A DNA stretch of 62,784 nt from Patescibacteria group bacterium (GTDB lineage Bacteria > Patescibacteriota > Minisyncoccia > 2-02-FULL-40-12 > GWA2-44-9). The stretch is taken from assembly GCA_038064455.1 (NCBI GenBank), contig JBBTTB010000011.1, positions 1 to 62,784 on the forward strand. The letters are read 5' to 3'. A model generated the notes under the pieces. It was not told where the DNA came from, ran no database searches, and was given only the letters and a program-made list of their open reading frames with translations. Shown piece by piece: positions 1 through 62,784 of this stretch. The position numbers were made by a program, and so were the translations under genes. Position 1 is the stretch's first letter, and each line of letters begins with the position of its first letter.

Positions 1-260
1 TTGAATGTCGGCGATTTTGAAAAAAGGTCAATCAGAAATCCCGCCCGCATTCATTCCCCAGACCCCTTTCTGCGGACGGGAAAATTCAGTCGAGGTTTTG
101 CCAAATCCTTTTCCCCAGAAAATAGTTTTGGCAAAACCGAGTCCGCATTGAAGCCCCACGCACTGCCCGAATACTTGGAGGGCAGAACCCCGAAAGAAAA
201 ACACCCTTTCCTTAAAATATTTTATTATTTAGATATTCGCTTTGCGAATTCTTGGATTTA

Positions 261-740
261 ATGACCCCTCAAGAAGCCACGCTTCATAAACTTGTAGACC
301 CAGCAAAGACGCAAGTTTTTGTTTTAACCTGCCCTGCGAATATACCAACGAACATTGCCGCGCATCCATGGTTCGTTATTAATCGACAGGGTGCACTCTC
401 GCGTTGGGAAGTACTTTTTCAAAAGAGAGCACGCTCCACACAGCACTGGGGCCATATTTTTAAAGACGCCTTTCCTTTATTTTCCGGCATAAGCATCTTT
501 CCGTTTTTTTACTCCCCACGCTGGAACGCCACACTTCTCGGAGTAGTAGAAGGAGAAGCTGCAGAACTGTTAGCTAAGCGTATAGAAAACTCGCCGAGTG
601 AATATCCGCTCCACGATACGTACTTCATCCTTGGCCCTAATAGCAACACCTACGGACAGTGGATTTTAGATGCACTCCCCACACCTATCATCAAGCTTCC
701 TTGGAACGCTTTTGGCAAAAACCACAAAGCTCGCAACTAA
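261..740 (+). CDS. DUF3750-like hypothetical protein
   Basis: Motifs AAHPWFV, RWEV and Y.ILGPNSNTYGQWIL resemble the DUF3750 family; ATG at 261. Confidence 0.6.
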   Translation: MTPQEATLHKLVDPAKTQVFVLTCPANIPTNIAAHPWFVINRQGALSRWEVLFQKRARSTQHWGHIFKDAFPLFSGISIFPFFYSPRWNATLLGVVEGEAAELLAKRIENSPSEYPLHDTYFILGPNSNTYGQWILDALPTPIIKLPWNAFGKNHKARN

Positions 741-1558
741 AGCTCGCACAGATTCTCAAGCATGGCAACAACCATGATAGGCCCCATGCCGCCGGGCACG
801 GGAGTGAGGAGACCGGCAAGCGGAGCAACTGATTTTACATCCACGTCCCCCGTTACTTTTCCCTTGTGGAGCGCGTAGCCAAAATCAATCACTGTTGCGC
901 CTTCTTTGATCCATTTTTTCGTAATCAGCTTTGGCTTACCTACTCCTGAAACGATGAGGTTTGCACGCGATGCAATTGCAGCAGGATCTTTCGTGTGCTC
1001 ATCAATGAGAGCAACTATCGCACCTTGTGCTTGAAGCCACCGTGCGATGGGATCGCCAACAAGCTGGCCACCACCCACAACAGCGCACTGCATGCCATGC
1101 AATGCCATGCCGCGCAATTCACATACTTCGCGCAATGCACGAACAGTCGGTGGTAAGAGTACAAGACCAGCGGGATCTGCGTGAAATGTCGCAAGGCGCT
1201 GTGCCGTGAGTACATCAACATCTTTACCCGGGTCGATAAGGTTCATGTACAGATCTGCATCCATGCCATGCGGTAACGGCAGTTCTAAAAAGATACCCGT
1301 GGTCTCATCATCTGCGTTGAGAAACGCAATCGCCTCTCGAAGCTTCGCGTCAGAAGCATCTTCGATGACATATGATGAAAAATTGATCCCGCATCGCTCG
1401 GCCGCTTTTTTCTTGATAGCAATAAATTTTTCGACCGCGGGGTCTTTTCCTACAGACACAGCCGCAAGCATAGGAGCAACGCCAAGTGCATCGACACGCA
1501 TACGAATACGCTCATGCATGTGCTCCGCAATAATAGTGCCGTCAAGAATGGTTGCCAT
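737..1558 (-). CDS. folD: Bifunctional methylenetetrahydrofolate dehydrogenase/cyclohydrolase
   Basis: MATILDG start, LPLP, KDVD, VIDFG and TPVPGGMGP motifs; start trimmed to ATG 1558 (1564 also possible). Confidence 0.92.
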   Translation of the reverse strand: MATILDGTIIAEHMHERIRMRVDALGVAPMLAAVSVGKDPAVEKFIAIKKKAAERCGINFSSYVIEDASDAKLREAIAFLNADDETTGIFLELPLPHGMDADLYMNLIDPGKDVDVLTAQRLATFHADPAGLVLLPPTVRALREVCELRGMALHGMQCAVVGGGQLVGDPIARWLQAQGAIVALIDEHTKDPAAIASRANLIVSGVGKPKLITKKWIKEGATVIDFGYALHKGKVTGDVDVKSVAPLAGLLTPVPGGMGPIMVVAMLENLCEL

Positions 1559-2210
1559 GGGCATGGGTTGCATCGGTAATGAGGGAAAAGGTGCGGAGTA
1601 GGTCCTCTGGCTTTGCGGCACCAACACGTGCAATGCGCGGCTGGGCCCCCGTAAGATCTACAATAGTAGAGGGAGTAGATACAGGGAGTGCTCCTACGTC
1701 CACCACGATATCAGGCTTCAAACGAGAAAACGACTCGAGAATACGCTCCACATCACGGAATGGCTCTTGGCCCGATACGTTCGCAGATGTGAGCGTAAGC
1801 GGATAGCCAAATGACCGAAGCACTGCATCAACAAGAGGAGCGGCTGCGGCACGGAGCGCAATAGTTCCCGTACTCGCTGTAGTGATAGCGGGCACTAAAT
1901 CGCGAGACTCCAGAATAACGGAAACGGGACCAGGCCACACCGCCTTGAGAAAAGCGGCCTGACGAGTATTCACATATGCAAGCTCCTCTGCCCAGCGGTG
2001 GTCGCGCACTCCAACGGGTACCGGCTTGTGTTCTGGTCTACCCTTGATACGAAAAACGTGGCGCACATCTTTTTCATTCAGTGCATTCGCACATAACGCA
2101 TAGAGCGTATCTGTGGGAAGCATTGCCACGCCGCCACGCGAGAGTACCCACACCACGCGCTGGATAATCTCTTCAGAAATAGTGTCCGTAGTACAACGAA
2201 TAACTTCCAT
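1542..2210 (-). CDS. tsaC: L-threonylcarbamoyladenylate synthase (TsaC/Sua5)
   Basis: PTDTLYAL, KGRP..KP, WPGP, TSANVSG and PSTIVD motifs. Confidence 0.92.
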   Translation of the reverse strand: MEVIRCTTDTISEEIIQRVVWVLSRGGVAMLPTDTLYALCANALNEKDVRHVFRIKGRPEHKPVPVGVRDHRWAEELAYVNTRQAAFLKAVWPGPVSVILESRDLVPAITTASTGTIALRAAAAPLVDAVLRSFGYPLTLTSANVSGQEPFRDVERILESFSRLKPDIVVDVGALPVSTPSTIVDLTGAQPRIARVGAAKPEDLLRTFSLITDATHAHGNHS

Positions 2211-2262
2211 AGGATGAATAAACACAACGAGGGCCCCGTGGCCCTCGTGTTCTGCTCGGGCA

Positions 2263-2547
2263 TTACGCCGTTGCTGTTTTCTTCTTTGGCTTCCAGCTTT
2301 GTACCTTTTCGCGATCGATAATCTTGTGATTGACGAGGAGATTGTTTGCCGTTGGACTCACCACCGCACCCTTGGTCAGCCAGTATGCGATACGCTCCTG
2401 TTGCGTAGCAAGCTTTTTCGCATGCGGATCATAGGTGCCCAAAAGCTCCTGGTACTCACCCTGGGGTTTCTTTGTGTGCTCGGTAAGAACGAGGCGGAAA
2501 TATGCCTGCTTCTTCTTGCCAACACGTTGGAGACGGATCATTAACAT
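2263..2547 (-). CDS. rpsP: 30S ribosomal protein S16
   Basis: MLMIRLQRVGKK..YFRLV, ELLGTYDP, WLTKGA. Confidence 0.97.
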   Translation of the reverse strand: MLMIRLQRVGKKKQAYFRLVLTEHTKKPQGEYQELLGTYDPHAKKLATQQERIAYWLTKGAVVSPTANNLLVNHKIIDREKVQSWKPKKKTATA

Positions 2548-2589
2548 TGTGCGAAATATACTAGCACAGACTCAAAAAAAGACAAGTGG

Positions 2590-2885
2590 CGCCATTCGGC
2601 AATGACCTCTGTCTTTCGGGCACGCGTCGTGCGCCCCAGCGAGGCGCACGCGCTCCCTCTCACCCTCACTGCGCCCATAGGGCGCACCGTGCACTTTCGG
2701 GTTCCGAGAGGCCCTACAGCCAGAGGATCATTACCTACATAAATTTTCCAGCATGAAAAGAATGTGGGCTCCTGAAGACCATTCGGAGCCCGAGCGGGCA
2801 TGGTGTCTCCGTAAGGAGACGAGCGAGGGCGAGTGAGACCGCACAGTCCCGCTGGGACCGCGACGGGAGTCGAAGAGCGATAGTG
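2590..2885. ncRNA. Candidate structured RNA or REP-like palindromic element (unassigned)
   Basis: Intergenic stretch with at least 5 hairpins and a long-range stem 2601-2611/2721-2732; no convincing ORF. Confidence 0.35.
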
Positions 2886-2897
2886 TTTCTAAAAACT

Positions 2898-3629
2898 CTA
2901 CTTCCCCCACTTCTTATTGGTAAGCGCGTCCTGCGCCGCGGCCTGTTGCGCATCTTGTTTGGATGGCCCCTCGCCCACACCCGTCTGCTCTCCACTCAAA
3001 AAGACTCCTACACGGAAATGGCGTGCGTGATCAGGCCCCCACTCTTCAAGCACTTCATAGGTAGGCGTCGCGCTCACGCGCTCTTGAGCTTCTTCTTGTA
3101 AAACGCTCTTTGGGTCACGATATAAGCGTTTTTCGATAATATCAGGAAGGCGGCTAAGCACGTGGGTTGTAATGACGGCAGCAGCCGGAGCATATCCTCC
3201 ATCCAAATACACGGCGCCGATAAGAGCCTCCATAGCATTTGCGAGGATGTACTGTCGCGCACGCCCAATATCGCGAGCCTCACCCTTAGAAAGGAGCATA
3301 CATTCATTCAACGCTAAGTCGCTCGCAATAAGCGCCAGCGTGTTTGCGTTCACCAGAGCAGCGCGCCAGTTGGTAAGCTCTCCTTCTGGGTTGGGGTACG
3401 TTTGATAGAGGTGCTCTGTCACTACAAGTTCTAATACCGCGTCGCCCAAAAACTCAAGGCGCTCATTGTGATCTAGTGGCCAGGAGGGGTTTTCGTTCAA
3501 ATAGGAGCGATGTGTTATCGCTTGTTTTAGGAGCTCTTGTTGTGCAAACGTGTGCCCAATAACCTCTTGAAGGCGGGCGAGGAGTGCGTCGTGTTCCATG
3601 CGAAGTGTGCGCATGGCAACAGAGAACAT
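2898..3629 (-). CDS. rnc: Ribonuclease III
   Basis: THRSY, NERLEFLGDAVL signature and C-terminal dsRBD (GEGPSKQDAQQAAA); start could be 3614 or 3599. Confidence 0.97.
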   Translation of the reverse strand: MFSVAMRTLRMEHDALLARLQEVIGHTFAQQELLKQAITHRSYLNENPSWPLDHNERLEFLGDAVLELVVTEHLYQTYPNPEGELTNWRAALVNANTLALIASDLALNECMLLSKGEARDIGRARQYILANAMEALIGAVYLDGGYAPAAAVITTHVLSRLPDIIEKRLYRDPKSVLQEEAQERVSATPTYEVLEEWGPDHARHFRVGVFLSGEQTGVGEGPSKQDAQQAAAQDALTNKKWGK

Positions 3630-3642
3630 GACGATTCACAAC

Positions 3643-4167
3643 TTACGATTGTGCACTGTCATGTGCGCTGTCTGCCTCTGCGGTATCAGCGGAATCTGAA
3701 GGCTTGTGGTCACCTTCCCCACGATGAGGAGCATCATCTTTTCCAGGCTCCCCAATCTCACGATAGACTGTTCCCAAGACCCCATTCACAAATCGTCCCG
3801 AAGCTTCGCCGCCGAATGATTTCGCCAGCTCAATCGCTTCGTTAATCGCAACCTTTGGCGGAACCGCGGAGCGATCTCCGAAGAGAAGCTCACACAAGCC
3901 CAGTCGAAGAATGTTTCGGTCAACGATCGCGATTTGATCGAGCGGCCACGCAGGCGCCGCCTTTTCGATGATCTGGTCTAACGCTTCGCGATGCGCCAAA
4001 ACGCCCTTGATAAGGTCGCGGACGAACTGTGCATCGTCGAGCCCGGTTCCGAACTCGACGAGATTCTTTTCAATAACGGCATCCAACTTCTCCTCATTTT
4101 TGTCTCGGAAATCCCACTCGTAGAGTGTCTGCAGTGCGATTGATCGAGAGAGGTGTCGTGATGCCAT
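3643..4167 (-). CDS. nusB: Transcription antitermination factor NusB
   Basis: RHLSRSIALQTLY, DRNILR, VAINEAIELAK, FVNGVL. Confidence 0.96.
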   Translation of the reverse strand: MASRHLSRSIALQTLYEWDFRDKNEEKLDAVIEKNLVEFGTGLDDAQFVRDLIKGVLAHREALDQIIEKAAPAWPLDQIAIVDRNILRLGLCELLFGDRSAVPPKVAINEAIELAKSFGGEASGRFVNGVLGTVYREIGEPGKDDAPHRGEGDHKPSDSADTAEADSAHDSAQS

Positions 4168-4176
4168 GCTTGAAAA

Positions 4177-4401
4177 CTAGGATGCGGTGCGCTGACGGGC
4201 CTTCTCCTGCTTGCGGAGCGCCTTGCCAACAACGTCCACTACCTGACGCCCCTTGTAATACCCACAGTATGTGCAGGTCGTGTGGGGGCGAATCATTTTT
4301 TTACAGTGTCCGCACGCGCTCAGCCCCACTGGCTTTCGTGCCAGGTGACTGCGACGGCGACCCTGTCGGCCTTTGGCCAAATGGTGTCGTGGTACTGCCA
4401 T
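4177..4401 (-). CDS. rpmF: 50S ribosomal protein L32
   Basis: MAVP...RRRSH, CxxC...PH..CxxCGYYKGRQV; ATG at 4401. Confidence 0.95.
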   Translation of the reverse strand: MAVPRHHLAKGRQGRRRSHLARKPVGLSACGHCKKMIRPHTTCTYCGYYKGRQVVDVVGKALRKQEKARQRTAS

Positions 4402-4495
4402 ACGTGAGGCACAGAATACCACGGAAAGATGCCCCCTGCAAGCGCCGTCGGTTATCCATTGCAGACGGCCTCCGGTCGGGCCACAATGGGGACGC

Positions 4496-7400
4496 ATGCG
4501 ATTCACCCATTTACATACCCATTCACACTACTCTCTTTTGGATGGCCTCTCGAAAGTTGACGCCATTGTATCTCGCGTAAAAGAGGCGGGAATGGATTCT
4601 GTTGCCATCACCGATCACGGCGTCATGTATGGCGCCATCGAATTCTATAAGAAGGCAACAAAGGCTGGCGTGAAACCAATTATCGGATGTGAAATGTACA
4701 TCACGAGCGGATCGCGACATGACAAGCGTGCCGGCATCGATGACCAGCGCTACCACCTCATCCTTCTCGCCGAAACAAACGAGGGCTACCAGAACCTCAT
4801 CAAGCTCGTTACCGCCGCACACCTTGAAGGCTTCTATTACAAGCCGCGGATCGATAAAGAAATACTGCGCCAACACAGCAAAGGACTTATCGGTCTTTCG
4901 GCCTGCCTTGCGGGAGAGATTTCGCGTGCTCTTACCGGCAATGATTATCCCGCCGCATGCGCAAAGGCACGAGAGTACGAAGACATCTTCGGAAAAGGAA
5001 ACTTCTTTATTGAGCTGCAACAGCATACCAGTATTCCCGATCAGAACATGGTAACGCCACAGCTTGTTCGTCTTGCCCGCGATCTCAATATCCCCATGGT
5101 CGCCACACAAGACTCTCACTATACACACCACCACGATCAAGAAGCTCACGACATTCTCCTCGCAGTGCAGACAGGCAATAAGCTCGATGACAAAGATCGC
5201 TTTAGCATGAACCAAGACGATTTCTCTCTGCTCACCGCAGAAGAGATGCGTGAGAAGTTCCTTCCTCTCGGCGAAGATGTTGTGCAAGCGGCGTTTGAAA
5301 ATACGGCACAGATTGCAGATCGTTGCTCTCTCACTATCGAGATCGGCAAAACGCAACTCCCCTCGTTCCCACTTCCAGATGGGTACACCGACACGTTCGC
5401 GTATTTGTCAGAACTCGTAGCGCAGGGGGTGCGCCGTCGCTTTGGCGAGACAGAGCGTGCTGACGTCACCGAACGCATTACCTATGAAATGGGAGTCATT
5501 AAAGAAACTGGCTTTGCCTCCTACTTCCTCATCGTCCAAGATTTCGTGAACTGGGCAAAGCGCCAGGGCATTATCGTGGGTCCAGGCCGCGGCTCTGCCG
5601 CCGGAAGCTTGGTGGCATACGTGCTTAGTATCACAAACATTGATCCCCTCCACTACAACCTCCTCTTCGAACGATTCTTGAATCCTGCACGCATCTCCAT
5701 GCCTGATATCGACCTTGACTTCGCCGACCACCGACGCGATGAAGTACTGCACTACGTATCAGAGAAATATGGCAAAGACCACGTCGCGCAGATCATTACG
5801 TTCGGAACCATGGCCGCGCGCGGAAGCATTCGCGACACCGGCCGCGCGCTTGGATTAAGCTATGATTTTTGTGATCGCGTTGCGAAAATGATCCCGTTCA
5901 ACCCAAACGCTGGAGGAGACAAAACGGGTCAGCTTGCAAAAGCGCTTGAAAGCGTCGCAGAGCTTAAGGAGGCATACGATAAAGACCCCGACATCAAACG
6001 CCTCATCGATTCAGCCGCTAAGCTTGAAGGTGTTGCGCGACACGCCTCTACCCATGCGTGTGCTGTGGTGATTACTCCAAAGCCGCTCACCGAATATCTC
6101 CCTCTCCAACAGGGTACCAACGAGGGCGATATCATCACCCAATACGAAATGCACGCCGTTGAAGATCTCGGGCTCTTGAAAATGGATTTCTTGGGGCTTG
6201 CGAACCTCACTATTATTGAACACGCCCTCACCATGATTAAAGAGCGGCATGGCGTTACGATAGACATAGACGCGCTTCCCCTTGATGACGCAAAGGCATT
6301 TCGGCTCCTCCAAGAGGCGAAAACCACGGGAGTCTTCCAGTTGGAATCTGCGGGCATGAAGCGATACCTCAAGGAGCTTCGCCCAACCACCGTTGAAGAT
6401 ATTATCGCTATGTGCGCCCTGTATCGCCCGGGGCCAATGGACCTGATCCCCGATTATATTAATCGCAAACATGGACGGAGTAAGGTTGTCTATTTGCATC
6501 CCGCCCTCGAATCTATTCTTAAGAACACCTACGGCATTATGGTGTACCAAGAACAACTCATGGCCGCCGTACGAGCGCTCGCCGGATTTAGTCTTGCCGA
6601 AGCGGATATCATGAGAAAAGCGGTTGGCAAGAAGATCAAATCACTCCTCGACGAACAGGAGGGCAAGTTTAAAGATGGGTGTGCACGCGTTGGCACGCCG
6701 AAAGACGTGGCGGACACCTTCTGGGGCCTTGTCGAACCATTCAACCGCTACGCGTTCAATAGAAGTCACGCCGCATGCTATGCGGTTATCGCATATCAAA
6801 CAGCGTATCTGAAGGCCAACTTCCCCGCCGAATTCATGGCATCGTTTATGAACAGTGAAACGGGCGACGTGGAACGTATCGCGTTTCTGATTGACGAATG
6901 TCGTTCAATGAAAATCGACGTTCTCCCTCCCGACGTCAATCAAAGTGGCGAACGCTTCGCGGTTGTCTCCGACACGCCACCCGCCATCCGCTTTGGACTC
7001 ACTGCCATCAAAAACGTTGGTGAGCATGCGGTACAGGCACTCATTGCTGAACGTGCAAAGAGTGGACCATTCACAAGCGTCGCAGATTTCGTTACCCGCA
7101 TTCCTGCAAAAGACCTCAATAAAAAATCCCTAGAGAGCCTTATTAAGTCGGGCGCACTTGATGCATTCGGCGAACGCAGCGCCCTTTTGGCCAGTATGGA
7201 TAACCTGTTGAGCTACGCACGCGAACATCAAAAAAACGCTTCCAGCGGGCAAACGAGCCTCTTTGGTGAGCATACTGCGACAGCTCTGCCACCGGTGAGC
7301 TTGGCAAAAGCGGAGCCAGCAACGACGTGGTCGCGCCTTTCATGGGAGAAAGAGCTCCTTGGTCTCTATGTCTCCGAGCACCCACTCGACTCATTTAAAA

Positions 7401-7714
7401 CACAGCTCGCACAAGAACGTGTCATTCCGATCAAAAACATTGTGCCACGCGTCACGCATTCATTCGCTATTGGAGGTATAGTGACTCGGGTGCAAAAGAT
7501 TGTTACAAAAACTGGAAAGCCGATGGCCTTTCTAGAGCTTGAAGATCTCACGGGAAAAATGGAAGCGGTGGTATTCCCAACAGTGCTGGCAAAGTTTCAA
7601 GACATCTGCACCGAGAACCACATTCTCGTTGCGCAGGGCAAGGTGAATGAACGCGATGGACGCGTTTCATTCCTCTGCGATTCATTAAAGTCGCTCGCAG
7701 AGCTTGGAAAATAA
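4496..7714 (+). CDS. dnaE: DNA polymerase III alpha subunit
   Basis: FTHLHTHSHYSLLDG PHP domain, GPGRGSAAGS, MPDIDLDF, YAFNRSH and C-terminal OB fold; ATG at 4496. Confidence 0.98.
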   Translation: MRFTHLHTHSHYSLLDGLSKVDAIVSRVKEAGMDSVAITDHGVMYGAIEFYKKATKAGVKPIIGCEMYITSGSRHDKRAGIDDQRYHLILLAETNEGYQNLIKLVTAAHLEGFYYKPRIDKEILRQHSKGLIGLSACLAGEISRALTGNDYPAACAKAREYEDIFGKGNFFIELQQHTSIPDQNMVTPQLVRLARDLNIPMVATQDSHYTHHHDQEAHDILLAVQTGNKLDDKDRFSMNQDDFSLLTAEEMREKFLPLGEDVVQAAFENTAQIADRCSLTIEIGKTQLPSFPLPDGYTDTFAYLSELVAQGVRRRFGETERADVTERITYEMGVIKETGFASYFLIVQDFVNWAKRQGIIVGPGRGSAAGSLVAYVLSITNIDPLHYNLLFERFLNPARISMPDIDLDFADHRRDEVLHYVSEKYGKDHVAQIITFGTMAARGSIRDTGRALGLSYDFCDRVAKMIPFNPNAGGDKTGQLAKALESVAELKEAYDKDPDIKRLIDSAAKLEGVARHASTHACAVVITPKPLTEYLPLQQGTNEGDIITQYEMHAVEDLGLLKMDFLGLANLTIIEHALTMIKERHGVTIDIDALPLDDAKAFRLLQEAKTTGVFQLESAGMKRYLKELRPTTVEDIIAMCALYRPGPMDLIPDYINRKHGRSKVVYLHPALESILKNTYGIMVYQEQLMAAVRALAGFSLAEADIMRKAVGKKIKSLLDEQEGKFKDGCARVGTPKDVADTFWGLVEPFNRYAFNRSHAACYAVIAYQTAYLKANFPAEFMASFMNSETGDVERIAFLIDECRSMKIDVLPPDVNQSGERFAVVSDTPPAIRFGLTAIKNVGEHAVQALIAERAKSGPFTSVADFVTRIPAKDLNKKSLESLIKSGALDAFGERSALLASMDNLLSYAREHQKNASSGQTSLFGEHTATALPPVSLAKAEPATTWSRLSWEKELLGLYVSEHPLDSFKTQLAQERVIPIKNIVPRVTHSFAIGGIVTRVQKIVTKTGKPMAFLELEDLTGKMEAVVFPTVLAKFQDICTENHILVAQGKVNERDGRVSFLCDSLKSLAELGK

Positions 7715-7764
7715 AAGAGCCGGCGACACCCTGGGGTATCTCCGGCCCGGAAAGAACTGGGCTC

Positions 7765-7941
7765 CTAGTGCTGGCAGCCCTGGTGCGGCGGGGCGCACGG
7801 CTGCCCGCGCGGAACGCCCCCCTCCTGCATGATGTCCCTAGCGAGATCGCGCAGGAGCTTTGCCACTTCGGCGCGGCGCACGCCCATCTCAAGCGCTTCA
7901 CTGGCAGTGGCGCGGAATCGAGCCTCGATTTCGTTCATCAT
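7765..7941 (-). CDS. Small hypothetical protein (58 aa), paralog of 7951..8202
   Basis: Not in the ORF track. AGGAGG 5 nt before ATG; MMNEIEARFRATASEALEMGVRRAEVAKLLRDLARD aligns with the upstream neighbour; GC hairpin follows (~7712-7748). Confidence 0.65.
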   Translation of the reverse strand: MMNEIEARFRATASEALEMGVRRAEVAKLLRDLARDIMQEGGVPRGQPCAPPHQGCQH

Positions 7942-7950
7942 CCCGTCCTC

Positions 7951-8202
7951 CTATCCCACGCCGTTGAGTGCCGTCAGGCGCCGTGTCGAATCCGGCATGA
8001 GACGCGGCACTGTGCCAGTTCGCAGATGCGCCGCTCGCATGGAGTGGTCCTCACCACACACTTCGAGCTCAGCAGAGGCAAGGGCCCTTGCCGAAATGAA
8101 GCGCAGCTCACTGGTCATCTCGTGTCGCGGCGCGCCTGACTTATGTTGCTCGCGGAGGAACTCCACCGCAAGCACCCGAAACTTTTTCTCGATCTCCGTC
8201 AC
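7951..8202 (-). CDS. Small hypothetical protein (83 aa)
   Basis: AAGGAGG before GTG; near-consensus promoter upstream. Confidence 0.7.
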   Translation of the reverse strand: MTEIEKKFRVLAVEFLREQHKSGAPRHEMTSELRFISARALASAELEVCGEDHSMRAAHLRTGTVPRLMPDSTRRLTALNGVG

Positions 8203-8234
8203 TGACCCTCCTTGATGTAACGACGAGAGAGGTC

Positions 8235-8263
8235 ATTATAATACAGTTTCCCGTTTGAGTCAA
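8235..8263 (-). promoter_or_regulatory. Sigma70 promoter TTGACT-N17-TATAAT for the 8202/7941 cassette
   Basis: Direct consensus match with 17-nt spacer. Confidence 0.8.
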
Positions 8264-8305
8264 AACCTTTCATTTGCCACCATTATTCGGTATTCTACAG
8301 AAACT

Positions 8306-10048
8306 ATGGCACAGCAATTAGAACAGATCCGGCATTCTCTCGCTCACCTGCTCGCCGCGGCAGTCATGAAGCATTTCCCCGATGCACAGCGCACCATCGG
8401 TCCCGCTATCGAAACGGGATTTTACTATGACTTTCTCTTCCCTACCCCGATCAGCGAACATGACCTTGAAAAAATAGAGGCAACCATGCGCAAGCTCCTG
8501 CCCACATGGACAGCATTTGCGCACCGCGAAGTCTCCGAAGCCCAAGCTCGCGAAGTGTTCAAAGGAAACCCGTTCAAGCTCGAACTCATTGAAGAAATCG
8601 TCAGTAAAGGTGAAAAAATCACCCTCTACACCAGCGGCGACTTCACTGATCTCTGCCGCGGAGGCCACGTAGAAAACCCGGCACAAGAAATCCCTGCCAA
8701 TAGTTTTAAGCTTGAAAAGCTCGCGGGTGCGTACTGGCGCGGTGATGAAACAAAAGCACAACTTACCCGCATCTATGGGCTCGCCTTTGAATCGAAAGAA
8801 AAACTTGAAGCACACATCACCATGGTTGAGGAAGCAAAAAAGCGCGACCACAAGATTCTCGGGCCTGCGCTTGATCTCTTCACCTTCTCTGATCTCGTTG
8901 GCGCTGGCCTTCCCCTTTGGACACCAAAAGGAACCCTCCTGCGAAATGTACTCGATGACTTTGTGTGGTCACTCCGCGCCAAGCGTGGCTACATGAAGGT
9001 AGAGATCCCTCACATCACGAAGAAAGACCTCTACGTCACCTCGGGCCACTGGGAGAAATTTAAAGACGACCTCTTCCGTATCACTACGCGCGAGAAGCAT
9101 GAGTTTGCCATGAAGCCGATGAACTGCCCTCACCACACGCAGATCTACGCACGCAAGCAGTGGAGCTACCGTGAATTACCCCAACGCTATGCGAACACCA
9201 CCACGTGCTATCGCGATGAACAGTCGGGCGAGCTCTCGGGCCTCTCACGCGTGCGAAGCTTCGCGCAAGATGACGCGCACGTCTTTTGCCGCATGTCACA
9301 AGCCCGCGAAGAGTTTTTGAAAGTGTGGGACATTGTTCACGAATTCTATGCCCCATTTGGCTTTGCACTCCGCGTTCGCCTCTCACGCCACGACCCCGCA
9401 CACCCCGAAAAATACCTTGGCGACCCACAACGCTGGGAGACTGCAGAAGGCATTTTGCGAGACATTGTTGCAGAAAAGAACGTTGATGCGATTGATGGCC
9501 TTGGCGAAGCCGCATTCTATGGTCCAAAGCTCGACTTCCTCGCGCAAGATTCTCTTGGCCGCGAGTGGCAAGTGGCCACCATCCAGCTCGACATGAACAT
9601 GCCAGAGCGTTTTGACCTCACCTGCGTAAATGAAAAAGCAGAGAAAGAGCGCATTGTGATGATTCACGCCGCGATCATGGGTTCGATCGAACGCTTCCTC
9701 TCCATCGCCATCGAGCACTTTGCAGGAGCATTCCCACTCTGGCTTGCACCCGTGCAGGTTGCCGTCCTCCCTATTTCAGAAAAACAGCTTGAATACGCAC
9801 AAAGCGTTGTTGCTTCACTCACCGCCGCAGGATTCCGCGTAGAACTTCGCGATGAGAACGAAAGCATCGGAAAGAAAATCCGGGCCGCAGAGATGATGAA
9901 GATTCCATATCTCCTCGTAGTTGGCGCAAAAGAAGCTGAAGCGCAAGCCGTTGCCGTACGTCAGCGTGGCGCCGGTGACACGGGAGCGGTATCACTCGAA
10001 TCATTTATACAAAAGGCAGCCGCAGAGATTACCGCAAAAACAGCGTAA
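8306..10048 (+). CDS. thrS: Threonine--tRNA ligase (lacks N-terminal TGS domain)
   Basis: IRHSLAHLL, DLCRGGH, GAYWRGD, KPMNCP, AAFYGPK, TIQLD, GSIERF. Confidence 0.97.
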   Translation: MAQQLEQIRHSLAHLLAAAVMKHFPDAQRTIGPAIETGFYYDFLFPTPISEHDLEKIEATMRKLLPTWTAFAHREVSEAQAREVFKGNPFKLELIEEIVSKGEKITLYTSGDFTDLCRGGHVENPAQEIPANSFKLEKLAGAYWRGDETKAQLTRIYGLAFESKEKLEAHITMVEEAKKRDHKILGPALDLFTFSDLVGAGLPLWTPKGTLLRNVLDDFVWSLRAKRGYMKVEIPHITKKDLYVTSGHWEKFKDDLFRITTREKHEFAMKPMNCPHHTQIYARKQWSYRELPQRYANTTTCYRDEQSGELSGLSRVRSFAQDDAHVFCRMSQAREEFLKVWDIVHEFYAPFGFALRVRLSRHDPAHPEKYLGDPQRWETAEGILRDIVAEKNVDAIDGLGEAAFYGPKLDFLAQDSLGREWQVATIQLDMNMPERFDLTCVNEKAEKERIVMIHAAIMGSIERFLSIAIEHFAGAFPLWLAPVQVAVLPISEKQLEYAQSVVASLTAAGFRVELRDENESIGKKIRAAEMMKIPYLLVVGAKEAEAQAVAVRQRGAGDTGAVSLESFIQKAAAEITAKTA

Positions 10049-10049
10049 G

Positions 10050-10335
10050 AAAAAGGCCCCCGGTGAAGTGAGAGATGCATAGTTTCGCCCGCAGGCTTCT
10101 ATGACTTACTCTGCTATACACTCCACGCAAGGGGGCCGGGTGCTACTCGGATAACATTATGGGCCGCGATGCCCTCCTGCTTCCTTTCGCGTCCCCGCCT
10201 TCAGGCGGGAACTTGTGTCTACGTCACCCAGGGATTCAGATTACCTGTCCCCGGGCCTGGTTATGCTGTTATGCTGTCCGCTTACTGGGCCTCGAGCCCG
10301 GTGCGGGCGCTGGCAACCTTGGTAGCCATTGCGTA
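10050..10335 (-). ncRNA. Candidate ~285-nt structured RNA (unassigned)
   Basis: Extended -10 TGgTAAGAT (10337-10345), several stems, and a terminal GC stem followed by a U-tract. Confidence 0.45.
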
Positions 10336-10365
10336 TATCTTACCATATGGTATATATTCTGTCAA

Positions 10366-11238
10366 ATGTCTCAAAAAGGCGCCCAGGATAAGCCAAAACT
10401 TATCGTCATCGCCGGCCCAACGGCATCAGGAAAATCTGATCTCGCCATTCACCTTGCCCGCACTCTCAATGGCGAGATCATTTCCGCAGATTCACGGCAG
10501 GTGTATAAGGGCATGGATATCGGGACTGGAAAGGTCACGAAGCGTGAGCAGAAACTCGCGCGACATTGGTTGCTTAATATCGCCTCCCCCATGCGCCAAT
10601 ACACCGTGGCTCATTTTGTACGCGATGCTACAAAAGCAATTCGCGATATAGCTAAGCGCGGTAAGGTACCCATTATCTGCGGCGGGACGGGTTTTTGGAT
10701 TGATGCGCTTGTGTATGGCACTTCTATTCCTAATGTAAAACCTGACTCACAACTACGTGCGAAGCTCCAAAAACTTTCAGCTCCACAACTTTTTACTAAG
10801 CTCCAAAAGCTTGATCCTGCCCGCGCCAGCTCTATTGACCGCCACAACCCCGTACGCCTCATTCGCGCGCTCGAGATCGTCATGAAAACAGGCAGGCCGG
10901 TGCCCCAACAAAGCGCCACTATGCCTTATGGCGTCCTTTATCTCTGCGTTTCGCGTAACACGGAAGAGCTACAAGCTCGTATTAAAAAGCGTCTCGACGC
11001 ACGTTTGCACCAAGGGATGATTGCCGAAGTGCAAAGACTACACACGCAGGGCGTGAGTTGGAAAAAGCTAGAATCCTTTGGACTTGAGTATCGCTGGGTT
11101 GCGCGCCTTCTCCAAAAGAAGATCACGCGCACCGAAATGCGCACCGCACTCCTCCACGACATCATTGCCTACGCCAAGCGCCAGCTCACCTGGTGGCGAA
11201 GGAATAAAGAAGTGCGGTGGATTACGCCACCGCGATAG
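10366..11238 (+). CDS. miaA: tRNA dimethylallyltransferase
   Basis: GPTASGKS, ISADSRQVY..MDIGTGK, GGTG, YAKRQLTW; ATG at 10366. Confidence 0.97.
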   Translation: MSQKGAQDKPKLIVIAGPTASGKSDLAIHLARTLNGEIISADSRQVYKGMDIGTGKVTKREQKLARHWLLNIASPMRQYTVAHFVRDATKAIRDIAKRGKVPIICGGTGFWIDALVYGTSIPNVKPDSQLRAKLQKLSAPQLFTKLQKLDPARASSIDRHNPVRLIRALEIVMKTGRPVPQQSATMPYGVLYLCVSRNTEELQARIKKRLDARLHQGMIAEVQRLHTQGVSWKKLESFGLEYRWVARLLQKKITRTEMRTALLHDIIAYAKRQLTWWRRNKEVRWITPPR

Positions 11239-11280
11239 GAATGTTGCGAAAGAATAGCAATGACGTGCCCGCTTTTCTTT

Positions 11281-12768
11281 TTATTGAAGCGCTTTGAGAA
11301 TCAGCTCTTGAGCAACTTGTGGATTTGCTTTCCCTTTTGATGCGGCCATGACTTTGCCCACAAGGAATTTCAAGGGAGCTTCTTTCCCTGCTTTAAAATC
11401 TGCAACTGCCTTTTCATTCTCTGCGAGCACGCGCGATACAATTTCTAAAAGTGCTCCGGAATCGGAAACTTGCGCAAGGTCTTTCTCTCGAATAATGGCC
11501 TCTGGCGATGCGCCATTCTCAAACATGCCGGCGATGAGTGCCTGCGCACCCGACGAAGAAACCTCTCCGTGGAAGACTCGCACAATTGCATCAGCAAAAT
11601 GTTCTGGAGAAATAGGACACTGCGAAATTGGCAACCCAGCGGCATCGAGGTGGCGCACCAGTTCCGTCATGAGATAGTTTGAGGCAAGCTTATATAAACG
11701 CGGTACATGCTCCGCGCTCGGACGATCTAAGTGCGAAAGCTTTTCAAATGAGCCAAGCTCGCTGGCGACGTGTTCAAAATAGTCACCGAGCGGACGGTTC
11801 GTGGTCATTACTTCAATGTCGTGCTCGGGAAGGGCGTATTCTTGCGTAAAACGAGCGCGGCGCTCTGCCGGGAGTTCTGGGACGCGTATCTGCACATCGA
11901 CAAGCCATTCCGGCGTAAGCACGATAGGTGGCAAATCCGGCTCCGGGAAATAGCGATAGTCTGCGGCACCTTCTTTGATGCGTTGTGAAACGGTTAATCC
12001 CTGCATCTCATCCCATCCGCGCGTTTCTTGAATCACACGCTCGCCAGAGCGAAGCACGTTCGCTTGGCGCTCCATTTCATAGGTCGCGGCGCGTCCAGCG
12101 GCATTAATCGAGTTGATGTTCTTTACTTCTACCTTCGTTCCGGTGCCCGGCGCGTCGCTTGGAGCCATGGAGATGTTTACCTCAACACGCATCTGCCCCT
12201 TTTCCATATCAGCATCGGAAACACCCGCGTAGCGAAGGATAAGGCGAAGCTCTTCTGCAAATGCAACCACCTCTTCTGCAGAGGTAAAGTCGGGCTTTGT
12301 TACGAGCTCCATGAGCGGGACTCCAGCGCGGTTAAAATCTAAAAGCGTATCGCTCCCGTCGGCGCTGTGATATGACCTGCCAACATCTTCTTCTAAGTGA
12401 ATACGCTCGATGCGAATGGTCTTTGGCTTTCCGTTGGCGCCCAAGATATTCAACGCGCCATCTTTGCAGAAAGGTCGTTGGTATTGGGTGATCTGATATC
12501 CTTTGGGAAGATCGGGGTAGAAATAGTTCTTACGCTCAAAGAATGTTTCGGGATCAATCGTGCACCCCAGCGACATGCCTGCGAGCGCCACCTTGCGGAT
12601 GGCTTCCTCGTTTGCAACCGGAAGCGTGCCCGGATGCCCCATGCAAATAGGACAAATGTTTGTGTTCGGGCGCTTCTCGTCTGGATCGTTCAAAGACGCG
12701 CAGAACATCTTCGTGCGCGTCTTAAGCTCGACGTGAATTTCAAGGCCAATAGTAGGCGTATATTCCAT
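11281..12768 (-). CDS. gatB: Asp/Glu-tRNA amidotransferase subunit B
   Basis: IGLEIHVEL, RKNYFYPDLPKGYQITQ, DFNRAGVPLMELVT, YRYFPEPDL. Confidence 0.98.
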   Translation of the reverse strand: MEYTPTIGLEIHVELKTRTKMFCASLNDPDEKRPNTNICPICMGHPGTLPVANEEAIRKVALAGMSLGCTIDPETFFERKNYFYPDLPKGYQITQYQRPFCKDGALNILGANGKPKTIRIERIHLEEDVGRSYHSADGSDTLLDFNRAGVPLMELVTKPDFTSAEEVVAFAEELRLILRYAGVSDADMEKGQMRVEVNISMAPSDAPGTGTKVEVKNINSINAAGRAATYEMERQANVLRSGERVIQETRGWDEMQGLTVSQRIKEGAADYRYFPEPDLPPIVLTPEWLVDVQIRVPELPAERRARFTQEYALPEHDIEVMTTNRPLGDYFEHVASELGSFEKLSHLDRPSAEHVPRLYKLASNYLMTELVRHLDAAGLPISQCPISPEHFADAIVRVFHGEVSSSGAQALIAGMFENGASPEAIIREKDLAQVSDSGALLEIVSRVLAENEKAVADFKAGKEAPLKFLVGKVMAASKGKANPQVAQELILKALQ

Positions 12769-12848
12769 ACGAATACCCAACGGTAGCATGTTTTTTGAGC
12801 AAAAAAAAGCGCTCCCCGAGCTCGAAAGCTAGAGGGACGTTCTTCTGG

Positions 12849-13493
12849 TTACGCCACGCATAGCGGAGAGAACTTGTGGTGCACGCGAGCGAGAATCTCG
12901 TGGTGGATTTCTTCGACGCTTTTCACTCCATCGTCAACGATGGCAGTGCAGTTTGGAGAGCAGGTGATCCACTCCCTGAACCCCTCATGCACGCGATGGT
13001 GGAACGCGAGCTCCTCCTGCTCAAGGCGGTCCAGCTTACCACCGCGCGCAATCGCGCGACGCATGCCTTCTTCAGGATCGATCAGGATGACGATCTGGAG
13101 ATCCGGCATCAGCCCGCCAGTCGCGAGCTTGATCGCCTGCATTCGCACAGCGCGATCGCTCATATCCCGAGCCACGAGCTGATAGGCAAACGTGGAGCCG
13201 ACGTAGCGATCGCTCACCACCCAGTCACCACGCTGGAGCGCTGGCTGTACGATCTCGCGAACGTGTTGGGCCCTGTCAGCAAGGAAGAGAAAGAACTCGG
13301 CGTCGGGATACAGTATGGTGTCCCGCGGAGCAAGTAACACCTCGCGAACTCCTCGGCCAACCGCGGTCCTCGCACCTGGCTCTTTCGTGAGCACGACGTT
13401 ACGCCCGTAAAAACCCGAGAGAACCGAGGCAAGGCGACGCGCTTGAGTGGTCTTGCCAGATCCCTCCATCCCTTCGAATGTGATAAACGGCAT
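12849..13493 (-). CDS. tmk: Thymidylate kinase
   Basis: FITFEGMEGSGKTTQ, EPG, DRAQH, SDRY..ST.AYQ, PDL; strong SD GGGGGAGG and promoter TTGCCT-N17-TAGACT. Confidence 0.95.
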   Translation of the reverse strand: MPFITFEGMEGSGKTTQARRLASVLSGFYGRNVVLTKEPGARTAVGRGVREVLLAPRDTILYPDAEFFLFLADRAQHVREIVQPALQRGDWVVSDRYVGSTFAYQLVARDMSDRAVRMQAIKLATGGLMPDLQIVILIDPEEGMRRAIARGGKLDRLEQEELAFHHRVHEGFREWITCSPNCTAIVDDGVKSVEEIHHEILARVHHKFSPLCVA

Positions 13494-13622
13494 GCGCGCC
13501 TCCCCCGTAAAGAACGACGCCCCTCTGGGCGTCATTCAGTCTAATTGAGATGTGAGAAGAAGGCAACCTTACTTCACTTCGGAGGAGCGACAAATAGTCT
13601 ATCTCCCCGCCGAGAAAAAAAT

Positions 13623-14081
13623 CTATTTTAAAAGATACTCAAAATAATCGCTACCCCAAGCCAAAATAGTCCCGCCTGGTTTCAATAACTTTTCCGATTT
13701 TTCTTTAAATTTTACATACTCTCCTAAAAACTTGGATGAAATATCCGGCCAAATATCTCCTATTATACAATCATATTTCTTATCTTCCGATAAATCATAG
13801 AAATCAGATATCGTCACGTTGCCGTGTATTTGGCCGAGCTCTTTCATTTTTTCTATCACGTCGCCAGATTTTTCAACGGTATTTATTGATTTGACCTTGT
13901 TATTCTTTAGCAAGAATTCTTGTACAATCCCAAGCCCATAACCAGCAACCAAAACATCACCGAACGACTTGGTGGCTAAATCCATCTGCAGGCCCCTCTC
14001 TTGTACGGTGTCCCACATCCACAAATAGCCATCGACATACATAAACCTGTCTCGGTTATGAGTTAATATTTCTACGGACAT
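13623..14081 (-). CDS. Class I SAM-dependent methyltransferase / spermidine synthase-like protein
   Basis: DVLVAGYGLG motif I, TVEKS, YDCIIGD; visibly AT-rich relative to flanks. Confidence 0.65.
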   Translation of the reverse strand: MSVEILTHNRDRFMYVDGYLWMWDTVQERGLQMDLATKSFGDVLVAGYGLGIVQEFLLKNNKVKSINTVEKSGDVIEKMKELGQIHGNVTISDFYDLSEDKKYDCIIGDIWPDISSKFLGEYVKFKEKSEKLLKPGGTILAWGSDYFEYLLK

Positions 14082-14103
14082 AAATAGAATTTCCTATTTT
14101 GAG

Positions 14104-14526
14104 TTACTTCACCTCTATGCCCATAGAGCGGGCGGTGCCTTCCATGATCTTCATTGCAGCCTCTACATCGTTTGCATTGAGATCCTGCATCTTCTTCTCG
14201 GCGATTGCTCGTACTTGTGCCTTAGTGACGGAACCAACTTTCTTCTTATTCGGTTCGCCTGAACCCTTTTCGAGGCCTGCGGCTACCTGAAGAAGATAGG
14301 CTGCTGGCGGAGTTTTAAACTCAAGAGAGAATGAACGGTCATCGTAGATAGTAACAATGACTGGCGTGACCTCACCCGGACGATCTTTCGTTGCGTCATT
14401 AAACTGCAGAACAAATTGCTGTAAGTTAATACCGGTAGGACCAAGTGCCGTACCTACTGGAGGCGCTGGCGTTGCGCGGCCACCGGGGATCTGAAGTTTT
14501 GCGACTGCTTTGATATTCTTTGCCAT
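14104..14526 (-). CDS. rplK: 50S ribosomal protein L11
   Basis: [25 protein letters not shown]. Confidence 0.98.
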
Positions 14527-14589
14527 GTATACGTGCTTTGCGCGGGAGAAGCGTCACCGCACTAAAGCGATAAGCCAAACGAGTATATA

Positions 14590-15135
14590 CTACAACTTCT
14601 TCATCTGCAAGAAGTCAAGCTCCACGGGCGTTTCGCGACCAAAGATCGTTACTAATACTTTGACGCGACCGCGCTCTGGATCAACCTCTGCGATTTTACC
14701 ATCGAAGTCCTTGAAGGGGCCGTCAGTGATTTTCACACGCTCCCCAACTGCAATGTCTACTTGGTATGAAGGCTCCTTCGCGCCAGAGCGGGCAAGGAGA
14801 TCGTTCACTTCCGACGCAGAGAGTGGCGTTGGCACCGTGCCAGCACCGATAAACCCAGTCACATTTGGCGTGTTGCGCACCACGTACCACGATGCATCGT
14901 TAACGAGCATTTCTACCAGTACATAGCCAGGAAAGATTTTTTCTTCGATTGTTTCGCGTTTGCCGTTACGAATGCGGATCTTCTTCTCTTTTGGCACGAG
15001 AATGTTAAAAATCTGGTCTTCAAAACCAAGCGTCTCCACGCGCTGCTTTAAGCTACGAGAGACGTTATCTTCGTAGCCAGAGTATGTATGAATGGCGTAC
15101 CAGCGACGTTCTTCAATGTTTGCTTGCTTTGCCAT
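14590..15135 (-). CDS. nusG: Transcription termination/antitermination factor NusG
   Basis: WYAIHTYSGYE, FPGYVLV, KOW domain with IFGRETPVEL. Confidence 0.98.
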   Translation of the reverse strand: MAKQANIEERRWYAIHTYSGYEDNVSRSLKQRVETLGFEDQIFNILVPKEKKIRIRNGKRETIEEKIFPGYVLVEMLVNDASWYVVRNTPNVTGFIGAGTVPTPLSASEVNDLLARSGAKEPSYQVDIAVGERVKITDGPFKDFDGKIAEVDPERGRVKVLVTIFGRETPVELDFLQMKKL

Positions 15136-15138
15136 AGA

Positions 15139-15312
15139 TTAAGAAACGATAAGCGTAAGGATATACGCGAAAAGCGCATCCAAAACGCCAAGATAGGCAG
15201 CCATAACGATGGTGATCGCAACAACAACACCCGTATAGCGGATGACTTGTGCGCGATTTGGCCAACTCACTTTTGCTAACTCTGTGCGTACTTCTTGTAA
15301 AAAGGTAGTCAT
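15139..15312 (-). CDS. secE: Preprotein translocase subunit SecE
   Basis: 57 aa, not in the ORF track: FLQEVRTELAKVSWP plus a TM helix, directly upstream of nusG. Confidence 0.93.
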   Translation of the reverse strand: MTTFLQEVRTELAKVSWPNRAQVIRYTGVVVAITIVMAAYLGVLDALFAYILTLIVS

Positions 15313-15390
15313 GTCGTGGTAGAGAAAAACGCCCGGGGGCGCTTACAGACGATAACGATAGCACGTCTGAAAGCGAACGTCAATTCCCTT

Positions 15391-18683
<3,293 letters not shown>

Positions 18684-18783
18684 ATACGGTAAAGAATATG
18701 TGAGAGTGTAGCACAGCGTGTTGAGCTCTGCATCTTGACCTTCGTCTGAAAAATTGGTATTCCTTTCTCTTGAAGGAGGCCAC

Positions 18784-19170
18784 ATGCAAAACGAGATCAG
18801 AGAGGGCACACGGCTCTTGGTGATCAACCCGAACATGCCCATGTTCGGCGAAGTGTTCGTCGTACGGATACTGCCGCCCGATGGCCCAGGGGTCGCTCTG
18901 TGCGTCAAAGAAGGCGCAGTAAGCAACGCTCCGATGTCGCAGTTCTTGCTGCCCAACAGTGGGCACTGGCAGATGGATGACGTCATGATCGTATCCGCAA
19001 GCCAGTTGCCACTCGATGGGAGAGCCTCGCGCGCACTCAAGAACGTACGGGCCACGCTCATCCCATGGTGGGAGGCAATCCGTGGATACGACCGATCGTC
19101 CGGAACCCTGCAGTCACGCAGAGACTACCAGCAACACATCATGCGTCTGGCGTGGAGCTGGGCCTCATGA
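18784..19170 (+). CDS. Hypothetical protein (cassette gene 1)
   Basis: AAGGAGG SD; promoter TTGACC-N17-TATTCC (18735-18763). Confidence 0.7.
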   Translation: MQNEIREGTRLLVINPNMPMFGEVFVVRILPPDGPGVALCVKEGAVSNAPMSQFLLPNSGHWQMDDVMIVSASQLPLDGRASRALKNVRATLIPWWEAIRGYDRSSGTLQSRRDYQQHIMRLAWSWAS

Positions 19171-19523
19171 GTGTGCCCCAGCAGTTCGGGATCGTCACCG
19201 ACCCCGACAACCAGCTCTTCGGGCTCTCTTGCATGATCAGCAAGGTCACGCCCGCGGGTTGGTGTACGGTGCGCATGGGTAATCTCGAGGCGCGCCTGCA
19301 GGAGCACACGTGCCTCGACACACCCGACGTACCACAGGTAATGCGTATTGCGTCGCCCGAAAATCGAGCCACGTTGATCGGGCGAGCCCTGCGCAACATG
19401 CAGGTGGCACTGCGCCACCTTGCGGCCAAGACGCGCAATCAAGACATCCCCTTCGCCGAGCGCCAGTCCGCGCGCGGCGAGTTCATGAAGATCCTCTACT
19501 CTACCACCCAAAGCACACGGTAG
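19167..19523 (+). CDS. Hypothetical protein, probable paralog of 18784..19170
   Basis: ATGA overlap with the upstream gene; shared motifs; followed by terminator GCCCCGC...GCGGGGC-T tract. Confidence 0.7.
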   Translation: MSVPQQFGIVTDPDNQLFGLSCMISKVTPAGWCTVRMGNLEARLQEHTCLDTPDVPQVMRIASPENRATLIGRALRNMQVALRHLAAKTRNQDIPFAERQSARGEFMKILYSTTQSTR

Positions 19524-19621
19524 GGAGGGCCCGCCCCGCAACACATCGCGGGGCTTTTTCTTTTGTTCGAATCCGGCCTTGTAAAAGCTATGCAGCCCCG
19601 AGTGGGGCTGTATGTATCGTG

Positions 19622-19695
19622 CGCGGGCGGCCGGATTCGAACCGGTGACCTCTTCCGTGACAGGGAAGCGCTCTAACCAGCTGAGCTACGCCCGC
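19622..19695 (-). tRNA. tRNA-Asp(GTC)
   Basis: Cloverleaf; anticodon arm CTTCC-CT GTC AC-GGAAG; GGTTCGAATCC T-loop. Confidence 0.96.
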
Positions 19696-19751
19696 AATCC
19701 TGTAGCCTATATAGGTTACTTGGTTTTTAAACAAAATTCAACCTTTCGACC

Positions 19752-20210
19752 CTAACTCTCGAGCTCCGGATGCCACAGAAAGTAATCGATTTCTCGCTCA
19801 CCATCCATAGTTATTGAGTGCTCACGTGGCACGCCTTCGGCGCTCATGTTGCTCACGGCCCGATCTTCGCCAACCACAAAGCCGATGTGACTGTGATGGG
19901 ATCCATCTTGGTAGGGACGCTCCTTCCAGACGATCACGCTTCCTACGCGCGGAGTGTCATTGCGCTCCCACCCAAAGTTCTGCAGATCGCGCACCGTGCC
20001 AGAAACGGTGGCATGCCGCTCCATCGCTAGCCCCCACAAAAGGAGAACTGACGAAACGAAGGTCGCGCATGCGAGATTGCCGTCATCAGCGATGTCTCGC
20101 TCAACGCCGTTAACTTCGGCGAAGAGGTTCCGGAACATATGATTCTCGCCACGGGCCGCGTTGCGGATCATGGCAAGGTAACTTTTGGTACGCAGAAGCT
20201 TTACACTCAT
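19752..20210 (-). CDS. NlpC/P60- or CHAP-like cysteine amidase domain protein
   Basis: ACATFVSSVL ... PRVGSVIVW ... HIGF ... VSN, consistent with a Cys-His-Asn triad. Confidence 0.55.
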   Translation of the reverse strand: MSVKLLRTKSYLAMIRNAARGENHMFRNLFAEVNGVERDIADDGNLACATFVSSVLLLWGLAMERHATVSGTVRDLQNFGWERNDTPRVGSVIVWKERPYQDGSHHSHIGFVVGEDRAVSNMSAEGVPREHSITMDGEREIDYFLWHPELES

Positions 20211-20294
20211 AGCCCGCATAGTACCAAAATCCTCCCCACAAGCACAAGAAAACGAAAGGCCCCCGAAACATTGAGGGCCCAGCCGCACACTCGG

Positions 20295-21173
20295 CTATCG
20301 AGTACGCGGGAGCGAGCACGCAAGCTTCACGCGATAGAATCGCGCGGCTTGCATCTGCGAATCCTGCGGGAGCGTTGTGTCTGGCCAGCGCGTTCCCGGC
20401 TCACGAAACTGCATGAGCCACAGCGCGCGCTGCTCTGCGAGGGTAAGCCCCGCATATTCCCAGCTCACTGACGTGCGTGACATGAGCCCCTCTGCGTTGT
20501 GCAGATGAGCCAAGCCAAGCACGTGCACCAGCTCGTGTACGAGCGTGTGCTCATCGAAGTATTCGGGACGAACTTCGACGAACGCCTCCTCTATTGTGTC
20601 ACCGTCCAGAAGGGTCCACGCCCACCCCGCAATGGTGTCGGGGATGTTGTGGGTGATGTAGATGTAGGCTCGCACAGCGTCTTCAGGCATTGCTTGCCCA
20701 GGTCGCCGCTCTACCAGCTTAATCCACGGCACAAATGGTTGCAGATACGCGATTGCTCGCGTGAGCGCCTTTGGATCGTGCACGGCATCCGTTGAATCCA
20801 TGAGCGAGATCACCATCACGCCCGCCGTGGGGCGCGTGAACGGCTTTCCCGCCTCGTTCCCAGCGGTGCGATAGAAAAGCTCGTGGAGCGTCATGAGCTC
20901 GTTCTCATCGCCCGTTGGAATGAGCTTCACGGTTGCACCATCCGTCGGCGCGATTGCCATGCGCGGAAGGAATCCAACCGCACTAGCGGCAAAGAAACTT
21001 TCCGCAGGAACCGCGATCTGTGCGCCAGCACCAACGACCACATCGTGCGCATCGCGCACGTACGCCGTCACACTGCCGCCCCCTCCCAAGGCAGCCGCAT
21101 CACGGAACTTGAGGGTTACGTCTTCCGCGAACGCAGAAGACGTAACGAGAACCGCGACCACGATCAAGCGCAT
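20295..21173 (-). CDS. Secreted metzincin (matrixin-like) zinc metalloprotease
   Basis: Signal peptide, HELVHVLGLAH and Met-turn GLM; GGAGG SD. Confidence 0.8.
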   Translation of the reverse strand: MRLIVVAVLVTSSAFAEDVTLKFRDAAALGGGGSVTAYVRDAHDVVVGAGAQIAVPAESFFAASAVGFLPRMAIAPTDGATVKLIPTGDENELMTLHELFYRTAGNEAGKPFTRPTAGVMVISLMDSTDAVHDPKALTRAIAYLQPFVPWIKLVERRPGQAMPEDAVRAYIYITHNIPDTIAGWAWTLLDGDTIEEAFVEVRPEYFDEHTLVHELVHVLGLAHLHNAEGLMSRTSVSWEYAGLTLAEQRALWLMQFREPGTRWPDTTLPQDSQMQAARFYRVKLACSLPRTR

Positions 21174-21347
21174 GCCTACCCGCCTCCATGCTACATATTA
21201 TGCATTAAAAACAAAGAATTGCAAGAAACATTAATACATACAGAAAAACAAAAAGAGCGTTGCGAGAGGGTAAGGATTGGGGGCCTTCTCTTGCAACGCT
21301 CAGTGGTAGAAACGGAGGATCACTCCGCGCCTACCGAGGAACAGGAA

Positions 21348-22256
21348 CTAGTGCCTCAACAACGGGCACTCGATCTCGACGACGGAGTGCGCCATCGAGA
21401 GGGCTGCAGTGACGTCCCTGTCGTTATCCGGAGCACTGGTCCCCGGACGCCGACGGAACATCATGCGGAAGACGTAGGCTTCAAATGAGGAAAAGCGATT
21501 CCCTCCCTGGCCACCAGTTACACTCATCGTATCACGGAGGTCCAAGGAGTGACCAAGGCCGAGACCGTGACCAAGCTCGTGGCACATCGCCCTCCCAGAT
21601 GCTGCAGCGAGGTCCTTGAATCGCACGCGCGTACTCGACACGATATTCCCAGTGAAAGCGTTCCCGGTAGAGCCCACCGACGCAAGCGCCGGGTCGATGA
21701 GTAGGGCGAACTGCGTGCCCGCTCCACCCACCGAAACGCTCGCCCTTTGCGTTGCTGCGGTCATCTCGCCAGCACAAGCATTGATCACGTTCATCGCCTG
21801 TGCATCTGCGGAGATTTCCGCCGACGGTGCGAGGCCAATGGCACCCGCCGCAGGGCGAGAGAGCCGTCGTCCAGGCCCCCACTCGTTGTAGACCAGCGCA
21901 TCGATGTACGCGCCAGAGACGTGGCTCGTGTCCCAAAGGTACACGTTCCAGGGGCCCTCACCCCGGTACGCCGTGTTGAAGTCGCGATGGCCGGGAGCCG
22001 AGATGTCCACCGCATCGCCCGAACGGAGCGACATGGAGACTTCGCCAGTTGAATTCGTCGTCACACGACCCGCAGGGGTCACGATCACGGCCCCAGCGAT
22101 GGGCATGTCGTCCCATCCGCTGAAAACGCGGACGGAGACAGACTGCGTGCCCGGAGTGGGCGTTGCCGTCGGCCCCGGGGTGGGACCAGACGGGCTTCCT
22201 CCCCCCCCACACGCGGCAAGCGTGAGGGGGAGGATGAGAACGAGCGCGTTGCGCAT
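21348..22256 (-). CDS. Lipoprotein metzincin (matrixin-like) zinc metalloprotease
   Basis: Lipobox LAAC, P/T linker, HELGHGLGLGH, Met-turn DTM; AAGGAGG SD. Confidence 0.82.
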   Translation of the reverse strand: MRNALVLILPLTLAACGGGGSPSGPTPGPTATPTPGTQSVSVRVFSGWDDMPIAGAVIVTPAGRVTTNSTGEVSMSLRSGDAVDISAPGHRDFNTAYRGEGPWNVYLWDTSHVSGAYIDALVYNEWGPGRRLSRPAAGAIGLAPSAEISADAQAMNVINACAGEMTAATQRASVSVGGAGTQFALLIDPALASVGSTGNAFTGNIVSSTRVRFKDLAAASGRAMCHELGHGLGLGHSLDLRDTMSVTGGQGGNRFSSFEAYVFRMMFRRRPGTSAPDNDRDVTAALSMAHSVVEIECPLLRH

Positions 22257-22423
22257 GGGATTCCCTCCTTACCGCCGTGAGGCGGAGTTGAGACAAAACC
22301 CTACTCTGATGTAATTCCTGTTGTGAGGGTACTAGATATATTATACCACAAAAAAGAGCATTGTAGCAAGATGCTCTTTTTGCACCAAAAAGCCCCATTT
22401 CTGGGGCTTTTGGATATCCACCG

Positions 22424-24148
22424 CTATTGCGGCAGTACTTCCTTCCACTTCGGAAGTGGCAGTGTTTCTACCGTAACATTCTGGCTTGCAGGGGTTACAG
22501 GGCAGGTGTATCCGTTTCCATCAGCGGCCTGCATGGTTGCGGCATACGTCCCCTCTGCAGTGTATGCGTGCGATGTTGTCCCAAGGTTTGCACCGGGACC
22601 AGCGCCCGCACCATCACCGAAGGTCCACGTCCACGATGCACACGCTTGCGGATTACCACCAGCGTTGTAGCACACCGCTTGCGAAGTGAATACCACGCTT
22701 TGGTTAACGCGCGGACTCTGTGGTAACACCGAGAAGGTAGTATTCGACGGGTATTGGTTTTGTGGCGAAGACCAGGACTGCTGGTTCACCGCGCACCCGG
22801 GACCCGTGCACAGTGACATGTTTGCGTAGCTCGAAACAAGACCGCCAGCATCATATGCTCGTACTCGCGCATAGTATGTTCTGTTAAAAGTGAGCTGTCC
22901 CTGCGGAATGCCGTATGATGTTGCAGAAGAAGAGATTTGCCCGGAATCATGGTTCACGCTGGTAAAACCAGCATTGTCATCTATCTGCACTTGGTAGGCG
23001 CTCTGTGTGTCTCCGGAATCATTAAACGTCCACGACACAATGCCTCCGGGCCCAAGGGCACAGTAGTCGGGTTCGGCGAGGCGCACGCCACTCACCGTTG
23101 GCGCGCTGTTTGCCGCAACGGTTACCGTGACACTATCTGCAACGCCGTCACAGGTGAGTGTATAGATGTTCGTACTGGTAAGTGCGCCCGTGGATTCACT
23201 GCCGCTGGTTGGTTTAGCCCCCAACCATGCGCCAGACGCCGTGCATGCAGAGGCATTGCTGGTGCTCCATGAGAGTGTAGCGCTCGCGCCGTTCTGGATA
23301 CTGCACGAGTTTGCGCTGTTGCAGAGTATATCTACGGTAGGAACGGGAGCGTAGGTCAGCGTCCATGAGAGCGTTACGGTGCCGTCAACATTACCACGAG
23401 TCTGTGTAGCGCCTGGTGAAACGCTCTGCAGGGTGTATGTGCCCGTGTCTCCCGCAGAAAGGGTGTAGTCTCCTACGCCAGCGAGCGAACCGGACGGCGA
23501 GCTATACCCATTAGAGCCAGAGAGCGGACATTCGCTATTTTTGGCTGTTGCCGGGCATGAAATACTCCACGAGCCTCCGCTGATGGCGTTGCCGGATGTA
23601 TCTTGTACGTTTACCACAATATCTACCCACTTTGTGGTTGATGCGTTGTATTCGTCGTCATCGTTAACATCCGCGCAACCAGGATCATTTGGATAATCAG
23701 CCAACCCATCTCCATCGTCGTCAGCCCTATTCGCACAAGCAAACGGCAACGGCGGCTCATTGTTCGGACCCTGCACCGTCTCTGAAAGATACTCATACTC
23801 TGGCATACCACTCCAACACTCAGTGATAAACGTGTTATCGCCAGAGTTGAGCGGAATGTTGTTTTCTCTAAAGGTAATGTTTGTTGCTCCATCAAGCTTT
23901 TCTACGGAGCCACCCGGCCACACGCTCGTCAGGTACACATTCCACGCACTACCACCGTTACCCGCACCAGTAACGAGATTCGCTTTTGTGTTCTGTGAAT
24001 GGGGCGATACATTCTGTACGCAATTCATGGGACACGTATTTACGTCCACACCCATCTGGCAGGCAGCCAACAAAATAGCCGGTTTCACCACAGGGATTGC
24101 TACGGCGATAATGGCGGAAATGAATACAATGCGAAGTGCGTTCATCAT
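22424..24148 (-). CDS. Secreted Cys-rich surface protein with Ig/Fn3-like and PKD domains
   Basis: Signal peptide, DDDGDGLADYP.DPGC Ca-binding-like repeat, YQVQID...YYARVR, WTFGDG...HAY PKD motif. Confidence 0.7.
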   Translation of the reverse strand: MMNALRIVFISAIIAVAIPVVKPAILLAACQMGVDVNTCPMNCVQNVSPHSQNTKANLVTGAGNGGSAWNVYLTSVWPGGSVEKLDGATNITFRENNIPLNSGDNTFITECWSGMPEYEYLSETVQGPNNEPPLPFACANRADDDGDGLADYPNDPGCADVNDDDEYNASTTKWVDIVVNVQDTSGNAISGGSWSISCPATAKNSECPLSGSNGYSSPSGSLAGVGDYTLSAGDTGTYTLQSVSPGATQTRGNVDGTVTLSWTLTYAPVPTVDILCNSANSCSIQNGASATLSWSTSNASACTASGAWLGAKPTSGSESTGALTSTNIYTLTCDGVADSVTVTVAANSAPTVSGVRLAEPDYCALGPGGIVSWTFNDSGDTQSAYQVQIDDNAGFTSVNHDSGQISSSATSYGIPQGQLTFNRTYYARVRAYDAGGLVSSYANMSLCTGPGCAVNQQSWSSPQNQYPSNTTFSVLPQSPRVNQSVVFTSQAVCYNAGGNPQACASWTWTFGDGAGAGPGANLGTTSHAYTAEGTYAATMQAADGNGYTCPVTPASQNVTVETLPLPKWKEVLPQ

Positions 24149-24149
24149 A

Positions 24150-24626
24150 TTAGCGTTGGATAAAAATGACTCGTGCCGATGATTCAGACTGAATACCGGT
24201 CACCACTACATCAATGGACTGCGCAAAGCGGTCTGCTTTCAGGGTAAAGACGCCGTTGCGATCGTCATCGGTGGTAATGTTCCACTCGGAATTTTTGAGG
24301 AACATGCGATACGCCGCGGCGAGGCGCGCTGGCTCATCTTTTGTTTTTGTGCGAATCCACAGGGGCTTGTAGTTGTCTGGGTATGCCGGATCTACCAATG
24401 CACCGCCACCGGTTACTTCTGGCATGGTGCCGAGCACAACATACGGAGGCATGCCGTTGGGCATGTTGCTCTTTGAAGCGGCAGAGATTTCTGGCAGTTT
24501 TATAGAAAAAGAATACGTCCCCGGCTTCATGTCACCACCCGAACGCGTCGTGAAGTATGCGACGACGATCACCGCAAGAAGTACTCCTGCACCACTCAAC
24601 AACGTACGACGTGATTGCATGTCCAT
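24150..24626 (-). CDS. Hypothetical membrane-anchored protein
   Basis: N-terminal TM helix; abuts the downstream gene. Confidence 0.7.
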   Translation of the reverse strand: MDMQSRRTLLSGAGVLLAVIVVAYFTTRSGGDMKPGTYSFSIKLPEISAASKSNMPNGMPPYVVLGTMPEVTGGGALVDPAYPDNYKPLWIRTKTKDEPARLAAAYRMFLKNSEWNITTDDDRNGVFTLKADRFAQSIDVVVTGIQSESSARVIFIQR

Positions 24627-24752
24627 GTGCCTCTATTGTATCACTCTTGGTGCGCGCGCATTGCTGTTTCTGTGTGGATAAAGAAAGCCCCCAATAGGGC
24701 TTATTGACCTATCCAGTGTTTGTTGTATAATTGATTTCCTAAGGAGGTCGGC

Positions 24753-24935
24753 ATGCGAGTGAGGGCGTTCTTTCCCTGGCAGAAGAGGGATGACGTGGTG
24801 CACACAGTCGCCCGGAAGCTGGCACTGCGCCACTGGCGCCTCATGGTGCGTCACATTTCCGGGCGGAAGTGGAAGCTCGTTGCCATCGAGGCGACGAGTC
24901 TGCGCGACGCCATCATCGTTCTGCTCAAGTCGTAA
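24753..24935 (+). CDS. Small basic hypothetical protein (60 aa)
   Basis: Promoter TTGACC-N16-TATAAT (24704-24731) and AAGGAGGT SD. Confidence 0.65.
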   Translation: MRVRAFFPWQKRDDVVHTVARKLALRHWRLMVRHISGRKWKLVAIEATSLRDAIIVLLKS

Positions 24936-25758
24936 GGCCGCTGACAAAATCAGTGGCCCATGGTTCCGCTTCTTGACGCTTGCCGCTCTCTGCGACAAGC
25001 GTTTTTTCTTTTGCATCAAGCGCCTCCACGGCAATGCGCGCCGATTGTAGCACCTTACGTACACGCTCATCGTTTTCTGCGGATGGTGCAAGTGCACGTT
25101 CAATCGCCCGCAATTGCATAGCTACAATGCGACGAAAACTCGCCCCAAGCGAAGATGACGCGAGTTCTTGGCGTGCCGCACGGCGTACATCCGCGTTTAG
25201 AGAAATGAGCCGCGCGAGATGTTCTACAAATACTTGCAGAGCGGCGTTATCGGCAATTCCTAGAAGCACACGCGGAACCACAGCGCGGCCGCGCTCTTCG
25301 GAAAGTTCTGCGGCAAGGTATTTTATTTCTGTTACGTAGCTTGCATCATCAACGAGCGCATCGAGCTTTGCCTCCCCGTGTTTGCCCGCAAATACATCAA
25401 GCGCAATGGTCGCAACTTCGCCATGCTCACCCGCCACTTCCCACACAAGATCTACTTTTCGAAAAAGATCATCAAACTCGGAAGCTTTTGAAATCACTCC
25501 CGGGAGCCACGCATTCCCGGCTTCAAGTAATCCAGCCTCCATCGCTCGCGAAAACAACCCTTGATCACTGGTGTCTACCTTTGCATGGAATGACGCTATC
25601 CTTGCACGATCATGTGCAATCTCTTCCGGGGTATATACATCGGAAAACGATTCAAGTTTCGGCGCTTCTTGCTTGAATTGTTCATAGAGACGCTCGAGTG
25701 CTTCACGCGCAGTGAGCGTAAGCTTAAGTCGCGTCGATCCGGGCATGATCTCACTCAT
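24925..25758 (-). CDS. Hypothetical protein
   Basis: 277-aa ORF coupled to the glyQS stop; D-rich motif EFDDLFRKVDLV...IALDV. Confidence 0.7.
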   Translation of the reverse strand: MSEIMPGSTRLKLTLTAREALERLYEQFKQEAPKLESFSDVYTPEEIAHDRARIASFHAKVDTSDQGLFSRAMEAGLLEAGNAWLPGVISKASEFDDLFRKVDLVWEVAGEHGEVATIALDVFAGKHGEAKLDALVDDASYVTEIKYLAAELSEERGRAVVPRVLLGIADNAALQVFVEHLARLISLNADVRRAARQELASSSLGASFRRIVAMQLRAIERALAPSAENDERVRKVLQSARIAVEALDAKEKTLVAESGKRQEAEPWATDFVSGLTT

Positions 25759-27119
25759 AGACGAATAGCATTAGCGATGATGCTGTCGAGGTCGCTGATA
25801 GGCACGCGCTTTTGTTCTGCGGTGTCGCGATCGCGAATAGTTACTGTGTCGTTTTCGAGCGTATCAAAATCAACGGTGATGCAATACGGCGTGCCGATCT
25901 CATCTTGCGCGAAGTAGCGCTTTCCAATGTTGCCACGATCATCCCACGCAACCATGTACTTTTCACGGAGCGCGCCAAACACGATACGAGCTTTCGCAAC
26001 GAGCTCTGGTTTGTTGCGCAGAAGCGGGAATACCGCCGCTTTGTATGGCGCGAGTTTTGAAGGAAGTGCCAACACTACGCGGTCCGGCTCTTCCCGATAG
26101 AACTCAAATAAAGTTGCCAAAAACAATCTATTAAAGCCTCCCGAACACTCAACAATAAATGGATTAAATCGCTCCCCTGTTTCTTGGTCGAAATAGGTCA
26201 AATCCTTCCCCGAATACTTAGCATGTTGGTCGAGGTCATAACTACCGCGGTGGTGAACGCCTTCAACTTCTTTAAGGCCGAGATCACCAAGCTTGATTTC
26301 AATATCCCACGCATCTTTTGCATAGAACGCGCGTTCGTCCTGATCGTGCTGACGCCAGCGGACGTGATCACCTAAGAATCCCAAATACTGAGTGTAGAAT
26401 TCGAAACGATTTTTCTTCCACTCTTCATAGAACCTGTCGGCATCTTCGGGGCGGCAAAAGTATTGCACGTCCATCTGCTCAAACTCCCTGGTTCGTAGTA
26501 GAAAACTTTTCACCGTTATTTCATTCCGAAAAGCTTTTCCGATCTGCGCAATTCCAAAAGGCAGCTTAAGCCGCATTGTCTCTTGAACCGACTTATAATC
26601 TACGTAGATATTCTGACAGCTCTCTCCTTTTAGATAAGCTACCGTCGTTTCGTCTTCAACGGGCCCGAGGTGAGTTTTAACTAATAAATTAAACTTCTTA
26701 GCGCTCGAAAGTGGATTTCCATCAATACTTTTTAAAGTATTTTTCTTAACAATGTCGTCAACCTCTTGGGGGCTTAGAGCTCCTGCGTTTTCTAAAATAC
26801 CCGCCTCTTCAATCAAGTGATCGGCTCGATAGCGTTTATGCGTCACTGTATCTTCCACCAGAAGGTCAGAGAACCCTCCCACATGCCCACTTGCTTCCCA
26901 AACCTTAGGGTGCAAAAAGATAGCGCCCTCGATTTCAACCACGTCTTCCCTACTTTCAACATTCCAATGCCGCCAAGCCTTTTCGAGGTTTTTCTTTAAT
27001 AAGAACCCGAGAGGGCCGAAATCATACGTCGCGGCAAAGCCGCCGTATATTTCACTCGACGGGAAAACAAAACCGCGGCGTTTGGCGAGAGAAACAATCG
27101 TATCAAGTGACAATGTCAT
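25755..27119 (-). CDS. glyQS: Glycine--tRNA ligase (homodimeric type)
   Basis: KRRGFVFPSSEIYGG, WEASGHV, AQIGKAFRNEI, REFEQM, IGKRY..QDEIGTP. Confidence 0.97.
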   Translation of the reverse strand: MTLSLDTIVSLAKRRGFVFPSSEIYGGFAATYDFGPLGFLLKKNLEKAWRHWNVESREDVVEIEGAIFLHPKVWEASGHVGGFSDLLVEDTVTHKRYRADHLIEEAGILENAGALSPQEVDDIVKKNTLKSIDGNPLSSAKKFNLLVKTHLGPVEDETTVAYLKGESCQNIYVDYKSVQETMRLKLPFGIAQIGKAFRNEITVKSFLLRTREFEQMDVQYFCRPEDADRFYEEWKKNRFEFYTQYLGFLGDHVRWRQHDQDERAFYAKDAWDIEIKLGDLGLKEVEGVHHRGSYDLDQHAKYSGKDLTYFDQETGERFNPFIVECSGGFNRLFLATLFEFYREEPDRVVLALPSKLAPYKAAVFPLLRNKPELVAKARIVFGALREKYMVAWDDRGNIGKRYFAQDEIGTPYCITVDFDTLENDTVTIRDRDTAEQKRVPISDLDSIIANAIRL

Positions 27120-27125
27120 GGTGTG

Positions 27126-28889
27126 CTATTGTACGGCACCCTTATTGGGTTGGTCAACGAGATCATCAGTAGAGAGGGTGCGAGAGCTTGTGGTCATCAC
27201 CTGCCCCGTGAAGGCATCGGTTGCTGTGAGTGATATGTTGCGCAAAAGCGTTATCGCCGATCCGCGCTGGACCAGTGAAGGAGTCACCGACACTTGGAAC
27301 GCCGCATCTGGCTTTACACCAGAGAAACCGGCGCCCTGCGCAACGGATGCGAGCGACCACGTGACCGTGCTTGTGTTCGCGTTGTGCACCGGCGCGCCGA
27401 ATCCGCCACTCCCCGCAGGACCGAGGAACTGCACGCCCGGTGGCAAGAGCGCTGAAACGGTAACGGCACGAATATCGTTACCCGGGTTCGCAACACTCCA
27501 ACGCACTGTGTACATTGTTGCTTGGTCTACTTGGGGCGGGAATGGGCCCGACGCGCCAAGCGAAGGATCGGTGTGGTACACCTGCGTTCCGAGACTTGGT
27601 TGCGTGCTGATCTTTGTAGTGAGTGAATCTTGCGCGGTTATGTCTTCACCGTCTACGCCCGAAGGCACATTTGGTGTGATGAGATTTGCGCTTGCCTTCA
27701 CTGAAAATGCGCGCGAACCGAATGAGCCGCTCGGGAATTGCTCTTTTAGCGCAATGGAGAATCGTGCCTCGCCGCTCGCTCCCGGTGGCAGTGCAGAAAA
27801 CTGTGGCACGGCGGCAGAATTCCACGTGATCGTTTGCGTACCCCCGTCAAAGAAGCCGCCCTGCGTATTGAGCGTGGAAATATTGTACATGTCTCCCTCT
27901 AAACGGACGCCCAACGTGAGGCCGATGAGTGTCGTGTTTGATGTGTTGCGCCACCGCACATAGTAGTCGAGACGATCGCCAACACCTGCGACTACATCAC
28001 GAGCACCTGCGATAGAAAGTTGCACGGAAAGGAGCGGGCTTGAAATGATCGTTGCCGCAGATGCCTTTTCGTAATCGAGATATTGCTCATTCACTTTACG
28101 CTGAAGCACGATGTCGAGCGTCTTTGTCTCGCGCTCTACGCCAGAAAGCGTTCCCGTCACCGCAATGCGGGCCCCCTTATTTTGTGCCAGCGTGCGAACG
28201 TCCCACACATTTGTCCCCTCGCTCGGCGCTGGCGTCGCACGCTTTGGCGTGAAGCCATCAGGAAATGTAAAAACAAAACGCAGGTCAGAGATATCGTCAG
28301 TGGTGGCGTTTCGATAATCTAAAATATACGAGACTTCTTGCCCCGAAATAGCGTTTGGGGGCACGGAAAGTGAAAGTGGCACGGGAAGCTCCGCAATCGT
28401 GGTGCTCACGGATGCACTCTTTTCAAACACCGAACGAAGTCCCTTCGCCGAGAATGCCATTTCTATGGTAGCGTTTTTAATGTTCCCCTTGTCTCCAATA
28501 AGATAGACCGTGAACGTCTGCTCCCCTGATTTTCCCGAAGAGACTCCTCCCACTTCGAGCACTTCATTCGTCGCGGGAGAGAAGACGCCATCGTTGTCTT
28601 GCACAGAACCATCGGGATAAAAGAGGCGCATGCGCACGTCGGTGAGATCTACTTTTGTATTGTTTTGCCACTTTGCCGTATAGGTTATTTGGTCCCCGGA
28701 AGATGCTTGGGGGGCGCCTTCAAGGAGAAGGACGACGTCACTCTCACGAAATGACGGCGCGCTGTAGAGGAGCATGCCAATGCTCACCACCACCAAAAGG
28801 CCCGCGAGGCCCATAAGCCATGCGAGCGCTTTACGAGAGCGGGGTTGCGCCGGAGTGATCCATGATTGTTCCATCATAGGTAGCATCAT
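27126..28889 (-). CDS. Membrane-anchored extracellular beta-sandwich (DUF11-like) repeat protein
   Basis: N-terminal TM; repeated SG..ITY...N..LPPG/FPDGF units. Confidence 0.7.
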   Translation of the reverse strand: MMLPMMEQSWITPAQPRSRKALAWLMGLAGLLVVVSIGMLLYSAPSFRESDVVLLLEGAPQASSGDQITYTAKWQNNTKVDLTDVRMRLFYPDGSVQDNDGVFSPATNEVLEVGGVSSGKSGEQTFTVYLIGDKGNIKNATIEMAFSAKGLRSVFEKSASVSTTIAELPVPLSLSVPPNAISGQEVSYILDYRNATTDDISDLRFVFTFPDGFTPKRATPAPSEGTNVWDVRTLAQNKGARIAVTGTLSGVERETKTLDIVLQRKVNEQYLDYEKASAATIISSPLLSVQLSIAGARDVVAGVGDRLDYYVRWRNTSNTTLIGLTLGVRLEGDMYNISTLNTQGGFFDGGTQTITWNSAAVPQFSALPPGASGEARFSIALKEQFPSGSFGSRAFSVKASANLITPNVPSGVDGEDITAQDSLTTKISTQPSLGTQVYHTDPSLGASGPFPPQVDQATMYTVRWSVANPGNDIRAVTVSALLPPGVQFLGPAGSGGFGAPVHNANTSTVTWSLASVAQGAGFSGVKPDAAFQVSVTPSLVQRGSAITLLRNISLTATDAFTGQVMTTSSRTLSTDDLVDQPNKGAVQ

Positions 28890-29536
28890 TGTAGCACAGC
28901 TCGCAGGAGTGGTAGAGATGCAAAGCGTGCACCAGCGGTCACTTCAAACTGGGCGCCCACATCTCCGATACCTGCGCCAGAAGCAGTAACCGAACCACGC
29001 GGCGCACAACTCGCGCACACACGCCCACCGATATCAGCATGTGTGAACCATCCATTAGGATGCTCTTCACGAAGGCAGAGCGCACACCGACCACGCGGGC
29101 CAGGGTATCCCAGCACTGTTAGTAGTGCTTCTTGGCGAGCCGTTATTGTGGCTCGCGTGAGAAGGCGGCCTGCATTCAAATCTTCATATGCATGTGTGAA
29201 AAAATCCCAGAGTGCTTCGTCTGGATCATGAAATGGGACGAGTCGCTCACAGGCTTCGCTCATGAAGCTTGCCATGGCGAGCGCAGGAAGCGAGGCGTGC
29301 ATTTCGGGGTAGGCGTGCACCGTCTGCGCACTTGTCATAATCGGAAGCGCGCGGCCGCGCACCACGCCACAGGTAATTTGTGAAAACGCATCAGTGTGCA
29401 TACGTTGCACTGACGTGCTCCGTTGCGCACCTTTTGCAACCAACACCATACGCCCCTCTTCGCGAGAGAATACACTTATGATGCGATCTCGCTCTCCTAA
29501 AGGACGTGAGGCGAGAATAAAAGCGTGAATTGTCAT
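28886..29536 (-). CDS. recO: DNA repair protein RecO
   Basis: GERDRII..FSREEGR...VAKGA, LGY plus CxxC...CxxC zinc finger. Confidence 0.9.
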   Translation of the reverse strand: MTIHAFILASRPLGERDRIISVFSREEGRMVLVAKGAQRSTSVQRMHTDAFSQITCGVVRGRALPIMTSAQTVHAYPEMHASLPALAMASFMSEACERLVPFHDPDEALWDFFTHAYEDLNAGRLLTRATITARQEALLTVLGYPGPRGRCALCLREEHPNGWFTHADIGGRVCASCAPRGSVTASGAGIGDVGAQFEVTAGARFASLPLLRAVLQ

Positions 29537-32500
29537 GAGCGAACACCAATCCAGACGCTCATCCCCGGGGCAAGTTCAACGGTTCGCTCTTGGTCAAGCA
29601 TCGTATCGGCGTCTTTCTTTTTTACAAAAGCAGAAAGTACTGCGTCTTCGGCCATAGTATCTGTCCACGCAACCAATGCGGCAGATAGTTCTGCATGTTC
29701 AGTATACCACTGACAATAGACAGCATCTTGCACGCGATACCCCGCATCTTTACGCATGTCTTGAATGATACGCATGCATTCACGTGCGAATCCTTCAGCG
29801 CGAAGTTCAGGAGTAAGCGCCATATCGAGCGCGTCGGCTGGCGCCCCGTAGGCGAGCTCTTTCACGTTCAGCTCATCAGATACAATCGCCGCAATGTCTG
29901 AAGAAAATGCTTTTGGTTGCGCAATGAGCATGCGCGCCAATGGCTGACGCACGCGGATGTTATGCTCTTTGCGAAGTGCGAGACCGCGCGTTACTACCTC
30001 CTGCGCAAGGCGCATTTCTTCTTCGAGCGCTTCGTCGCGAGACGATGCATCAACTGTTGGCCATGCAGCAAGGTGGATACTCTCTTCCCCGCCACGCTCA
30101 TGAAAGCCCATGCGCGTAGCGATATCTTCTGCAGTATACGGCGTAAATGGTGCCAACAACTTTGCGCACGTCAGTAGCGTGTCGCGCAGTAGCGGAAGTG
30201 CTTCTGCGCGCTTGCGCGAGCGGCGCAGCCACCACTTGGAAAGGTCATCGACGATAAACGATTCGAGTGCACGTGCCGCAGGCATTGGATCATATGCATC
30301 AAGACGTTCTGTCACCGCGCTGGTAACAAACGCAAGGCGCGACGCAAGCCATCGATCAAGCGCATGCACATCCTCTCCGTTTGGTACGTTCTTTTCGGTT
30401 GCATACAATTCATAGAAGCGCACACAGTTCTCAAGCGTGCCAAAGAATCCCTTCAGTGTGGCTACAAACTCTTTGGGATCAATGGACTTTGGCTCCCTCG
30501 GTGCGTTCATGCTGTAGAGCTTCCAGCGCGTTGCATCAACACCAGCAGCATCCATGAGTTCATCAGCTTTTATCGTATTACCAATTGACTTTGACATCTT
30601 GCGACCCTTTGCATCGAGCGTGTGTCCCAGCACCATGACGTTCTTATACGGCGCTCCGTAACCAAGCAATGTCCCCACTGCGAGCATCACATAGAACCAC
30701 CCGCGCGTTTGATCAACGCCCTCCACGATAAAGTCCGCGGGGAATTGGCGTTCGGGGCCTTGTGGGTCGAGCCGTTCTTTGTGTTCAAATGGCCAGTGCC
30801 ACTGCGCATACGGCATACACGCAGAATCAAACCAGCCGTCTACCACCTCCGGCACACGGCGCATATCACCATCACACTGTTCGCACGCGATCATAATCTC
30901 ATCGATATATGGACGATGTGGGTCGAGTTGACCCTCATCATTGAATGGCCAATTAGGGAACGTCAGCTCGTGCATGCCACCTTGCTCTATGTATTGAGTA
31001 TTGCGAGTAGTAAGGATCTCTGCATCAGACAACCCATGCAGAGCACCCTCTAAAAGCCACAGCGGATCACCATGAGAAACAACAAGCACACGCTTGCCCG
31101 CATACTGCACGTTCAATTCGCGCGCAACGCTCATCATGCGCCGCGTAACATCGCGCCATGATTCACCGTCTCCAAACGGCGCGTCCATACTATTCGCCAC
31201 TTCGGGGACTTGGCAGACTGCGTGGGTTTTCCCTTCACACGCCAACCCATGATTCAATTCGCCAAGGCGCGCATCAGTAGACACAGGAACGCCAAGCGTT
31301 TCGCTTAAGAGCGCCGCTGTTTGTTGTGTGCGACGAAACGGAGACACGATGATCGCATCAACACCCCCCGATGCCTTCAGAGCCTCTGCTTCTTTTTTAA
31401 TCTGTGCCCTACCTTCATCGGTGAGATCATAGGTGTCATGCTCAAGGAGTGAGCTAATGATAAGGTTGCCGTCTTTACCACGAGTAGTAAGCCCATGGCG
31501 CGCAAGTACAAAACGCGTTGGAGTTGTCGTGCGCAAGCGATCAAGGTCTGCATAGGAAGAAATAACACGCATGTGATGGCACTCTGGCTTACTACACACC
31601 CACACTGGCAACGGTGTGCCCCAGTAGCGCTCACGTGAGAGCGCCCAGTCCTTCCCCTCGCGAAGCCACTGCCCGAAGCGACCGTCTTTTATGTGCTCTG
31701 GATACCAGTTGATCGTTTCGTTATTTGCAAGAAGTTCTTTATTCACTGCAGACATGCGAATAAACCACGATTCTTTCGCGTAATACAGAAGGGGCTTGTG
31801 GCAACGCCAGCAGTGCGGGTATTCGTGTTCGTACGGTTCTGTGCGCAAGACGCGGCCCTGCGCTGAAAGCGTTTCAAGAATGATCGCTTCGGTTTTTGCA
31901 TCCTTCGCATAGTGGCCGTCTAATAATTCCCCGACGCCGAAGAAAAACCCTGACGCGTCTACAGTGTGCACCTTCGGCAATCCAACGCGCGTACCCAGTG
32001 CGTAGTCGTCTTCGCCGTACATGACTGCGGTATGCACGATGCCCGTGCCATCGCTCGTTGTTACGAAGTCTGCGACGTATACCTTATATGACGCATCGGA
32101 TTGCAACGCAGGAACAGAAAACAGCGGTTCATAGGAAAGGCCAGCGAGACCTTTCCCGCTAATCCCGCCTTTTATACCTGAAAGTTCTGGGCCTGCGCTG
32201 ATGCCTAGCGCCTCTCTGCGCTCAGCTGCAACAATCCAGTACTCGCCATTTTCTTGCTGATATACCTCATACTCAATACTTTCCCCAACCGCGAGTGCAA
32301 CATTGCCCGGAAGTGTCCATGGCGTTGTGGTCCAGGCAAGAATGTACGTGTTTTCAGGGAGAGGAATATCATTTACATATTGCCCTGGGTTTAATTTAAA
32401 CTTCACGTACACCGAAGTGTCCGTCACCGTCTCATAGCCCTGTGCGACTTCGTGTGATGAAAGTCCCGTGCCACATCGTGTACAGAATGGAATTACGCGA

Positions 32501-33009
32501 TGCGCCCGATAGAGCAGTTGTTTGTCCCATATTTGCCCGAGAACATTCCACGCCGATTCCACATAGTGTGTATCGTAGGTAATGTAGGGATCGCGCATAT
32601 CAAGCCAGAAGCCCATGCGCTCGGTCATCTTTTCCCAGAGATCTCGATACTTCCACACGCTTGCCTTCGCTTTCGTATTAAACGCCGCGATGCCGTATGC
32701 CTCAATATCCTTCTTCCCCTTAAAGCCAAGTTCTTTTTCTACTTCAAGCTCCACGGGAAGGCCGTGCGTATCCCATCCCGCTTTGCGGAGCACACGAAAA
32801 CCACGCATCGTTTTATAGCGCCCGTAGAGATCTTTAAAAATGCGTGTCAGAAAATGCCCGATGTGGGGCAAGCCATTTGCCGTTGGAGGCCCTTCGAAGA
32901 ACACAAATGGCTCCGCGCCCGCGCGGCGGTCAATACTCTTTTGAAAAATGTGGTGATCTTTCCAAAAACGACGGGTGCGCTCTTCGCGGGTGTGGAATGT
33001 CTCGGTCAT
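29533..33009 (-). CDS. ileS: Isoleucine--tRNA ligase (IleRS2 type) with inserted histidine-phosphatase domain
   Basis: EGPPTANG.PHIGH, GWDTHGLP, WTTTPWTLP, GTGIVH, DQTRGWF, KMSKS; insert with ARHG...SPF.R..QTA...VSHG. Confidence 0.96.
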   Translation of the reverse strand: MTETFHTREERTRRFWKDHHIFQKSIDRRAGAEPFVFFEGPPTANGLPHIGHFLTRIFKDLYGRYKTMRGFRVLRKAGWDTHGLPVELEVEKELGFKGKKDIEAYGIAAFNTKAKASVWKYRDLWEKMTERMGFWLDMRDPYITYDTHYVESAWNVLGQIWDKQLLYRAHRVIPFCTRCGTGLSSHEVAQGYETVTDTSVYVKFKLNPGQYVNDIPLPENTYILAWTTTPWTLPGNVALAVGESIEYEVYQQENGEYWIVAAERREALGISAGPELSGIKGGISGKGLAGLSYEPLFSVPALQSDASYKVYVADFVTTSDGTGIVHTAVMYGEDDYALGTRVGLPKVHTVDASGFFFGVGELLDGHYAKDAKTEAIILETLSAQGRVLRTEPYEHEYPHCWRCHKPLLYYAKESWFIRMSAVNKELLANNETINWYPEHIKDGRFGQWLREGKDWALSRERYWGTPLPVWVCSKPECHHMRVISSYADLDRLRTTTPTRFVLARHGLTTRGKDGNLIISSLLEHDTYDLTDEGRAQIKKEAEALKASGGVDAIIVSPFRRTQQTAALLSETLGVPVSTDARLGELNHGLACEGKTHAVCQVPEVANSMDAPFGDGESWRDVTRRMMSVARELNVQYAGKRVLVVSHGDPLWLLEGALHGLSDAEILTTRNTQYIEQGGMHELTFPNWPFNDEGQLDPHRPYIDEIMIACEQCDGDMRRVPEVVDGWFDSACMPYAQWHWPFEHKERLDPQGPERQFPADFIVEGVDQTRGWFYVMLAVGTLLGYGAPYKNVMVLGHTLDAKGRKMSKSIGNTIKADELMDAAGVDATRWKLYSMNAPREPKSIDPKEFVATLKGFFGTLENCVRFYELYATEKNVPNGEDVHALDRWLASRLAFVTSAVTERLDAYDPMPAARALESFIVDDLSKWWLRRSRKRAEALPLLRDTLLTCAKLLAPFTPYTAEDIATRMGFHERGGEESIHLAAWPTVDASSRDEALEEEMRLAQEVVTRGLALRKEHNIRVRQPLARMLIAQPKAFSSDIAAIVSDELNVKELAYGAPADALDMALTPELRAEGFARECMRIIQDMRKDAGYRVQDAVYCQWYTEHAELSAALVAWTDTMAEDAVLSAFVKKKDADTMLDQERTVELAPGMSVWIGVRS

Positions 33010-33099
33010 AGGGAATGTATGATTACGCTAGCAAAAAAAGCGGAAAATCTCAACGTAAAAGCATTGCATGAATACAAGAGTCTATCGTACACTGCACAC

Positions 33100-33492
33100 A
33101 TGCATCTTCGCACTCCTCTCTTAGTCCTCTGTGTTGTGTTTGTGCTCGGCGTGTTCGTAACGGGCGCCACGAATCTCTATGAACTCATCCCGTGGTTCGA
33201 TAAACTCATGCACCTCGCAGGTGGCGCCTCTATCGCATGGCTTGCACATCGTCACTTCTCACATAACTCCCACACACACCAGAACCCCTTATACGCATGG
33301 GCTATTCTCGGTGTTGTCGCCGTTGTCGGCATTGCGTGGGAAGTCGCCGAGCATACCTCGAGCTTGTTTGGGCAAACCTACTGGCCCTCTATCTATATGT
33401 ACTTCCACGGAGGAGACCTCACCGACACGCTTATTGATCTCGTGCTCGATCTCACTGGAGCGCTTGCAGTGTTCCGTTTTTCTCGCCGCTAG
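33100..33492 (+). CDS. Small integral membrane protein (VanZ/DUF2238-like)
   Basis: WFDKLMH, WEVAE, DTLIDL..D motifs with 4 hydrophobic segments; ATG at 33100. Confidence 0.7.
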   Translation: MHLRTPLLVLCVVFVLGVFVTGATNLYELIPWFDKLMHLAGGASIAWLAHRHFSHNSHTHQNPLYAWAILGVVAVVGIAWEVAEHTSSLFGQTYWPSIYMYFHGGDLTDTLIDLVLDLTGALAVFRFSRR

Positions 33493-35207
33493 ATCTGTTC
33501 AGGAGTTTGAATGCCCAAGAGACCAAGCCCTGTTTTAAGCACCTTTGCTACCGTTTCAATAAGAAGAAGGCGCGCATTGCGGCGTTGCGTCTGTGTATCC
33601 TCTAAAATGCGCACGTGCTCGTAGAAGCGGTTCGCTTCGTTCGCAAGTTCAGCAATATACAGCGCAAGGCCATTCGTGGTTCGTGATGTCGCGCTCTGGC
33701 GAACGGCGTCCGTAAAGTGCAGCAGGTGTCGAAGGAGACGCTCTTCTTGTGGCTCGGTAAGAAGCTCGCATTTTGGGCGCACGAGAAGGCGCGAGAGACG
33801 AGCCCATGCCCCAGCCTTGCGCGCGATGCTCATGAGTCGTGCGTAGGTATATTGAATGTATGGTCCGCTTGAACCAGAGAAATCGAGCATGCGATCCCAG
33901 TCGAAGCGAATATCTGATGTGCGGAGCTCGCGCAAGTCATTATATTTAATGGCGCCAATACCCACCGCACGCGCAACGCGAGCGCGCTCCTTTTGAGATA
34001 GCCTTGGATTCTTCTTCTGTATCACCGCACCGGCGCGCACTACCGCTTCCGCAAGCACTTCAGCAAGTGGTGTCGCGTTCCCTTCTCGCGTAGAAAGCTT
34101 CTGCCCCTCTGCGTTGAGCACAAGGCCATACTTCACGTGCATGAGATCAGCAGTGCGCAACCCAAGCATCTCTCCAACTGCAAAGAGCTGTTGGAAGTGG
34201 AGCGACTGTTCGTTGCCCACTACATAGAACATCGCAGAGGGGTTGTGATGATCGAGGCGCTTCTGGAGCCCTACCAGTTCGCGCGTGAGATACAAACTTG
34301 CTCCATCAGACTTACGGATAAGCGCTGGCGGTAGGCTTTGTGCCGAAAGATCTACAATGAGCGCGCCTTCACTTTCTTTTGCGATGCCTTGTGCTTCCAA
34401 AAATGCTACGAGTGCCGGCATATCTTTTTGCAAATCGCTTTCCCCCGTCATGATCGAGAACCGTATGCCCAATTGCGCATACATGTGTTCAAACGCGCGA
34501 AGTGATTCTTTTTTAAACCACTGCCATAACCGTTTGTTTTCTGTGTCGCCGCTCTCAAGCTTGCGAAATTCTTCTTGGCCTGCCGCCTCTAGTGAAGCAT
34601 CTGTTGTGAGCTCTTCGTGAAAACGCACGTATAACTTCACAAGTGCGTCGATAGGATCTTTGCGCACATCGTGCGGATTGCCCCAGCGCTTATATGCGGC
34701 GATCAGTTTACCAAACTGCGTTCCCCAGTCACCGAGATAGTTCCATCGGATAACGCGGTACCCCAAGAAGTCATGGATGTTTGCGAGCGCGTCACCAATC
34801 ACCGTGGAACGCACGTGCCCCACGTGCATTGGTTTTGCAATATTTGGAGATGAGTATTCAACGATGATCGTTTTTCCTTTTCCGTCTTTCGTTGCGCCCG
34901 GGCGCGAAGCACTCGCGAGAGCGCGAAGCGATGCGTAAAGTGATGTTGCGCGAAGCGTGATGTTGATAAACCCGGGGGCCGATGCGGTGATGGAAGCGCA
35001 CGCGGTGGAAAGCTCTGGATCAGCTCGGAGCGCAGAAGCAACATGTTCCGCAACTTCCATGGGCGGCTTCTTCTGTTCCTTCGCAAGTGGAAACGCAATG
35101 TTCGTGGCAAAATCACCCAGATCCGGAGTAGGCGGAACCGAGACATCAAAAGAGATGCCCGGCACATGCGCCATGATACGAGCACGTATCCATGCGATAT
35201 CGTACAT
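33489..35207 (-). CDS. argS: Arginine--tRNA ligase
   Basis: GDFATN, PGFIN, EYSSPNIAKPMHVGH, GDWGTQFG, GPYIQYTYAR. Confidence 0.97.
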   Translation of the reverse strand: MYDIAWIRARIMAHVPGISFDVSVPPTPDLGDFATNIAFPLAKEQKKPPMEVAEHVASALRADPELSTACASITASAPGFINITLRATSLYASLRALASASRPGATKDGKGKTIIVEYSSPNIAKPMHVGHVRSTVIGDALANIHDFLGYRVIRWNYLGDWGTQFGKLIAAYKRWGNPHDVRKDPIDALVKLYVRFHEELTTDASLEAAGQEEFRKLESGDTENKRLWQWFKKESLRAFEHMYAQLGIRFSIMTGESDLQKDMPALVAFLEAQGIAKESEGALIVDLSAQSLPPALIRKSDGASLYLTRELVGLQKRLDHHNPSAMFYVVGNEQSLHFQQLFAVGEMLGLRTADLMHVKYGLVLNAEGQKLSTREGNATPLAEVLAEAVVRAGAVIQKKNPRLSQKERARVARAVGIGAIKYNDLRELRTSDIRFDWDRMLDFSGSSGPYIQYTYARLMSIARKAGAWARLSRLLVRPKCELLTEPQEERLLRHLLHFTDAVRQSATSRTTNGLALYIAELANEANRFYEHVRILEDTQTQRRNARLLLIETVAKVLKTGLGLLGIQTPEQI

Positions 35208-35307
35208 ACCTGTATGCTACCGCAGGCGGCGCTCCTTTGCTAGACCTTCGTGATCACCTTGAAAAAGCAGCTCGTGACCCCCATAATGAAGAAGATACTT
35301 TTTTATT

Positions 35308-36336
35308 ATGTCCCTCAAAGAACACGACAAACACATCGTTGATATCGTAAAAGATATCTCTCCCGCTGTAGTAAGCATCGCAATCTCTAAAGAACTCCCC
35401 ACAATGCGCGGGCGCCTTTCGGAGTCGCTCTTCGGATCATTCGCGCCTCCGCGCGAAACAGAAAAAACAAAAGTGGGGGGAGGCTCTGGCTTTATCGTAC
35501 ACCCCGACGGCCTTGTGCTCACTAACAAACATGTGGTGATCGATGCAGACGCCGCGTACACAGTCATTATGGGAGACGACACCGAATATCCTGCGAAGGT
35601 GCTTTCGCGCGATCCGGTCAATGACATCGCCGTGCTGAAAATAGAAGGCAAGAATCTCCCCGTGGCCCCCATGGGAGACTCAAAGAAAATCCAACTCGGA
35701 CAAACCGTGCTCGCGATCGGCAATGCACTCGGCATGTTCTCAAACACCGTGTCTAAGGGCATCATCTCTGGCCTCGCGCGCAGTATTGCCGCCGCGCTTG
35801 GCTCGGGTGAACACATGGAAGAACTTCGTGGCGTCATTCAAACTGACGTTGCGATCAACCAAGGAAACTCGGGAGGGCCGCTCATCGACCTCGACGGCAA
35901 TGTGATTGCCATCAACACAGCGGTCATCTATGGCGCACAGAACATTGGCTTTTCTATTCCTATCAACTGGGCAAAACAAGACGTGAAAGACATTCTCGAA
36001 CATGGACGCATTCGTCGACCGTATATTGGGCTCACCTACATTATGTTAGGCAAGGATACACAGAAGAAGTACGCGCTTGTCACCGATCACGGCGCGCTTG
36101 TAGCTCGCGATCACCTTCCCGGCTCCGTCGCCGTGGTCCCCGGCTCCCCTGCGGACAAAGCGGGCATTCGCGAGAATGACATCATCACCGATGTAAACGG
36201 CGAGCCACTCACCGAAAAAACAACACTCACCGAAGCACTGCAGGCGTTTGCCGTGGGAGAGTCCGTAAAACTTTCACTCCTGCGCAACGAAAAACCGATG
36301 CACGTTTCTTTGACGCTCAAAGAACGCACCGCATAG
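35308..36336 (+). CDS. htrA: HtrA/DegP-family serine protease with PDZ domain
   Basis: GSGFI, TNKHVV, DIAVLK, IQTDVAINQGNSGGPL, PGSPADKAGI. Confidence 0.93.
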   Translation: MSLKEHDKHIVDIVKDISPAVVSIAISKELPTMRGRLSESLFGSFAPPRETEKTKVGGGSGFIVHPDGLVLTNKHVVIDADAAYTVIMGDDTEYPAKVLSRDPVNDIAVLKIEGKNLPVAPMGDSKKIQLGQTVLAIGNALGMFSNTVSKGIISGLARSIAAALGSGEHMEELRGVIQTDVAINQGNSGGPLIDLDGNVIAINTAVIYGAQNIGFSIPINWAKQDVKDILEHGRIRRPYIGLTYIMLGKDTQKKYALVTDHGALVARDHLPGSVAVVPGSPADKAGIRENDIITDVNGEPLTEKTTLTEALQAFAVGESVKLSLLRNEKPMHVSLTLKERTA

Positions 36337-36338
36337 CC

Positions 36339-36782
36339 ATGAAAGAGTACGCCTCCAACCCGCGCGCATCGTTCGACTTCGAGATCATTGAAACACTCGA
36401 AGCTGGTGTTGTACTGACGGGCAACGAAGTAAAGGCGATTAAAACGGGCAAGGCAACACTCCGCGGCACCTACGTGCGCCTCTTCCATGAGCGCCCCTTT
36501 CTTGTGGGCGCAACTATTACGCCGTATCAACCCGCGAACACACCACCTACTTATAATGCGCAAGCAGATCGCGCATTGCTTATGTCTAAGAAACAAATTG
36601 CGGCGCTCTCGGGCATTGGCAAATCAGAGGGGCTTACGCTCATCCCCCTTAAATTCTACGATAAGCATGGGCGTATCAAGCTCCTCGTTGGCATCGCACG
36701 CGGGAAACGCAAATACGACAAGCGAGAAACAATAAAGAAAAAAGATCTCACGCGCGCGCAACAGCGTGGCATCGAAGAATAA
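36339..36782 (+). CDS. smpB: SsrA-binding protein
   Basis: EAGVVLTGNEVKAI, GLTLIPL, GKRKYDKRETIK. Confidence 0.97.
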   Translation: MKEYASNPRASFDFEIIETLEAGVVLTGNEVKAIKTGKATLRGTYVRLFHERPFLVGATITPYQPANTPPTYNAQADRALLMSKKQIAALSGIGKSEGLTLIPLKFYDKHGRIKLLVGIARGKRKYDKRETIKKKDLTRAQQRGIEE

Positions 36783-36810
36783 AACGACCCCTGGCAACGT
36801 GTGCCAGGGG

Positions 36811-37068
36811 TCACTGGTTGAAGAACGCGCGGCGCAACATCTCGTTGTCCACGGAGATCCGTTGCGCTTCTCGCACTGCTTGCTCGTGAAGTTGCGCCAT
36901 CTCGAGCTGGTAGTTGCGCTCCATCGCTTCACGCTGGATGCCGCAGTCCTTCTCCCAGAGCTCGCGCGCTTGCGGGAAAAGTTTGGAACACGCCAGCAGA
37001 GAGGACGGTTCGCGCCTCAAGAATGTCACACGCAGCAACGTGCCTAGATGCGTTTCCTTGCCTTTCAT
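36811..37068 (-). CDS. Small hypothetical protein (85 aa, helical)
   Basis: Promoter TTGCGG-N16-TATACT, AAGGAGG SD, terminator CCCTGGC...GCCAGGG; lies between smpB and ssrA. Confidence 0.65.
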   Translation of the reverse strand: MKGKETHLGTLLRVTFLRREPSSLLACSKLFPQARELWEKDCGIQREAMERNYQLEMAQLHEQAVREAQRISVDNEMLRRAFFNQ

Positions 37069-37157
37069 CGCTCCTCCTTATAGGGCGCAGTATAGGGCTT
37101 TTTGCATACTCCGCAAGCACTTTGCAGGACTTCTGTTTTGTGGTATAATGTGCACTT

Positions 37158-37508
37158 GGGGATGATCGGTTTCGACGAGGTCGTTCATTGATACAACGCT
37201 GTGCGCGGATGACTATCCCCCGCGTAATAAACCTAGTCAACTCATATTTGGCAACTCTCAACCAGTTGTTGCATACGCCTAACTTTCGTTAGCGCGTACG
37301 CCATCCAGCTCGGATACTCGCTACGAGATTCCTGGGTGTCATTAGCGAGGTGCTCGTTTGTGCGTCCGTCCGCATGAACGCTAAGATCTGACGGAACACC
37401 TTGTGTGACGTTTGGCGATGTCATACACACGAGGACAACAAATCGCCTATCACGGTACACGCGGTATCAGTAACACTTTGGACTGGGGTTCGATTCCCCA
37501 CATCTCCA
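37158..37508 (+). ncRNA. ssrA: tmRNA
   Basis: 5' GGGGATGATCGGTTTCGAC, 3' GGGTTCGATTCCCCACATCTCCA, tag frame GNSQPVVAYA*, TGgTATAAT promoter, close to smpB. Confidence 0.96.
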
Positions 37509-37565
37509 CTACAGAAAAACAATGCGCCCCTTCGGGGGCGTTTTGTTTTTCTGTCTTGTAAGGAA

Positions 37566-37713
37566 GGGAATCGAACGGGTAGCAGCGAACATATGTTTTT
37601 ATCAGACGATAAAAACATATGAGGAGCGCCGCCGTATATTCGGGGAATATACGGCGCTACCCCGGGCAAGGACGCTCTATCGCGGCGGCGATAGAGCTAC
37701 GCGGGATTCCCCA
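37566..37713. repeat. Multi-hairpin palindromic element bounded by tmRNA T-arm-derived sequence
   Basis: GGGAATCGAAC is the inverse of tmRNA 37488-37498; three near-perfect hairpins; closes with GATTCCCCA. Confidence 0.7.
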
Positions 37714-37798
37714 AGCTTCGTGCGGGTCTTTGCCCATCAATGGGCCATTGACACACGTGCATATTATGTTGTACAATCGTAGCTTAGGGAGGATCGAA

Positions 37799-38014
37799 AT
37801 GACGAAGAAGGTCATCGCAGTTTACGCAGCGAGCGTTCCCGCGTATCCAGTTCTTCTGGGCGTCAAGCTCGAGGAAGACATCGACGTACTGGCGCAGAAG
37901 ATGGGTCTCACGCTGGTAAGAAGGGAAGTCGCGCGCTATCGCGGGTTCACCAGGATCATCGGTCAGACCGCGGACAGGCGAAAGTTCCATCTGGACGAAG
38001 TTCCGACCCTCTAA
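37799..38014 (+). CDS. Small hypothetical protein (71 aa)
   Basis: TTGACA-N18-TACAAT, GGGAGG SD, terminator after the stop. Confidence 0.7.
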   Translation: MTKKVIAVYAASVPAYPVLLGVKLEEDIDVLAQKMGLTLVRREVARYRGFTRIIGQTADRRKFHLDEVPTL

Positions 38015-38161
38015 CCCTAGCGCCCCGCACAAGAAGCTCCGCACTTCGTCTGTGCGGGGCCTCTTTATTTTTAAGAATCAAAAGAGCAGGATTCCCCACG
38101 CATCCCAGCCCATACTTGCCGTGTTTTTCTCGCAGTGCTACCGTGCCGGAAGGAGGCAACT

Positions 38162-38392
38162 ATGGCGTGTCAGTCTTGTCAAAACGTCGCTCTCGGTGGG
38201 CCCACGCTCGATCAGCAATACGTGGACCCACTCGGCACAGAGGAAGTACCGAGAACGTATACGTGCAAAACGTGCGGCCAGCGGTGGTGGTGTACCGCCG
38301 AGCCGCACATCGGCCACTGGGTGCAGGTCGACAGAGAGACGTTGCAGGCGGCCGTTGCGGGAAAACCGATCATCATCACAGGGTACTCCTAG
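38162..38392 (+). CDS. Small putative zinc-ribbon protein
   Basis: CQSC...CKTC; promoter TTGCCG-N17-TACCGT; AAGGAGG SD. Confidence 0.7.
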   Translation: MACQSCQNVALGGPTLDQQYVDPLGTEEVPRTYTCKTCGQRWWCTAEPHIGHWVQVDRETLQAAVAGKPIIITGYS

Positions 38393-38431
38393 CATCCCAG
38401 TGCCCTTCCCTTAGAGAGCGAGGTGGCGAGA

Positions 38432-38668
38432 ATGGGTATCGTGCAAAGTGACGATGCGACGGACCAGAGTCAACTCTGGCAGATGTCTCAAGAGGAGCTT
38501 CTGGCGCTGGCAGTTGTCAGGCTGCAGCGCGCGTGCACAAACTACAAACTCGCGCTCGAAGCCTCCGATGCGGGCACTCGAGGCGCGATGCGGCTTGCCG
38601 CAGAGCTGCGCAAAGCAGAAGCCGACGAGATCCTTGCGATCTATCGCGAGAGACTCCACCTCGACTAA
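38432..38668 (+). CDS. Small hypothetical protein (helical)
   Basis: GAGGTG SD; terminator GCCCCCG...CGGGGGC-T tract. Confidence 0.6.
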   Translation: MGIVQSDDATDQSQLWQMSQEELLALAVVRLQRACTNYKLALEASDAGTRGAMRLAAELRKAEADEILAIYRERLHLD

Positions 38669-38761
38669 CCCCCGCCCCCGCTCGTCACCGCAGACGAACG
38701 GGGGCTTCTTTTACACACCCTACGCACTGTGTTCGCAATAAATACAGTACACTAGAACGAT

Positions 38762-39178
38762 ATGAAACATCCTATCTTCTGGCTTCGCATCGCGCTTGGT
38801 TGGCTTTTCGCATACGCAGGCATTACAAAAATTCTCGATCCCGCATGGAGTGCGGCAGGATACTTAATGAGCGCGAAAACGTTTTCTGGATTCTACGCAT
38901 GGCTCGCAGGACCCAGCATGATCGGCATCACCAACTTCATGAATGAGTGGGGCCTTTTACTTATCGGCCTTGGCCTACTCTCTGGCGTTCTTGCACGCCC
39001 CGCCGCATACGCAGGTGCGCTCATGATGATCCTCTACTACTTCCCCGTCCTCGACTTCCCCTACATCGGTGAGCACTCGCTGTTGGTAGACGAACACATC
39101 ATCTACGCATTCGCCCTCTTACTTATTGCTCGCGCTTCGCATCTTGGACCAGCACTCCACATGCCGAAGCGCTCCTAA
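38762..39178 (+). CDS. DoxX family membrane protein
   Basis: LRIALGWLFAYAGITK, WSAAGYL, VDEHIIY. Confidence 0.85.
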   Translation: MKHPIFWLRIALGWLFAYAGITKILDPAWSAAGYLMSAKTFSGFYAWLAGPSMIGITNFMNEWGLLLIGLGLLSGVLARPAAYAGALMMILYYFPVLDFPYIGEHSLLVDEHIIYAFALLLIARASHLGPALHMPKRS

Positions 39179-39181
39179 CCC

Positions 39182-39637
39182 ATGCGCGTTCCCTCGTTTT
39201 CTCTCAAAGATCAGGACAACGTCACCCACACACCAGAAGAGTGGGCCGGTCAGTGGTTGCTCATCTACGTCTACCCAAAAGACAACACGCCCGGATGCAC
39301 GAAGGAGGCATGTGCCATTCGCGATGACTTTGAAACCTTTCGCACGCTTGGCATTGCAGTCGCGGGCATGAGTGGGGATTCCGTACAGAGCCACAAGAAG
39401 TTCGCAGGCGCCTACCAGCTTCCCTTCCCACTGCTTTCAGATCCCACAAAAGAAACTATGAAGGCACTCGGTGCCATTGGAGAAAAGAAGTTCATGGGAC
39501 GCACATTCGTGGGCATTCAACGAAAGTCTTTTCTTATAAACCCAGAAGGTGAGATTATAAAAACATACGAGAAAGTCACTCCCGCAGAGCATGCGCAAGA
39601 AGTACTTGCGGATGTTCGCGCGCTTCTGGACAAATAA
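39182..39637 (+). CDS. bcp: Peroxiredoxin Bcp
   Basis: YPKDNTPGCTKEAC, FPLLSD. Confidence 0.95.
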   Translation: MRVPSFSLKDQDNVTHTPEEWAGQWLLIYVYPKDNTPGCTKEACAIRDDFETFRTLGIAVAGMSGDSVQSHKKFAGAYQLPFPLLSDPTKETMKALGAIGEKKFMGRTFVGIQRKSFLINPEGEIIKTYEKVTPAEHAQEVLADVRALLDK

Positions 39638-39677
39638 ACAAAAACAGCGTATTGTATGCCTTCTCAAGGAGGAGGCT

Positions 39678-40145
39678 TTGAAGAAAAAGGTCATCAAGGG
39701 CGTACCACTCTCGCCCCTACACATCGAGATCATGTTGGCGGCGCCCACTGTGTGCCGCTACCGCAAACTGGGCCTCGTGTGGGGCAGTCAACAAGTAGCG
39801 CTTGTGCATCCAGCCTACGTGATCTACCCTTGCGAAAATCCGAACACGTGGCACAAGGCAAGTCACCTGTGCCGCATCAGCATCCCCGAGTGGGGGCGCG
39901 GAGGCGCGATCGAGCTTCCCATCGTGCACGGCCAAGTGGGCTTCACCAATGGGTGGACGCCCGTGCACGTCCGCATCGGCGCCGAGGCATCGTGCGTGGA
40001 CAACGACCTCTTGAACAAGACCTGGAGCGTGGAGCTCCGTCGACTCGGCCCGGGTCCGTATTGCGCCGGAGGTACGGATGGCTATCGGCGGCTCTTGGAG
40101 TTCAAGATCCGCAACCTTCGGTGCGTCGGACCGATCGCCAAGTAA
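39678..40145 (+). CDS. Hypothetical protein (beta-rich, Cys/Trp-rich)
   Basis: TGGACA-N17-TATTGT, AAGGAGGAGG before TTG, GC hairpin + T tract after the stop. Confidence 0.65.
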   Translation: MKKKVIKGVPLSPLHIEIMLAAPTVCRYRKLGLVWGSQQVALVHPAYVIYPCENPNTWHKASHLCRISIPEWGRGGAIELPIVHGQVGFTNGWTPVHVRIGAEASCVDNDLLNKTWSVELRRLGPGPYCAGGTDGYRRLLEFKIRNLRCVGPIAK

Positions 40146-40211
40146 CTCTCTCGCCCGTCATGAGCACAGCTCGTGGCGGGCTTCGTCTTTTTTTGGTACG
40201 CTCTGGGCACC

Positions 40212-40754
40212 ATGAGCACGCTCTCCCGCCCCATCGCCATCACCGATATTGAAACCTCTGGCCTTGATGCGCGCATTCACGAGATTTTAGAGCTTGCGGT
40301 TATTGTAGTAGACCCGCACACACTAGAACCACTCAAGACATACAGCACAAAGATCCGCCCGACACGCATCGAACGTGGCGCCAAAAAGGCGCTTGAGGTG
40401 TGTGGCTACACGCCCGCCTCATGGCGCTATGCTGCGAACCTCCGCACCGCCATGGAGAACTACGCGGAAGCATGTGAGGGGGCCATCTTTGCGGGGCACA
40501 ATGTCTTTTTCACGTGGTCCTTCATCGCAGAGGCGTTCCAACAAAGCGGCATTGAAGACCCCATGGATTACCACCGCCTCGATCTGTTTTCGGTAGCGTG
40601 GGCGCACCAGCATACGCTCAATCGCCCGCGTGCGGCGATGCGCCTTGAAGACATCGCCAAAGCGCTCGACATAGACCCAGAGCCAAAGCCCCACCGAGCC
40701 ATGCAAGGCGCTAAGCTCCAGCTTGTTATTCTCCAGAAACTCATGCGGCCGTAG
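40212..40754 (+). CDS. DEDDh 3'-5' exonuclease family protein (degenerate ExoII/ExoIII motifs)
   Basis: DIETSGL, HEILELA, GHNV, HRA motifs. Confidence 0.85.
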   Translation: MSTLSRPIAITDIETSGLDARIHEILELAVIVVDPHTLEPLKTYSTKIRPTRIERGAKKALEVCGYTPASWRYAANLRTAMENYAEACEGAIFAGHNVFFTWSFIAEAFQQSGIEDPMDYHRLDLFSVAWAHQHTLNRPRAAMRLEDIAKALDIDPEPKPHRAMQGAKLQLVILQKLMRP

Positions 40755-40812
40755 CCCCTCTTCCCTTTTTTCTCAAGGCGTGGTACACTGCGGTCCGTTC
40801 ACTTTTCCTGCA

Positions 40813-41370
40813 TTGCAGAACAAACTTCGCATCAACAATTTCATCCGAGCGCCTGAAGTTCAGGTCATTACTGACGAAGGCAAACAGCTTGGCGTCATGA
40901 AGATTACTGACGCTTTACGCATGTCCCGCGAAATGGACCTTGATCTGGTAGAGGTTGGGCCAAACGTTCAACCCCCTATCGTGAAGATCATGGACTATGG
41001 GAAGTACCAGTACCTGAAGTCGCGCCAGGAGAAAAAGACGAAAGCCAAAACGAAAGACCAAGAGACGAAGACGGTCCGCGTTGGCTTCAAAACGGGCGCT
41101 CATGACATTGAGACCAAGGCCCGAAAGACGGATGAGTTCTTGCAAGAAGGCCACCCGGTGAAAGTAGAGCTGACCCTGCGCGGACGTGAAAAAGCGCTTG
41201 CGCACATGGGACTTGAGAAGCTGAAAGGCTTTCTCACAGTCCTCTCCCAGCCCTACATCACACAAGGCGAACCAAAGCGTTCTCCATTCGGCTGGGTAGT
41301 GATGATTCAGTTTGATAAGAAACGAAACAATGGCTCGACACAGCAAAACAAATCAAGCGCGACACAGTAA
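40813..41370 (+). CDS. infC: Translation initiation factor IF-3
   Basis: RINNFIRAPEV, DLDLVEV, PPIVKIMDYGKYQY, LRGRE; probable non-ATG (TTG) start. Confidence 0.95.
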   Translation: MQNKLRINNFIRAPEVQVITDEGKQLGVMKITDALRMSREMDLDLVEVGPNVQPPIVKIMDYGKYQYLKSRQEKKTKAKTKDQETKTVRVGFKTGAHDIETKARKTDEFLQEGHPVKVELTLRGREKALAHMGLEKLKGFLTVLSQPYITQGEPKRSPFGWVVMIQFDKKRNNGSTQQNKSSATQ

Positions 41371-41557
41371 GACCAACCGGTCTCTGAAAAAGCGCGTAAA
41401 AATCACGGGCCGCAAGAAGATCCTCAAGCGCCCACCACACCAGAACCACTTCAACGCGAAGGAATCTGGCGAACGCGCACGCAACAAGAAGGGTCAGATT
41501 GCTGTGCCAAAGGAGCTCGACAAAAAGGCACGAGCACTGCTCGTCAACGAGTTTTAA
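41330..41557 (+). CDS. rpmI: 50S ribosomal protein L35
   Basis: KTNRSLKKRVKITGRKKI...NHFNAKES; lies between infC and rplT. Confidence 0.93.
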   Translation: MARHSKTNQARHSKTNRSLKKRVKITGRKKILKRPPHQNHFNAKESGERARNKKGQIAVPKELDKKARALLVNEF

Positions 41558-41566
41558 TTATTCACC

Positions 41567-41908
41567 ATGACACGCGTAAAACGAGGAGTACAACAGCATA
41601 AGCGTCGCGAACGAATCCTGAAGCAAACAAAGGGTTTTATGTGGACTCGCAAGTCCAAGATCCGCCAAGCAAAAGAGGCGCTCTTGCACGCATGGTCCCA
41701 CGCCTTCGCAGATCGCAAGAAAAAGAAGCGCACCTCACGTCGCCTGTGGCAGATCCAACTCAACGCCGCAGCCCGCGAGCAAGGCATCTCCTACTCAAAG
41801 CTGATCGCCCAACTCAAGACCGCGCAGATCGCATTGGATCGCAAAGTGCTCGCTGACATTGCCCAGAACCACCCAGAAGTATTCAACAAGGTTCTCGCAA
41901 CGAAGTAG
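41567..41908 (+). CDS. rplT: 50S ribosomal protein L20
   Basis: MTRVKRG, RRLWQIQLNAAAR, LDRKVLADIA. Confidence 0.98.
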   Translation: MTRVKRGVQQHKRRERILKQTKGFMWTRKSKIRQAKEALLHAWSHAFADRKKKKRTSRRLWQIQLNAAAREQGISYSKLIAQLKTAQIALDRKVLADIAQNHPEVFNKVLATK

Positions 41909-41912
41909 TAGC

Positions 41913-41946
41913 AACAAAAACAGCTCGAAGGGGCTGTTTTTGTTTT
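41913..41946 (+). terminator. Intrinsic terminator after rplT
   Basis: AAAAACAGCTC-GAAG-GGGCTGTTTTT. Confidence 0.8.
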
Positions 41947-41971
41947 ATCCTAACCCAGCACTATTATGGCC

Positions 41972-42000
41972 TTTACAAACAAAGCAACACTGGCTAAGAT
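41972..42000 (+). promoter_or_regulatory. Sigma70 promoter of the ncRNA-RT unit
   Basis: TTTACA-N17-TAAGAT, ~7 nt before the structured region. Confidence 0.65.
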
Positions 42001-42007
42001 CAGCGAA

Positions 42008-42272
42008 CTCCCCATGGAAACATACCTGATAGTCCCCCTCGGTCGGTAGTCTACGTTCTGTGCCCAATGTGAAATATCGCCGCGGGAACGCACTTCCCGC
42101 GATAAGCACGGTGATGGAGACAAGGCAGTCCGAGGACCGGAAGTTTCAGGTACGCTGTCAGAGTTCTGACGGCGTTGACTTAGAAGCGCAACAGGATGAA
42201 GCGTGCGCTCGCGCGACTCTCCCAACCATGGCGAGCCCGACTGTCCCCGACCAACGCTCGGCGGGGACAGTC
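42008..42272 (+). ncRNA. RT-associated structured RNA (retron msr-msd-like)
   Basis: Closing IR 42008-17/42226-35; nested stems 42023-29/42146-52, 42037-42/42130-35, 42081-88/42094-101, 42153-61/42166-74; extra hairpin 42239-42272. Confidence 0.65.
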
Positions 42273-42300
42273 ACCTTTAACCCTATCGTAAGGAGGCGGT

Positions 42301-43407
42301 ATGCAGGAAATGTCTGGCCGCTTCTTTACGAACGGCCACGAACTCACGGCTGAAGAGTACCGGGAAGCCCGTCGACGGACTCGTATCAAAAGAACGGAAA
42401 AGAGGCTTGAGCGATGTGATGGGTCGCTTGGATGGTTTGGTAAAGCGCTCGATTTGCCGATTTCTTTCGACCTCGCCGGCATGATCCGGGAGATTGAAGT
42501 CAACGGTTCCGCTGGACTATACGATGAACCGAAAGTCATCCAAAAGTCGCACGGAGGAGAGCGAATCATCATCACGCCAAAGCCCGAGCTCAAGCGCGTT
42601 CAAAGAGGAATCCATCGTCTCTTGCTTGATGTCTTCAAACGGCCACCAATAAGCTTTGGCTTCCGCGGCGGCAGTTGTTACGAAGTCGCCGAACGACATC
42701 AGGAGTTACCCTCTACGCTGAAATTCGACATCAAGGACGCGTTTTTCCAAGTGGGTTGGGCGGCAGTTCGCAAAAGTATGCTTCGAAACAGCCCCTTTCA
42801 GCGTGGCACCCAGGGCCTTTCTCACCTCGTTACGCGCTGGATCGCAAGCCTCTGCACATACCACAACCCCGTGCCACTGGTCGTGCGGGAACGATTCCCA
42901 CGCGTGACGTCGTTTCTCCCGCAAGGTTCGCCGGCAAGCCCTATCTGCTTCGATATGGCGTGCTGGCCGCTTGACGCAAAGCTCACGCACCTTGCCGAAC
43001 GCGTTGGTGGACGCGTGACACGCTACGCAGACAACTACTTTTTCAGCATGCCAACCTCTCGCGTGTCGGAGAAGCTGAGGAACATTGTCGTATACGACGC
43101 ACGCAGATACGGATTCCCCATTCACAAGATTCGTCGGGTCGCGCAAGGTGAGATGTGCCGCATACTTGGCTACAACGTTTACCAAGACCGCGTCACCAAC
43201 ACGCGCGACTTCAACCGAAACCTGCGGGGAGCCATCTACGTCCTTCGCACCCGACTCGAACGAGACCTTGAGTGGCATGACGCGTACGCGCGCGTACGCG
43301 GCTTCCTCGGCTTCGCGGTAAATACGCCGGAAGGCCTGCTCCAGGAGTACCGCCACTGTGAGCAGCTGATGCAAGAACGTTCCTCCAAGGGCGCCCAGTC
43401 AACGTGA
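42301..43407 (+). CDS. Retron-family reverse transcriptase with YADN motif
   Basis: KSHGGERII..P..ELKRVQR, FGF, KFDIKDAF, LPQGSPASP, TRYADNYFFS, ILG; AAGGAGG SD. Confidence 0.9.
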   Translation: MQEMSGRFFTNGHELTAEEYREARRRTRIKRTEKRLERCDGSLGWFGKALDLPISFDLAGMIREIEVNGSAGLYDEPKVIQKSHGGERIIITPKPELKRVQRGIHRLLLDVFKRPPISFGFRGGSCYEVAERHQELPSTLKFDIKDAFFQVGWAAVRKSMLRNSPFQRGTQGLSHLVTRWIASLCTYHNPVPLVVRERFPRVTSFLPQGSPASPICFDMACWPLDAKLTHLAERVGGRVTRYADNYFFSMPTSRVSEKLRNIVVYDARRYGFPIHKIRRVAQGEMCRILGYNVYQDRVTNTRDFNRNLRGAIYVLRTRLERDLEWHDAYARVRGFLGFAVNTPEGLLQEYRHCEQLMQERSSKGAQST

Positions 43408-43420
43408 CGGGCGCCTTTCT
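43387..43420 (+). terminator. Intrinsic terminator of the RT gene
   Basis: GGCGCCC(A)GTC-loop-GACGGGCGCC followed by TTTCT, overlapping the stop codon. Confidence 0.65.
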
Positions 43421-43506
43421 CTAATTTACCCAGACCACAGGTTCTCGCAACGAAATAAGCCTCTCACACAAATAACAACACCCGCCTCAAGCGGGTGTTG
43501 TGTTAT

Positions 43507-43581
43507 TGGTAGCCCTACGGGGAATCGAACCCCGATTTCCACCGTGAAAGGGTGGCGTCCTAACCGTTAGACGATAAGGCC
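43507..43581 (-). tRNA. tRNA-Glu(TTC)
   Basis: Cloverleaf; anticodon arm CCACC-CT TTC AC-GGTGG; encoded CCA. Confidence 0.96.
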
Positions 43582-43650
43582 ATTGAAACGGTTACGAGTA
43601 TCGCATGAAAATTGAAGAAAATCAACGTGCATGCTAGGTTGATGGGGCAC

Positions 43651-44733
43651 ATGATGAAAATCCTCGCTATTGAAACCTCATGCGACGAAACCGCTATCGC
43701 GGTGGTTGAGGGCGCCCCAGATCGCGTTCGAGTGCTCTCAAATGTTGTTTCTTCTCAAATTCCCGTGCACGCCGCATGGGGCGGCGTCGTGCCACACATC
43801 GCTTCCCGCGAACACGCCGCCAACATTGAACACGTGTTCCAACAAGCAATCCATGACGCAGGTGTTGCGTTCCCCCAAGACATTGATGCGATCGCCGTCA
43901 CTCACGGCCCCGGGCTTGGGCCAGCTCTTATTATCGGCATCACCTTTGCAAAAACACTCGCCGCAGAGACGGGATTGCCGCTCATTGACGTAGATCACAT
44001 GGACGGACACATTCACTCTAACTGGCTCGATGCGGAGCAACCCATGGACGCCGTCTTTCCAGTGCTCAACCTCATCGTGTCTGGCGGACACACAGAATTA
44101 GTAACAATGCGCGATCATGGCGACTATACAGTTATCGGGGAAACACAAGACGACGCAGTTGGCGAGGCATTTGATAAAGTGGCACGCATGCTTGGGCTTG
44201 GATATCCAGGAGGCCCTGCAATTTCAAAGCTTGCACAAGAAGGCAACCCGCTCGCGTTCCCCTTCCCACAACCTATGCGCGACAGTAACTCATTTCATTT
44301 CAGCTACTCCGGATTGAAAACAGCCGTCCTCTACGCGCTCCGTGATATGGGAGACACGCTGAAAGAATCCGCGCGCGCAGACGTTGCCGCATCATTTCAA
44401 GAAGCCGCTATCGAAGTGCTCGTGCACAAGACCATTCGTGCGGCACATGCCACAGATACGAAGACGGTTTTGCTTTCTGGAGGCGTTTCTGCAAACAAGC
44501 TTCTTCGCGAGCGCCTTGCACAGCGCCTTGCCGAAGAAGGCATCGCCCATGTGCAGCCGCTGATGAAATACACCACCGATAACGCGGCCATGATTGGCGC
44601 GGCAGGCTATTTCCGATTCATGAAGGGCAATGTAGCCCCATGGAACACCGTTGCCATGCGGCCGAACCTCACGCTTGGCGAAACGACAACAGATACGCTA
44701 CAATCAACAGCACATGCCTCGCGAACTTCCTAA
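43651..44733 (+). CDS. tsaD: tRNA N6-adenosine threonylcarbamoyltransferase
   Basis: ILAIETSCDET, GGVVP, HMDGH, SGGHT, DDAVGEAFDK, FSYSGLKT, TDNAAMI. Confidence 0.97.
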   Translation: MMKILAIETSCDETAIAVVEGAPDRVRVLSNVVSSQIPVHAAWGGVVPHIASREHAANIEHVFQQAIHDAGVAFPQDIDAIAVTHGPGLGPALIIGITFAKTLAAETGLPLIDVDHMDGHIHSNWLDAEQPMDAVFPVLNLIVSGGHTELVTMRDHGDYTVIGETQDDAVGEAFDKVARMLGLGYPGGPAISKLAQEGNPLAFPFPQPMRDSNSFHFSYSGLKTAVLYALRDMGDTLKESARADVAASFQEAAIEVLVHKTIRAAHATDTKTVLLSGGVSANKLLRERLAQRLAEEGIAHVQPLMKYTTDNAAMIGAAGYFRFMKGNVAPWNTVAMRPNLTLGETTTDTLQSTAHASRTS

Positions 44734-46885
44734 GCAATACGATCACACAGGAATAGAGTCGGATATCTACGCTATTTGGGAAAAGAGTGGCTTTTTCAAT
44801 CCCGACAATCTCCCCGAGCGCCACAAAGAGCCCTTCTCTATTGTGCTTCCCCCGCCGAACGTAACGGGCGTGCTTCACATCGGACACGCCTATGAAGACG
44901 CGCTTCAAGACGCGGTCATTCGTTTTCAGCGCATGCGTGGTAAGCGCGCTCTGTGGGTTCCCGGCACCGACTCTGCGGCCACCGCGACACAGCCAAAGGT
45001 AGAAAAGATCATCCAAAAAGAAGAGGGCAAAAATCGTCATGAAATCGGCCGTGAAGAACTCGTGCGTAGAGTAGCCGCGTTTGCAAAGGCAAGCGAGAAT
45101 ACCATCCTTTCCCAAGTGCGAAAAATGGGAGCCTCGCTCGATTGGTCACGCTATGCGTACACGATGGACGATGCGCGCAACACAGCAGTAACAACCGCCT
45201 TTCAGCGCATGTATGAAGCGGGGCTTATTTATCGTGGCAATCGCATCGTAAACTGGGATCCTAAAGGCCAAACGGTTATTTCAGACGATGAAGTAGTACA
45301 TGAAGAGCGAGATGCCAAGCTATACACCTTCACCTACTCAAAAGACTTCCCCATTCCCATCGCCACCACTCGTCTTGAAACAAAAGTTGGCGATACTGCG
45401 GTAGCTGTACATCCCGACGACCCTCGCTACCAGCAATACATTGGTAAAGAATATGATGCCGTGTTTTATGATGTGCTAACCCACATAAAGGTCGTGGCAG
45501 ACCGTGGCGTTGATATGGAGTTTGGCACTGGCGCGCTTGGTGTTACCCCAGCACACAGCATGGCCGACTGGGAGATTGCGGATAAAAATAATCTCCCTCG
45601 TCCGCAGGTTATAAATGAGTATGCGAAGATGAGCGTTGATGGCGCGTTGAAAGATAAAAAGACTACAGAAGCACGCGAGCTGATTGCAACGTGGCTTGCG
45701 GAACAGGGCCTTTTGCAAAAAGTAGAAAACATAAAACAAAATGTGTCGGTCGCCGAACGCACTGGTGGCATTATCGAGCCCCTTCCAAAGCTCCAGTGGT
45801 TCATTGCTGTCGACAAGCCTTTTATCATCTCCCGTTCGCAGATCAGCGGGATCTCTGGCGGATCAGAGACAACGCTGAAACATATCATGCGCACCGCCAT
45901 CACCAGTGGCGATGTGAGCATGCCCCAAGAGAACCACAGGAAATCATACATGCACTGGATTGATAATCTTCATGACTGGTGCATTAGCCGACAAATTTGG
46001 TTTGGACACCGCATTCCTATCTGGTATCGAGGCGATGAACTCTTCTGTGGCGTCACTGCGCCAAGTGGTGACGGATGGGAACAAGATCCCGATGTGCTCG
46101 ACACGTGGTTCTCTTCTGCGCTCTGGACGTTTTCCACACTCGGATGGCCGAGCGATTCAAAAGATCTCAAGACGTTTCATCCTACGTCCCTCATGTCTCC
46201 CGCATACGAGATCCTCTTCCTCTGGGTTTCTCGCATGATTCTCATGAGCGGATTCCACCTCGGCCAAGTCCCGTTCACATCCGTGCTCATCCATGGCCTT
46301 GTGCGCGATTCAAAAGGAAGAAAGTTTAGCAAGTCGCTCGATAATGGCGTTGATCCGCTCGATATCATTGCAAAATATGGCGCCGACGCACTGCGCATGG
46401 GCCTTCTTGTGGGCACCGCTATCGGAAACGACCTAAAGTTTGATGAGAGTAAAGTAAAAGGCTACCGCAATTTTGCAAACAAGCTTTGGAATATTGCCCG
46501 CTTTATGCTCATGAATGCTCCAGATCAGCCAATAGCCACAACGCCAAGCCTCACTGATGAAGATGCGCAGGCGCTTAATGAACTTTCTGCTGTTACCAAG
46601 GACATTACTAAAGATATGGAAGAGCTTCGACTCTATCTCGCCGCGGAAAAGACGTACCACTACATCTGGCACACTTTTGCAGACATTCTTGTAGAGCGCG
46701 TAAAGCCACATCTCACGGGCACTGACCCAGTATTAAAAGAGTCAGCGCAATGGCTCATGCAAGAAGCGCTCGCAACGTCTCTCATATTACTTCATCCATT
46801 CATGCCGTTCGTGACAGAGGCTATTTGGCGCGAAGTATTTCCCAACAAAGGACTCCTCATGATCGAACCGTGGCCTTCAGCCTAG
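44714..46885 (+). CDS. valS: Valine--tRNA ligase (no C-terminal coiled coil)
   Basis: PPPNVTG.LHIGH, DWCISRQIWFGH, DVLDTWFSS, KFSKS, LLHPFMPF. Confidence 0.97.
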   Translation: MPRELPKQYDHTGIESDIYAIWEKSGFFNPDNLPERHKEPFSIVLPPPNVTGVLHIGHAYEDALQDAVIRFQRMRGKRALWVPGTDSAATATQPKVEKIIQKEEGKNRHEIGREELVRRVAAFAKASENTILSQVRKMGASLDWSRYAYTMDDARNTAVTTAFQRMYEAGLIYRGNRIVNWDPKGQTVISDDEVVHEERDAKLYTFTYSKDFPIPIATTRLETKVGDTAVAVHPDDPRYQQYIGKEYDAVFYDVLTHIKVVADRGVDMEFGTGALGVTPAHSMADWEIADKNNLPRPQVINEYAKMSVDGALKDKKTTEARELIATWLAEQGLLQKVENIKQNVSVAERTGGIIEPLPKLQWFIAVDKPFIISRSQISGISGGSETTLKHIMRTAITSGDVSMPQENHRKSYMHWIDNLHDWCISRQIWFGHRIPIWYRGDELFCGVTAPSGDGWEQDPDVLDTWFSSALWTFSTLGWPSDSKDLKTFHPTSLMSPAYEILFLWVSRMILMSGFHLGQVPFTSVLIHGLVRDSKGRKFSKSLDNGVDPLDIIAKYGADALRMGLLVGTAIGNDLKFDESKVKGYRNFANKLWNIARFMLMNAPDQPIATTPSLTDEDAQALNELSAVTKDITKDMEELRLYLAAEKTYHYIWHTFADILVERVKPHLTGTDPVLKESAQWLMQEALATSLILLHPFMPFVTEAIWREVFPNKGLLMIEPWPSA

Positions 46886-46921
46886 AGCCTTCTCTGTTTT
46901 TGCTGTATACTGAACACCAGC

Positions 46922-47650
46922 ATGCACCCGGCACTTGAAGCTTTTGTACTCGTAAGTCTTGGGCTCCTCCCAAGCCTCCTCTGGCTCGCATTCTTTTTGA
47001 GAAATGATTGTCACCCAGAACCGAAAGATCTCATCGCTCGCGCGTTTCTCATGGGGATTATTATCTCTCCCCTCGCGCTCGCAATTCAATGGGTTCTTTT
47101 TTCTGCCGGCCAATCACTCTATGGGGTTGGCCTAAGCCTCACCGATCCCCGCTTTCTCTTCTTGAGCGCTTTTGCCGAAGAAGCTATCAAGCTCGGCGCA
47201 GTGTGGTTCGCCATTCTTCAGCTTCCCGAATTTGATGAGCCGGTTGATGGCATGATTTACCTCATCACTGCGGCGATGGGCTTTGCGGCGATGGAGAACA
47301 TCCTTGTCATGTTCCGCGCTGCGGAAAGCGGTGCGGGCCTCGCGCTGGGCACGCACCTATGGTTTTTGCGCTTTGCAGGCGCTACGCTCCTCCACGGCCT
47401 CGCCTCTGCGCTTGCTGGATATTTTCTCGCGCTTGCGTGGTTCTTTTCACGACATCGCACGTGGCTCATTCTTACGGGCCTTGCCGCAGCAACCGGGTTT
47501 CACTTTGTCTTTAACGTGCTCATCGCGCAGCAATCCGGCGGAACACTCTTCCCTCTTGTTGGCCTGTTGATATTCCTCGCATTCCTTATTGCGATACTCT
47601 TTGTTAAAATACGAGAGCGAAGACAACGATCTCACGTGCAGCTCGCATAA
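46922..47650 (+). CDS. prsW: PrsW-family intramembrane protease
   Basis: HPEP, EEAIK, FDEPVDG, GFAAMEN, LLH, FHFVFN. Confidence 0.9.
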   Translation: MHPALEAFVLVSLGLLPSLLWLAFFLRNDCHPEPKDLIARAFLMGIIISPLALAIQWVLFSAGQSLYGVGLSLTDPRFLFLSAFAEEAIKLGAVWFAILQLPEFDEPVDGMIYLITAAMGFAAMENILVMFRAAESGAGLALGTHLWFLRFAGATLLHGLASALAGYFLALAWFFSRHRTWLILTGLAAATGFHFVFNVLIAQQSGGTLFPLVGLLIFLAFLIAILFVKIRERRQRSHVQLA

Positions 47651-47656
47651 CGCACC

Positions 47657-48040
47657 ATGAACGACTATCACGCCGAACTCGCCGTCTCTAAAACACGAGC
47701 CTCCGCAGAACCCGAAGGGCAACTTACGATTGATGTCTTTCAAGACGAAGACAACATTGTCATACAGTCCACGATTGCGGGCGTAGCACCAGAGAATTTA
47801 GATATTTCTATTACCGATGATATGGTCACTATTCGCGGCACACGCACGCCAGAACAGCGCGTACGCCCTTCAGACTACTATTATCAAGAGCTCTTTTGGG
47901 GCCCCTTCTCTCGCTCCATTATTCTTCCCGTAGATATTGACCCAGACAGCGCGAAGGCTTCCATGAAAAATGGCATTCTCACCATTACCCTTCCAAAGCT
48001 TGAGAAAGTAAAAACCCGCAAGATACGGGTTGCCGAATAG
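47657..48040 (+). CDS. Hsp20/alpha-crystallin small heat shock protein
   Basis: IDVFQ, IAGV, FSRSIILP, ASMKNGILTITLPK. Confidence 0.95.
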   Translation: MNDYHAELAVSKTRASAEPEGQLTIDVFQDEDNIVIQSTIAGVAPENLDISITDDMVTIRGTRTPEQRVRPSDYYYQELFWGPFSRSIILPVDIDPDSAKASMKNGILTITLPKLEKVKTRKIRVAE

Positions 48041-48122
48041 TGCTCCCGGCAGGACTTGAACCTGCACCTCGTGAGAGACATGGTCCTAAACCATGCGCGT
48101 CTGCCAATTTCGCCACGGGAGC
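48041..48122 (-). tRNA. tRNA-Leu(TAG)
   Basis: Cloverleaf with variable arm; anticodon arm CATGG-TT TAG GA-CCATG. Confidence 0.95.
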
Positions 48123-48201
48123 GTTCCCACAGCATACCCCAGAACCCACACAACACACAACGCCCTTTCGGGCGTTGTGTGTTTGCGTGATCACGCAGCG
48201 A

Positions 48202-48573
48202 CTAACGAAGTGAACCGCGAGAAATAAGACTTGCGAGCGTGTTCAAGATAAGACCGATTGCTAAGATAACTGCCGCACCTTTTACGCCATTCCAGATCTG
48301 TTCCTTTGCGCCGGTTGCGCCCTTGTCATCAGGAGACATGATCCATTTGATGCCGCCAATACCGATGTAGATAACTGCCAAGATCAAACCAATCGTAAGA
48401 ATGAAGTTTGCGATCTGCTTCAAGAGATCTTCAAGCTTAGTGAGATCGAGGGTTGTTGTCGACTGGACTGGAGGGGTGGGGATGGTGATGTCTGCAGCGA
48501 GCGCCAAAGCAGGAGACACGATTGCAAGTGCCAAGAGCGTCCCGGTCAGAATCTTTTTGATGTTTTTATTCAT
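48202..48573 (-). CDS. TrbC/VirB2-like (CPR-type) pilin
   Basis: Signal peptide plus two TM helices with GGIKWI...AK..IW pattern. Confidence 0.75.
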   Translation of the reverse strand: MNKNIKKILTGTLLALAIVSPALALAADITIPTPPVQSTTTLDLTKLEDLLKQIANFILTIGLILAVIYIGIGGIKWIMSPDDKGATGAKEQIWNGVKGAAVILAIGLILNTLASLISRGSLR

Positions 48574-48614
48574 ACGCCACCCCCTTTCTAAGTATCGCGA
48601 GAAGCGATCTATAG

Positions 48615-48986
48615 TTACAATTCTTGAGTAAAGATAATGGTATCAATTGTGTTCACAATAATTCCAAAACCAAGGATAATTGCAATTCCGATAAGCGCAG
48701 CTTTTATAGTACCCTTTGCCTCATCTACCGCCTTCCCTCCTTGTGAGGTGATCCAGAGGATTGCTCCGTATGCGATGTATGCAATACCAATGACAAGTCC
48801 GATACTCAGAAGAAAGTTCACCACGTCTACAACGAGATCATAAATTTTATCAAGAGAAAGGGGCGTACCCTCTACTTCAAGAGTTCGATTAGTATTAAGT
48901 GCAGCTTGCGCTGGAAGAACAAAGACTCCCAGAGATAGTCCTACGAGCAAAACAAGTCCAATTAATTTCTTTACCATATGATTCAT
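48615..48986 (-). CDS. TrbC/VirB2-like pilin
   Basis: YGAILWITSQG...AK.TI.AALIG; start 48986 or 48977. Confidence 0.75.
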   Translation of the reverse strand: MNHMVKKLIGLVLLVGLSLGVFVLPAQAALNTNRTLEVEGTPLSLDKIYDLVVDVVNFLLSIGLVIGIAYIAYGAILWITSQGGKAVDEAKGTIKAALIGIAIILGFGIIVNTIDTIIFTQEL

Positions 48987-48987
48987 A

Positions 48988-49329
48988 TTATAAGCCAATG
49001 CACGAAGGAAGTGAAGGCGTAGGTGCGCCAATGAATGCCGCAACTGTGAGAATAATCGTCCCCGCTCCCAAAATGACCGCCAGCGCCGTAAACGACCACG
49101 TAAGCCCGACCTTCGCCGCATTGAACGGTCCCGGCGAGCTTTGGCTCATGATCATTTTAATGCCATACCACGCGATCCCCCCAATCACGAGCAGGATGCT
49201 CGCACGCAAGAAGAAGCACATCAACCCCGTGGCTATAATGATGACTCGCTCATAGCCAAGCTCCATTCCGGGCGTATCTTGTATGCCTTCAGTCAACCTC
49301 CCTGCTGCTAAGCGGAGTGAGTTACTCAT
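48988..49329 (-). CDS. TrbC/VirB2-like pilin
   Basis: YGIKMIMS...AK..LTW; ATGA coupling to the upstream gene. Confidence 0.7.
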   Translation of the reverse strand: MSNSLRLAAGRLTEGIQDTPGMELGYERVIIIATGLMCFFLRASILLVIGGIAWYGIKMIMSQSSPGPFNAAKVGLTWSFTALAVILGAGTIILTVAAFIGAPTPSLPSCIGL

Positions 49330-49808
49330 TCTGATGGGCCAGTGATAACGGTGCAAACTCCATTGAGGCACGCTTGCCCACTAGGACAAGCAGAGGGGCA
49401 TGATGGAATAGGCGTTGGAGAAGATGTGCTGCTACCTCCAATATTCAACACACTCTCCACTAAATCCACAAACCCTCTGCCGATGAAGATGATGGCGAGC
49501 CCGATAACTACCGACCAGATGATGTTATTCGCCTCTCCAACGGCTTTTGGATTTGAGCCAGCGGTGAGGTATTTAATACCCGCCCAAATGATCATGATGA
49601 CTGCGATAGGGATGGCAATGGCGGTAATGAAGCGCAGTGCGGCGTTGATGAGATCAATAACGTTATCTGACTCGAGCGGGTTTGGAAGACACAGCGAATT
49701 TGGCGGGCACGGGTCTGCGGCAAGCGCCAAAGGAGTAATAGACGCGCTGGCAACGGCAACCACCACGAGACAAAGGACGAGAATGATAAAGCGAGAATGC
49801 ATGCTCAT
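49326..49808 (-). CDS. TrbC/VirB2-like pilin with Cys-rich tail
   Basis: LPNPL, AGIKYLTAGSNP...A..IIW..VIG; C-terminal CPSACPSGQAC.NG.C. Confidence 0.8.
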   Translation of the reverse strand: MSMHSRFIILVLCLVVVAVASASITPLALAADPCPPNSLCLPNPLESDNVIDLINAALRFITAIAIPIAVIMIIWAGIKYLTAGSNPKAVGEANNIIWSVVIGLAIIFIGRGFVDLVESVLNIGGSSTSSPTPIPSCPSACPSGQACLNGVCTVITGPSE

Positions 49809-49834
49809 AATAGTATCATAGGAAATAAAGTCTT

Positions 49835-50782
49835 TTAGAGCCCCCAGTGAATATGATCTGTCGGCGGCCTTGCGCAATCCGTGACATTGGCTCCCGTAGT
49901 TGACTCACAAAAAGCATCCCCTCCTCGGGCGTCCAAGAGGTCTCTTGCCCCAATCCAGTCGCTACCACCTCCCACAATAACGATATCGGCTCCGCGACCA
50001 CTATAGTGAGAACTTGATGCGCTATGTCTTCCAGTGGTGAGAGAGGTTACCACAAAACGGAATCCGTTTTGTGAGAGTGCTGTGAGCCCGTCTAAAATAC
50101 GCACGTCGACCGTTGTGGTTCCCGAAGTGCCGCCGGGCGCACAAGAGCACGTCGGGCTACACACCGGTGGCATCTGTCCAGCGGCTACGGCATCAATCAC
50201 TCCCTGTGCATGGTTCGGCGCGCCACAGTCTGCGCCGGTAGAAAATGAAACGCCGCTTTGTGCAATGAGCCGCTGCGCCGCTTGTTGCACTGAAGAAGAT
50301 GGCGCCGTAGATACGGTAGCCGACGGGGTTGGTTGGTTAGATGGTAGTACGATGTTTTCATCAGGCGTGCAGGTAATGGGCTCATACCACTTCACGCTCG
50401 TGCCAAAATAGTTGCCCGCTACAAACTTTAAGAACGTATTCACCACCATCCACGCAAGCATAATCACCACAAGACCAATAATGGCATTAGAAAAGAGCGT
50501 GTTGCTTTGTGAAATGCTTTTAGTGTTTGTCGCCCCTATGACGCGGATAAATCCCGCGATGACAAAAAGGATAGTTGCCACCAACGGAGCTGCAACAAAC
50601 ATCACAAATCGAAGCGCAGTATCAGCAGCCTCGACCAAGTGGCACGTTTGGCACATGGCGTCTTCCCCCGTATCCGTCGATTTACCACATGGAACTACAG
50701 CGGCCTCCGCGGGAAGCGCGAAAAACGCACCAAGCATAAGCGCGAGCACAAGACTCCCTATAGTGCGAGAAAACATGCTCAT
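49835..50782 (-). CDS. Pilin fused to a peptidase M15/LAS-like domain
   Basis: N-terminal VPCG...C..CH plus pilin TM hairpin; C-terminal H.SSS.HYSGRGADI...DHIH. Confidence 0.7.
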   Translation of the reverse strand: MSMFSRTIGSLVLALMLGAFFALPAEAAVVPCGKSTDTGEDAMCQTCHLVEAADTALRFVMFVAAPLVATILFVIAGFIRVIGATNTKSISQSNTLFSNAIIGLVVIMLAWMVVNTFLKFVAGNYFGTSVKWYEPITCTPDENIVLPSNQPTPSATVSTAPSSSVQQAAQRLIAQSGVSFSTGADCGAPNHAQGVIDAVAAGQMPPVCSPTCSCAPGGTSGTTTVDVRILDGLTALSQNGFRFVVTSLTTGRHSASSSHYSGRGADIVIVGGGSDWIGARDLLDARGGDAFCESTTGANVTDCARPPTDHIHWGL

Positions 50783-52140
50783 GGTTTACGACGAAGCTCC
50801 TGCATAAGAACCGACACGCGAGCTTCCGCATTGCGAAGCGCTTCGCGAACTGATGCCCTTCCAAAATTCACGCTATCAATCATCTCCGCAAAAATTGTCT
50901 CTATGGCGGCAGTATCTGCCTGGAACCAGCTCTGGGCAGTGAGCGCCTGATCTGCAAAAACGCCAAGATCAGGATCTGTCTTCTGACGAGCAATGATACT
51001 CCGCAATGCCGCAGGGCGGCGAGACTCTGAAAGATAGAGTGTTGCGCCTTCCTCTGAAGCCAAGAAGTCCACGAGTTCCCACGCTTGATCTATATATAAA
51101 GATGCAGCGGAAACAACAGGCGTCCAGTAGTTCGCATAGGTGCGAATGTCTTGTCGCGCAAGTTGCTGGGCGTGTTGTGGTATCGGTGCGATCGCAATAT
51201 TGAGACGCGGCGCTCGAGCTCGAATTGCCTCTATTTGATGTGCGTAATTGAACATCATCGCCGCATTCCCTTCTACGAATGCGTCAACGGAGTAGTGCTG
51301 TGAGTCATTCCATGTATACGAGACTTTCCCCGGATTAGTAAAGTCGGTGTAATACTGAAGCGCAACCTCCCCTACCGCTTGATTGTTTACTGATCGATCA
51401 AATGTTGCTTCGGTACGATCGGCATCAGTCATCTGGACGCCACTTTGTAGCATGAGCGCCGCAAGAATATCTGTTGAGCGATTAATATTGCGCGCGGAAC
51501 CGATTGCCGCCCCAGCGCGAATGATATTTTGACGATCATCTCGCGTCGTAAGCTTTTCGACTGCCTGATTAAATTCATCCCACGTGCGCGGCGGATTTTC
51601 TATCCCCACAGCGTTGAACAGGTCTCGGTTCCAATAGAGTGCTAACGAATCGACATAGAGTGGAAGTGAGTAAATTTTACCATCGGAGATGAGATCTGTT
51701 TGCGCGACATCAACAAACGCTTCCTGGAAATCGCGCTGGGTCATGAGCGGCCCATCGGCATCGGGAGCACGATCCGGCATAGGAGCAAGCTTTGCTTTAT
51801 GCTTTGGGAGCCATGTGTGGTGGATCATCCACACGTCTGGACCACGGCCCGCTGCAAGCGCTTCGATAACATCACGCTCATATGTCGCATATGAGAAAAG
51901 CTTATAGGTAACCTTCGTGTTCGGGTGAAGCGCCTGGAAACGATCGAGAGCGGGGCGCATCACGCGAGGGTCATCAAACACCCCCCAGAATGTAATTTCC
52001 GCACGAGTTTCTGGCGCGTTATTTCCTCCTCCAAAACCACGAAGCACCAGCACCGCGGTTAAGAAGACAAGGAGCCCAACAGAAACACCAAGTACATATA
52101 CGAGACGGTTCGGACTGGTAAGTGTTTGGAAAATACTCAT
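50779..52140 (-). CDS. ABC-type extracellular solute-binding protein (family 1)
   Basis: ITFWG, GPDV, GKIYSLP, LYWNRDLF, PPRTWDEF, FVEGNAAM. Confidence 0.9.
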   Translation of the reverse strand: MSIFQTLTSPNRLVYVLGVSVGLLVFLTAVLVLRGFGGGNNAPETRAEITFWGVFDDPRVMRPALDRFQALHPNTKVTYKLFSYATYERDVIEALAAGRGPDVWMIHHTWLPKHKAKLAPMPDRAPDADGPLMTQRDFQEAFVDVAQTDLISDGKIYSLPLYVDSLALYWNRDLFNAVGIENPPRTWDEFNQAVEKLTTRDDRQNIIRAGAAIGSARNINRSTDILAALMLQSGVQMTDADRTEATFDRSVNNQAVGEVALQYYTDFTNPGKVSYTWNDSQHYSVDAFVEGNAAMMFNYAHQIEAIRARAPRLNIAIAPIPQHAQQLARQDIRTYANYWTPVVSAASLYIDQAWELVDFLASEEGATLYLSESRRPAALRSIIARQKTDPDLGVFADQALTAQSWFQADTAAIETIFAEMIDSVNFGRASVREALRNAEARVSVLMQELRRKP

Positions 52141-52688
52141 GAGTTCTTTTTAAAAACGAGAATGTAATGAAAGGCCCCCGCATCCGCGTTGCGTTCAAAA
52201 ATAAAACCCTCTTTTTGCACAATGGCGCGCATATCATCTACGCTCGTGCGCATGTCGTCGGGTGGTCCCATGCCTCCCGCGCCCTTTGCCCACTCTACAA
52301 CCACCAGTCGTCCGTCCGTCTTAAGTACGCGATGGGCTTCTTGAAGAATTTGCCCCTTCTTCTGCGACTGGAACAACACATTTGCAACAGTCACCGCGTC
52401 AAGTACGACGTCTGGAATTCCGGTGCTCTTTGAAACTTCTAAATCTGCCCTCACTGTACGTATATTCTCGAGCCCGGCCGCTTGCGCGCGAGCTCGCACA
52501 CTCTCAAGCGGTTCATGTTGTACATCTATTGCAATGACTTCTCCGTGCGGCCCAACGCGTTGTCCGAGCTGAATAGTATAAAAACCCGTGCCACACCCAA
52601 AGTCGGCAACATGCATCCCTTCACGGATGCCCACATCTTTTAGAGACGCTGATGTATCTAAAAACGGCCGCTGTATATCGTCTGGCAT
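52137..52688 (-). CDS. Class I SAM-dependent methyltransferase
   Basis: VADFGCGTG, VIAID, RVLKTDGRLVVVEW. Confidence 0.9.
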   Translation of the reverse strand: MPDDIQRPFLDTSASLKDVGIREGMHVADFGCGTGFYTIQLGQRVGPHGEVIAIDVQHEPLESVRARAQAAGLENIRTVRADLEVSKSTGIPDVVLDAVTVANVLFQSQKKGQILQEAHRVLKTDGRLVVVEWAKGAGGMGPPDDMRTSVDDMRAIVQKEGFIFERNADAGAFHYILVFKKNS

Positions 52689-52729
52689 CACGTATAGTGT
52701 ACCACGATTCTCCAGCAACAGTATCAACA

Positions 52730-55183
52730 CTATGCGAGAACGACAGACACAACACGATCACTCGCTTCAAGTTTCATGACACGGACGCCCTGTGTCGCGC
52801 GACCTAAAAGAGAAACGGCGTCAACGGTAGTGCGGATAACCTGCCCCTTACTAGAAACAGCGATGAGTTCTTTAAATTCTTCGGACGCAATGTGCGCAGA
52901 AACCAGTTTACCCGTTTTCTCGGTAATCTTCGCGGTCATAATGCCCTTACCGCCACGCTTTTGAACCTTATATGCCTTGAGCTCCGTGCGCTTCCCATAG
53001 CCGCGCTCCATGACCGCGAGAAGCTGGAGGCCCTTTTCCGCGCCCGCAGGAACGCAGTCAGCTCCCACTAATCGTTCATCTGCTTCGATGCGCACCCCAA
53101 TAACACCACCCGCAGTGCGGCCCATGGGGCGCACTTCTTTTTCTTCAAAGCGAATAGCATTCCCTCCGGATGTCGTCATAATAATTTGATCCTTTCCCGA
53201 CGTCACCAGCACCCACCGAAGCGCATCGCCTGCCTTTAAGTTCATAGCGATCATGCCATTCTTCCGCACGTTTGCGAACGCATCCAGTGGTACCTTCTTC
53301 ACGACGCCCTGCTCGGTTGTCATAAAGAGGAACCCGCCCTTCCCCTTCTTGCTCTTTGAAACGGGCACTACAGCCGTGATAACGTCGTTTGAAGAAACTT
53401 GTAAGAAGTTTGCGATTGCCCGACCCTTAGACTGCCGCGAAGACTCGGGGACCTCATACCCTTTGGTTTGGAACACCTTCCCCGACTGGGTAAAGAAGAG
53501 AACGTTGTCGTGCGTGTTGGCGAGAAAGAATTGTGTAACCACGTCTTCTTCTTTTGTAGCCATACCGACGAGACCTTTGCCGCCGCGCTTCTGTGCGCGT
53601 AGCTCCTCTGGCGCAAGGCGCTTTATGTAGCCGCCATGGGTCATCATAAAGAGGGCGCTTTCTTCGGGGACAAGCTCTTCATCACCGATCTCTCGCAGTG
53701 CCGACTTCACCACATTCGTGCGGCGATCATCGCCATACGTGTCCATAATGTGTTGAAATTCTTCTTTAATAACTGCAAAAATCTTTTTTGGATGCTTTAG
53801 AAGGTCTTCGAGATATGCGATGAGTTTTCGCTTCTCCGCAAGTTCGTCATCGATCTTTTTGCGCTCAAGTCCTGCAAGTGTCTGCAGTCGCATGTCTAAA
53901 ATGGCATCCGCCTGAAGCGCGGAGAAGCCGAACTTCTTCATCAAATTCGCACGAGCATCTTCGCGTGCTTGAGACTTTTTGATGGTCTCGATTACTTTAT
54001 CAATGTGATCGAGTGCCTTACTTAAGCCCTCAAGAATGTGTGCACGATCTTTTGCTTTCGCAAGGTCATATTCCGTGCGACGCGTTACCACCACCTTGCG
54101 ATGAGCGATAAATTGCTCCAACAATGGCTTTAGACCAAGCACGTTTGGCTGGATGCCGTCCACGAGCGCCAACATATTGAAGTGGAACGTCTTTTGCAGC
54201 TCCGTAAATTTGTAGAGCTGGTTCAGGATCTTCTTTGGAAATGCATCTTGCTTGAGTTCAATGACTACTCGAATATCGCGACCAGATTCGTCGCGCACAT
54301 CTTTAATACCCTCAACCTTTTTCTCTTTCACGAGATCCGCAATCGCAATAACGAGATCTGACTTATTCACTTGATACGGGATCTCGGTGATAATAATGTC
54401 AAAGCCGCGCTTTGACTCTACGATTTCTGCACGGCCACGCATGATAACCGGGCCGCGGCCCGTTGCGTATGCATTGGTAATATCTTTTTCGTTATAAATA
54501 GTGCCTCCTGTTGGGAAGTCGGGCCCCTTCACGAACTCCATGAGGTCCGCGACGTCAGCATCTGGGCTATCAATGAGATGTACGAGCGCTTGGCACACCT
54601 CACGCAAGTTATGCGGAGGGATGTTGGTCGCCATGCCAACAGCAATACCCATCGAGCCATTCACGAGCAGGTTGGGAATGCGCGCTGGGACGACTGTTGG
54701 TTCTTTGCGAGACCCATCATAGTTGTCTCTAAATGCGACGGTGTCTTTTTCGATATCAGTAAGCAGTTCGTCGCTAATACGAGCCAAGCGAGCTTCGGTA
54801 TAGCGCATCGCGGCCGGGTTATCTCCGTCAATGGAACCGAAGTTTCCCTGCCCTTGCACCAATGGATAGCGCAGTGAGAAATCCTGGGCCATACGTACCA
54901 GCGCATCATAAATCGCCGTGTCCCCGTGCGGATGGTAGCGGCCCATAACTTCACCAACAGTGTTTGCTGATTTGCGAAGCTTCGCGCCCGCGACATTCCC
55001 CGACTCCCACATGCCCCACAGAATGCGGCGGTGCACTGGCTTAAGACCGTCGCGCGCATCGGGAAGTGCGCGCGCGATAATCACACTCATTGCATACTCT
55101 AAATAGGAACGCTGAACCTCCTCGGTAATATCGCGAGGAAGTACGTTCGTCGTGCGCTCGATGTGATCGTCAGAAGGTGCCAT
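52730..55183 (-). CDS. gyrA: DNA gyrase subunit A
   Basis: [29 protein letters not shown], GyrA-box QKRGGKG, beta-pinwheel repeats. Confidence 0.98.
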
Positions 55184-55206
55184 AGCTGAAGTATTCAATC
55201 ATAGGC

Positions 55207-55563
55207 TCACGGTGAGCGCAACGATCTGTCTGGAGTTGTCGGAAAGGTATATACGGGCGCATCACTTTCTACTTCCTCTGGTGCGCTCGCGGTAGAAAAC
55301 CCGAATACTGCCGCAAGATTTGCTCGCAATGATGCAAATATGTTCGCGAGACCGCTCGTCCCAGGCGCCGTCGGCTCGGGAGACACTTGGGCTATCGCAG
55401 GCGCATCGGAAGGTGTGGGAGGATTGAGGAGCGCGTACATATCATTACGAAATCCTTGGAACCAAAGTGCGCCTACAAGCGTAATAGTCAGCACAACTGC
55501 AAGAAAGAAAATGAGTTCGCGAACGTGTTGTGGCTGGCTTTGAATGTCTTGAATGAATGGCAT
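55207..55563 (-). CDS. Hypothetical single-TM protein
   Basis: ORF in an operon context with one hydrophobic helix. Confidence 0.65.
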   Translation of the reverse strand: MPFIQDIQSQPQHVRELIFFLAVVLTITLVGALWFQGFRNDMYALLNPPTPSDAPAIAQVSPEPTAPGTSGLANIFASLRANLAAVFGFSTASAPEEVESDAPVYTFPTTPDRSLRSP

Positions 55564-55574
55564 ACAAATACCCG

Positions 55575-56213
55575 CTAGAGCGTGAAGACGAAAAGCTTTG
55601 TTTCATCAACCGGCAAATCTTTTGCCACCACGCGTAGCGTATCACCTTTTTCCGGAGAGAGACCTACTTCTTTCAAAAACCGCTCCGGACCATCAAGGTT
55701 CGGAATAGAAAGCCCGTCCACCGCATAGTGCATCGGGATAATAATTTTTGGCTCAATGGCGCTTGCAACAGCGGCCGCTTCTTTGCCATCAATGGTGTAG
55801 GTGCCGCCCACAGGAACAAAAAGCACATCAACGTCACCAATCGCCTCGATCTGCTCGTTAGAAAGTGACGCTTGGCCAAAATCACCAAGGTGACAGAGCG
55901 TCACATCTTCAACGCGCACCCGGTATATCGTACTCATCCCCCGTTCAGCGCCTTCATTTTTATCGTGGAATGCTCGAATACCTTGGATGGCAACCCCTTT
56001 ACGCTCATACTCACCCGGATTGCGGATAATGAACGTTTCTCCATCGGTTCCGTCTGTTGCGTTGTGGTCGTGGTGCTCGTGAGACACAAGGATAATGTCA
56101 TCACGAATCCGTGGCGGCCGAAGGCCGATCTCTTTTGAGAACGGGTCGAAGAGGATGGTTACCCCCTTCGCCTCAACGCGAAAACAGCTGTGCCCAAACC
56201 ACGTAATTGTCAT
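55575..56213 (-). CDS. MBL-fold metallo-hydrolase
   Basis: ITWFGHSCF, SHEHHDH, HLGD, IIPMHY. Confidence 0.92.
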   Translation of the reverse strand: MTITWFGHSCFRVEAKGVTILFDPFSKEIGLRPPRIRDDIILVSHEHHDHNATDGTDGETFIIRNPGEYERKGVAIQGIRAFHDKNEGAERGMSTIYRVRVEDVTLCHLGDFGQASLSNEQIEAIGDVDVLFVPVGGTYTIDGKEAAAVASAIEPKIIIPMHYAVDGLSIPNLDGPERFLKEVGLSPEKGDTLRVVAKDLPVDETKLFVFTL

Positions 56214-56311
56214 ATGGATAGCCTATCATAGCCCGCGACCTGCTTCAATATCTCCCTAGGTTCAAAAGGGTTGCTTTTTTCAGCCTTTTTCGATACACTC
56301 GTGCGTACCTT

Positions 56312-57370
56312 ATGTTTATGACGACACTTAATGTAAAAACGATGAAAGACCTCCTGACGCGGGACGAATTTCGCCTCCCGAAGGCAGGATCCATTCTTTC
56401 TGGCACGATTGTGAGCGTTTCCAAAGGAAGCGTTTTCGTTGATCTTGGGCCAGTAGGTATGGGCATCGTCTACCCCGGCGAATTTCTTGATAGTCCAGAT
56501 CGCATGCGCGCACTAGCTCCTGGTCACACCGTATCAGCGGTGCTTCTTGAGCTTGAGAACGAAGATGGCTACCGCGAGCTCTCGCTCCGGTCAGCCCAGA
56601 TGACCACCGCCTGGCAGCGCATTCGCCAAGCAAAAGAAGAAGGCACGATCATTTCTGCTCCGGTCACCAACATTAATAAGGGCGGTCTCATTGTTGAAGT
56701 TGAGGGCGTTCAAGGCTTTCTTCCCCTCTCCCAGCTCTCCGCGGAACACTACCCAAAGGTAGAAGGCGGCGACACTGCAAAGATTGTCCAAGCACTCCAG
56801 AAGTTTAAGGGCGTTGAGATGAAAGTGAAGGTGCTTGATTTTATTGAAGAAGAAAAGAAGCTCATCGTTTCAGAGCGCGCCATTCGCGATGAAGCAGTCC
56901 GTGAAGAAATCGCGAAGCTCTCCGTTGGCGCCGAAGTATCTGGTACCATTTCAGAAGTAACCGATTTTGGCGCATTCCTGAAAATCTCCGATACTCTTGA
57001 TGGACTCATCCACGCATCTGAAATGTCATGGGGCTACGTTGAAGACCCTCGCACCATTCTTGAAGTTGGCGCTGAAGTGAAAGCAAAAATCATCGCGCTG
57101 GACGGTGGGCGCGTCTCCCTCTCTATGAAGGCGCTCACCCCGGACCCGTGGCTGAACGTAACCGACCGCTACAGCGTTGGTGCAACCGTCACGGGCGTCG
57201 TGGTGAAGCTTCGCTCACATGGTGCGTTTGTCGCCCTCGATAAGGAAATCGTTGGCATGGTTCCCGTAGCAGAGCTCGAAAAAACACCGCTCATCGCGGG
57301 AGAAAAGCGAACGTTCACAATATCGGCTATCGAACCGGCGGAGCACAAACTGCTCCTCGCAACGCAGTAA
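56312..57370 (+). CDS. rpsA: 30S ribosomal protein S1 (4 S1 domains)
   Basis: NKGGLIV, GFLPLSQL, FGAF...DGLIHASEMSW, RVSLSMK; start may be 56318 or 56342. Confidence 0.9.
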   Translation: MFMTTLNVKTMKDLLTRDEFRLPKAGSILSGTIVSVSKGSVFVDLGPVGMGIVYPGEFLDSPDRMRALAPGHTVSAVLLELENEDGYRELSLRSAQMTTAWQRIRQAKEEGTIISAPVTNINKGGLIVEVEGVQGFLPLSQLSAEHYPKVEGGDTAKIVQALQKFKGVEMKVKVLDFIEEEKKLIVSERAIRDEAVREEIAKLSVGAEVSGTISEVTDFGAFLKISDTLDGLIHASEMSWGYVEDPRTILEVGAEVKAKIIALDGGRVSLSMKALTPDPWLNVTDRYSVGATVTGVVVKLRSHGAFVALDKEIVGMVPVAELEKTPLIAGEKRTFTISAIEPAEHKLLLATQ

Positions 57371-57435
57371 GAAAGCCTTCGTTGCTCGCTCCGCCGCTTC
57401 CGTGATACACTCGCGAAGCGGCGGTTTCGTTTCGT

Positions 57436-59250
57436 ATGATGAAACTTATTCGTTCAATTGCCCTCACATTCCTTGTTTTCTTAGCGCTCTCCGGAATCGC
57501 CTCTTTTTTCCTTGGCGGCCCCGAGCCGGCGCGCATCTCTCTCACGGAACTCGCACAAAAAGTAAACGCAAAAGAGGTAAAAGAAATTGTTATCGAATAC
57601 GACAGACTCTCTATTACCCTCACAGATGAGTCACTCGCGACCTCGCAAAAAGAGATCAACACCCCCCTCACCGAAGCGCTCATTGCGCTCGGAGCAAAGC
57701 CGGAATTGATGAGCGCCGTTTCCGTGCGCGTGCAGGACCCCAGCGGCGTAGGCGCGTTGCTTGGCGCTATTCTCCCGAGCCTCATTCCTATTCTTATTAC
57801 TGTTGGCATCTTGTGGTATTTTTTCCGACAAGCACAGCGTGGCTCTCTTCAGACAAACAACTTCACAAAAACAAAGGCAAAGCTCGCTGTCGGTTCGCAG
57901 AATGGCAAAGCGATCACCTTTAAAGATGTTGCTGGACTCATTGAAGCAAAAGAAGAAGTGAGCGAGGTGGTTGAATTTCTCAAAGAGCCCGAGCGCTTCC
58001 ATAAGCTTGGCGCACACATTCCTCGTGGCGTGCTCCTCATCGGCACACCGGGTACCGGAAAAACACTTCTTGCGAAAGCGGTTGCTAATGAGGCGGGTGT
58101 CCCTTTTTATTATGTTTCTGGCTCTGACTTTGTAGAACTCTTTGTAGGTGTCGGCGCAAATCGTGTGCGCGACACCTTTGAAATCGCAAAAAAAACGGCG
58201 CCTTCTATTATCTTTATCGACGAGGTTGATGCCGTTGGTCGCCAGCGCGGCGCAGGACTCGGTGGCGGCCACGATGAGCGTGAGCAAACACTGAACCAAA
58301 TTCTTGTAGAAATGGACGGTTTTGAGGGTAAGGATGCCGTCGTGGTGATGGCTGCAACAAATCGCCCCGACATTCTCGATCCCGCACTTCTGCGCCCAGG
58401 GCGCTTTGACCGCCGCGTCATATTAGACGAACCCTCGCTCAATGACCGCGAAGCTATCCTTAAAATTCACTCGGAAGACAAGCCCCTCGCCGAGGACATA
58501 AACCTTCGCGTTGTTGCTGAACGTACGCCGGGTTTTTCTGGTGCAGATCTTGCAAACCTCATTAACGAGGCGGCAATTCTTGCCGCACGCTCACGGCGCA
58601 GTGAAATCCTCCAGATCGACGTTCTACAGGCTATCGAAAAAGTGATGCTTGGCCCCGAGCGCCGCTCTCATGCACTCTCGGTGCGAGAGAAAGAAATCAC
58701 CGCATATCACGAAGCTGGCCACGCGCTCGTTGCATACTCACTCCCCCACACCGATCCGGTACATAAGGTGTCTATCGTTTCGCGCGGACGGGCCGGTGGC
58801 TACACGCTCAAGCTCCCCTCTGAAGACAAGCACATGAAAACGCGCGCCGAATTTGAATCAGAGCTCGCCGTACTCATGGGCGGCTATAGCGCAGAGCACA
58901 TCGTGTTCGGAGATATCACCACTGGCGCATCAAACGATCTGCGCGTTGCCTCAACCCTCGCGCGACACATGGTGACGCAGTACGGAATGTCTGCGAAGAT
59001 CGGCCCCGTCTCTTACCCCGAACCAAGCGGAGAGATATTCTTAGGAAGAGATCTCGCCACAGGACGCGAGTATTCCGAAGCGGTTGCCGCTCAAATCGAT
59101 GAGGAAGTACGAACGCTCCTCTTGCACGCACAAAAAACCGCAAAGGAAACGATCACGAAACATCGCGAACAGTTAGAAAAGATTGCACAGACGTTGATAG
59201 AAAAAGAAACGATTGAACAGCAAGAGTTTTATGCCCTATTAAAGGGCTGA
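57436..59250 (+). CDS. ftsH: ATP-dependent zinc metalloprotease FtsH
   Basis: Two TM helices, [39 protein letters not shown]. Confidence 0.98.
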
Positions 59251-59323
59251 CGGCCCGTAGCTCAGTTGGTAGAGCAGGCGTCTTATACACGCCGGGTCCC
59301 TGGTTCGAGTCCAGGCGGGCCGA
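59251..59323 (+). tRNA. tRNA-Ile(TAT)
   Basis: Cloverleaf; anticodon arm GGCGT-CT TAT AC-ACGCC; discriminator A. Confidence 0.9.
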
Positions 59324-59383
59324 CAAAAAAGAAGACGCCCCTCGTGCAAAGCACGTGGGGCGTTTTTGCCACCGCCCGCCCCA

Positions 59384-59698
59384 TTAGGGGCCGGTCGGCG
59401 ACGGAGTGGTGGCGGGTGGCTTCGGCTTCCCGCCGCGCTTGCGACGCGGACCCCGCGCCGCGCGCTCGTCCGCCCGGCGCTTGAACTCGGCTTCCATGGC
59501 GCGCTTCACGCGCTCATCGAAGGTCGAATCCTCGAGCACTGTCCGAACCACCGCTTCGAGATCGGTCAGCGTGGGAGCGGTGGGCGACGGTGGGGACAAC
59601 GGCGTCACAGGTGCAGGGCGCGCCCTCCCACCGAAGAAGCCGAGCAGGATCAGGCCCACAGCAACCGCCTGCACGAGGATAAACTGAATTAGGCTCAT
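59384..59698 (-). CDS. Small membrane-anchored hypothetical protein (Pro-rich, basic tail)
   Basis: TTGACA-N18-TACTAT, AAGGAGG SD (GTG 59704 is an alternative start), N-terminal TM. Confidence 0.65.
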   Translation of the reverse strand: MSLIQFILVQAVAVGLILLGFFGGRARPAPVTPLSPPSPTAPTLTDLEAVVRTVLEDSTFDERVKRAMEAEFKRRADERAARGPRRKRGGKPKPPATTPSPTGP

Positions 59699-59786
59699 TT
59701 TCACTTCCCTTGTCCTCCTTGGGCCAAATAGTATCATATAAAATAGCAATCTGTCAATCTAGACTAAAAGATCCTAAAAAAGCGAA

Positions 59787-59816
59787 AAGCCTAGTAATGT
59801 CGACATTACTAGGCTT
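59787..59816 (-). terminator. Perfect 30-bp palindrome, probable terminator
   Basis: AAGCCTAGTAATGTC|GACATTACTAGGCTT followed by a T tract on the minus strand. Confidence 0.65.
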
Positions 59817-60001
59817 CGATGGCTTATCTTTTACAAGCGAGCGAGCTTGGACGTTTAAGCGCGTCGCGCTGTAGCGTTTTAGAGACTTCCCCTCTCAAGC
59901 GCGCTGCGCTACGGAGTACGAACGAAGTCGTATTGCTACCGAAGAACAGCACCGGTAGTTCTAGGGCGGTTCACGCAACGATTTCGTCACGGAGCCACTC
60001 C

Positions 60002-61204
60002 TTACTTGTTGCGCTCTTGAGCTGCGGCGAGGCGCGCCTTCACGTCCGTGATCTCGATCTGCGACGATGCCGCCGATGCATCGCCGAGCAACGCGCGGAG
60101 AGACGTGGCTTCCGCCTCATCCTTTCGTTTTGTTGCCGCCTCGAGAAGATCGAAGATCTCCTCATGGATCGGCTGGCGGGCCTCCCACGGCAGCGCCACC
60201 CGAGCAAGAGAGCGTCCAGCAAGGGACCTACGAGTTGTCAGCAGGTCTTCTTCTACCTCGGGCGCTGACCCATCCTTCATCGAGTCGACGGCGCCCTGCT
60301 GGCCTACAGACGAACTCCCGCTTGTTGCCATCTCAAGTTGAGCATCCACGGCGGTGGGGCCCTCTTCGTGGGGATCGAGTCGCTCGATCGCCGCAAGTAC
60401 GTCTGCGGAGATCGGTGCGGGAGCCACCTCTTGAGCTTCTTTCGGCGGCTCCGGCTCGCCCGACTGTGGAACCGAGAAGACGGGGAACTCTTCGGTTGTC
60501 GGCTTGCGCACCTCATCGGCGCGCAGATCTTCGTCAGTGAGCCTGCGCTCTCCACCACTTGGCCCACGCGGACCTTGTGGGGGTTCGTCGTCGTCCTCCA
60601 CCCTACCCGCTCCGCGCATGAAGACGAGGTAGGCAGCCAAACCGAGCAGGAGCGAGAGAAGCCCGGCTACGAACCACATGGGACGCGCAGTCTTTTCATC
60701 TCGACTCTCGGCAATGGCTCGATTCTGCTCGAGCGCTTGACGCGTGACTGCGCCCGCGGCCAGCTCACGCTGTGTTGCGGCGCGAGCTTGGGCCTCCAGT
60801 TGTGCAACGCGGCGCTGCAGGGGCTCGACCTTCGCAGCTACCGCCGCGTTGATCTTCTCCTGCAGAAGCCGGTCGGCTTCCGCTTTCGCCGCCTCGGCAC
60901 GCGCCTTGCGCGCCGCAGCAGCTTTTCGAATCTGCTCGGGGGTGAGTCGCTTGCGCGGCTCCTGGCCCTTGAAAACTCGAGTCGGAACCTGTTCTGCGTT
61001 CAGGATACACAGGTCGCGTTCGGCGACCTGATAGTCCTTCGAGACTCCGGCGCAGTATCGCACCGAAGCCAGGACGTCCTGCAGCCCAGCGGGCCCCAGG
61101 GCATCCAGCGGCGCCTGGGCGCGCGCCACAGGGGCGGCGACCAGGGCCAGCATCATCGCGACCATCGCGACGAGTCCGATTCTTCTCAATCTCGTCATTG
61201 TCAA
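60002..61204 (-). CDS. Hypothetical membrane protein: signal peptide, coiled coil, TM, acidic cytoplasmic tail
   Basis: 400-aa ORF with GC-rich codons, GGGGAGG SD and TTGACG -35. Confidence 0.75.
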   Translation of the reverse strand: MTMTRLRRIGLVAMVAMMLALVAAPVARAQAPLDALGPAGLQDVLASVRYCAGVSKDYQVAERDLCILNAEQVPTRVFKGQEPRKRLTPEQIRKAAAARKARAEAAKAEADRLLQEKINAAVAAKVEPLQRRVAQLEAQARAATQRELAAGAVTRQALEQNRAIAESRDEKTARPMWFVAGLLSLLLGLAAYLVFMRGAGRVEDDDEPPQGPRGPSGGERRLTDEDLRADEVRKPTTEEFPVFSVPQSGEPEPPKEAQEVAPAPISADVLAAIERLDPHEEGPTAVDAQLEMATSGSSSVGQQGAVDSMKDGSAPEVEEDLLTTRRSLAGRSLARVALPWEARQPIHEEIFDLLEAATKRKDEAEATSLRALLGDASAASSQIEITDVKARLAAAQERNK

Positions 61205-61302
61205 AGACCTCCCCTATCTCCCCCATGGAGACGGTCATGTCTTTTAACATAGAAATAGGCTAGCGTCAATGCCGCTCTCGTGCTATACTCGGTGCATCTT
61301 TT

Positions 61303-61376
61303 GGGCGCTTAGCTCAGTTGGTTAGAGCGACTCGTTTACACCGAGTAGGTCGGGGGTTCGAATCCCTCAGCGCCCA
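61303..61376 (+). tRNA. tRNA-Val(TAC)
   Basis: Cloverleaf; anticodon arm ACTCG-TT TAC AC-CGAGT. Confidence 0.96.
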
Positions 61377-61392
61377 CAGCTTACAATTCACC

Positions 61393-62082
61393 ATGACTCC
61401 GACCGTTCTTTTAGAAACACCCGATCTCCTCTTTATAGACAAGCCGTCGGGGCTCACCGTCCACAAAAAAACACCCGAAGATCCACAATTCACCCTCGCA
61501 GACTGGATTCTGGAACACTACCCGAACATGAGCACTGTTGGTGAAGACCCGCTTCGTCCCGGCATCGTGCATCGCCTAGATAAAGAAACGTCGGGCGTGA
61601 TGGTTGTTGCTAAAACAAACGCCGCATTCTTTTCGCTCAAAAAACAGTTCCAGGACCACACCATTGAGAAAGAATATTGGGCGCTTGTACACGGGAGCCC
61701 TCGCCCACCCCGAGGCACCATAGACGCCCCCATCGGCGCGCTCGGCAATAAGCGCACGACCCGCATCCATGGTAAGCGTACCCTCGTAGCCCGCGAAGCT
61801 ATCACCGACTATGAGACCCTCAAAACCTTTGAGCGATTTGCGCTCATCGCCGCCCATCCCCGCACAGGGCGCACGCACCAAATTCGGGTCCACTGCAAAC
61901 ACATAGGTACCCCCATCGCAGGAGACCCACTCTACACCACATCCACGCCCAGCCCAGAGGGCCTTTCTCGGCTTTTTCTTCACGCCCGCTCCCTTTCTGT
62001 TGCCGCCCCCGATGGTTCAAGGGTCAACGTCCAAGCACCCCTCCCGGGGGATTTACAAAAGGTTCTTGATGCGTTACACTAG
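61393..62082 (+). CDS. RluA/RluD-family pseudouridine synthase
   Basis: DKPSGL.VH, GIVHRLDKETSG, TGRTHQIRVH, GDPLY, LFLHA. Confidence 0.95.
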   Translation: MTPTVLLETPDLLFIDKPSGLTVHKKTPEDPQFTLADWILEHYPNMSTVGEDPLRPGIVHRLDKETSGVMVVAKTNAAFFSLKKQFQDHTIEKEYWALVHGSPRPPRGTIDAPIGALGNKRTTRIHGKRTLVAREAITDYETLKTFERFALIAAHPRTGRTHQIRVHCKHIGTPIAGDPLYTTSTPSPEGLSRLFLHARSLSVAAPDGSRVNVQAPLPGDLQKVLDALH

Positions 62083-62094
62083 GCCTTGCTTATT

Positions 62095-62517
62095 ATGACG
62101 AACGTAACCAACCAATTCATCGCAAAGTACGCGCCCGCAAAGCGCTTTGAAGACATCCGCGTCGGCTGGACTGTTCGCGTCTCGCAAAAGTTCATCGAGA
62201 AGGGCAAGTCCAAGAGCAGCGCATTCGAAGGCATTGTCATCGCCCGCAAGCATGGCACCGGCCCAGGCGCCACGATCACCGTCCGAAAGGTTTCTAATGG
62301 CATTGGCGTCGAGAAGGTACTCCCTCTCGCCCTCCCGACCATTGAGAAGATCGAGGTTATAAAGAAATCCCGCGTCCGCCGCGCAAAGCTGTACTACCTC
62401 CGCACAAAGACTGCTCGCGAAATTCGCAAGAAGACCCGCGCGCTTTCTGCGGCCATTGCTCCAGAGCCAGTAAAAGATGCACCAGAGCCAGAGACCGAAG
62501 AAGCACCAGTAGAGTAA
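62095..62517 (+). CDS. rplS: 50S ribosomal protein L19
   Basis: FEGIVIAR, TVRKVSNGIGVEK, VRRAKLYYLR. Confidence 0.97.
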   Translation: MTNVTNQFIAKYAPAKRFEDIRVGWTVRVSQKFIEKGKSKSSAFEGIVIARKHGTGPGATITVRKVSNGIGVEKVLPLALPTIEKIEVIKKSRVRRAKLYYLRTKTAREIRKKTRALSAAIAPEPVKDAPEPETEEAPVE

Positions 62518-62620
62518 TCAGCCGGCGCCCGTAAGGGCGCCGTTCTGTTCTCCTCTGGAAAAGGTTTGGGAAATGCGGTATCCTCTCTTCCTGTTAGGAT
62601 GGTAGGTATTTGTTTTTTAG

Positions 62621-62723
62621 ATTATGCGCGGGTGGGCCGAATGCGAGCGGGTGAGCATTCGGCGGGTTCCAAAAGAAACCCTGGTCGGCGCCCGCAACAG
62701 TTTTTTGAATTATGCGCGGGTGG
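62621..62723 (+). repeat. 15-bp direct repeat of the tRNA-Leu 5' end enclosing a small 3-stem structure
   Basis: ATTATGCGCGGGTGG at 62621-62635 and 62709-62723. Confidence 0.7.
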
Positions 62724-62784
62724 CGAAATTGGCAGACGCACTACCTTGAGGTGGTAGCGCCCGCAAGGGCATGGAGGTTCAAGT
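62714..62784 (+). tRNA. tRNA-Leu(GAG), truncated by the window end
   Basis: D-arm nearly identical to the Leu(TAG) gene; anticodon arm CTACC-TT GAG GT-GGTAG; variable arm. Confidence 0.92.

Follow-up and report, generated by a model that had tools for sequence, protein, structure and literature searches.

Strong Shine–Dalgarno sites precede a minority of genes in the SD-poor genome of an ultra-small Patescibacteria bacterium

Genes of the window

The window, a 62,784-nucleotide stretch from an ultra-small Patescibacteria bacterium of groundwater, contains core genes lacking a Shine–Dalgarno (SD) site and genes or small units led by a strong one (Table 1). SD strength is given as E, the pairing energy (kcal/mol) of the site upstream of a start with the 16S rRNA tail of the same genome (10-nt or full tail); inspection of this 3' tail demonstrated that the canonical anti-SD is retained (GGAUCACCUCCUUUCU). 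A sequence-only reading of the window had listed 15 starts preceded by AGGAGG, GGAGG or GAGGTG. All 15 have such a site at SD spacing (E of -9.9 to -12.7) as well as the GC-richer codons ascribed to them (GC3 of 0.64–0.83), and six of the core genes that it had named as SD-less proved to be so, namely rplS (+0.6) and thrS (+0.8) in addition to rpsP, rplK, rplT and gyrB. The site upstream of ftsH (E = -6.2) comes from GCGGCGG and is no SD.

The other features ascribed to these cassettes stood in part. A -35/-10 pair, said to accompany most of them, was found at nine of the 15 sites, the others having no pair of at least 8/12 within 150 nt, and an own terminator was present at six, the rest lacking one under a strict rule. 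Several of the ORFs, described as standing singly between core genes, form two-gene units. The window contains no integrase according to Pfam; the supposed lack of mobility genes nevertheless does not hold for 42301-43407, which encodes a retron-type reverse transcriptase (RT). Thirteen of the 15 products, described as nearly all unknown, have no Pfam family, compared with 6 of 52 other window proteins (Fisher p=9e-8), and two have one.

Table 1. SD-led loci and SD-less core genes of the window.
Position	Strand	Feature	Details
2263..2541	-	rpsP, SD-less core gene	Ribosomal_S16 (Pfam); E=+0.8
7765..8250	-	Tandem small SD-led ORFs	7951-8202 (83 aa, GTG start) and candidate 7765-7941 (58 aa)
12849..13540	-	tmk (dTMP kinase), SD-led GGGGGAGG	Thymidylate_kin 2.9e-38; TIGR00041 148 bits (cutoff 83)
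14104..17457	-	rplK, nusG, secE, gyrB, SD-less core genes	Pfam; E=-0.3, +0.7, +0.7, +0.2
18740..19523	+	Two-gene SD-led unit	18784-19170 (128 aa) and 19152-19523 (123 aa)
19752..21215	-	SD-led secreted metzincin-like protein, then CHAP-domain hydrolase	20295-21173 (292 aa) and 19752-20210
21348..22300	-	SD-led matrixin-like lipoprotein, 302 aa	E=-11.6; GC3 0.72; lipobox and HELGHGLGLGH motif
24700..24935	+	Candidate 60-aa SD-led ORF	TTGACC-16-TATAAT, 11/12; E=-12.3; GC3 0.83
36783..37110	-	85-aa SD-led ORF 36811-37068, own terminator	Adjoins tmRNA gene; E=-11.1
37748..38060	+	Complete cassette	TTGACA-18-TACAAT, SD, 71-aa ORF 37799-38014, terminator
38130..38668	+	Two small SD-led ORFs	Candidate 38162-38392 (76 aa, Cys-rich) and 38432-38668 (78 aa); E=-12.3, -12.7
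39627..40181	+	Complete cassette	TGGACA-17-TATTGT, AAGGAGGAGG, TTG-start 155-aa orphan 39678-40145, 13-bp terminator
41567..41908	+	rplT, SD-less core gene	Ribosomal_L20 (Pfam); E=-2.5
41972..43501	+	Retron-type RT cassette	Promoter-like site, 296-nt structured leader, SD, RT 42301-43407, terminator
48202..48620	-	T4SS-type pilin gene, 12-bp extended SD AGAAAGGGGGTG	T4SS_pilin 1.6e-7; absent from the sequence-only list
59384..59760	-	SD-led membrane protein, 104/106 aa	TTGACA-18-TACTAT; E=-11.2, -10.7 at two candidate starts
60002..61250	-	SD-led 398/400-aa protein	Signal peptide and one membrane segment; E=-11.9, -12.2

Counterparts were sought in a complete genome of the same genus (G002). 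The two ORFs of the tandem pair (E of -11.7 and -10.2, GC3 of 0.69 and 0.79), whose TTGACT-17-TATAAT promoter (11/12) lies 32 nt upstream of the start, gave no match in Pfam, PHROGs, NCBIfam or PADLOC; the 83-aa ORF shows 43% identity to its G002 ortholog in the ORF frame only (47 bits vs at most 30), with the SD kept. The tmk gene (E = -11.0) has a GC3 of 0.68 against a flank GC of 0.49 and is preceded by a hairpin and GTTCTTT. Of the 20 relatives whose tmk was read, most have an SD-like site upstream of this gene, and these include GC-poor ones. In the unit at 18740..19523 (E = -12.1; GC3 of 0.73 and 0.81), the G002 orthologs occupy the same slot with the SD kept, their similarity (47% and 69% identity) being frame-specific (109 bits vs at most 49).

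The metzincin-like gene (E = -9.9), with a TTGCAA-16-CATAAT promoter 23 nt upstream of its start, encodes a signal peptide and the motif HELVHVLGLAH, both read in the sequence; the CHAP match of its neighbor is 5.8e-6 (Pfam). The metzincin-like protein shows 57% identity to G002 and has only three relatives among 5.8 billion proteins, and the orphan 39678-40145 (GC3 of 0.79; 70% identity to G002, SD identical) has, besides itself, only two, with no lead in the Atlas. The sequence-only reading had contrasted a CPR-only distribution of homologs with a specific host phylum: the named relatives of these two orphans are Patescibacteria, while the distant kin of the matrixin-like gene lie outside the CPR. 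The matrixin-like lipoprotein has seven close relatives (58–76% identity), both named ones being Patescibacteria/Paceibacterota, then, after a gap, matrixin-type (PF00413) proteins of 25–46%, mostly 27–34%, identity; its nearest Atlas clusters are mostly Acidobacteriota.

The -10 box ends 21 nt before the ATG of candidate ORF 24753-24935 and 20 nt upstream of the start of ORF 36811-37068, which has a 14-bp terminator (36815-36783) and a G002 ortholog of 47% identity, frame-specific and with the SD kept. The G002 ortholog of ORF 37799-38014 (42% identity) is likewise frame-specific (54 bits vs at most 32), its SD being AGAGGTG, and that of ORF 38432-38668 is 88% identical with the SD kept; positions 38080-38610 were matched without any difference by a contig from another study. 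The RT matched RVT_1 (4.9e-15, Pfam) and PADLOC retron RT models (down to 2e-31), the score for the retron St85 family (108 bits) lying below the 235 cutoff; its leader (MFE z=-4.94) had no Rfam match. The pilin gene, of native GC3, has an E of -15.5 with the 10-nt tail and -20.1 with the full tail, and its 12-mer is identical in G002 and also found upstream of four other conserved small genes. The membrane protein (GC3 of 0.78–0.79) has a hydrophobic N-terminal segment and a weak frame-specific match in G002 (42 bits vs at most 34). A search of 41 genomes found the 398/400-aa protein (local GC of 0.64) in two, its own and that of G002 (69% identity). Four of the 15 ORFs, i.e., the candidates 7765-7941, 24753-24935 and 38162-38392 and the RT, had no counterpart that could be found in G002.

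SD strength, composition and start-region geometry

SD counts were based on 531 genes from our own SD-blind caller, some starts of which are wrong (e.g., 60002-61165 for 61198). An E of -10 or lower preceded 5.3% of these genes; the corresponding shares were 1.1% for internal ATGs (n=2,916) and 1.6% for random sites (n=4,999). Strong SDs were commoner before starts than in two sets of mock windows (30 vs 7 and 11), whereas moderate ones were rarer (128 vs 185 and 182). Therefore, SD strength is not unimodally distributed, and the same two-peaked distribution was obtained in G002. In non-genic DNA, GGAGG with an ATG 4–9 nt downstream was found 50 times against 17 expected, and an ORF of 45 aa or longer begins at 41 of these sites, where 7.9 would be expected; for the CCTCC control, the numbers are 10 observed and 3.8 expected. 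Judging from these counts, it was confirmed that most genes would initiate without a classical SD and that a minority carries a strong one. Our literature search found no paper describing such an SD-led gene class in an SD-poor CPR genome.

The 27 called genes with a strong SD have a GC3 of 0.627 compared with 0.509 in the rest (p=1.7e-9), and the 35 in G002 one of 0.639 compared with 0.527 (p=5e-9). The share of strong SDs rises from 0–5% below a GC3 of 0.60 to 64% (7/11) at 0.70–0.75. No GC3-richness is seen in fast-evolving SD-less genes (0.49, n=35), and non-genic GC is 0.50. Among SD-less genes, leaderless spacing was seen in 20 of the 224 that come first in a unit and in 11 of the 198 internal ones; it was seen in 10 of 2,685 controls and in none of 58 SD-led genes. 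In 17 of these 58, a -10 box lies 15–60 nt upstream, with a peak at 20–24 nt. This promoter geometry suggests that SD-less genes are often leaderless and implies putative leaders of about 14 nt for the SD-led ones. Furthermore, SD-less start regions are G-poor and weakly folded (-9.1 kcal/mol, n=476, vs -14.0 in SD-led genes that are GC-rich, n=37; p=6.5e-10). The sequence-only claim of a distinct gene class with a shared expression format is thus borne out by the co-occurrence of SD, GC3-richness and a fixed promoter-to-start distance, replicated in the sister genome.

Comparison with the sister genome

The window is collinear with G002, and the cassettes occupy the same slots. Where matched, they are 42–88% (most 42–80%) identical, compared with 85–98% for most core genes; for five diverged small ORFs the similarity is frame-specific. 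The SD is kept in 27 of 39 G002 orthologs and was gained by 16 of 427 SD-less genes. The cassette GC4 is 0.683 and 0.693 in the two genomes, compared with 0.517 and 0.534 in the core, at a divergence of about half of the 4-fold sites and about 55% of synonymous sites (about one substitution per synonymous site). The two genomes show 153 S-to-W and 163 W-to-S differences, a balance that is also compatible with parallel decay in both lineages since it comes from a comparison without an outgroup. Cassette/core junctions are crossed without difference by contigs from a second study, and the window is therefore no assembly chimera. The SD-led accessory set thus looks resident, not recently imported. 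The recurrent capture from one SD-using donor, possibly the host, that had been put forward does not fit as recent capture with the shared slots, the retained SDs and GC4, and the absence of mutual similarity among the 58 SD-led proteins.

Initiation formats and rival explanations

We consider it probable that two initiation formats exist side by side in this genome and that the SD-led accessory set is resident, its SDs being kept by selection. The two formats differ in composition, conservation and structure. About nine genes in ten have a format without an SD, in which many first genes look leaderless, the -10 box ending 5–9 nt before the ATG, and the rest have start regions that are poor in G, fold weakly and carry a pyrimidine at -1. 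Roughly 35–60 genes would use the other format, in which the -10 box ends about 20–24 nt before the start, so that a leader of about 14 nt would hold little beyond a strong SD and a spacer, and classical SD/anti-SD pairing would take place on the 30S subunit. A few of these are conserved native genes, namely rpsU (bS21), tmk and T4SS-type pilins. The larger kind comprises short, GC3-rich, fast-diverging, lineage-restricted accessory genes (e.g., secreted metzincin-like proteases, the CHAP hydrolase unit, the retron-type RT, and Cys-rich and helical mini-proteins) in fixed slots between core operons, with SD and GC3 retained in the sister species. Because GC-rich start regions presumably fold too strongly for the SD-independent route, an SD would be required there and kept by selection.

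It is improbable, in our judgment, that the cassettes are un-ameliorated DNA from one or several GC-richer, SD-using donors (host, phage or plasmid), with SD and GC3 as undecayed leftovers or as alleles repeatedly replaced from a mobile pool. Their GC1/GC2/GC3 of 0.61/0.47/0.71 is a pattern that we take to resemble genes of a ~60% GC genome, and their distribution is patchy: a G002 counterpart exists for 17 of the 27 SD-led ORFs that were called and for 25 of the 56 that were not, compared with 430 of 508 SD-less genes, slot content varies between both genomes, and the RT is among the missing. The matrixin-like gene has distant relatives outside the CPR, and import would also account for SDs in genomes lacking an anti-SD. 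However, slots, SD and GC4 have been retained over about one substitution per synonymous site, ORFs without a G002 counterpart are no GC-richer than shared ones, a search of 5.8 billion proteins gave the orphans no kin beyond their lineage, and PHROGs matched only tmk and the RT, in a window without an integrase. SD-led ORFs are somewhat nearer to tRNA genes (MWU p=0.03), but the association is weak (15% vs 8% within 500 nt, p=0.13), and the examples of tmk and rpsU demonstrate that an SD-led gene may be both old and native. An artefact, whether from purine motifs arising by chance, from spurious ORFs or from contigs that mix two organisms, can hardly be entertained. The whole-genome spacing test without the non-genic filter was noisy (GGAGG excess 26, CCTCC control 38) and three small ORFs lack a G002 counterpart; the internal, random and mock controls, the non-genic spacing test, the replication in G002, the in-frame conservation and the second-study contigs at the junctions all contradict it.

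A doubtful alternative is a specialised-ribosome regulon. As in Flavobacterium johnsoniae, bS21 on mature ribosomes would mask the anti-SD and make SD-led starts inefficient, whereas ribosomes lacking bS21 would expose it and translate rpsU (autoregulation) and, in this genome, the SD-led accessory genes depending on conditions. The retention of the anti-SD in an SD-poor genome favors such a regulon, as does the depletion of moderate SDs before starts, which is also described for Flavobacteriales (PMC9976891). An extended SD of 11 bp precedes rpsU and pairs with the full tail at -17.5 kcal/mol. A strong SD is found at rpsU in 26 of 29 relatives at the order level and in 19 of 29 sampled across the phylum but rarely at neighboring ORFs (6/122 and 7/96, respectively), and rpsF and rpsR have none; the rpsU SD tracks the anti-SD, being strong in 14 of 15 anti-SD-bearing genomes and one of four anti-SD-less ones. 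The C-terminal part of bS21 is longer, with conserved Tyr and Phe, and less basic by eye; Jha et al. (PMC7797042) emphasise a signature Tyr and a reduced basicity of the C-terminus. On the other hand, 13 starts pair with the full tail more strongly than rpsU, a strong rpsU SD may merely mark a leadered, highly expressed monocistron, and the alignment with solved bS21 chains, no F. johnsoniae chain being identified among the matches, ends at about residue 60, short of mapping the Bacteroidia contacts. Cassette SDs also remain where both the anti-SD and the rpsU SD are lost: the median ratio of GGAGG at SD vs mock spacing was 1.56 in four relatives without CCUCC in the 16S tail (at most three loss events) and 1.44 in 17 anti-SD-bearing ones. 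In those lineages, pairing with the own anti-SD thus cannot account for everything, and the persistence of the cassette SDs weakens the suggested regulon governed by anti-SD exposure, for which the rpsU SD provides a real lead. Some AGGAGG sites of these relatives are kept across two genera with diverged flanks, a displaced anti-SD was not found up to 1.5 kb from the 16S end, and elsewhere CACCTCCTT is no commoner than by chance. These points, together with foreign-looking codon usage maintained over time, would suit a reader other than the own 16S tail, i.e., some other RNA, a protein, or ribosomes belonging to a different cell, for instance a host; we nevertheless regard it as very unlikely. 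It is based on those four genomes, which may possess a second rRNA operon that did not assemble in the MAGs; a search of five genomes found no CsrA, the signal peptides or lipoboxes of several SD-led proteins are of the ordinary kind, and pilin, tmk and bS21 have obvious roles in their own cell. To our knowledge, there is no precedent for bacterial messages translated in another bacterium.

The reading of two formats with a resident SD-led set, which agrees with the earlier interpretation in part, can be set beside known systems. An extended SD on rpsU, the hallmark of the 'SD-blind ribosome' circuit of Bacteroidia, is likewise found here. In Flavobacteriales, however, rpsU is typically the single SD outlier, whereas here it is neither the only nor the strongest SD gene.

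Two initiation regimes in the genome

The genome to which the window belongs as contig C11 (G000; 560 kb, 13 contigs, 94.8% complete) has a 16S rRNA that ends in GGAUCACCUCCUUUCU, and inspection of this 3' tail revealed an intact canonical anti-Shine-Dalgarno (anti-SD) sequence. By the names of its relatives, the genome belongs to Patescibacteria/Paceibacterota. Long ORFs of G000 terminate at TGA, TAG and TAA alike. Start positions and gene calls were obtained with our own caller, a dicodon model blind to upstream sequence, which gave 535 genes (87% coding). It overlooked eight of the 15 Shine-Dalgarno (SD)-bearing starts that a sequence-only reading had listed in the window, and the public annotation of one ortholog in G002, a complete genome of the same genus, is by its listed length shorter than the ORF from the SD-led start. 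All 15 listed starts were preceded by an AGGAGG-type site at SD spacing, with a pairing energy (E) to the 16S tail of -9.9 to -12.7 kcal/mol.

Among the 531 genes of G000 with a usable upstream region, 5.3% had E<=-10; the share was 1.1% for internal in-frame ATGs (n=2,916) and 1.6% for random sites (n=4,999). Zero pairing was more common before genes (27%) than in these controls (14.5% and 19%), and the bulk of the 531 genes lay at or below background pairing. Moderate sites (-8 to -3) were rarer than in mock windows taken upstream and downstream from the same genes (128 versus 185 and 182, p=0.0015), and strong sites (<=-9) were commoner (30 versus 7 and 11). In G002 (615,149 bp), moderate sites were also rarer (128 versus 191 and 187, p=0.0005), the strong-site enrichment recurred, and 5.2% of 576 genes had E<=-10 compared with 1.2% of internal ATGs. 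An unfiltered spacing test of the whole genome was too noisy and underpowered (GGAGG excess 26, CCTCC control 38) and was therefore replaced by a less annotation-dependent one on non-genic DNA. There, an ATG 4-9 nt after GGAGG was seen 50 times versus 17 expected, sites opening an ORF of at least 45 aa numbered 41 versus 7.9 expected, and the CCTCC control gave 10 versus 3.8. SD strength is thus two-peaked against the mock, internal and random controls, and not unimodal.

Before operon-internal SD-less genes, the proportion of G dropped to 7-11% at positions -10 to -4. Genome-wide, SD-less starts strongly favour a pyrimidine at position -1: T stood there in 59% of genes that are first in their unit and in 51% of internal ones, and G in only 5-6%; because the preference also holds at operon-internal starts, it is more than a transcription-start signal. 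A strict promoter (TTGnnn-16/18-TAnnnT) with its end 4-9 nt upstream of the start was found in 20 of 224 SD-less genes that are first in their unit and in 11 of 198 'internal' ones, both against 10 of 2,685 controls, and TAnnnT by itself peaked 6-8 nt before SD-less starts. Judged from these positions, the promoter geometry of SD-less genes would be that of leaderless mRNAs. It was seen in none of 58 SD-led genes. A promoter was located 15-60 nt upstream in 17 of the 58, ten of them in the 20-24 nt bin, a distance at which the leader would be about 14 nt long and contain just the SD and its spacer. In the window, a promoter-like pair (at least 8/12) was present at nine of the 15 sites, six of these pairs 20-23 nt before the start, and a terminator by a strict rule at six. 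The earlier statement that most of the SD-led accessory units (cassettes) have both was therefore fair for promoters and generous for terminators. Around the start, between -20 and +40, folding was weak in 476 SD-less genes (-9.1 kcal/mol versus -12.7 mid-gene), and the start regions of 37 SD-led GC-rich genes had -14.0 kcal/mol (p=6.5e-10 versus SD-less).

The genome-wide scoring of anti-SD pairing against GC3 showed that strong-SD genes are GC3-rich: the 27 of 531 called genes that were SD-led at E<=-9.5 had a GC3 of 0.627 compared with 0.509 (p=1.7e-9). Their upstream gaps were longer (119 versus 44 nt). The gaps hold 31 further uncalled SD-led ORFs (at least 45 aa, GC3 at least 0.6), and the total of SD-led genes in G000 is about 35-60. 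Below GC3 0.60, 0-5% of genes had a strong SD; at GC3 0.70-0.75 the share had risen to 7 of 11, and several GC3-rich 'exceptions' proved to be mis-called starts or AAGGAG-type sites. GC1/GC2/GC3 were 0.61/0.47/0.71 in 46 SD-led GC-rich ORFs and 0.61/0.42/0.51 in 504 SD-less genes, with a non-genic GC of 0.50. In G002, 35 strong-SD genes had a GC3 of 0.639 versus 0.527 (p=5e-9). The observation of two initiation regimes is real, statistically solid and replicated, and its interpretation as a distinct gene class with a common expression format was right. Two other accounts were rejected. High GC3 as relaxed selection on fast genes does not agree with the GC3 of 0.49 in SD-less genes below 60% identity (n=35) or with the non-genic GC of 0.50, and a single cassette family does not agree with the lack of any BLASTP match at 1e-3 among the 58 SD-led proteins.

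Gene content and residence of the cassettes

The core genes of the window include dnaE, thrS, gatB, gyrA/B, several aminoacyl-tRNA synthetase genes, rpsP, rplK, rplT, rplS, infC, smpB, ftsH and a T4SS-type pilin cluster; its RNA genes are a tmRNA gene and five tRNA genes. In the sequence-only reading, nearly all cassettes encode unknown proteins; 13 of the 15 have no Pfam family compared with 6 of the 52 other window proteins (p=9e-8).

Positions of the features discussed (window coordinates, unless preceded by another contig or locus handle)
Feature	Position	Remark
tmk (dTMP kinase)	12849-13493	SD-led
Terminator-like hairpin and GTTCTTT directly before the tmk SD	13494-13540 (-); L039-L058	
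Retron-type reverse transcriptase (RT)	42301-43407	SD-led; behind a strongly folded 296-nt leader
RT cassette	41972-43501	not found in G002
Lipoprotein with HExxHxxGxxH site	21348-22256	SD-led; 302 aa; related to matrixin-type proteins
Secreted protein with HExxHxxGxxH motif	20295-21173	SD-led; 292 aa; upstream of CHAP hydrolase
Two membrane or secreted proteins	59384-59704, 60002-61204	SD-led
Other ORFs without same-slot G002 counterpart	7765-7941, 24753-24935, 38162-38392	
T4SS-type pilin	48202-48573	SD-led; native GC3, highly conserved
AGAAAGGGGGTG site in the window	48574-48590	
Starts of other genes with a AGAAAGGGGGTG site	C10:18395, C10:7715, C4:57401, C3:2995	
rpsU (bS21)	C10:22161-22430 (L061:1492-1760)	SD-led; native GC3, highly conserved
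139-aa ORF	13623-14042 (-)	downstream of rplK, at the usual rplA place
Isoleucyl-tRNA synthetase	29533-33009 (-)	1158 aa
tRNA-Ile, anticodon UAU	59251-59324 (+)	
tRNA and tmRNA genes	19621, 37158, 43507, 48040, 59251, 61303	at least one SD-led unit adjoins each

In most of 20 relatives, tmk is preceded by an SD-like site, often after a conserved GTTCTTTTT, and this arrangement recurs in several genera. The relatives with such a site include GC-poor ones in which tmk is not GC-rich, indicating that SD-led status can be old. The tmk leader may be of a read-through or attenuator type. The best NCBIfam match of the RT was to retron St85 (108 bits versus a cutoff of 235), and matches to PADLOC retron RT models went down to 2e-31. 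Its leader, which folds far better than shuffled sequences (z=-4.94) and had no Rfam match, is a candidate for a retron ncRNA not yet described; no gene for an accessory effector was recognised. Neither of the two HExxHxxGxxH proteins had a Pfam match. PF00413 was found in most of the distant relatives that the 302-aa protein has, and no relative of this type was found for the 292-aa protein. The remaining SD-led proteins are small, Cys-rich or helical, and for a 155-aa orphan no Atlas lead was obtained (best score 0.76). A second, smaller SD-led group, with native GC3 and high conservation, comprises the pilin, four other small genes and rpsU. The identical 12-mer AGAAAGGGGGTG, which forms 12 pairs with the 16S tail (one G-U), precedes five conserved small genes including the pilin, and is identical in G002.

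Three observations concern other genes of the window. In isoleucyl-tRNA synthetase, a His_Phos_1 (histidine-phosphatase) domain occupies residues 501-665, with the catalytic core on one side and the anticodon-binding domain on the other. The UAU anticodon of one tRNA-Ile is an uncommon means of reading AUA in bacteria. The 139-aa ORF at the rplA place had only a PHROGs methyltransferase match and no G002 counterpart.

Gene order in the window is collinear with the 296.9-366.9 kb stretch of G002. At 11 of the 15 sites, a G002 counterpart with 42-88% protein identity (most 42-80%) occupies the same slot, and most core genes are 85-98% identical; four ORFs, the RT among them, have no same-slot counterpart. 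Five diverged small ORFs showed similarity to G002 in the ORF frame only and are therefore coding. Among the 39 orthologs of SD-led ORFs, 27 retain the SD close to the aligned start, and an SD within 12 codons was found for 16 of 427 SD-less genes. Between the two genomes, the difference at four-fold sites was 0.549 for 442 SD-less genes, which corresponds to about one substitution per site, and 0.475 for 19 SD-led GC-rich genes. GC4 was nevertheless 0.683 and 0.693 in the SD-led genes of the two genomes versus 0.517 and 0.534 in core genes, and the S/W and W/S differences in SD-led GC-rich genes were balanced (153 and 163). Recurrent capture from one donor, an origin that the sequence-only reading had offered, is thus unsupported as recent capture, since slots, SD and GC4 are kept in G002. 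Two orphans had only 2-3 relatives among 5.8 billion proteins, those with a name being from the same lineage, and a 400-aa protein was present in 2 of the 41 genomes searched. Contigs of a second study span cassette/core junctions with no difference and show that the same sequence is present in its samples. No integrase or transposase was found among the 67 window proteins. On the other side, the composition of the cassettes is atypical for the genome (GC3 0.71 versus 0.51), and slots differ in content between G000 and G002. SD-led ORFs with a G002 counterpart numbered 17 of the 27 called and 25 of the 56 uncalled ones, compared with 430 of 508 SD-less genes. This incomplete sharing and the differences in slot content count against full residency.

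Two specific modes of entry were rejected. For a phage or defence origin, PHROGs matched only tmk, the RT and one SD-less ORF, and PADLOC only the RT. For insertion beside tRNA genes, an SD-led ORF lies no more than 300 nt away from only 6 of the 32 tRNA/tmRNA genes in the genome; the excess of SD-led over other genes within 500 nt of an RNA gene was weak (15% versus 8%, p=0.13; MWU p=0.03).

rpsU and the reading of the SD sites

The rpsU gene was reached through a weak Ribosomal_S21 match. An in-frame TGA at codon 6 of the G000 copy had hidden it from the SD-blind caller; this codon is CGA in G002 and other relatives, and G001 (a relative) and G002 have no stop. The TGA could be a nonsense mutation, a strain variant or an assembly error; if it is real, the organism would be without full-length bS21. 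The rpsU leader consists of AGAAAGGAGGT, 6 nt and ATG, and forms 11 consecutive pairs with the 16S tail (-17.5 kcal/mol). This is an exceptionally strong extended SD by the measure of less than -13 kcal/mol to the full tail. A strong SD precedes rpsU in 26 of the 29 order-level relatives, which cover four families and locus GC values of 0.36-0.60, and in 19 genomes of a phylum-wide set of 29. Other ORFs at these loci, with a length of 120 aa or more and scored by the best of their first four starts, had one in 6 of 122 (order) and 7 of 96 cases (phylum), giving p=3e-20 and p=5e-10, respectively, for relatives that are not independent. The genes rpsF and rpsR are SD-less. rpsU is not a single genome outlier of the Flavobacteriales type, since 13 starts in G000 pair more strongly with the full tail. 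The matches of bS21 to solved structures were weak (best E 0.0011), aligned only to about residue 60 and included no identified F. johnsoniae chain. Its C-terminus differs from the solved chains; bS18 and bS6 were also located.

16S tails were located with a 14-nt motif copied from the G000 16S. Readable tails were obtained for 21 genomes of the order (20 relatives and G000), of which 17 were canonical and four had no CCUCC: G028 and G031 (family f2), G039 and G013. A strong rpsU SD was present in 14 of 15 anti-SD-bearing genomes (G010 had only -7.0) versus one of the four anti-SD-less ones, with a Fisher p of about 0.016 for a set of four MAGs that represents at most three independent losses. 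The rpsU SD was absent in G028, G031 and G039, as well as in G034 and G037 (same family); G013 retains GGAGGT. No displaced anti-SD was found within 1.5 kb downstream in the anti-SD-less relatives, and CACCTCCTT occurred elsewhere in these genomes at chance level only.

In the same four genomes, GGAGG was followed by ATG at 5-9 nt more often than at the mock distance of 19-23 nt (ratios 1.27-1.76; pooled, 341 versus 231, p=2e-6), an enrichment comparable with that in the 17 anti-SD-bearing genomes (1.02-2.03). AGGAGG sites opened ORFs of at least 45 aa in 17 of 20 cases in G031 and 15 of 20 in G028. Many of these ORFs are GC3-richer than their AT-rich flanks, and four orthologous pairs keep the AGGAGG site while the upstream sequence has diverged. 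CsrA, as a reader of GGA motifs, was not found in five genomes. A 7-codon ORF (MRLPMMS / MRPPMTS) behind AGGAGGTCTTCCTT is conserved in two anti-SD-less genera, at L165 (G031) and L192 (G028); this site resembles the G000 rpsU leader.

These data bear in two directions on the idea, also raised in the sequence-only reading, that the cassettes are a regulon translated when the anti-SD is exposed. The extended SD of rpsU gives it a concrete lead, which the anti-SD-less relatives contest: persistence of SDs after anti-SD loss weakens the plain SD and bS21-regulon readings for those lineages, and keeps alive another AGGAGG reader or repeated import. Since the rpsU SD was lost and AGGAGG sites before GC3-rich ORFs were kept between genera, the cassette SDs might not, or not only, be read by the cell's own 16S tail, and a second decoder (an RNA, a protein or a ribosome population) might read them. 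At its bold end, this proposal would include the idea of the sequence-only reading that the self-contained, foreign-codon cassettes are messages for ribosomes of a different cell, for example the host. We consider the proposal very unlikely.

Relation to known systems

Only for Flavobacterium is there an experimental answer to why many bacteria retain an anti-SD that they barely use, namely the autoregulation of rpsU by ribosomes without bS21. Patescibacteria are a second, unrelated phylum with an SD-poor genome and an extended rpsU SD that vanishes with the anti-SD. What is added beyond Bacteroidia is dozens of accessory genes with the same signal and a distinct, stably kept codon composition. 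Specialised ribosomes may control accessory or host-interaction genes in minimal-genome bacteria. In practice, gene finders miss or mis-start SD-led genes, and SD together with GC3 is a cheap flag for CPR accessory genes.

Lawrence and Ochman reportedly explained compositionally atypical genomic islets by amelioration, and phage 'morons' are autonomous promoter-ORF-terminator units. The cassettes resemble both in being single genes or pairs between core genes, with their own promoter, often a terminator, atypical GC and patchy presence. Unlike them, the cassettes have no integrases, phage genes or traceable donor, and keep SD and GC in the same slots across saturated synonymous divergence. Scharff and co-workers are said to have reported in 2011 that genes without an SD have unfolded start regions. 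A structure-dependent need for an SD is the subject of a Bacteroidetes analysis (Accetto and Avgustin 2011, PMC3155529, available part). SD-less starts here are likewise weakly folded and GC-poor and SD-led starts strongly folded, but, unlike in that scheme, the two gene populations differ in whole-gene GC3 and evolutionary rate.

In the available part of the GeneMarkS-2 paper (PMC6028130), group C combines leaderless genes with SDs for leadered genes, and group X has weak signals and some SD genes. As in its models, leaderless first genes occur here with a minority of SD-led leadered genes, and genes of atypical composition are modelled apart there. Operon-internal genes here lack an SD, whereas group C uses it there, and that part of the paper makes no link of SD use to atypical GC3-rich genes. 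According to the available text of Tsurumaki et al. 2022 (PMC9297842), about half of Parcubacteria have lost the anti-SD, and lack of uL1 overlaps with this loss. G000 is of the same broad lineage and no uL1 gene was found in its whole genome, but it retains the anti-SD. SD-led gene classes, rpsU and SD persistence after anti-SD loss are not discussed in that text.

As far as the available parts of Jha et al. 2021 (PMC7797042), McNutt et al. 2023 (PMC9976891) and Naeem et al. 2026 (PMC13000453) describe the SD-blind ribosomes and rpsU autoregulation of Flavobacterium johnsoniae, the anti-SD of Flavobacteriales is concealed by bS21, bS18 and bS6, and rpsU, which is SD-led, is translated by ribosomes that lack bS21. 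Listed there as holding the 3' tail are bS21 Tyr54, bS18 Phe50/Asn56/Lys37 and the C-terminal helix of bS6 (PMC7797042, available part). No description of the rpsU-SD signature for CPR was found in the literature searched, and neither 'Patescibacteria' nor 'CPR' occurs in the available part of PMC9976891. Compared with F. johnsoniae, the organism belongs to a different phylum, its bS21 has a different, longer C-terminus, and sequestration of the tail is a proposal here. Like Bacteroidia, G000 is SD-poor yet has a canonical anti-SD, and SD-like sequences are under-represented before its ordinary starts. Like Flavobacteriales, it has an unusually long SD on rpsU and none on rpsF or rpsR, and the rpsU SD goes with the anti-SD; unlike in Flavobacteriales, dozens of further genes carry a strong SD that is tied to GC3-rich codons.
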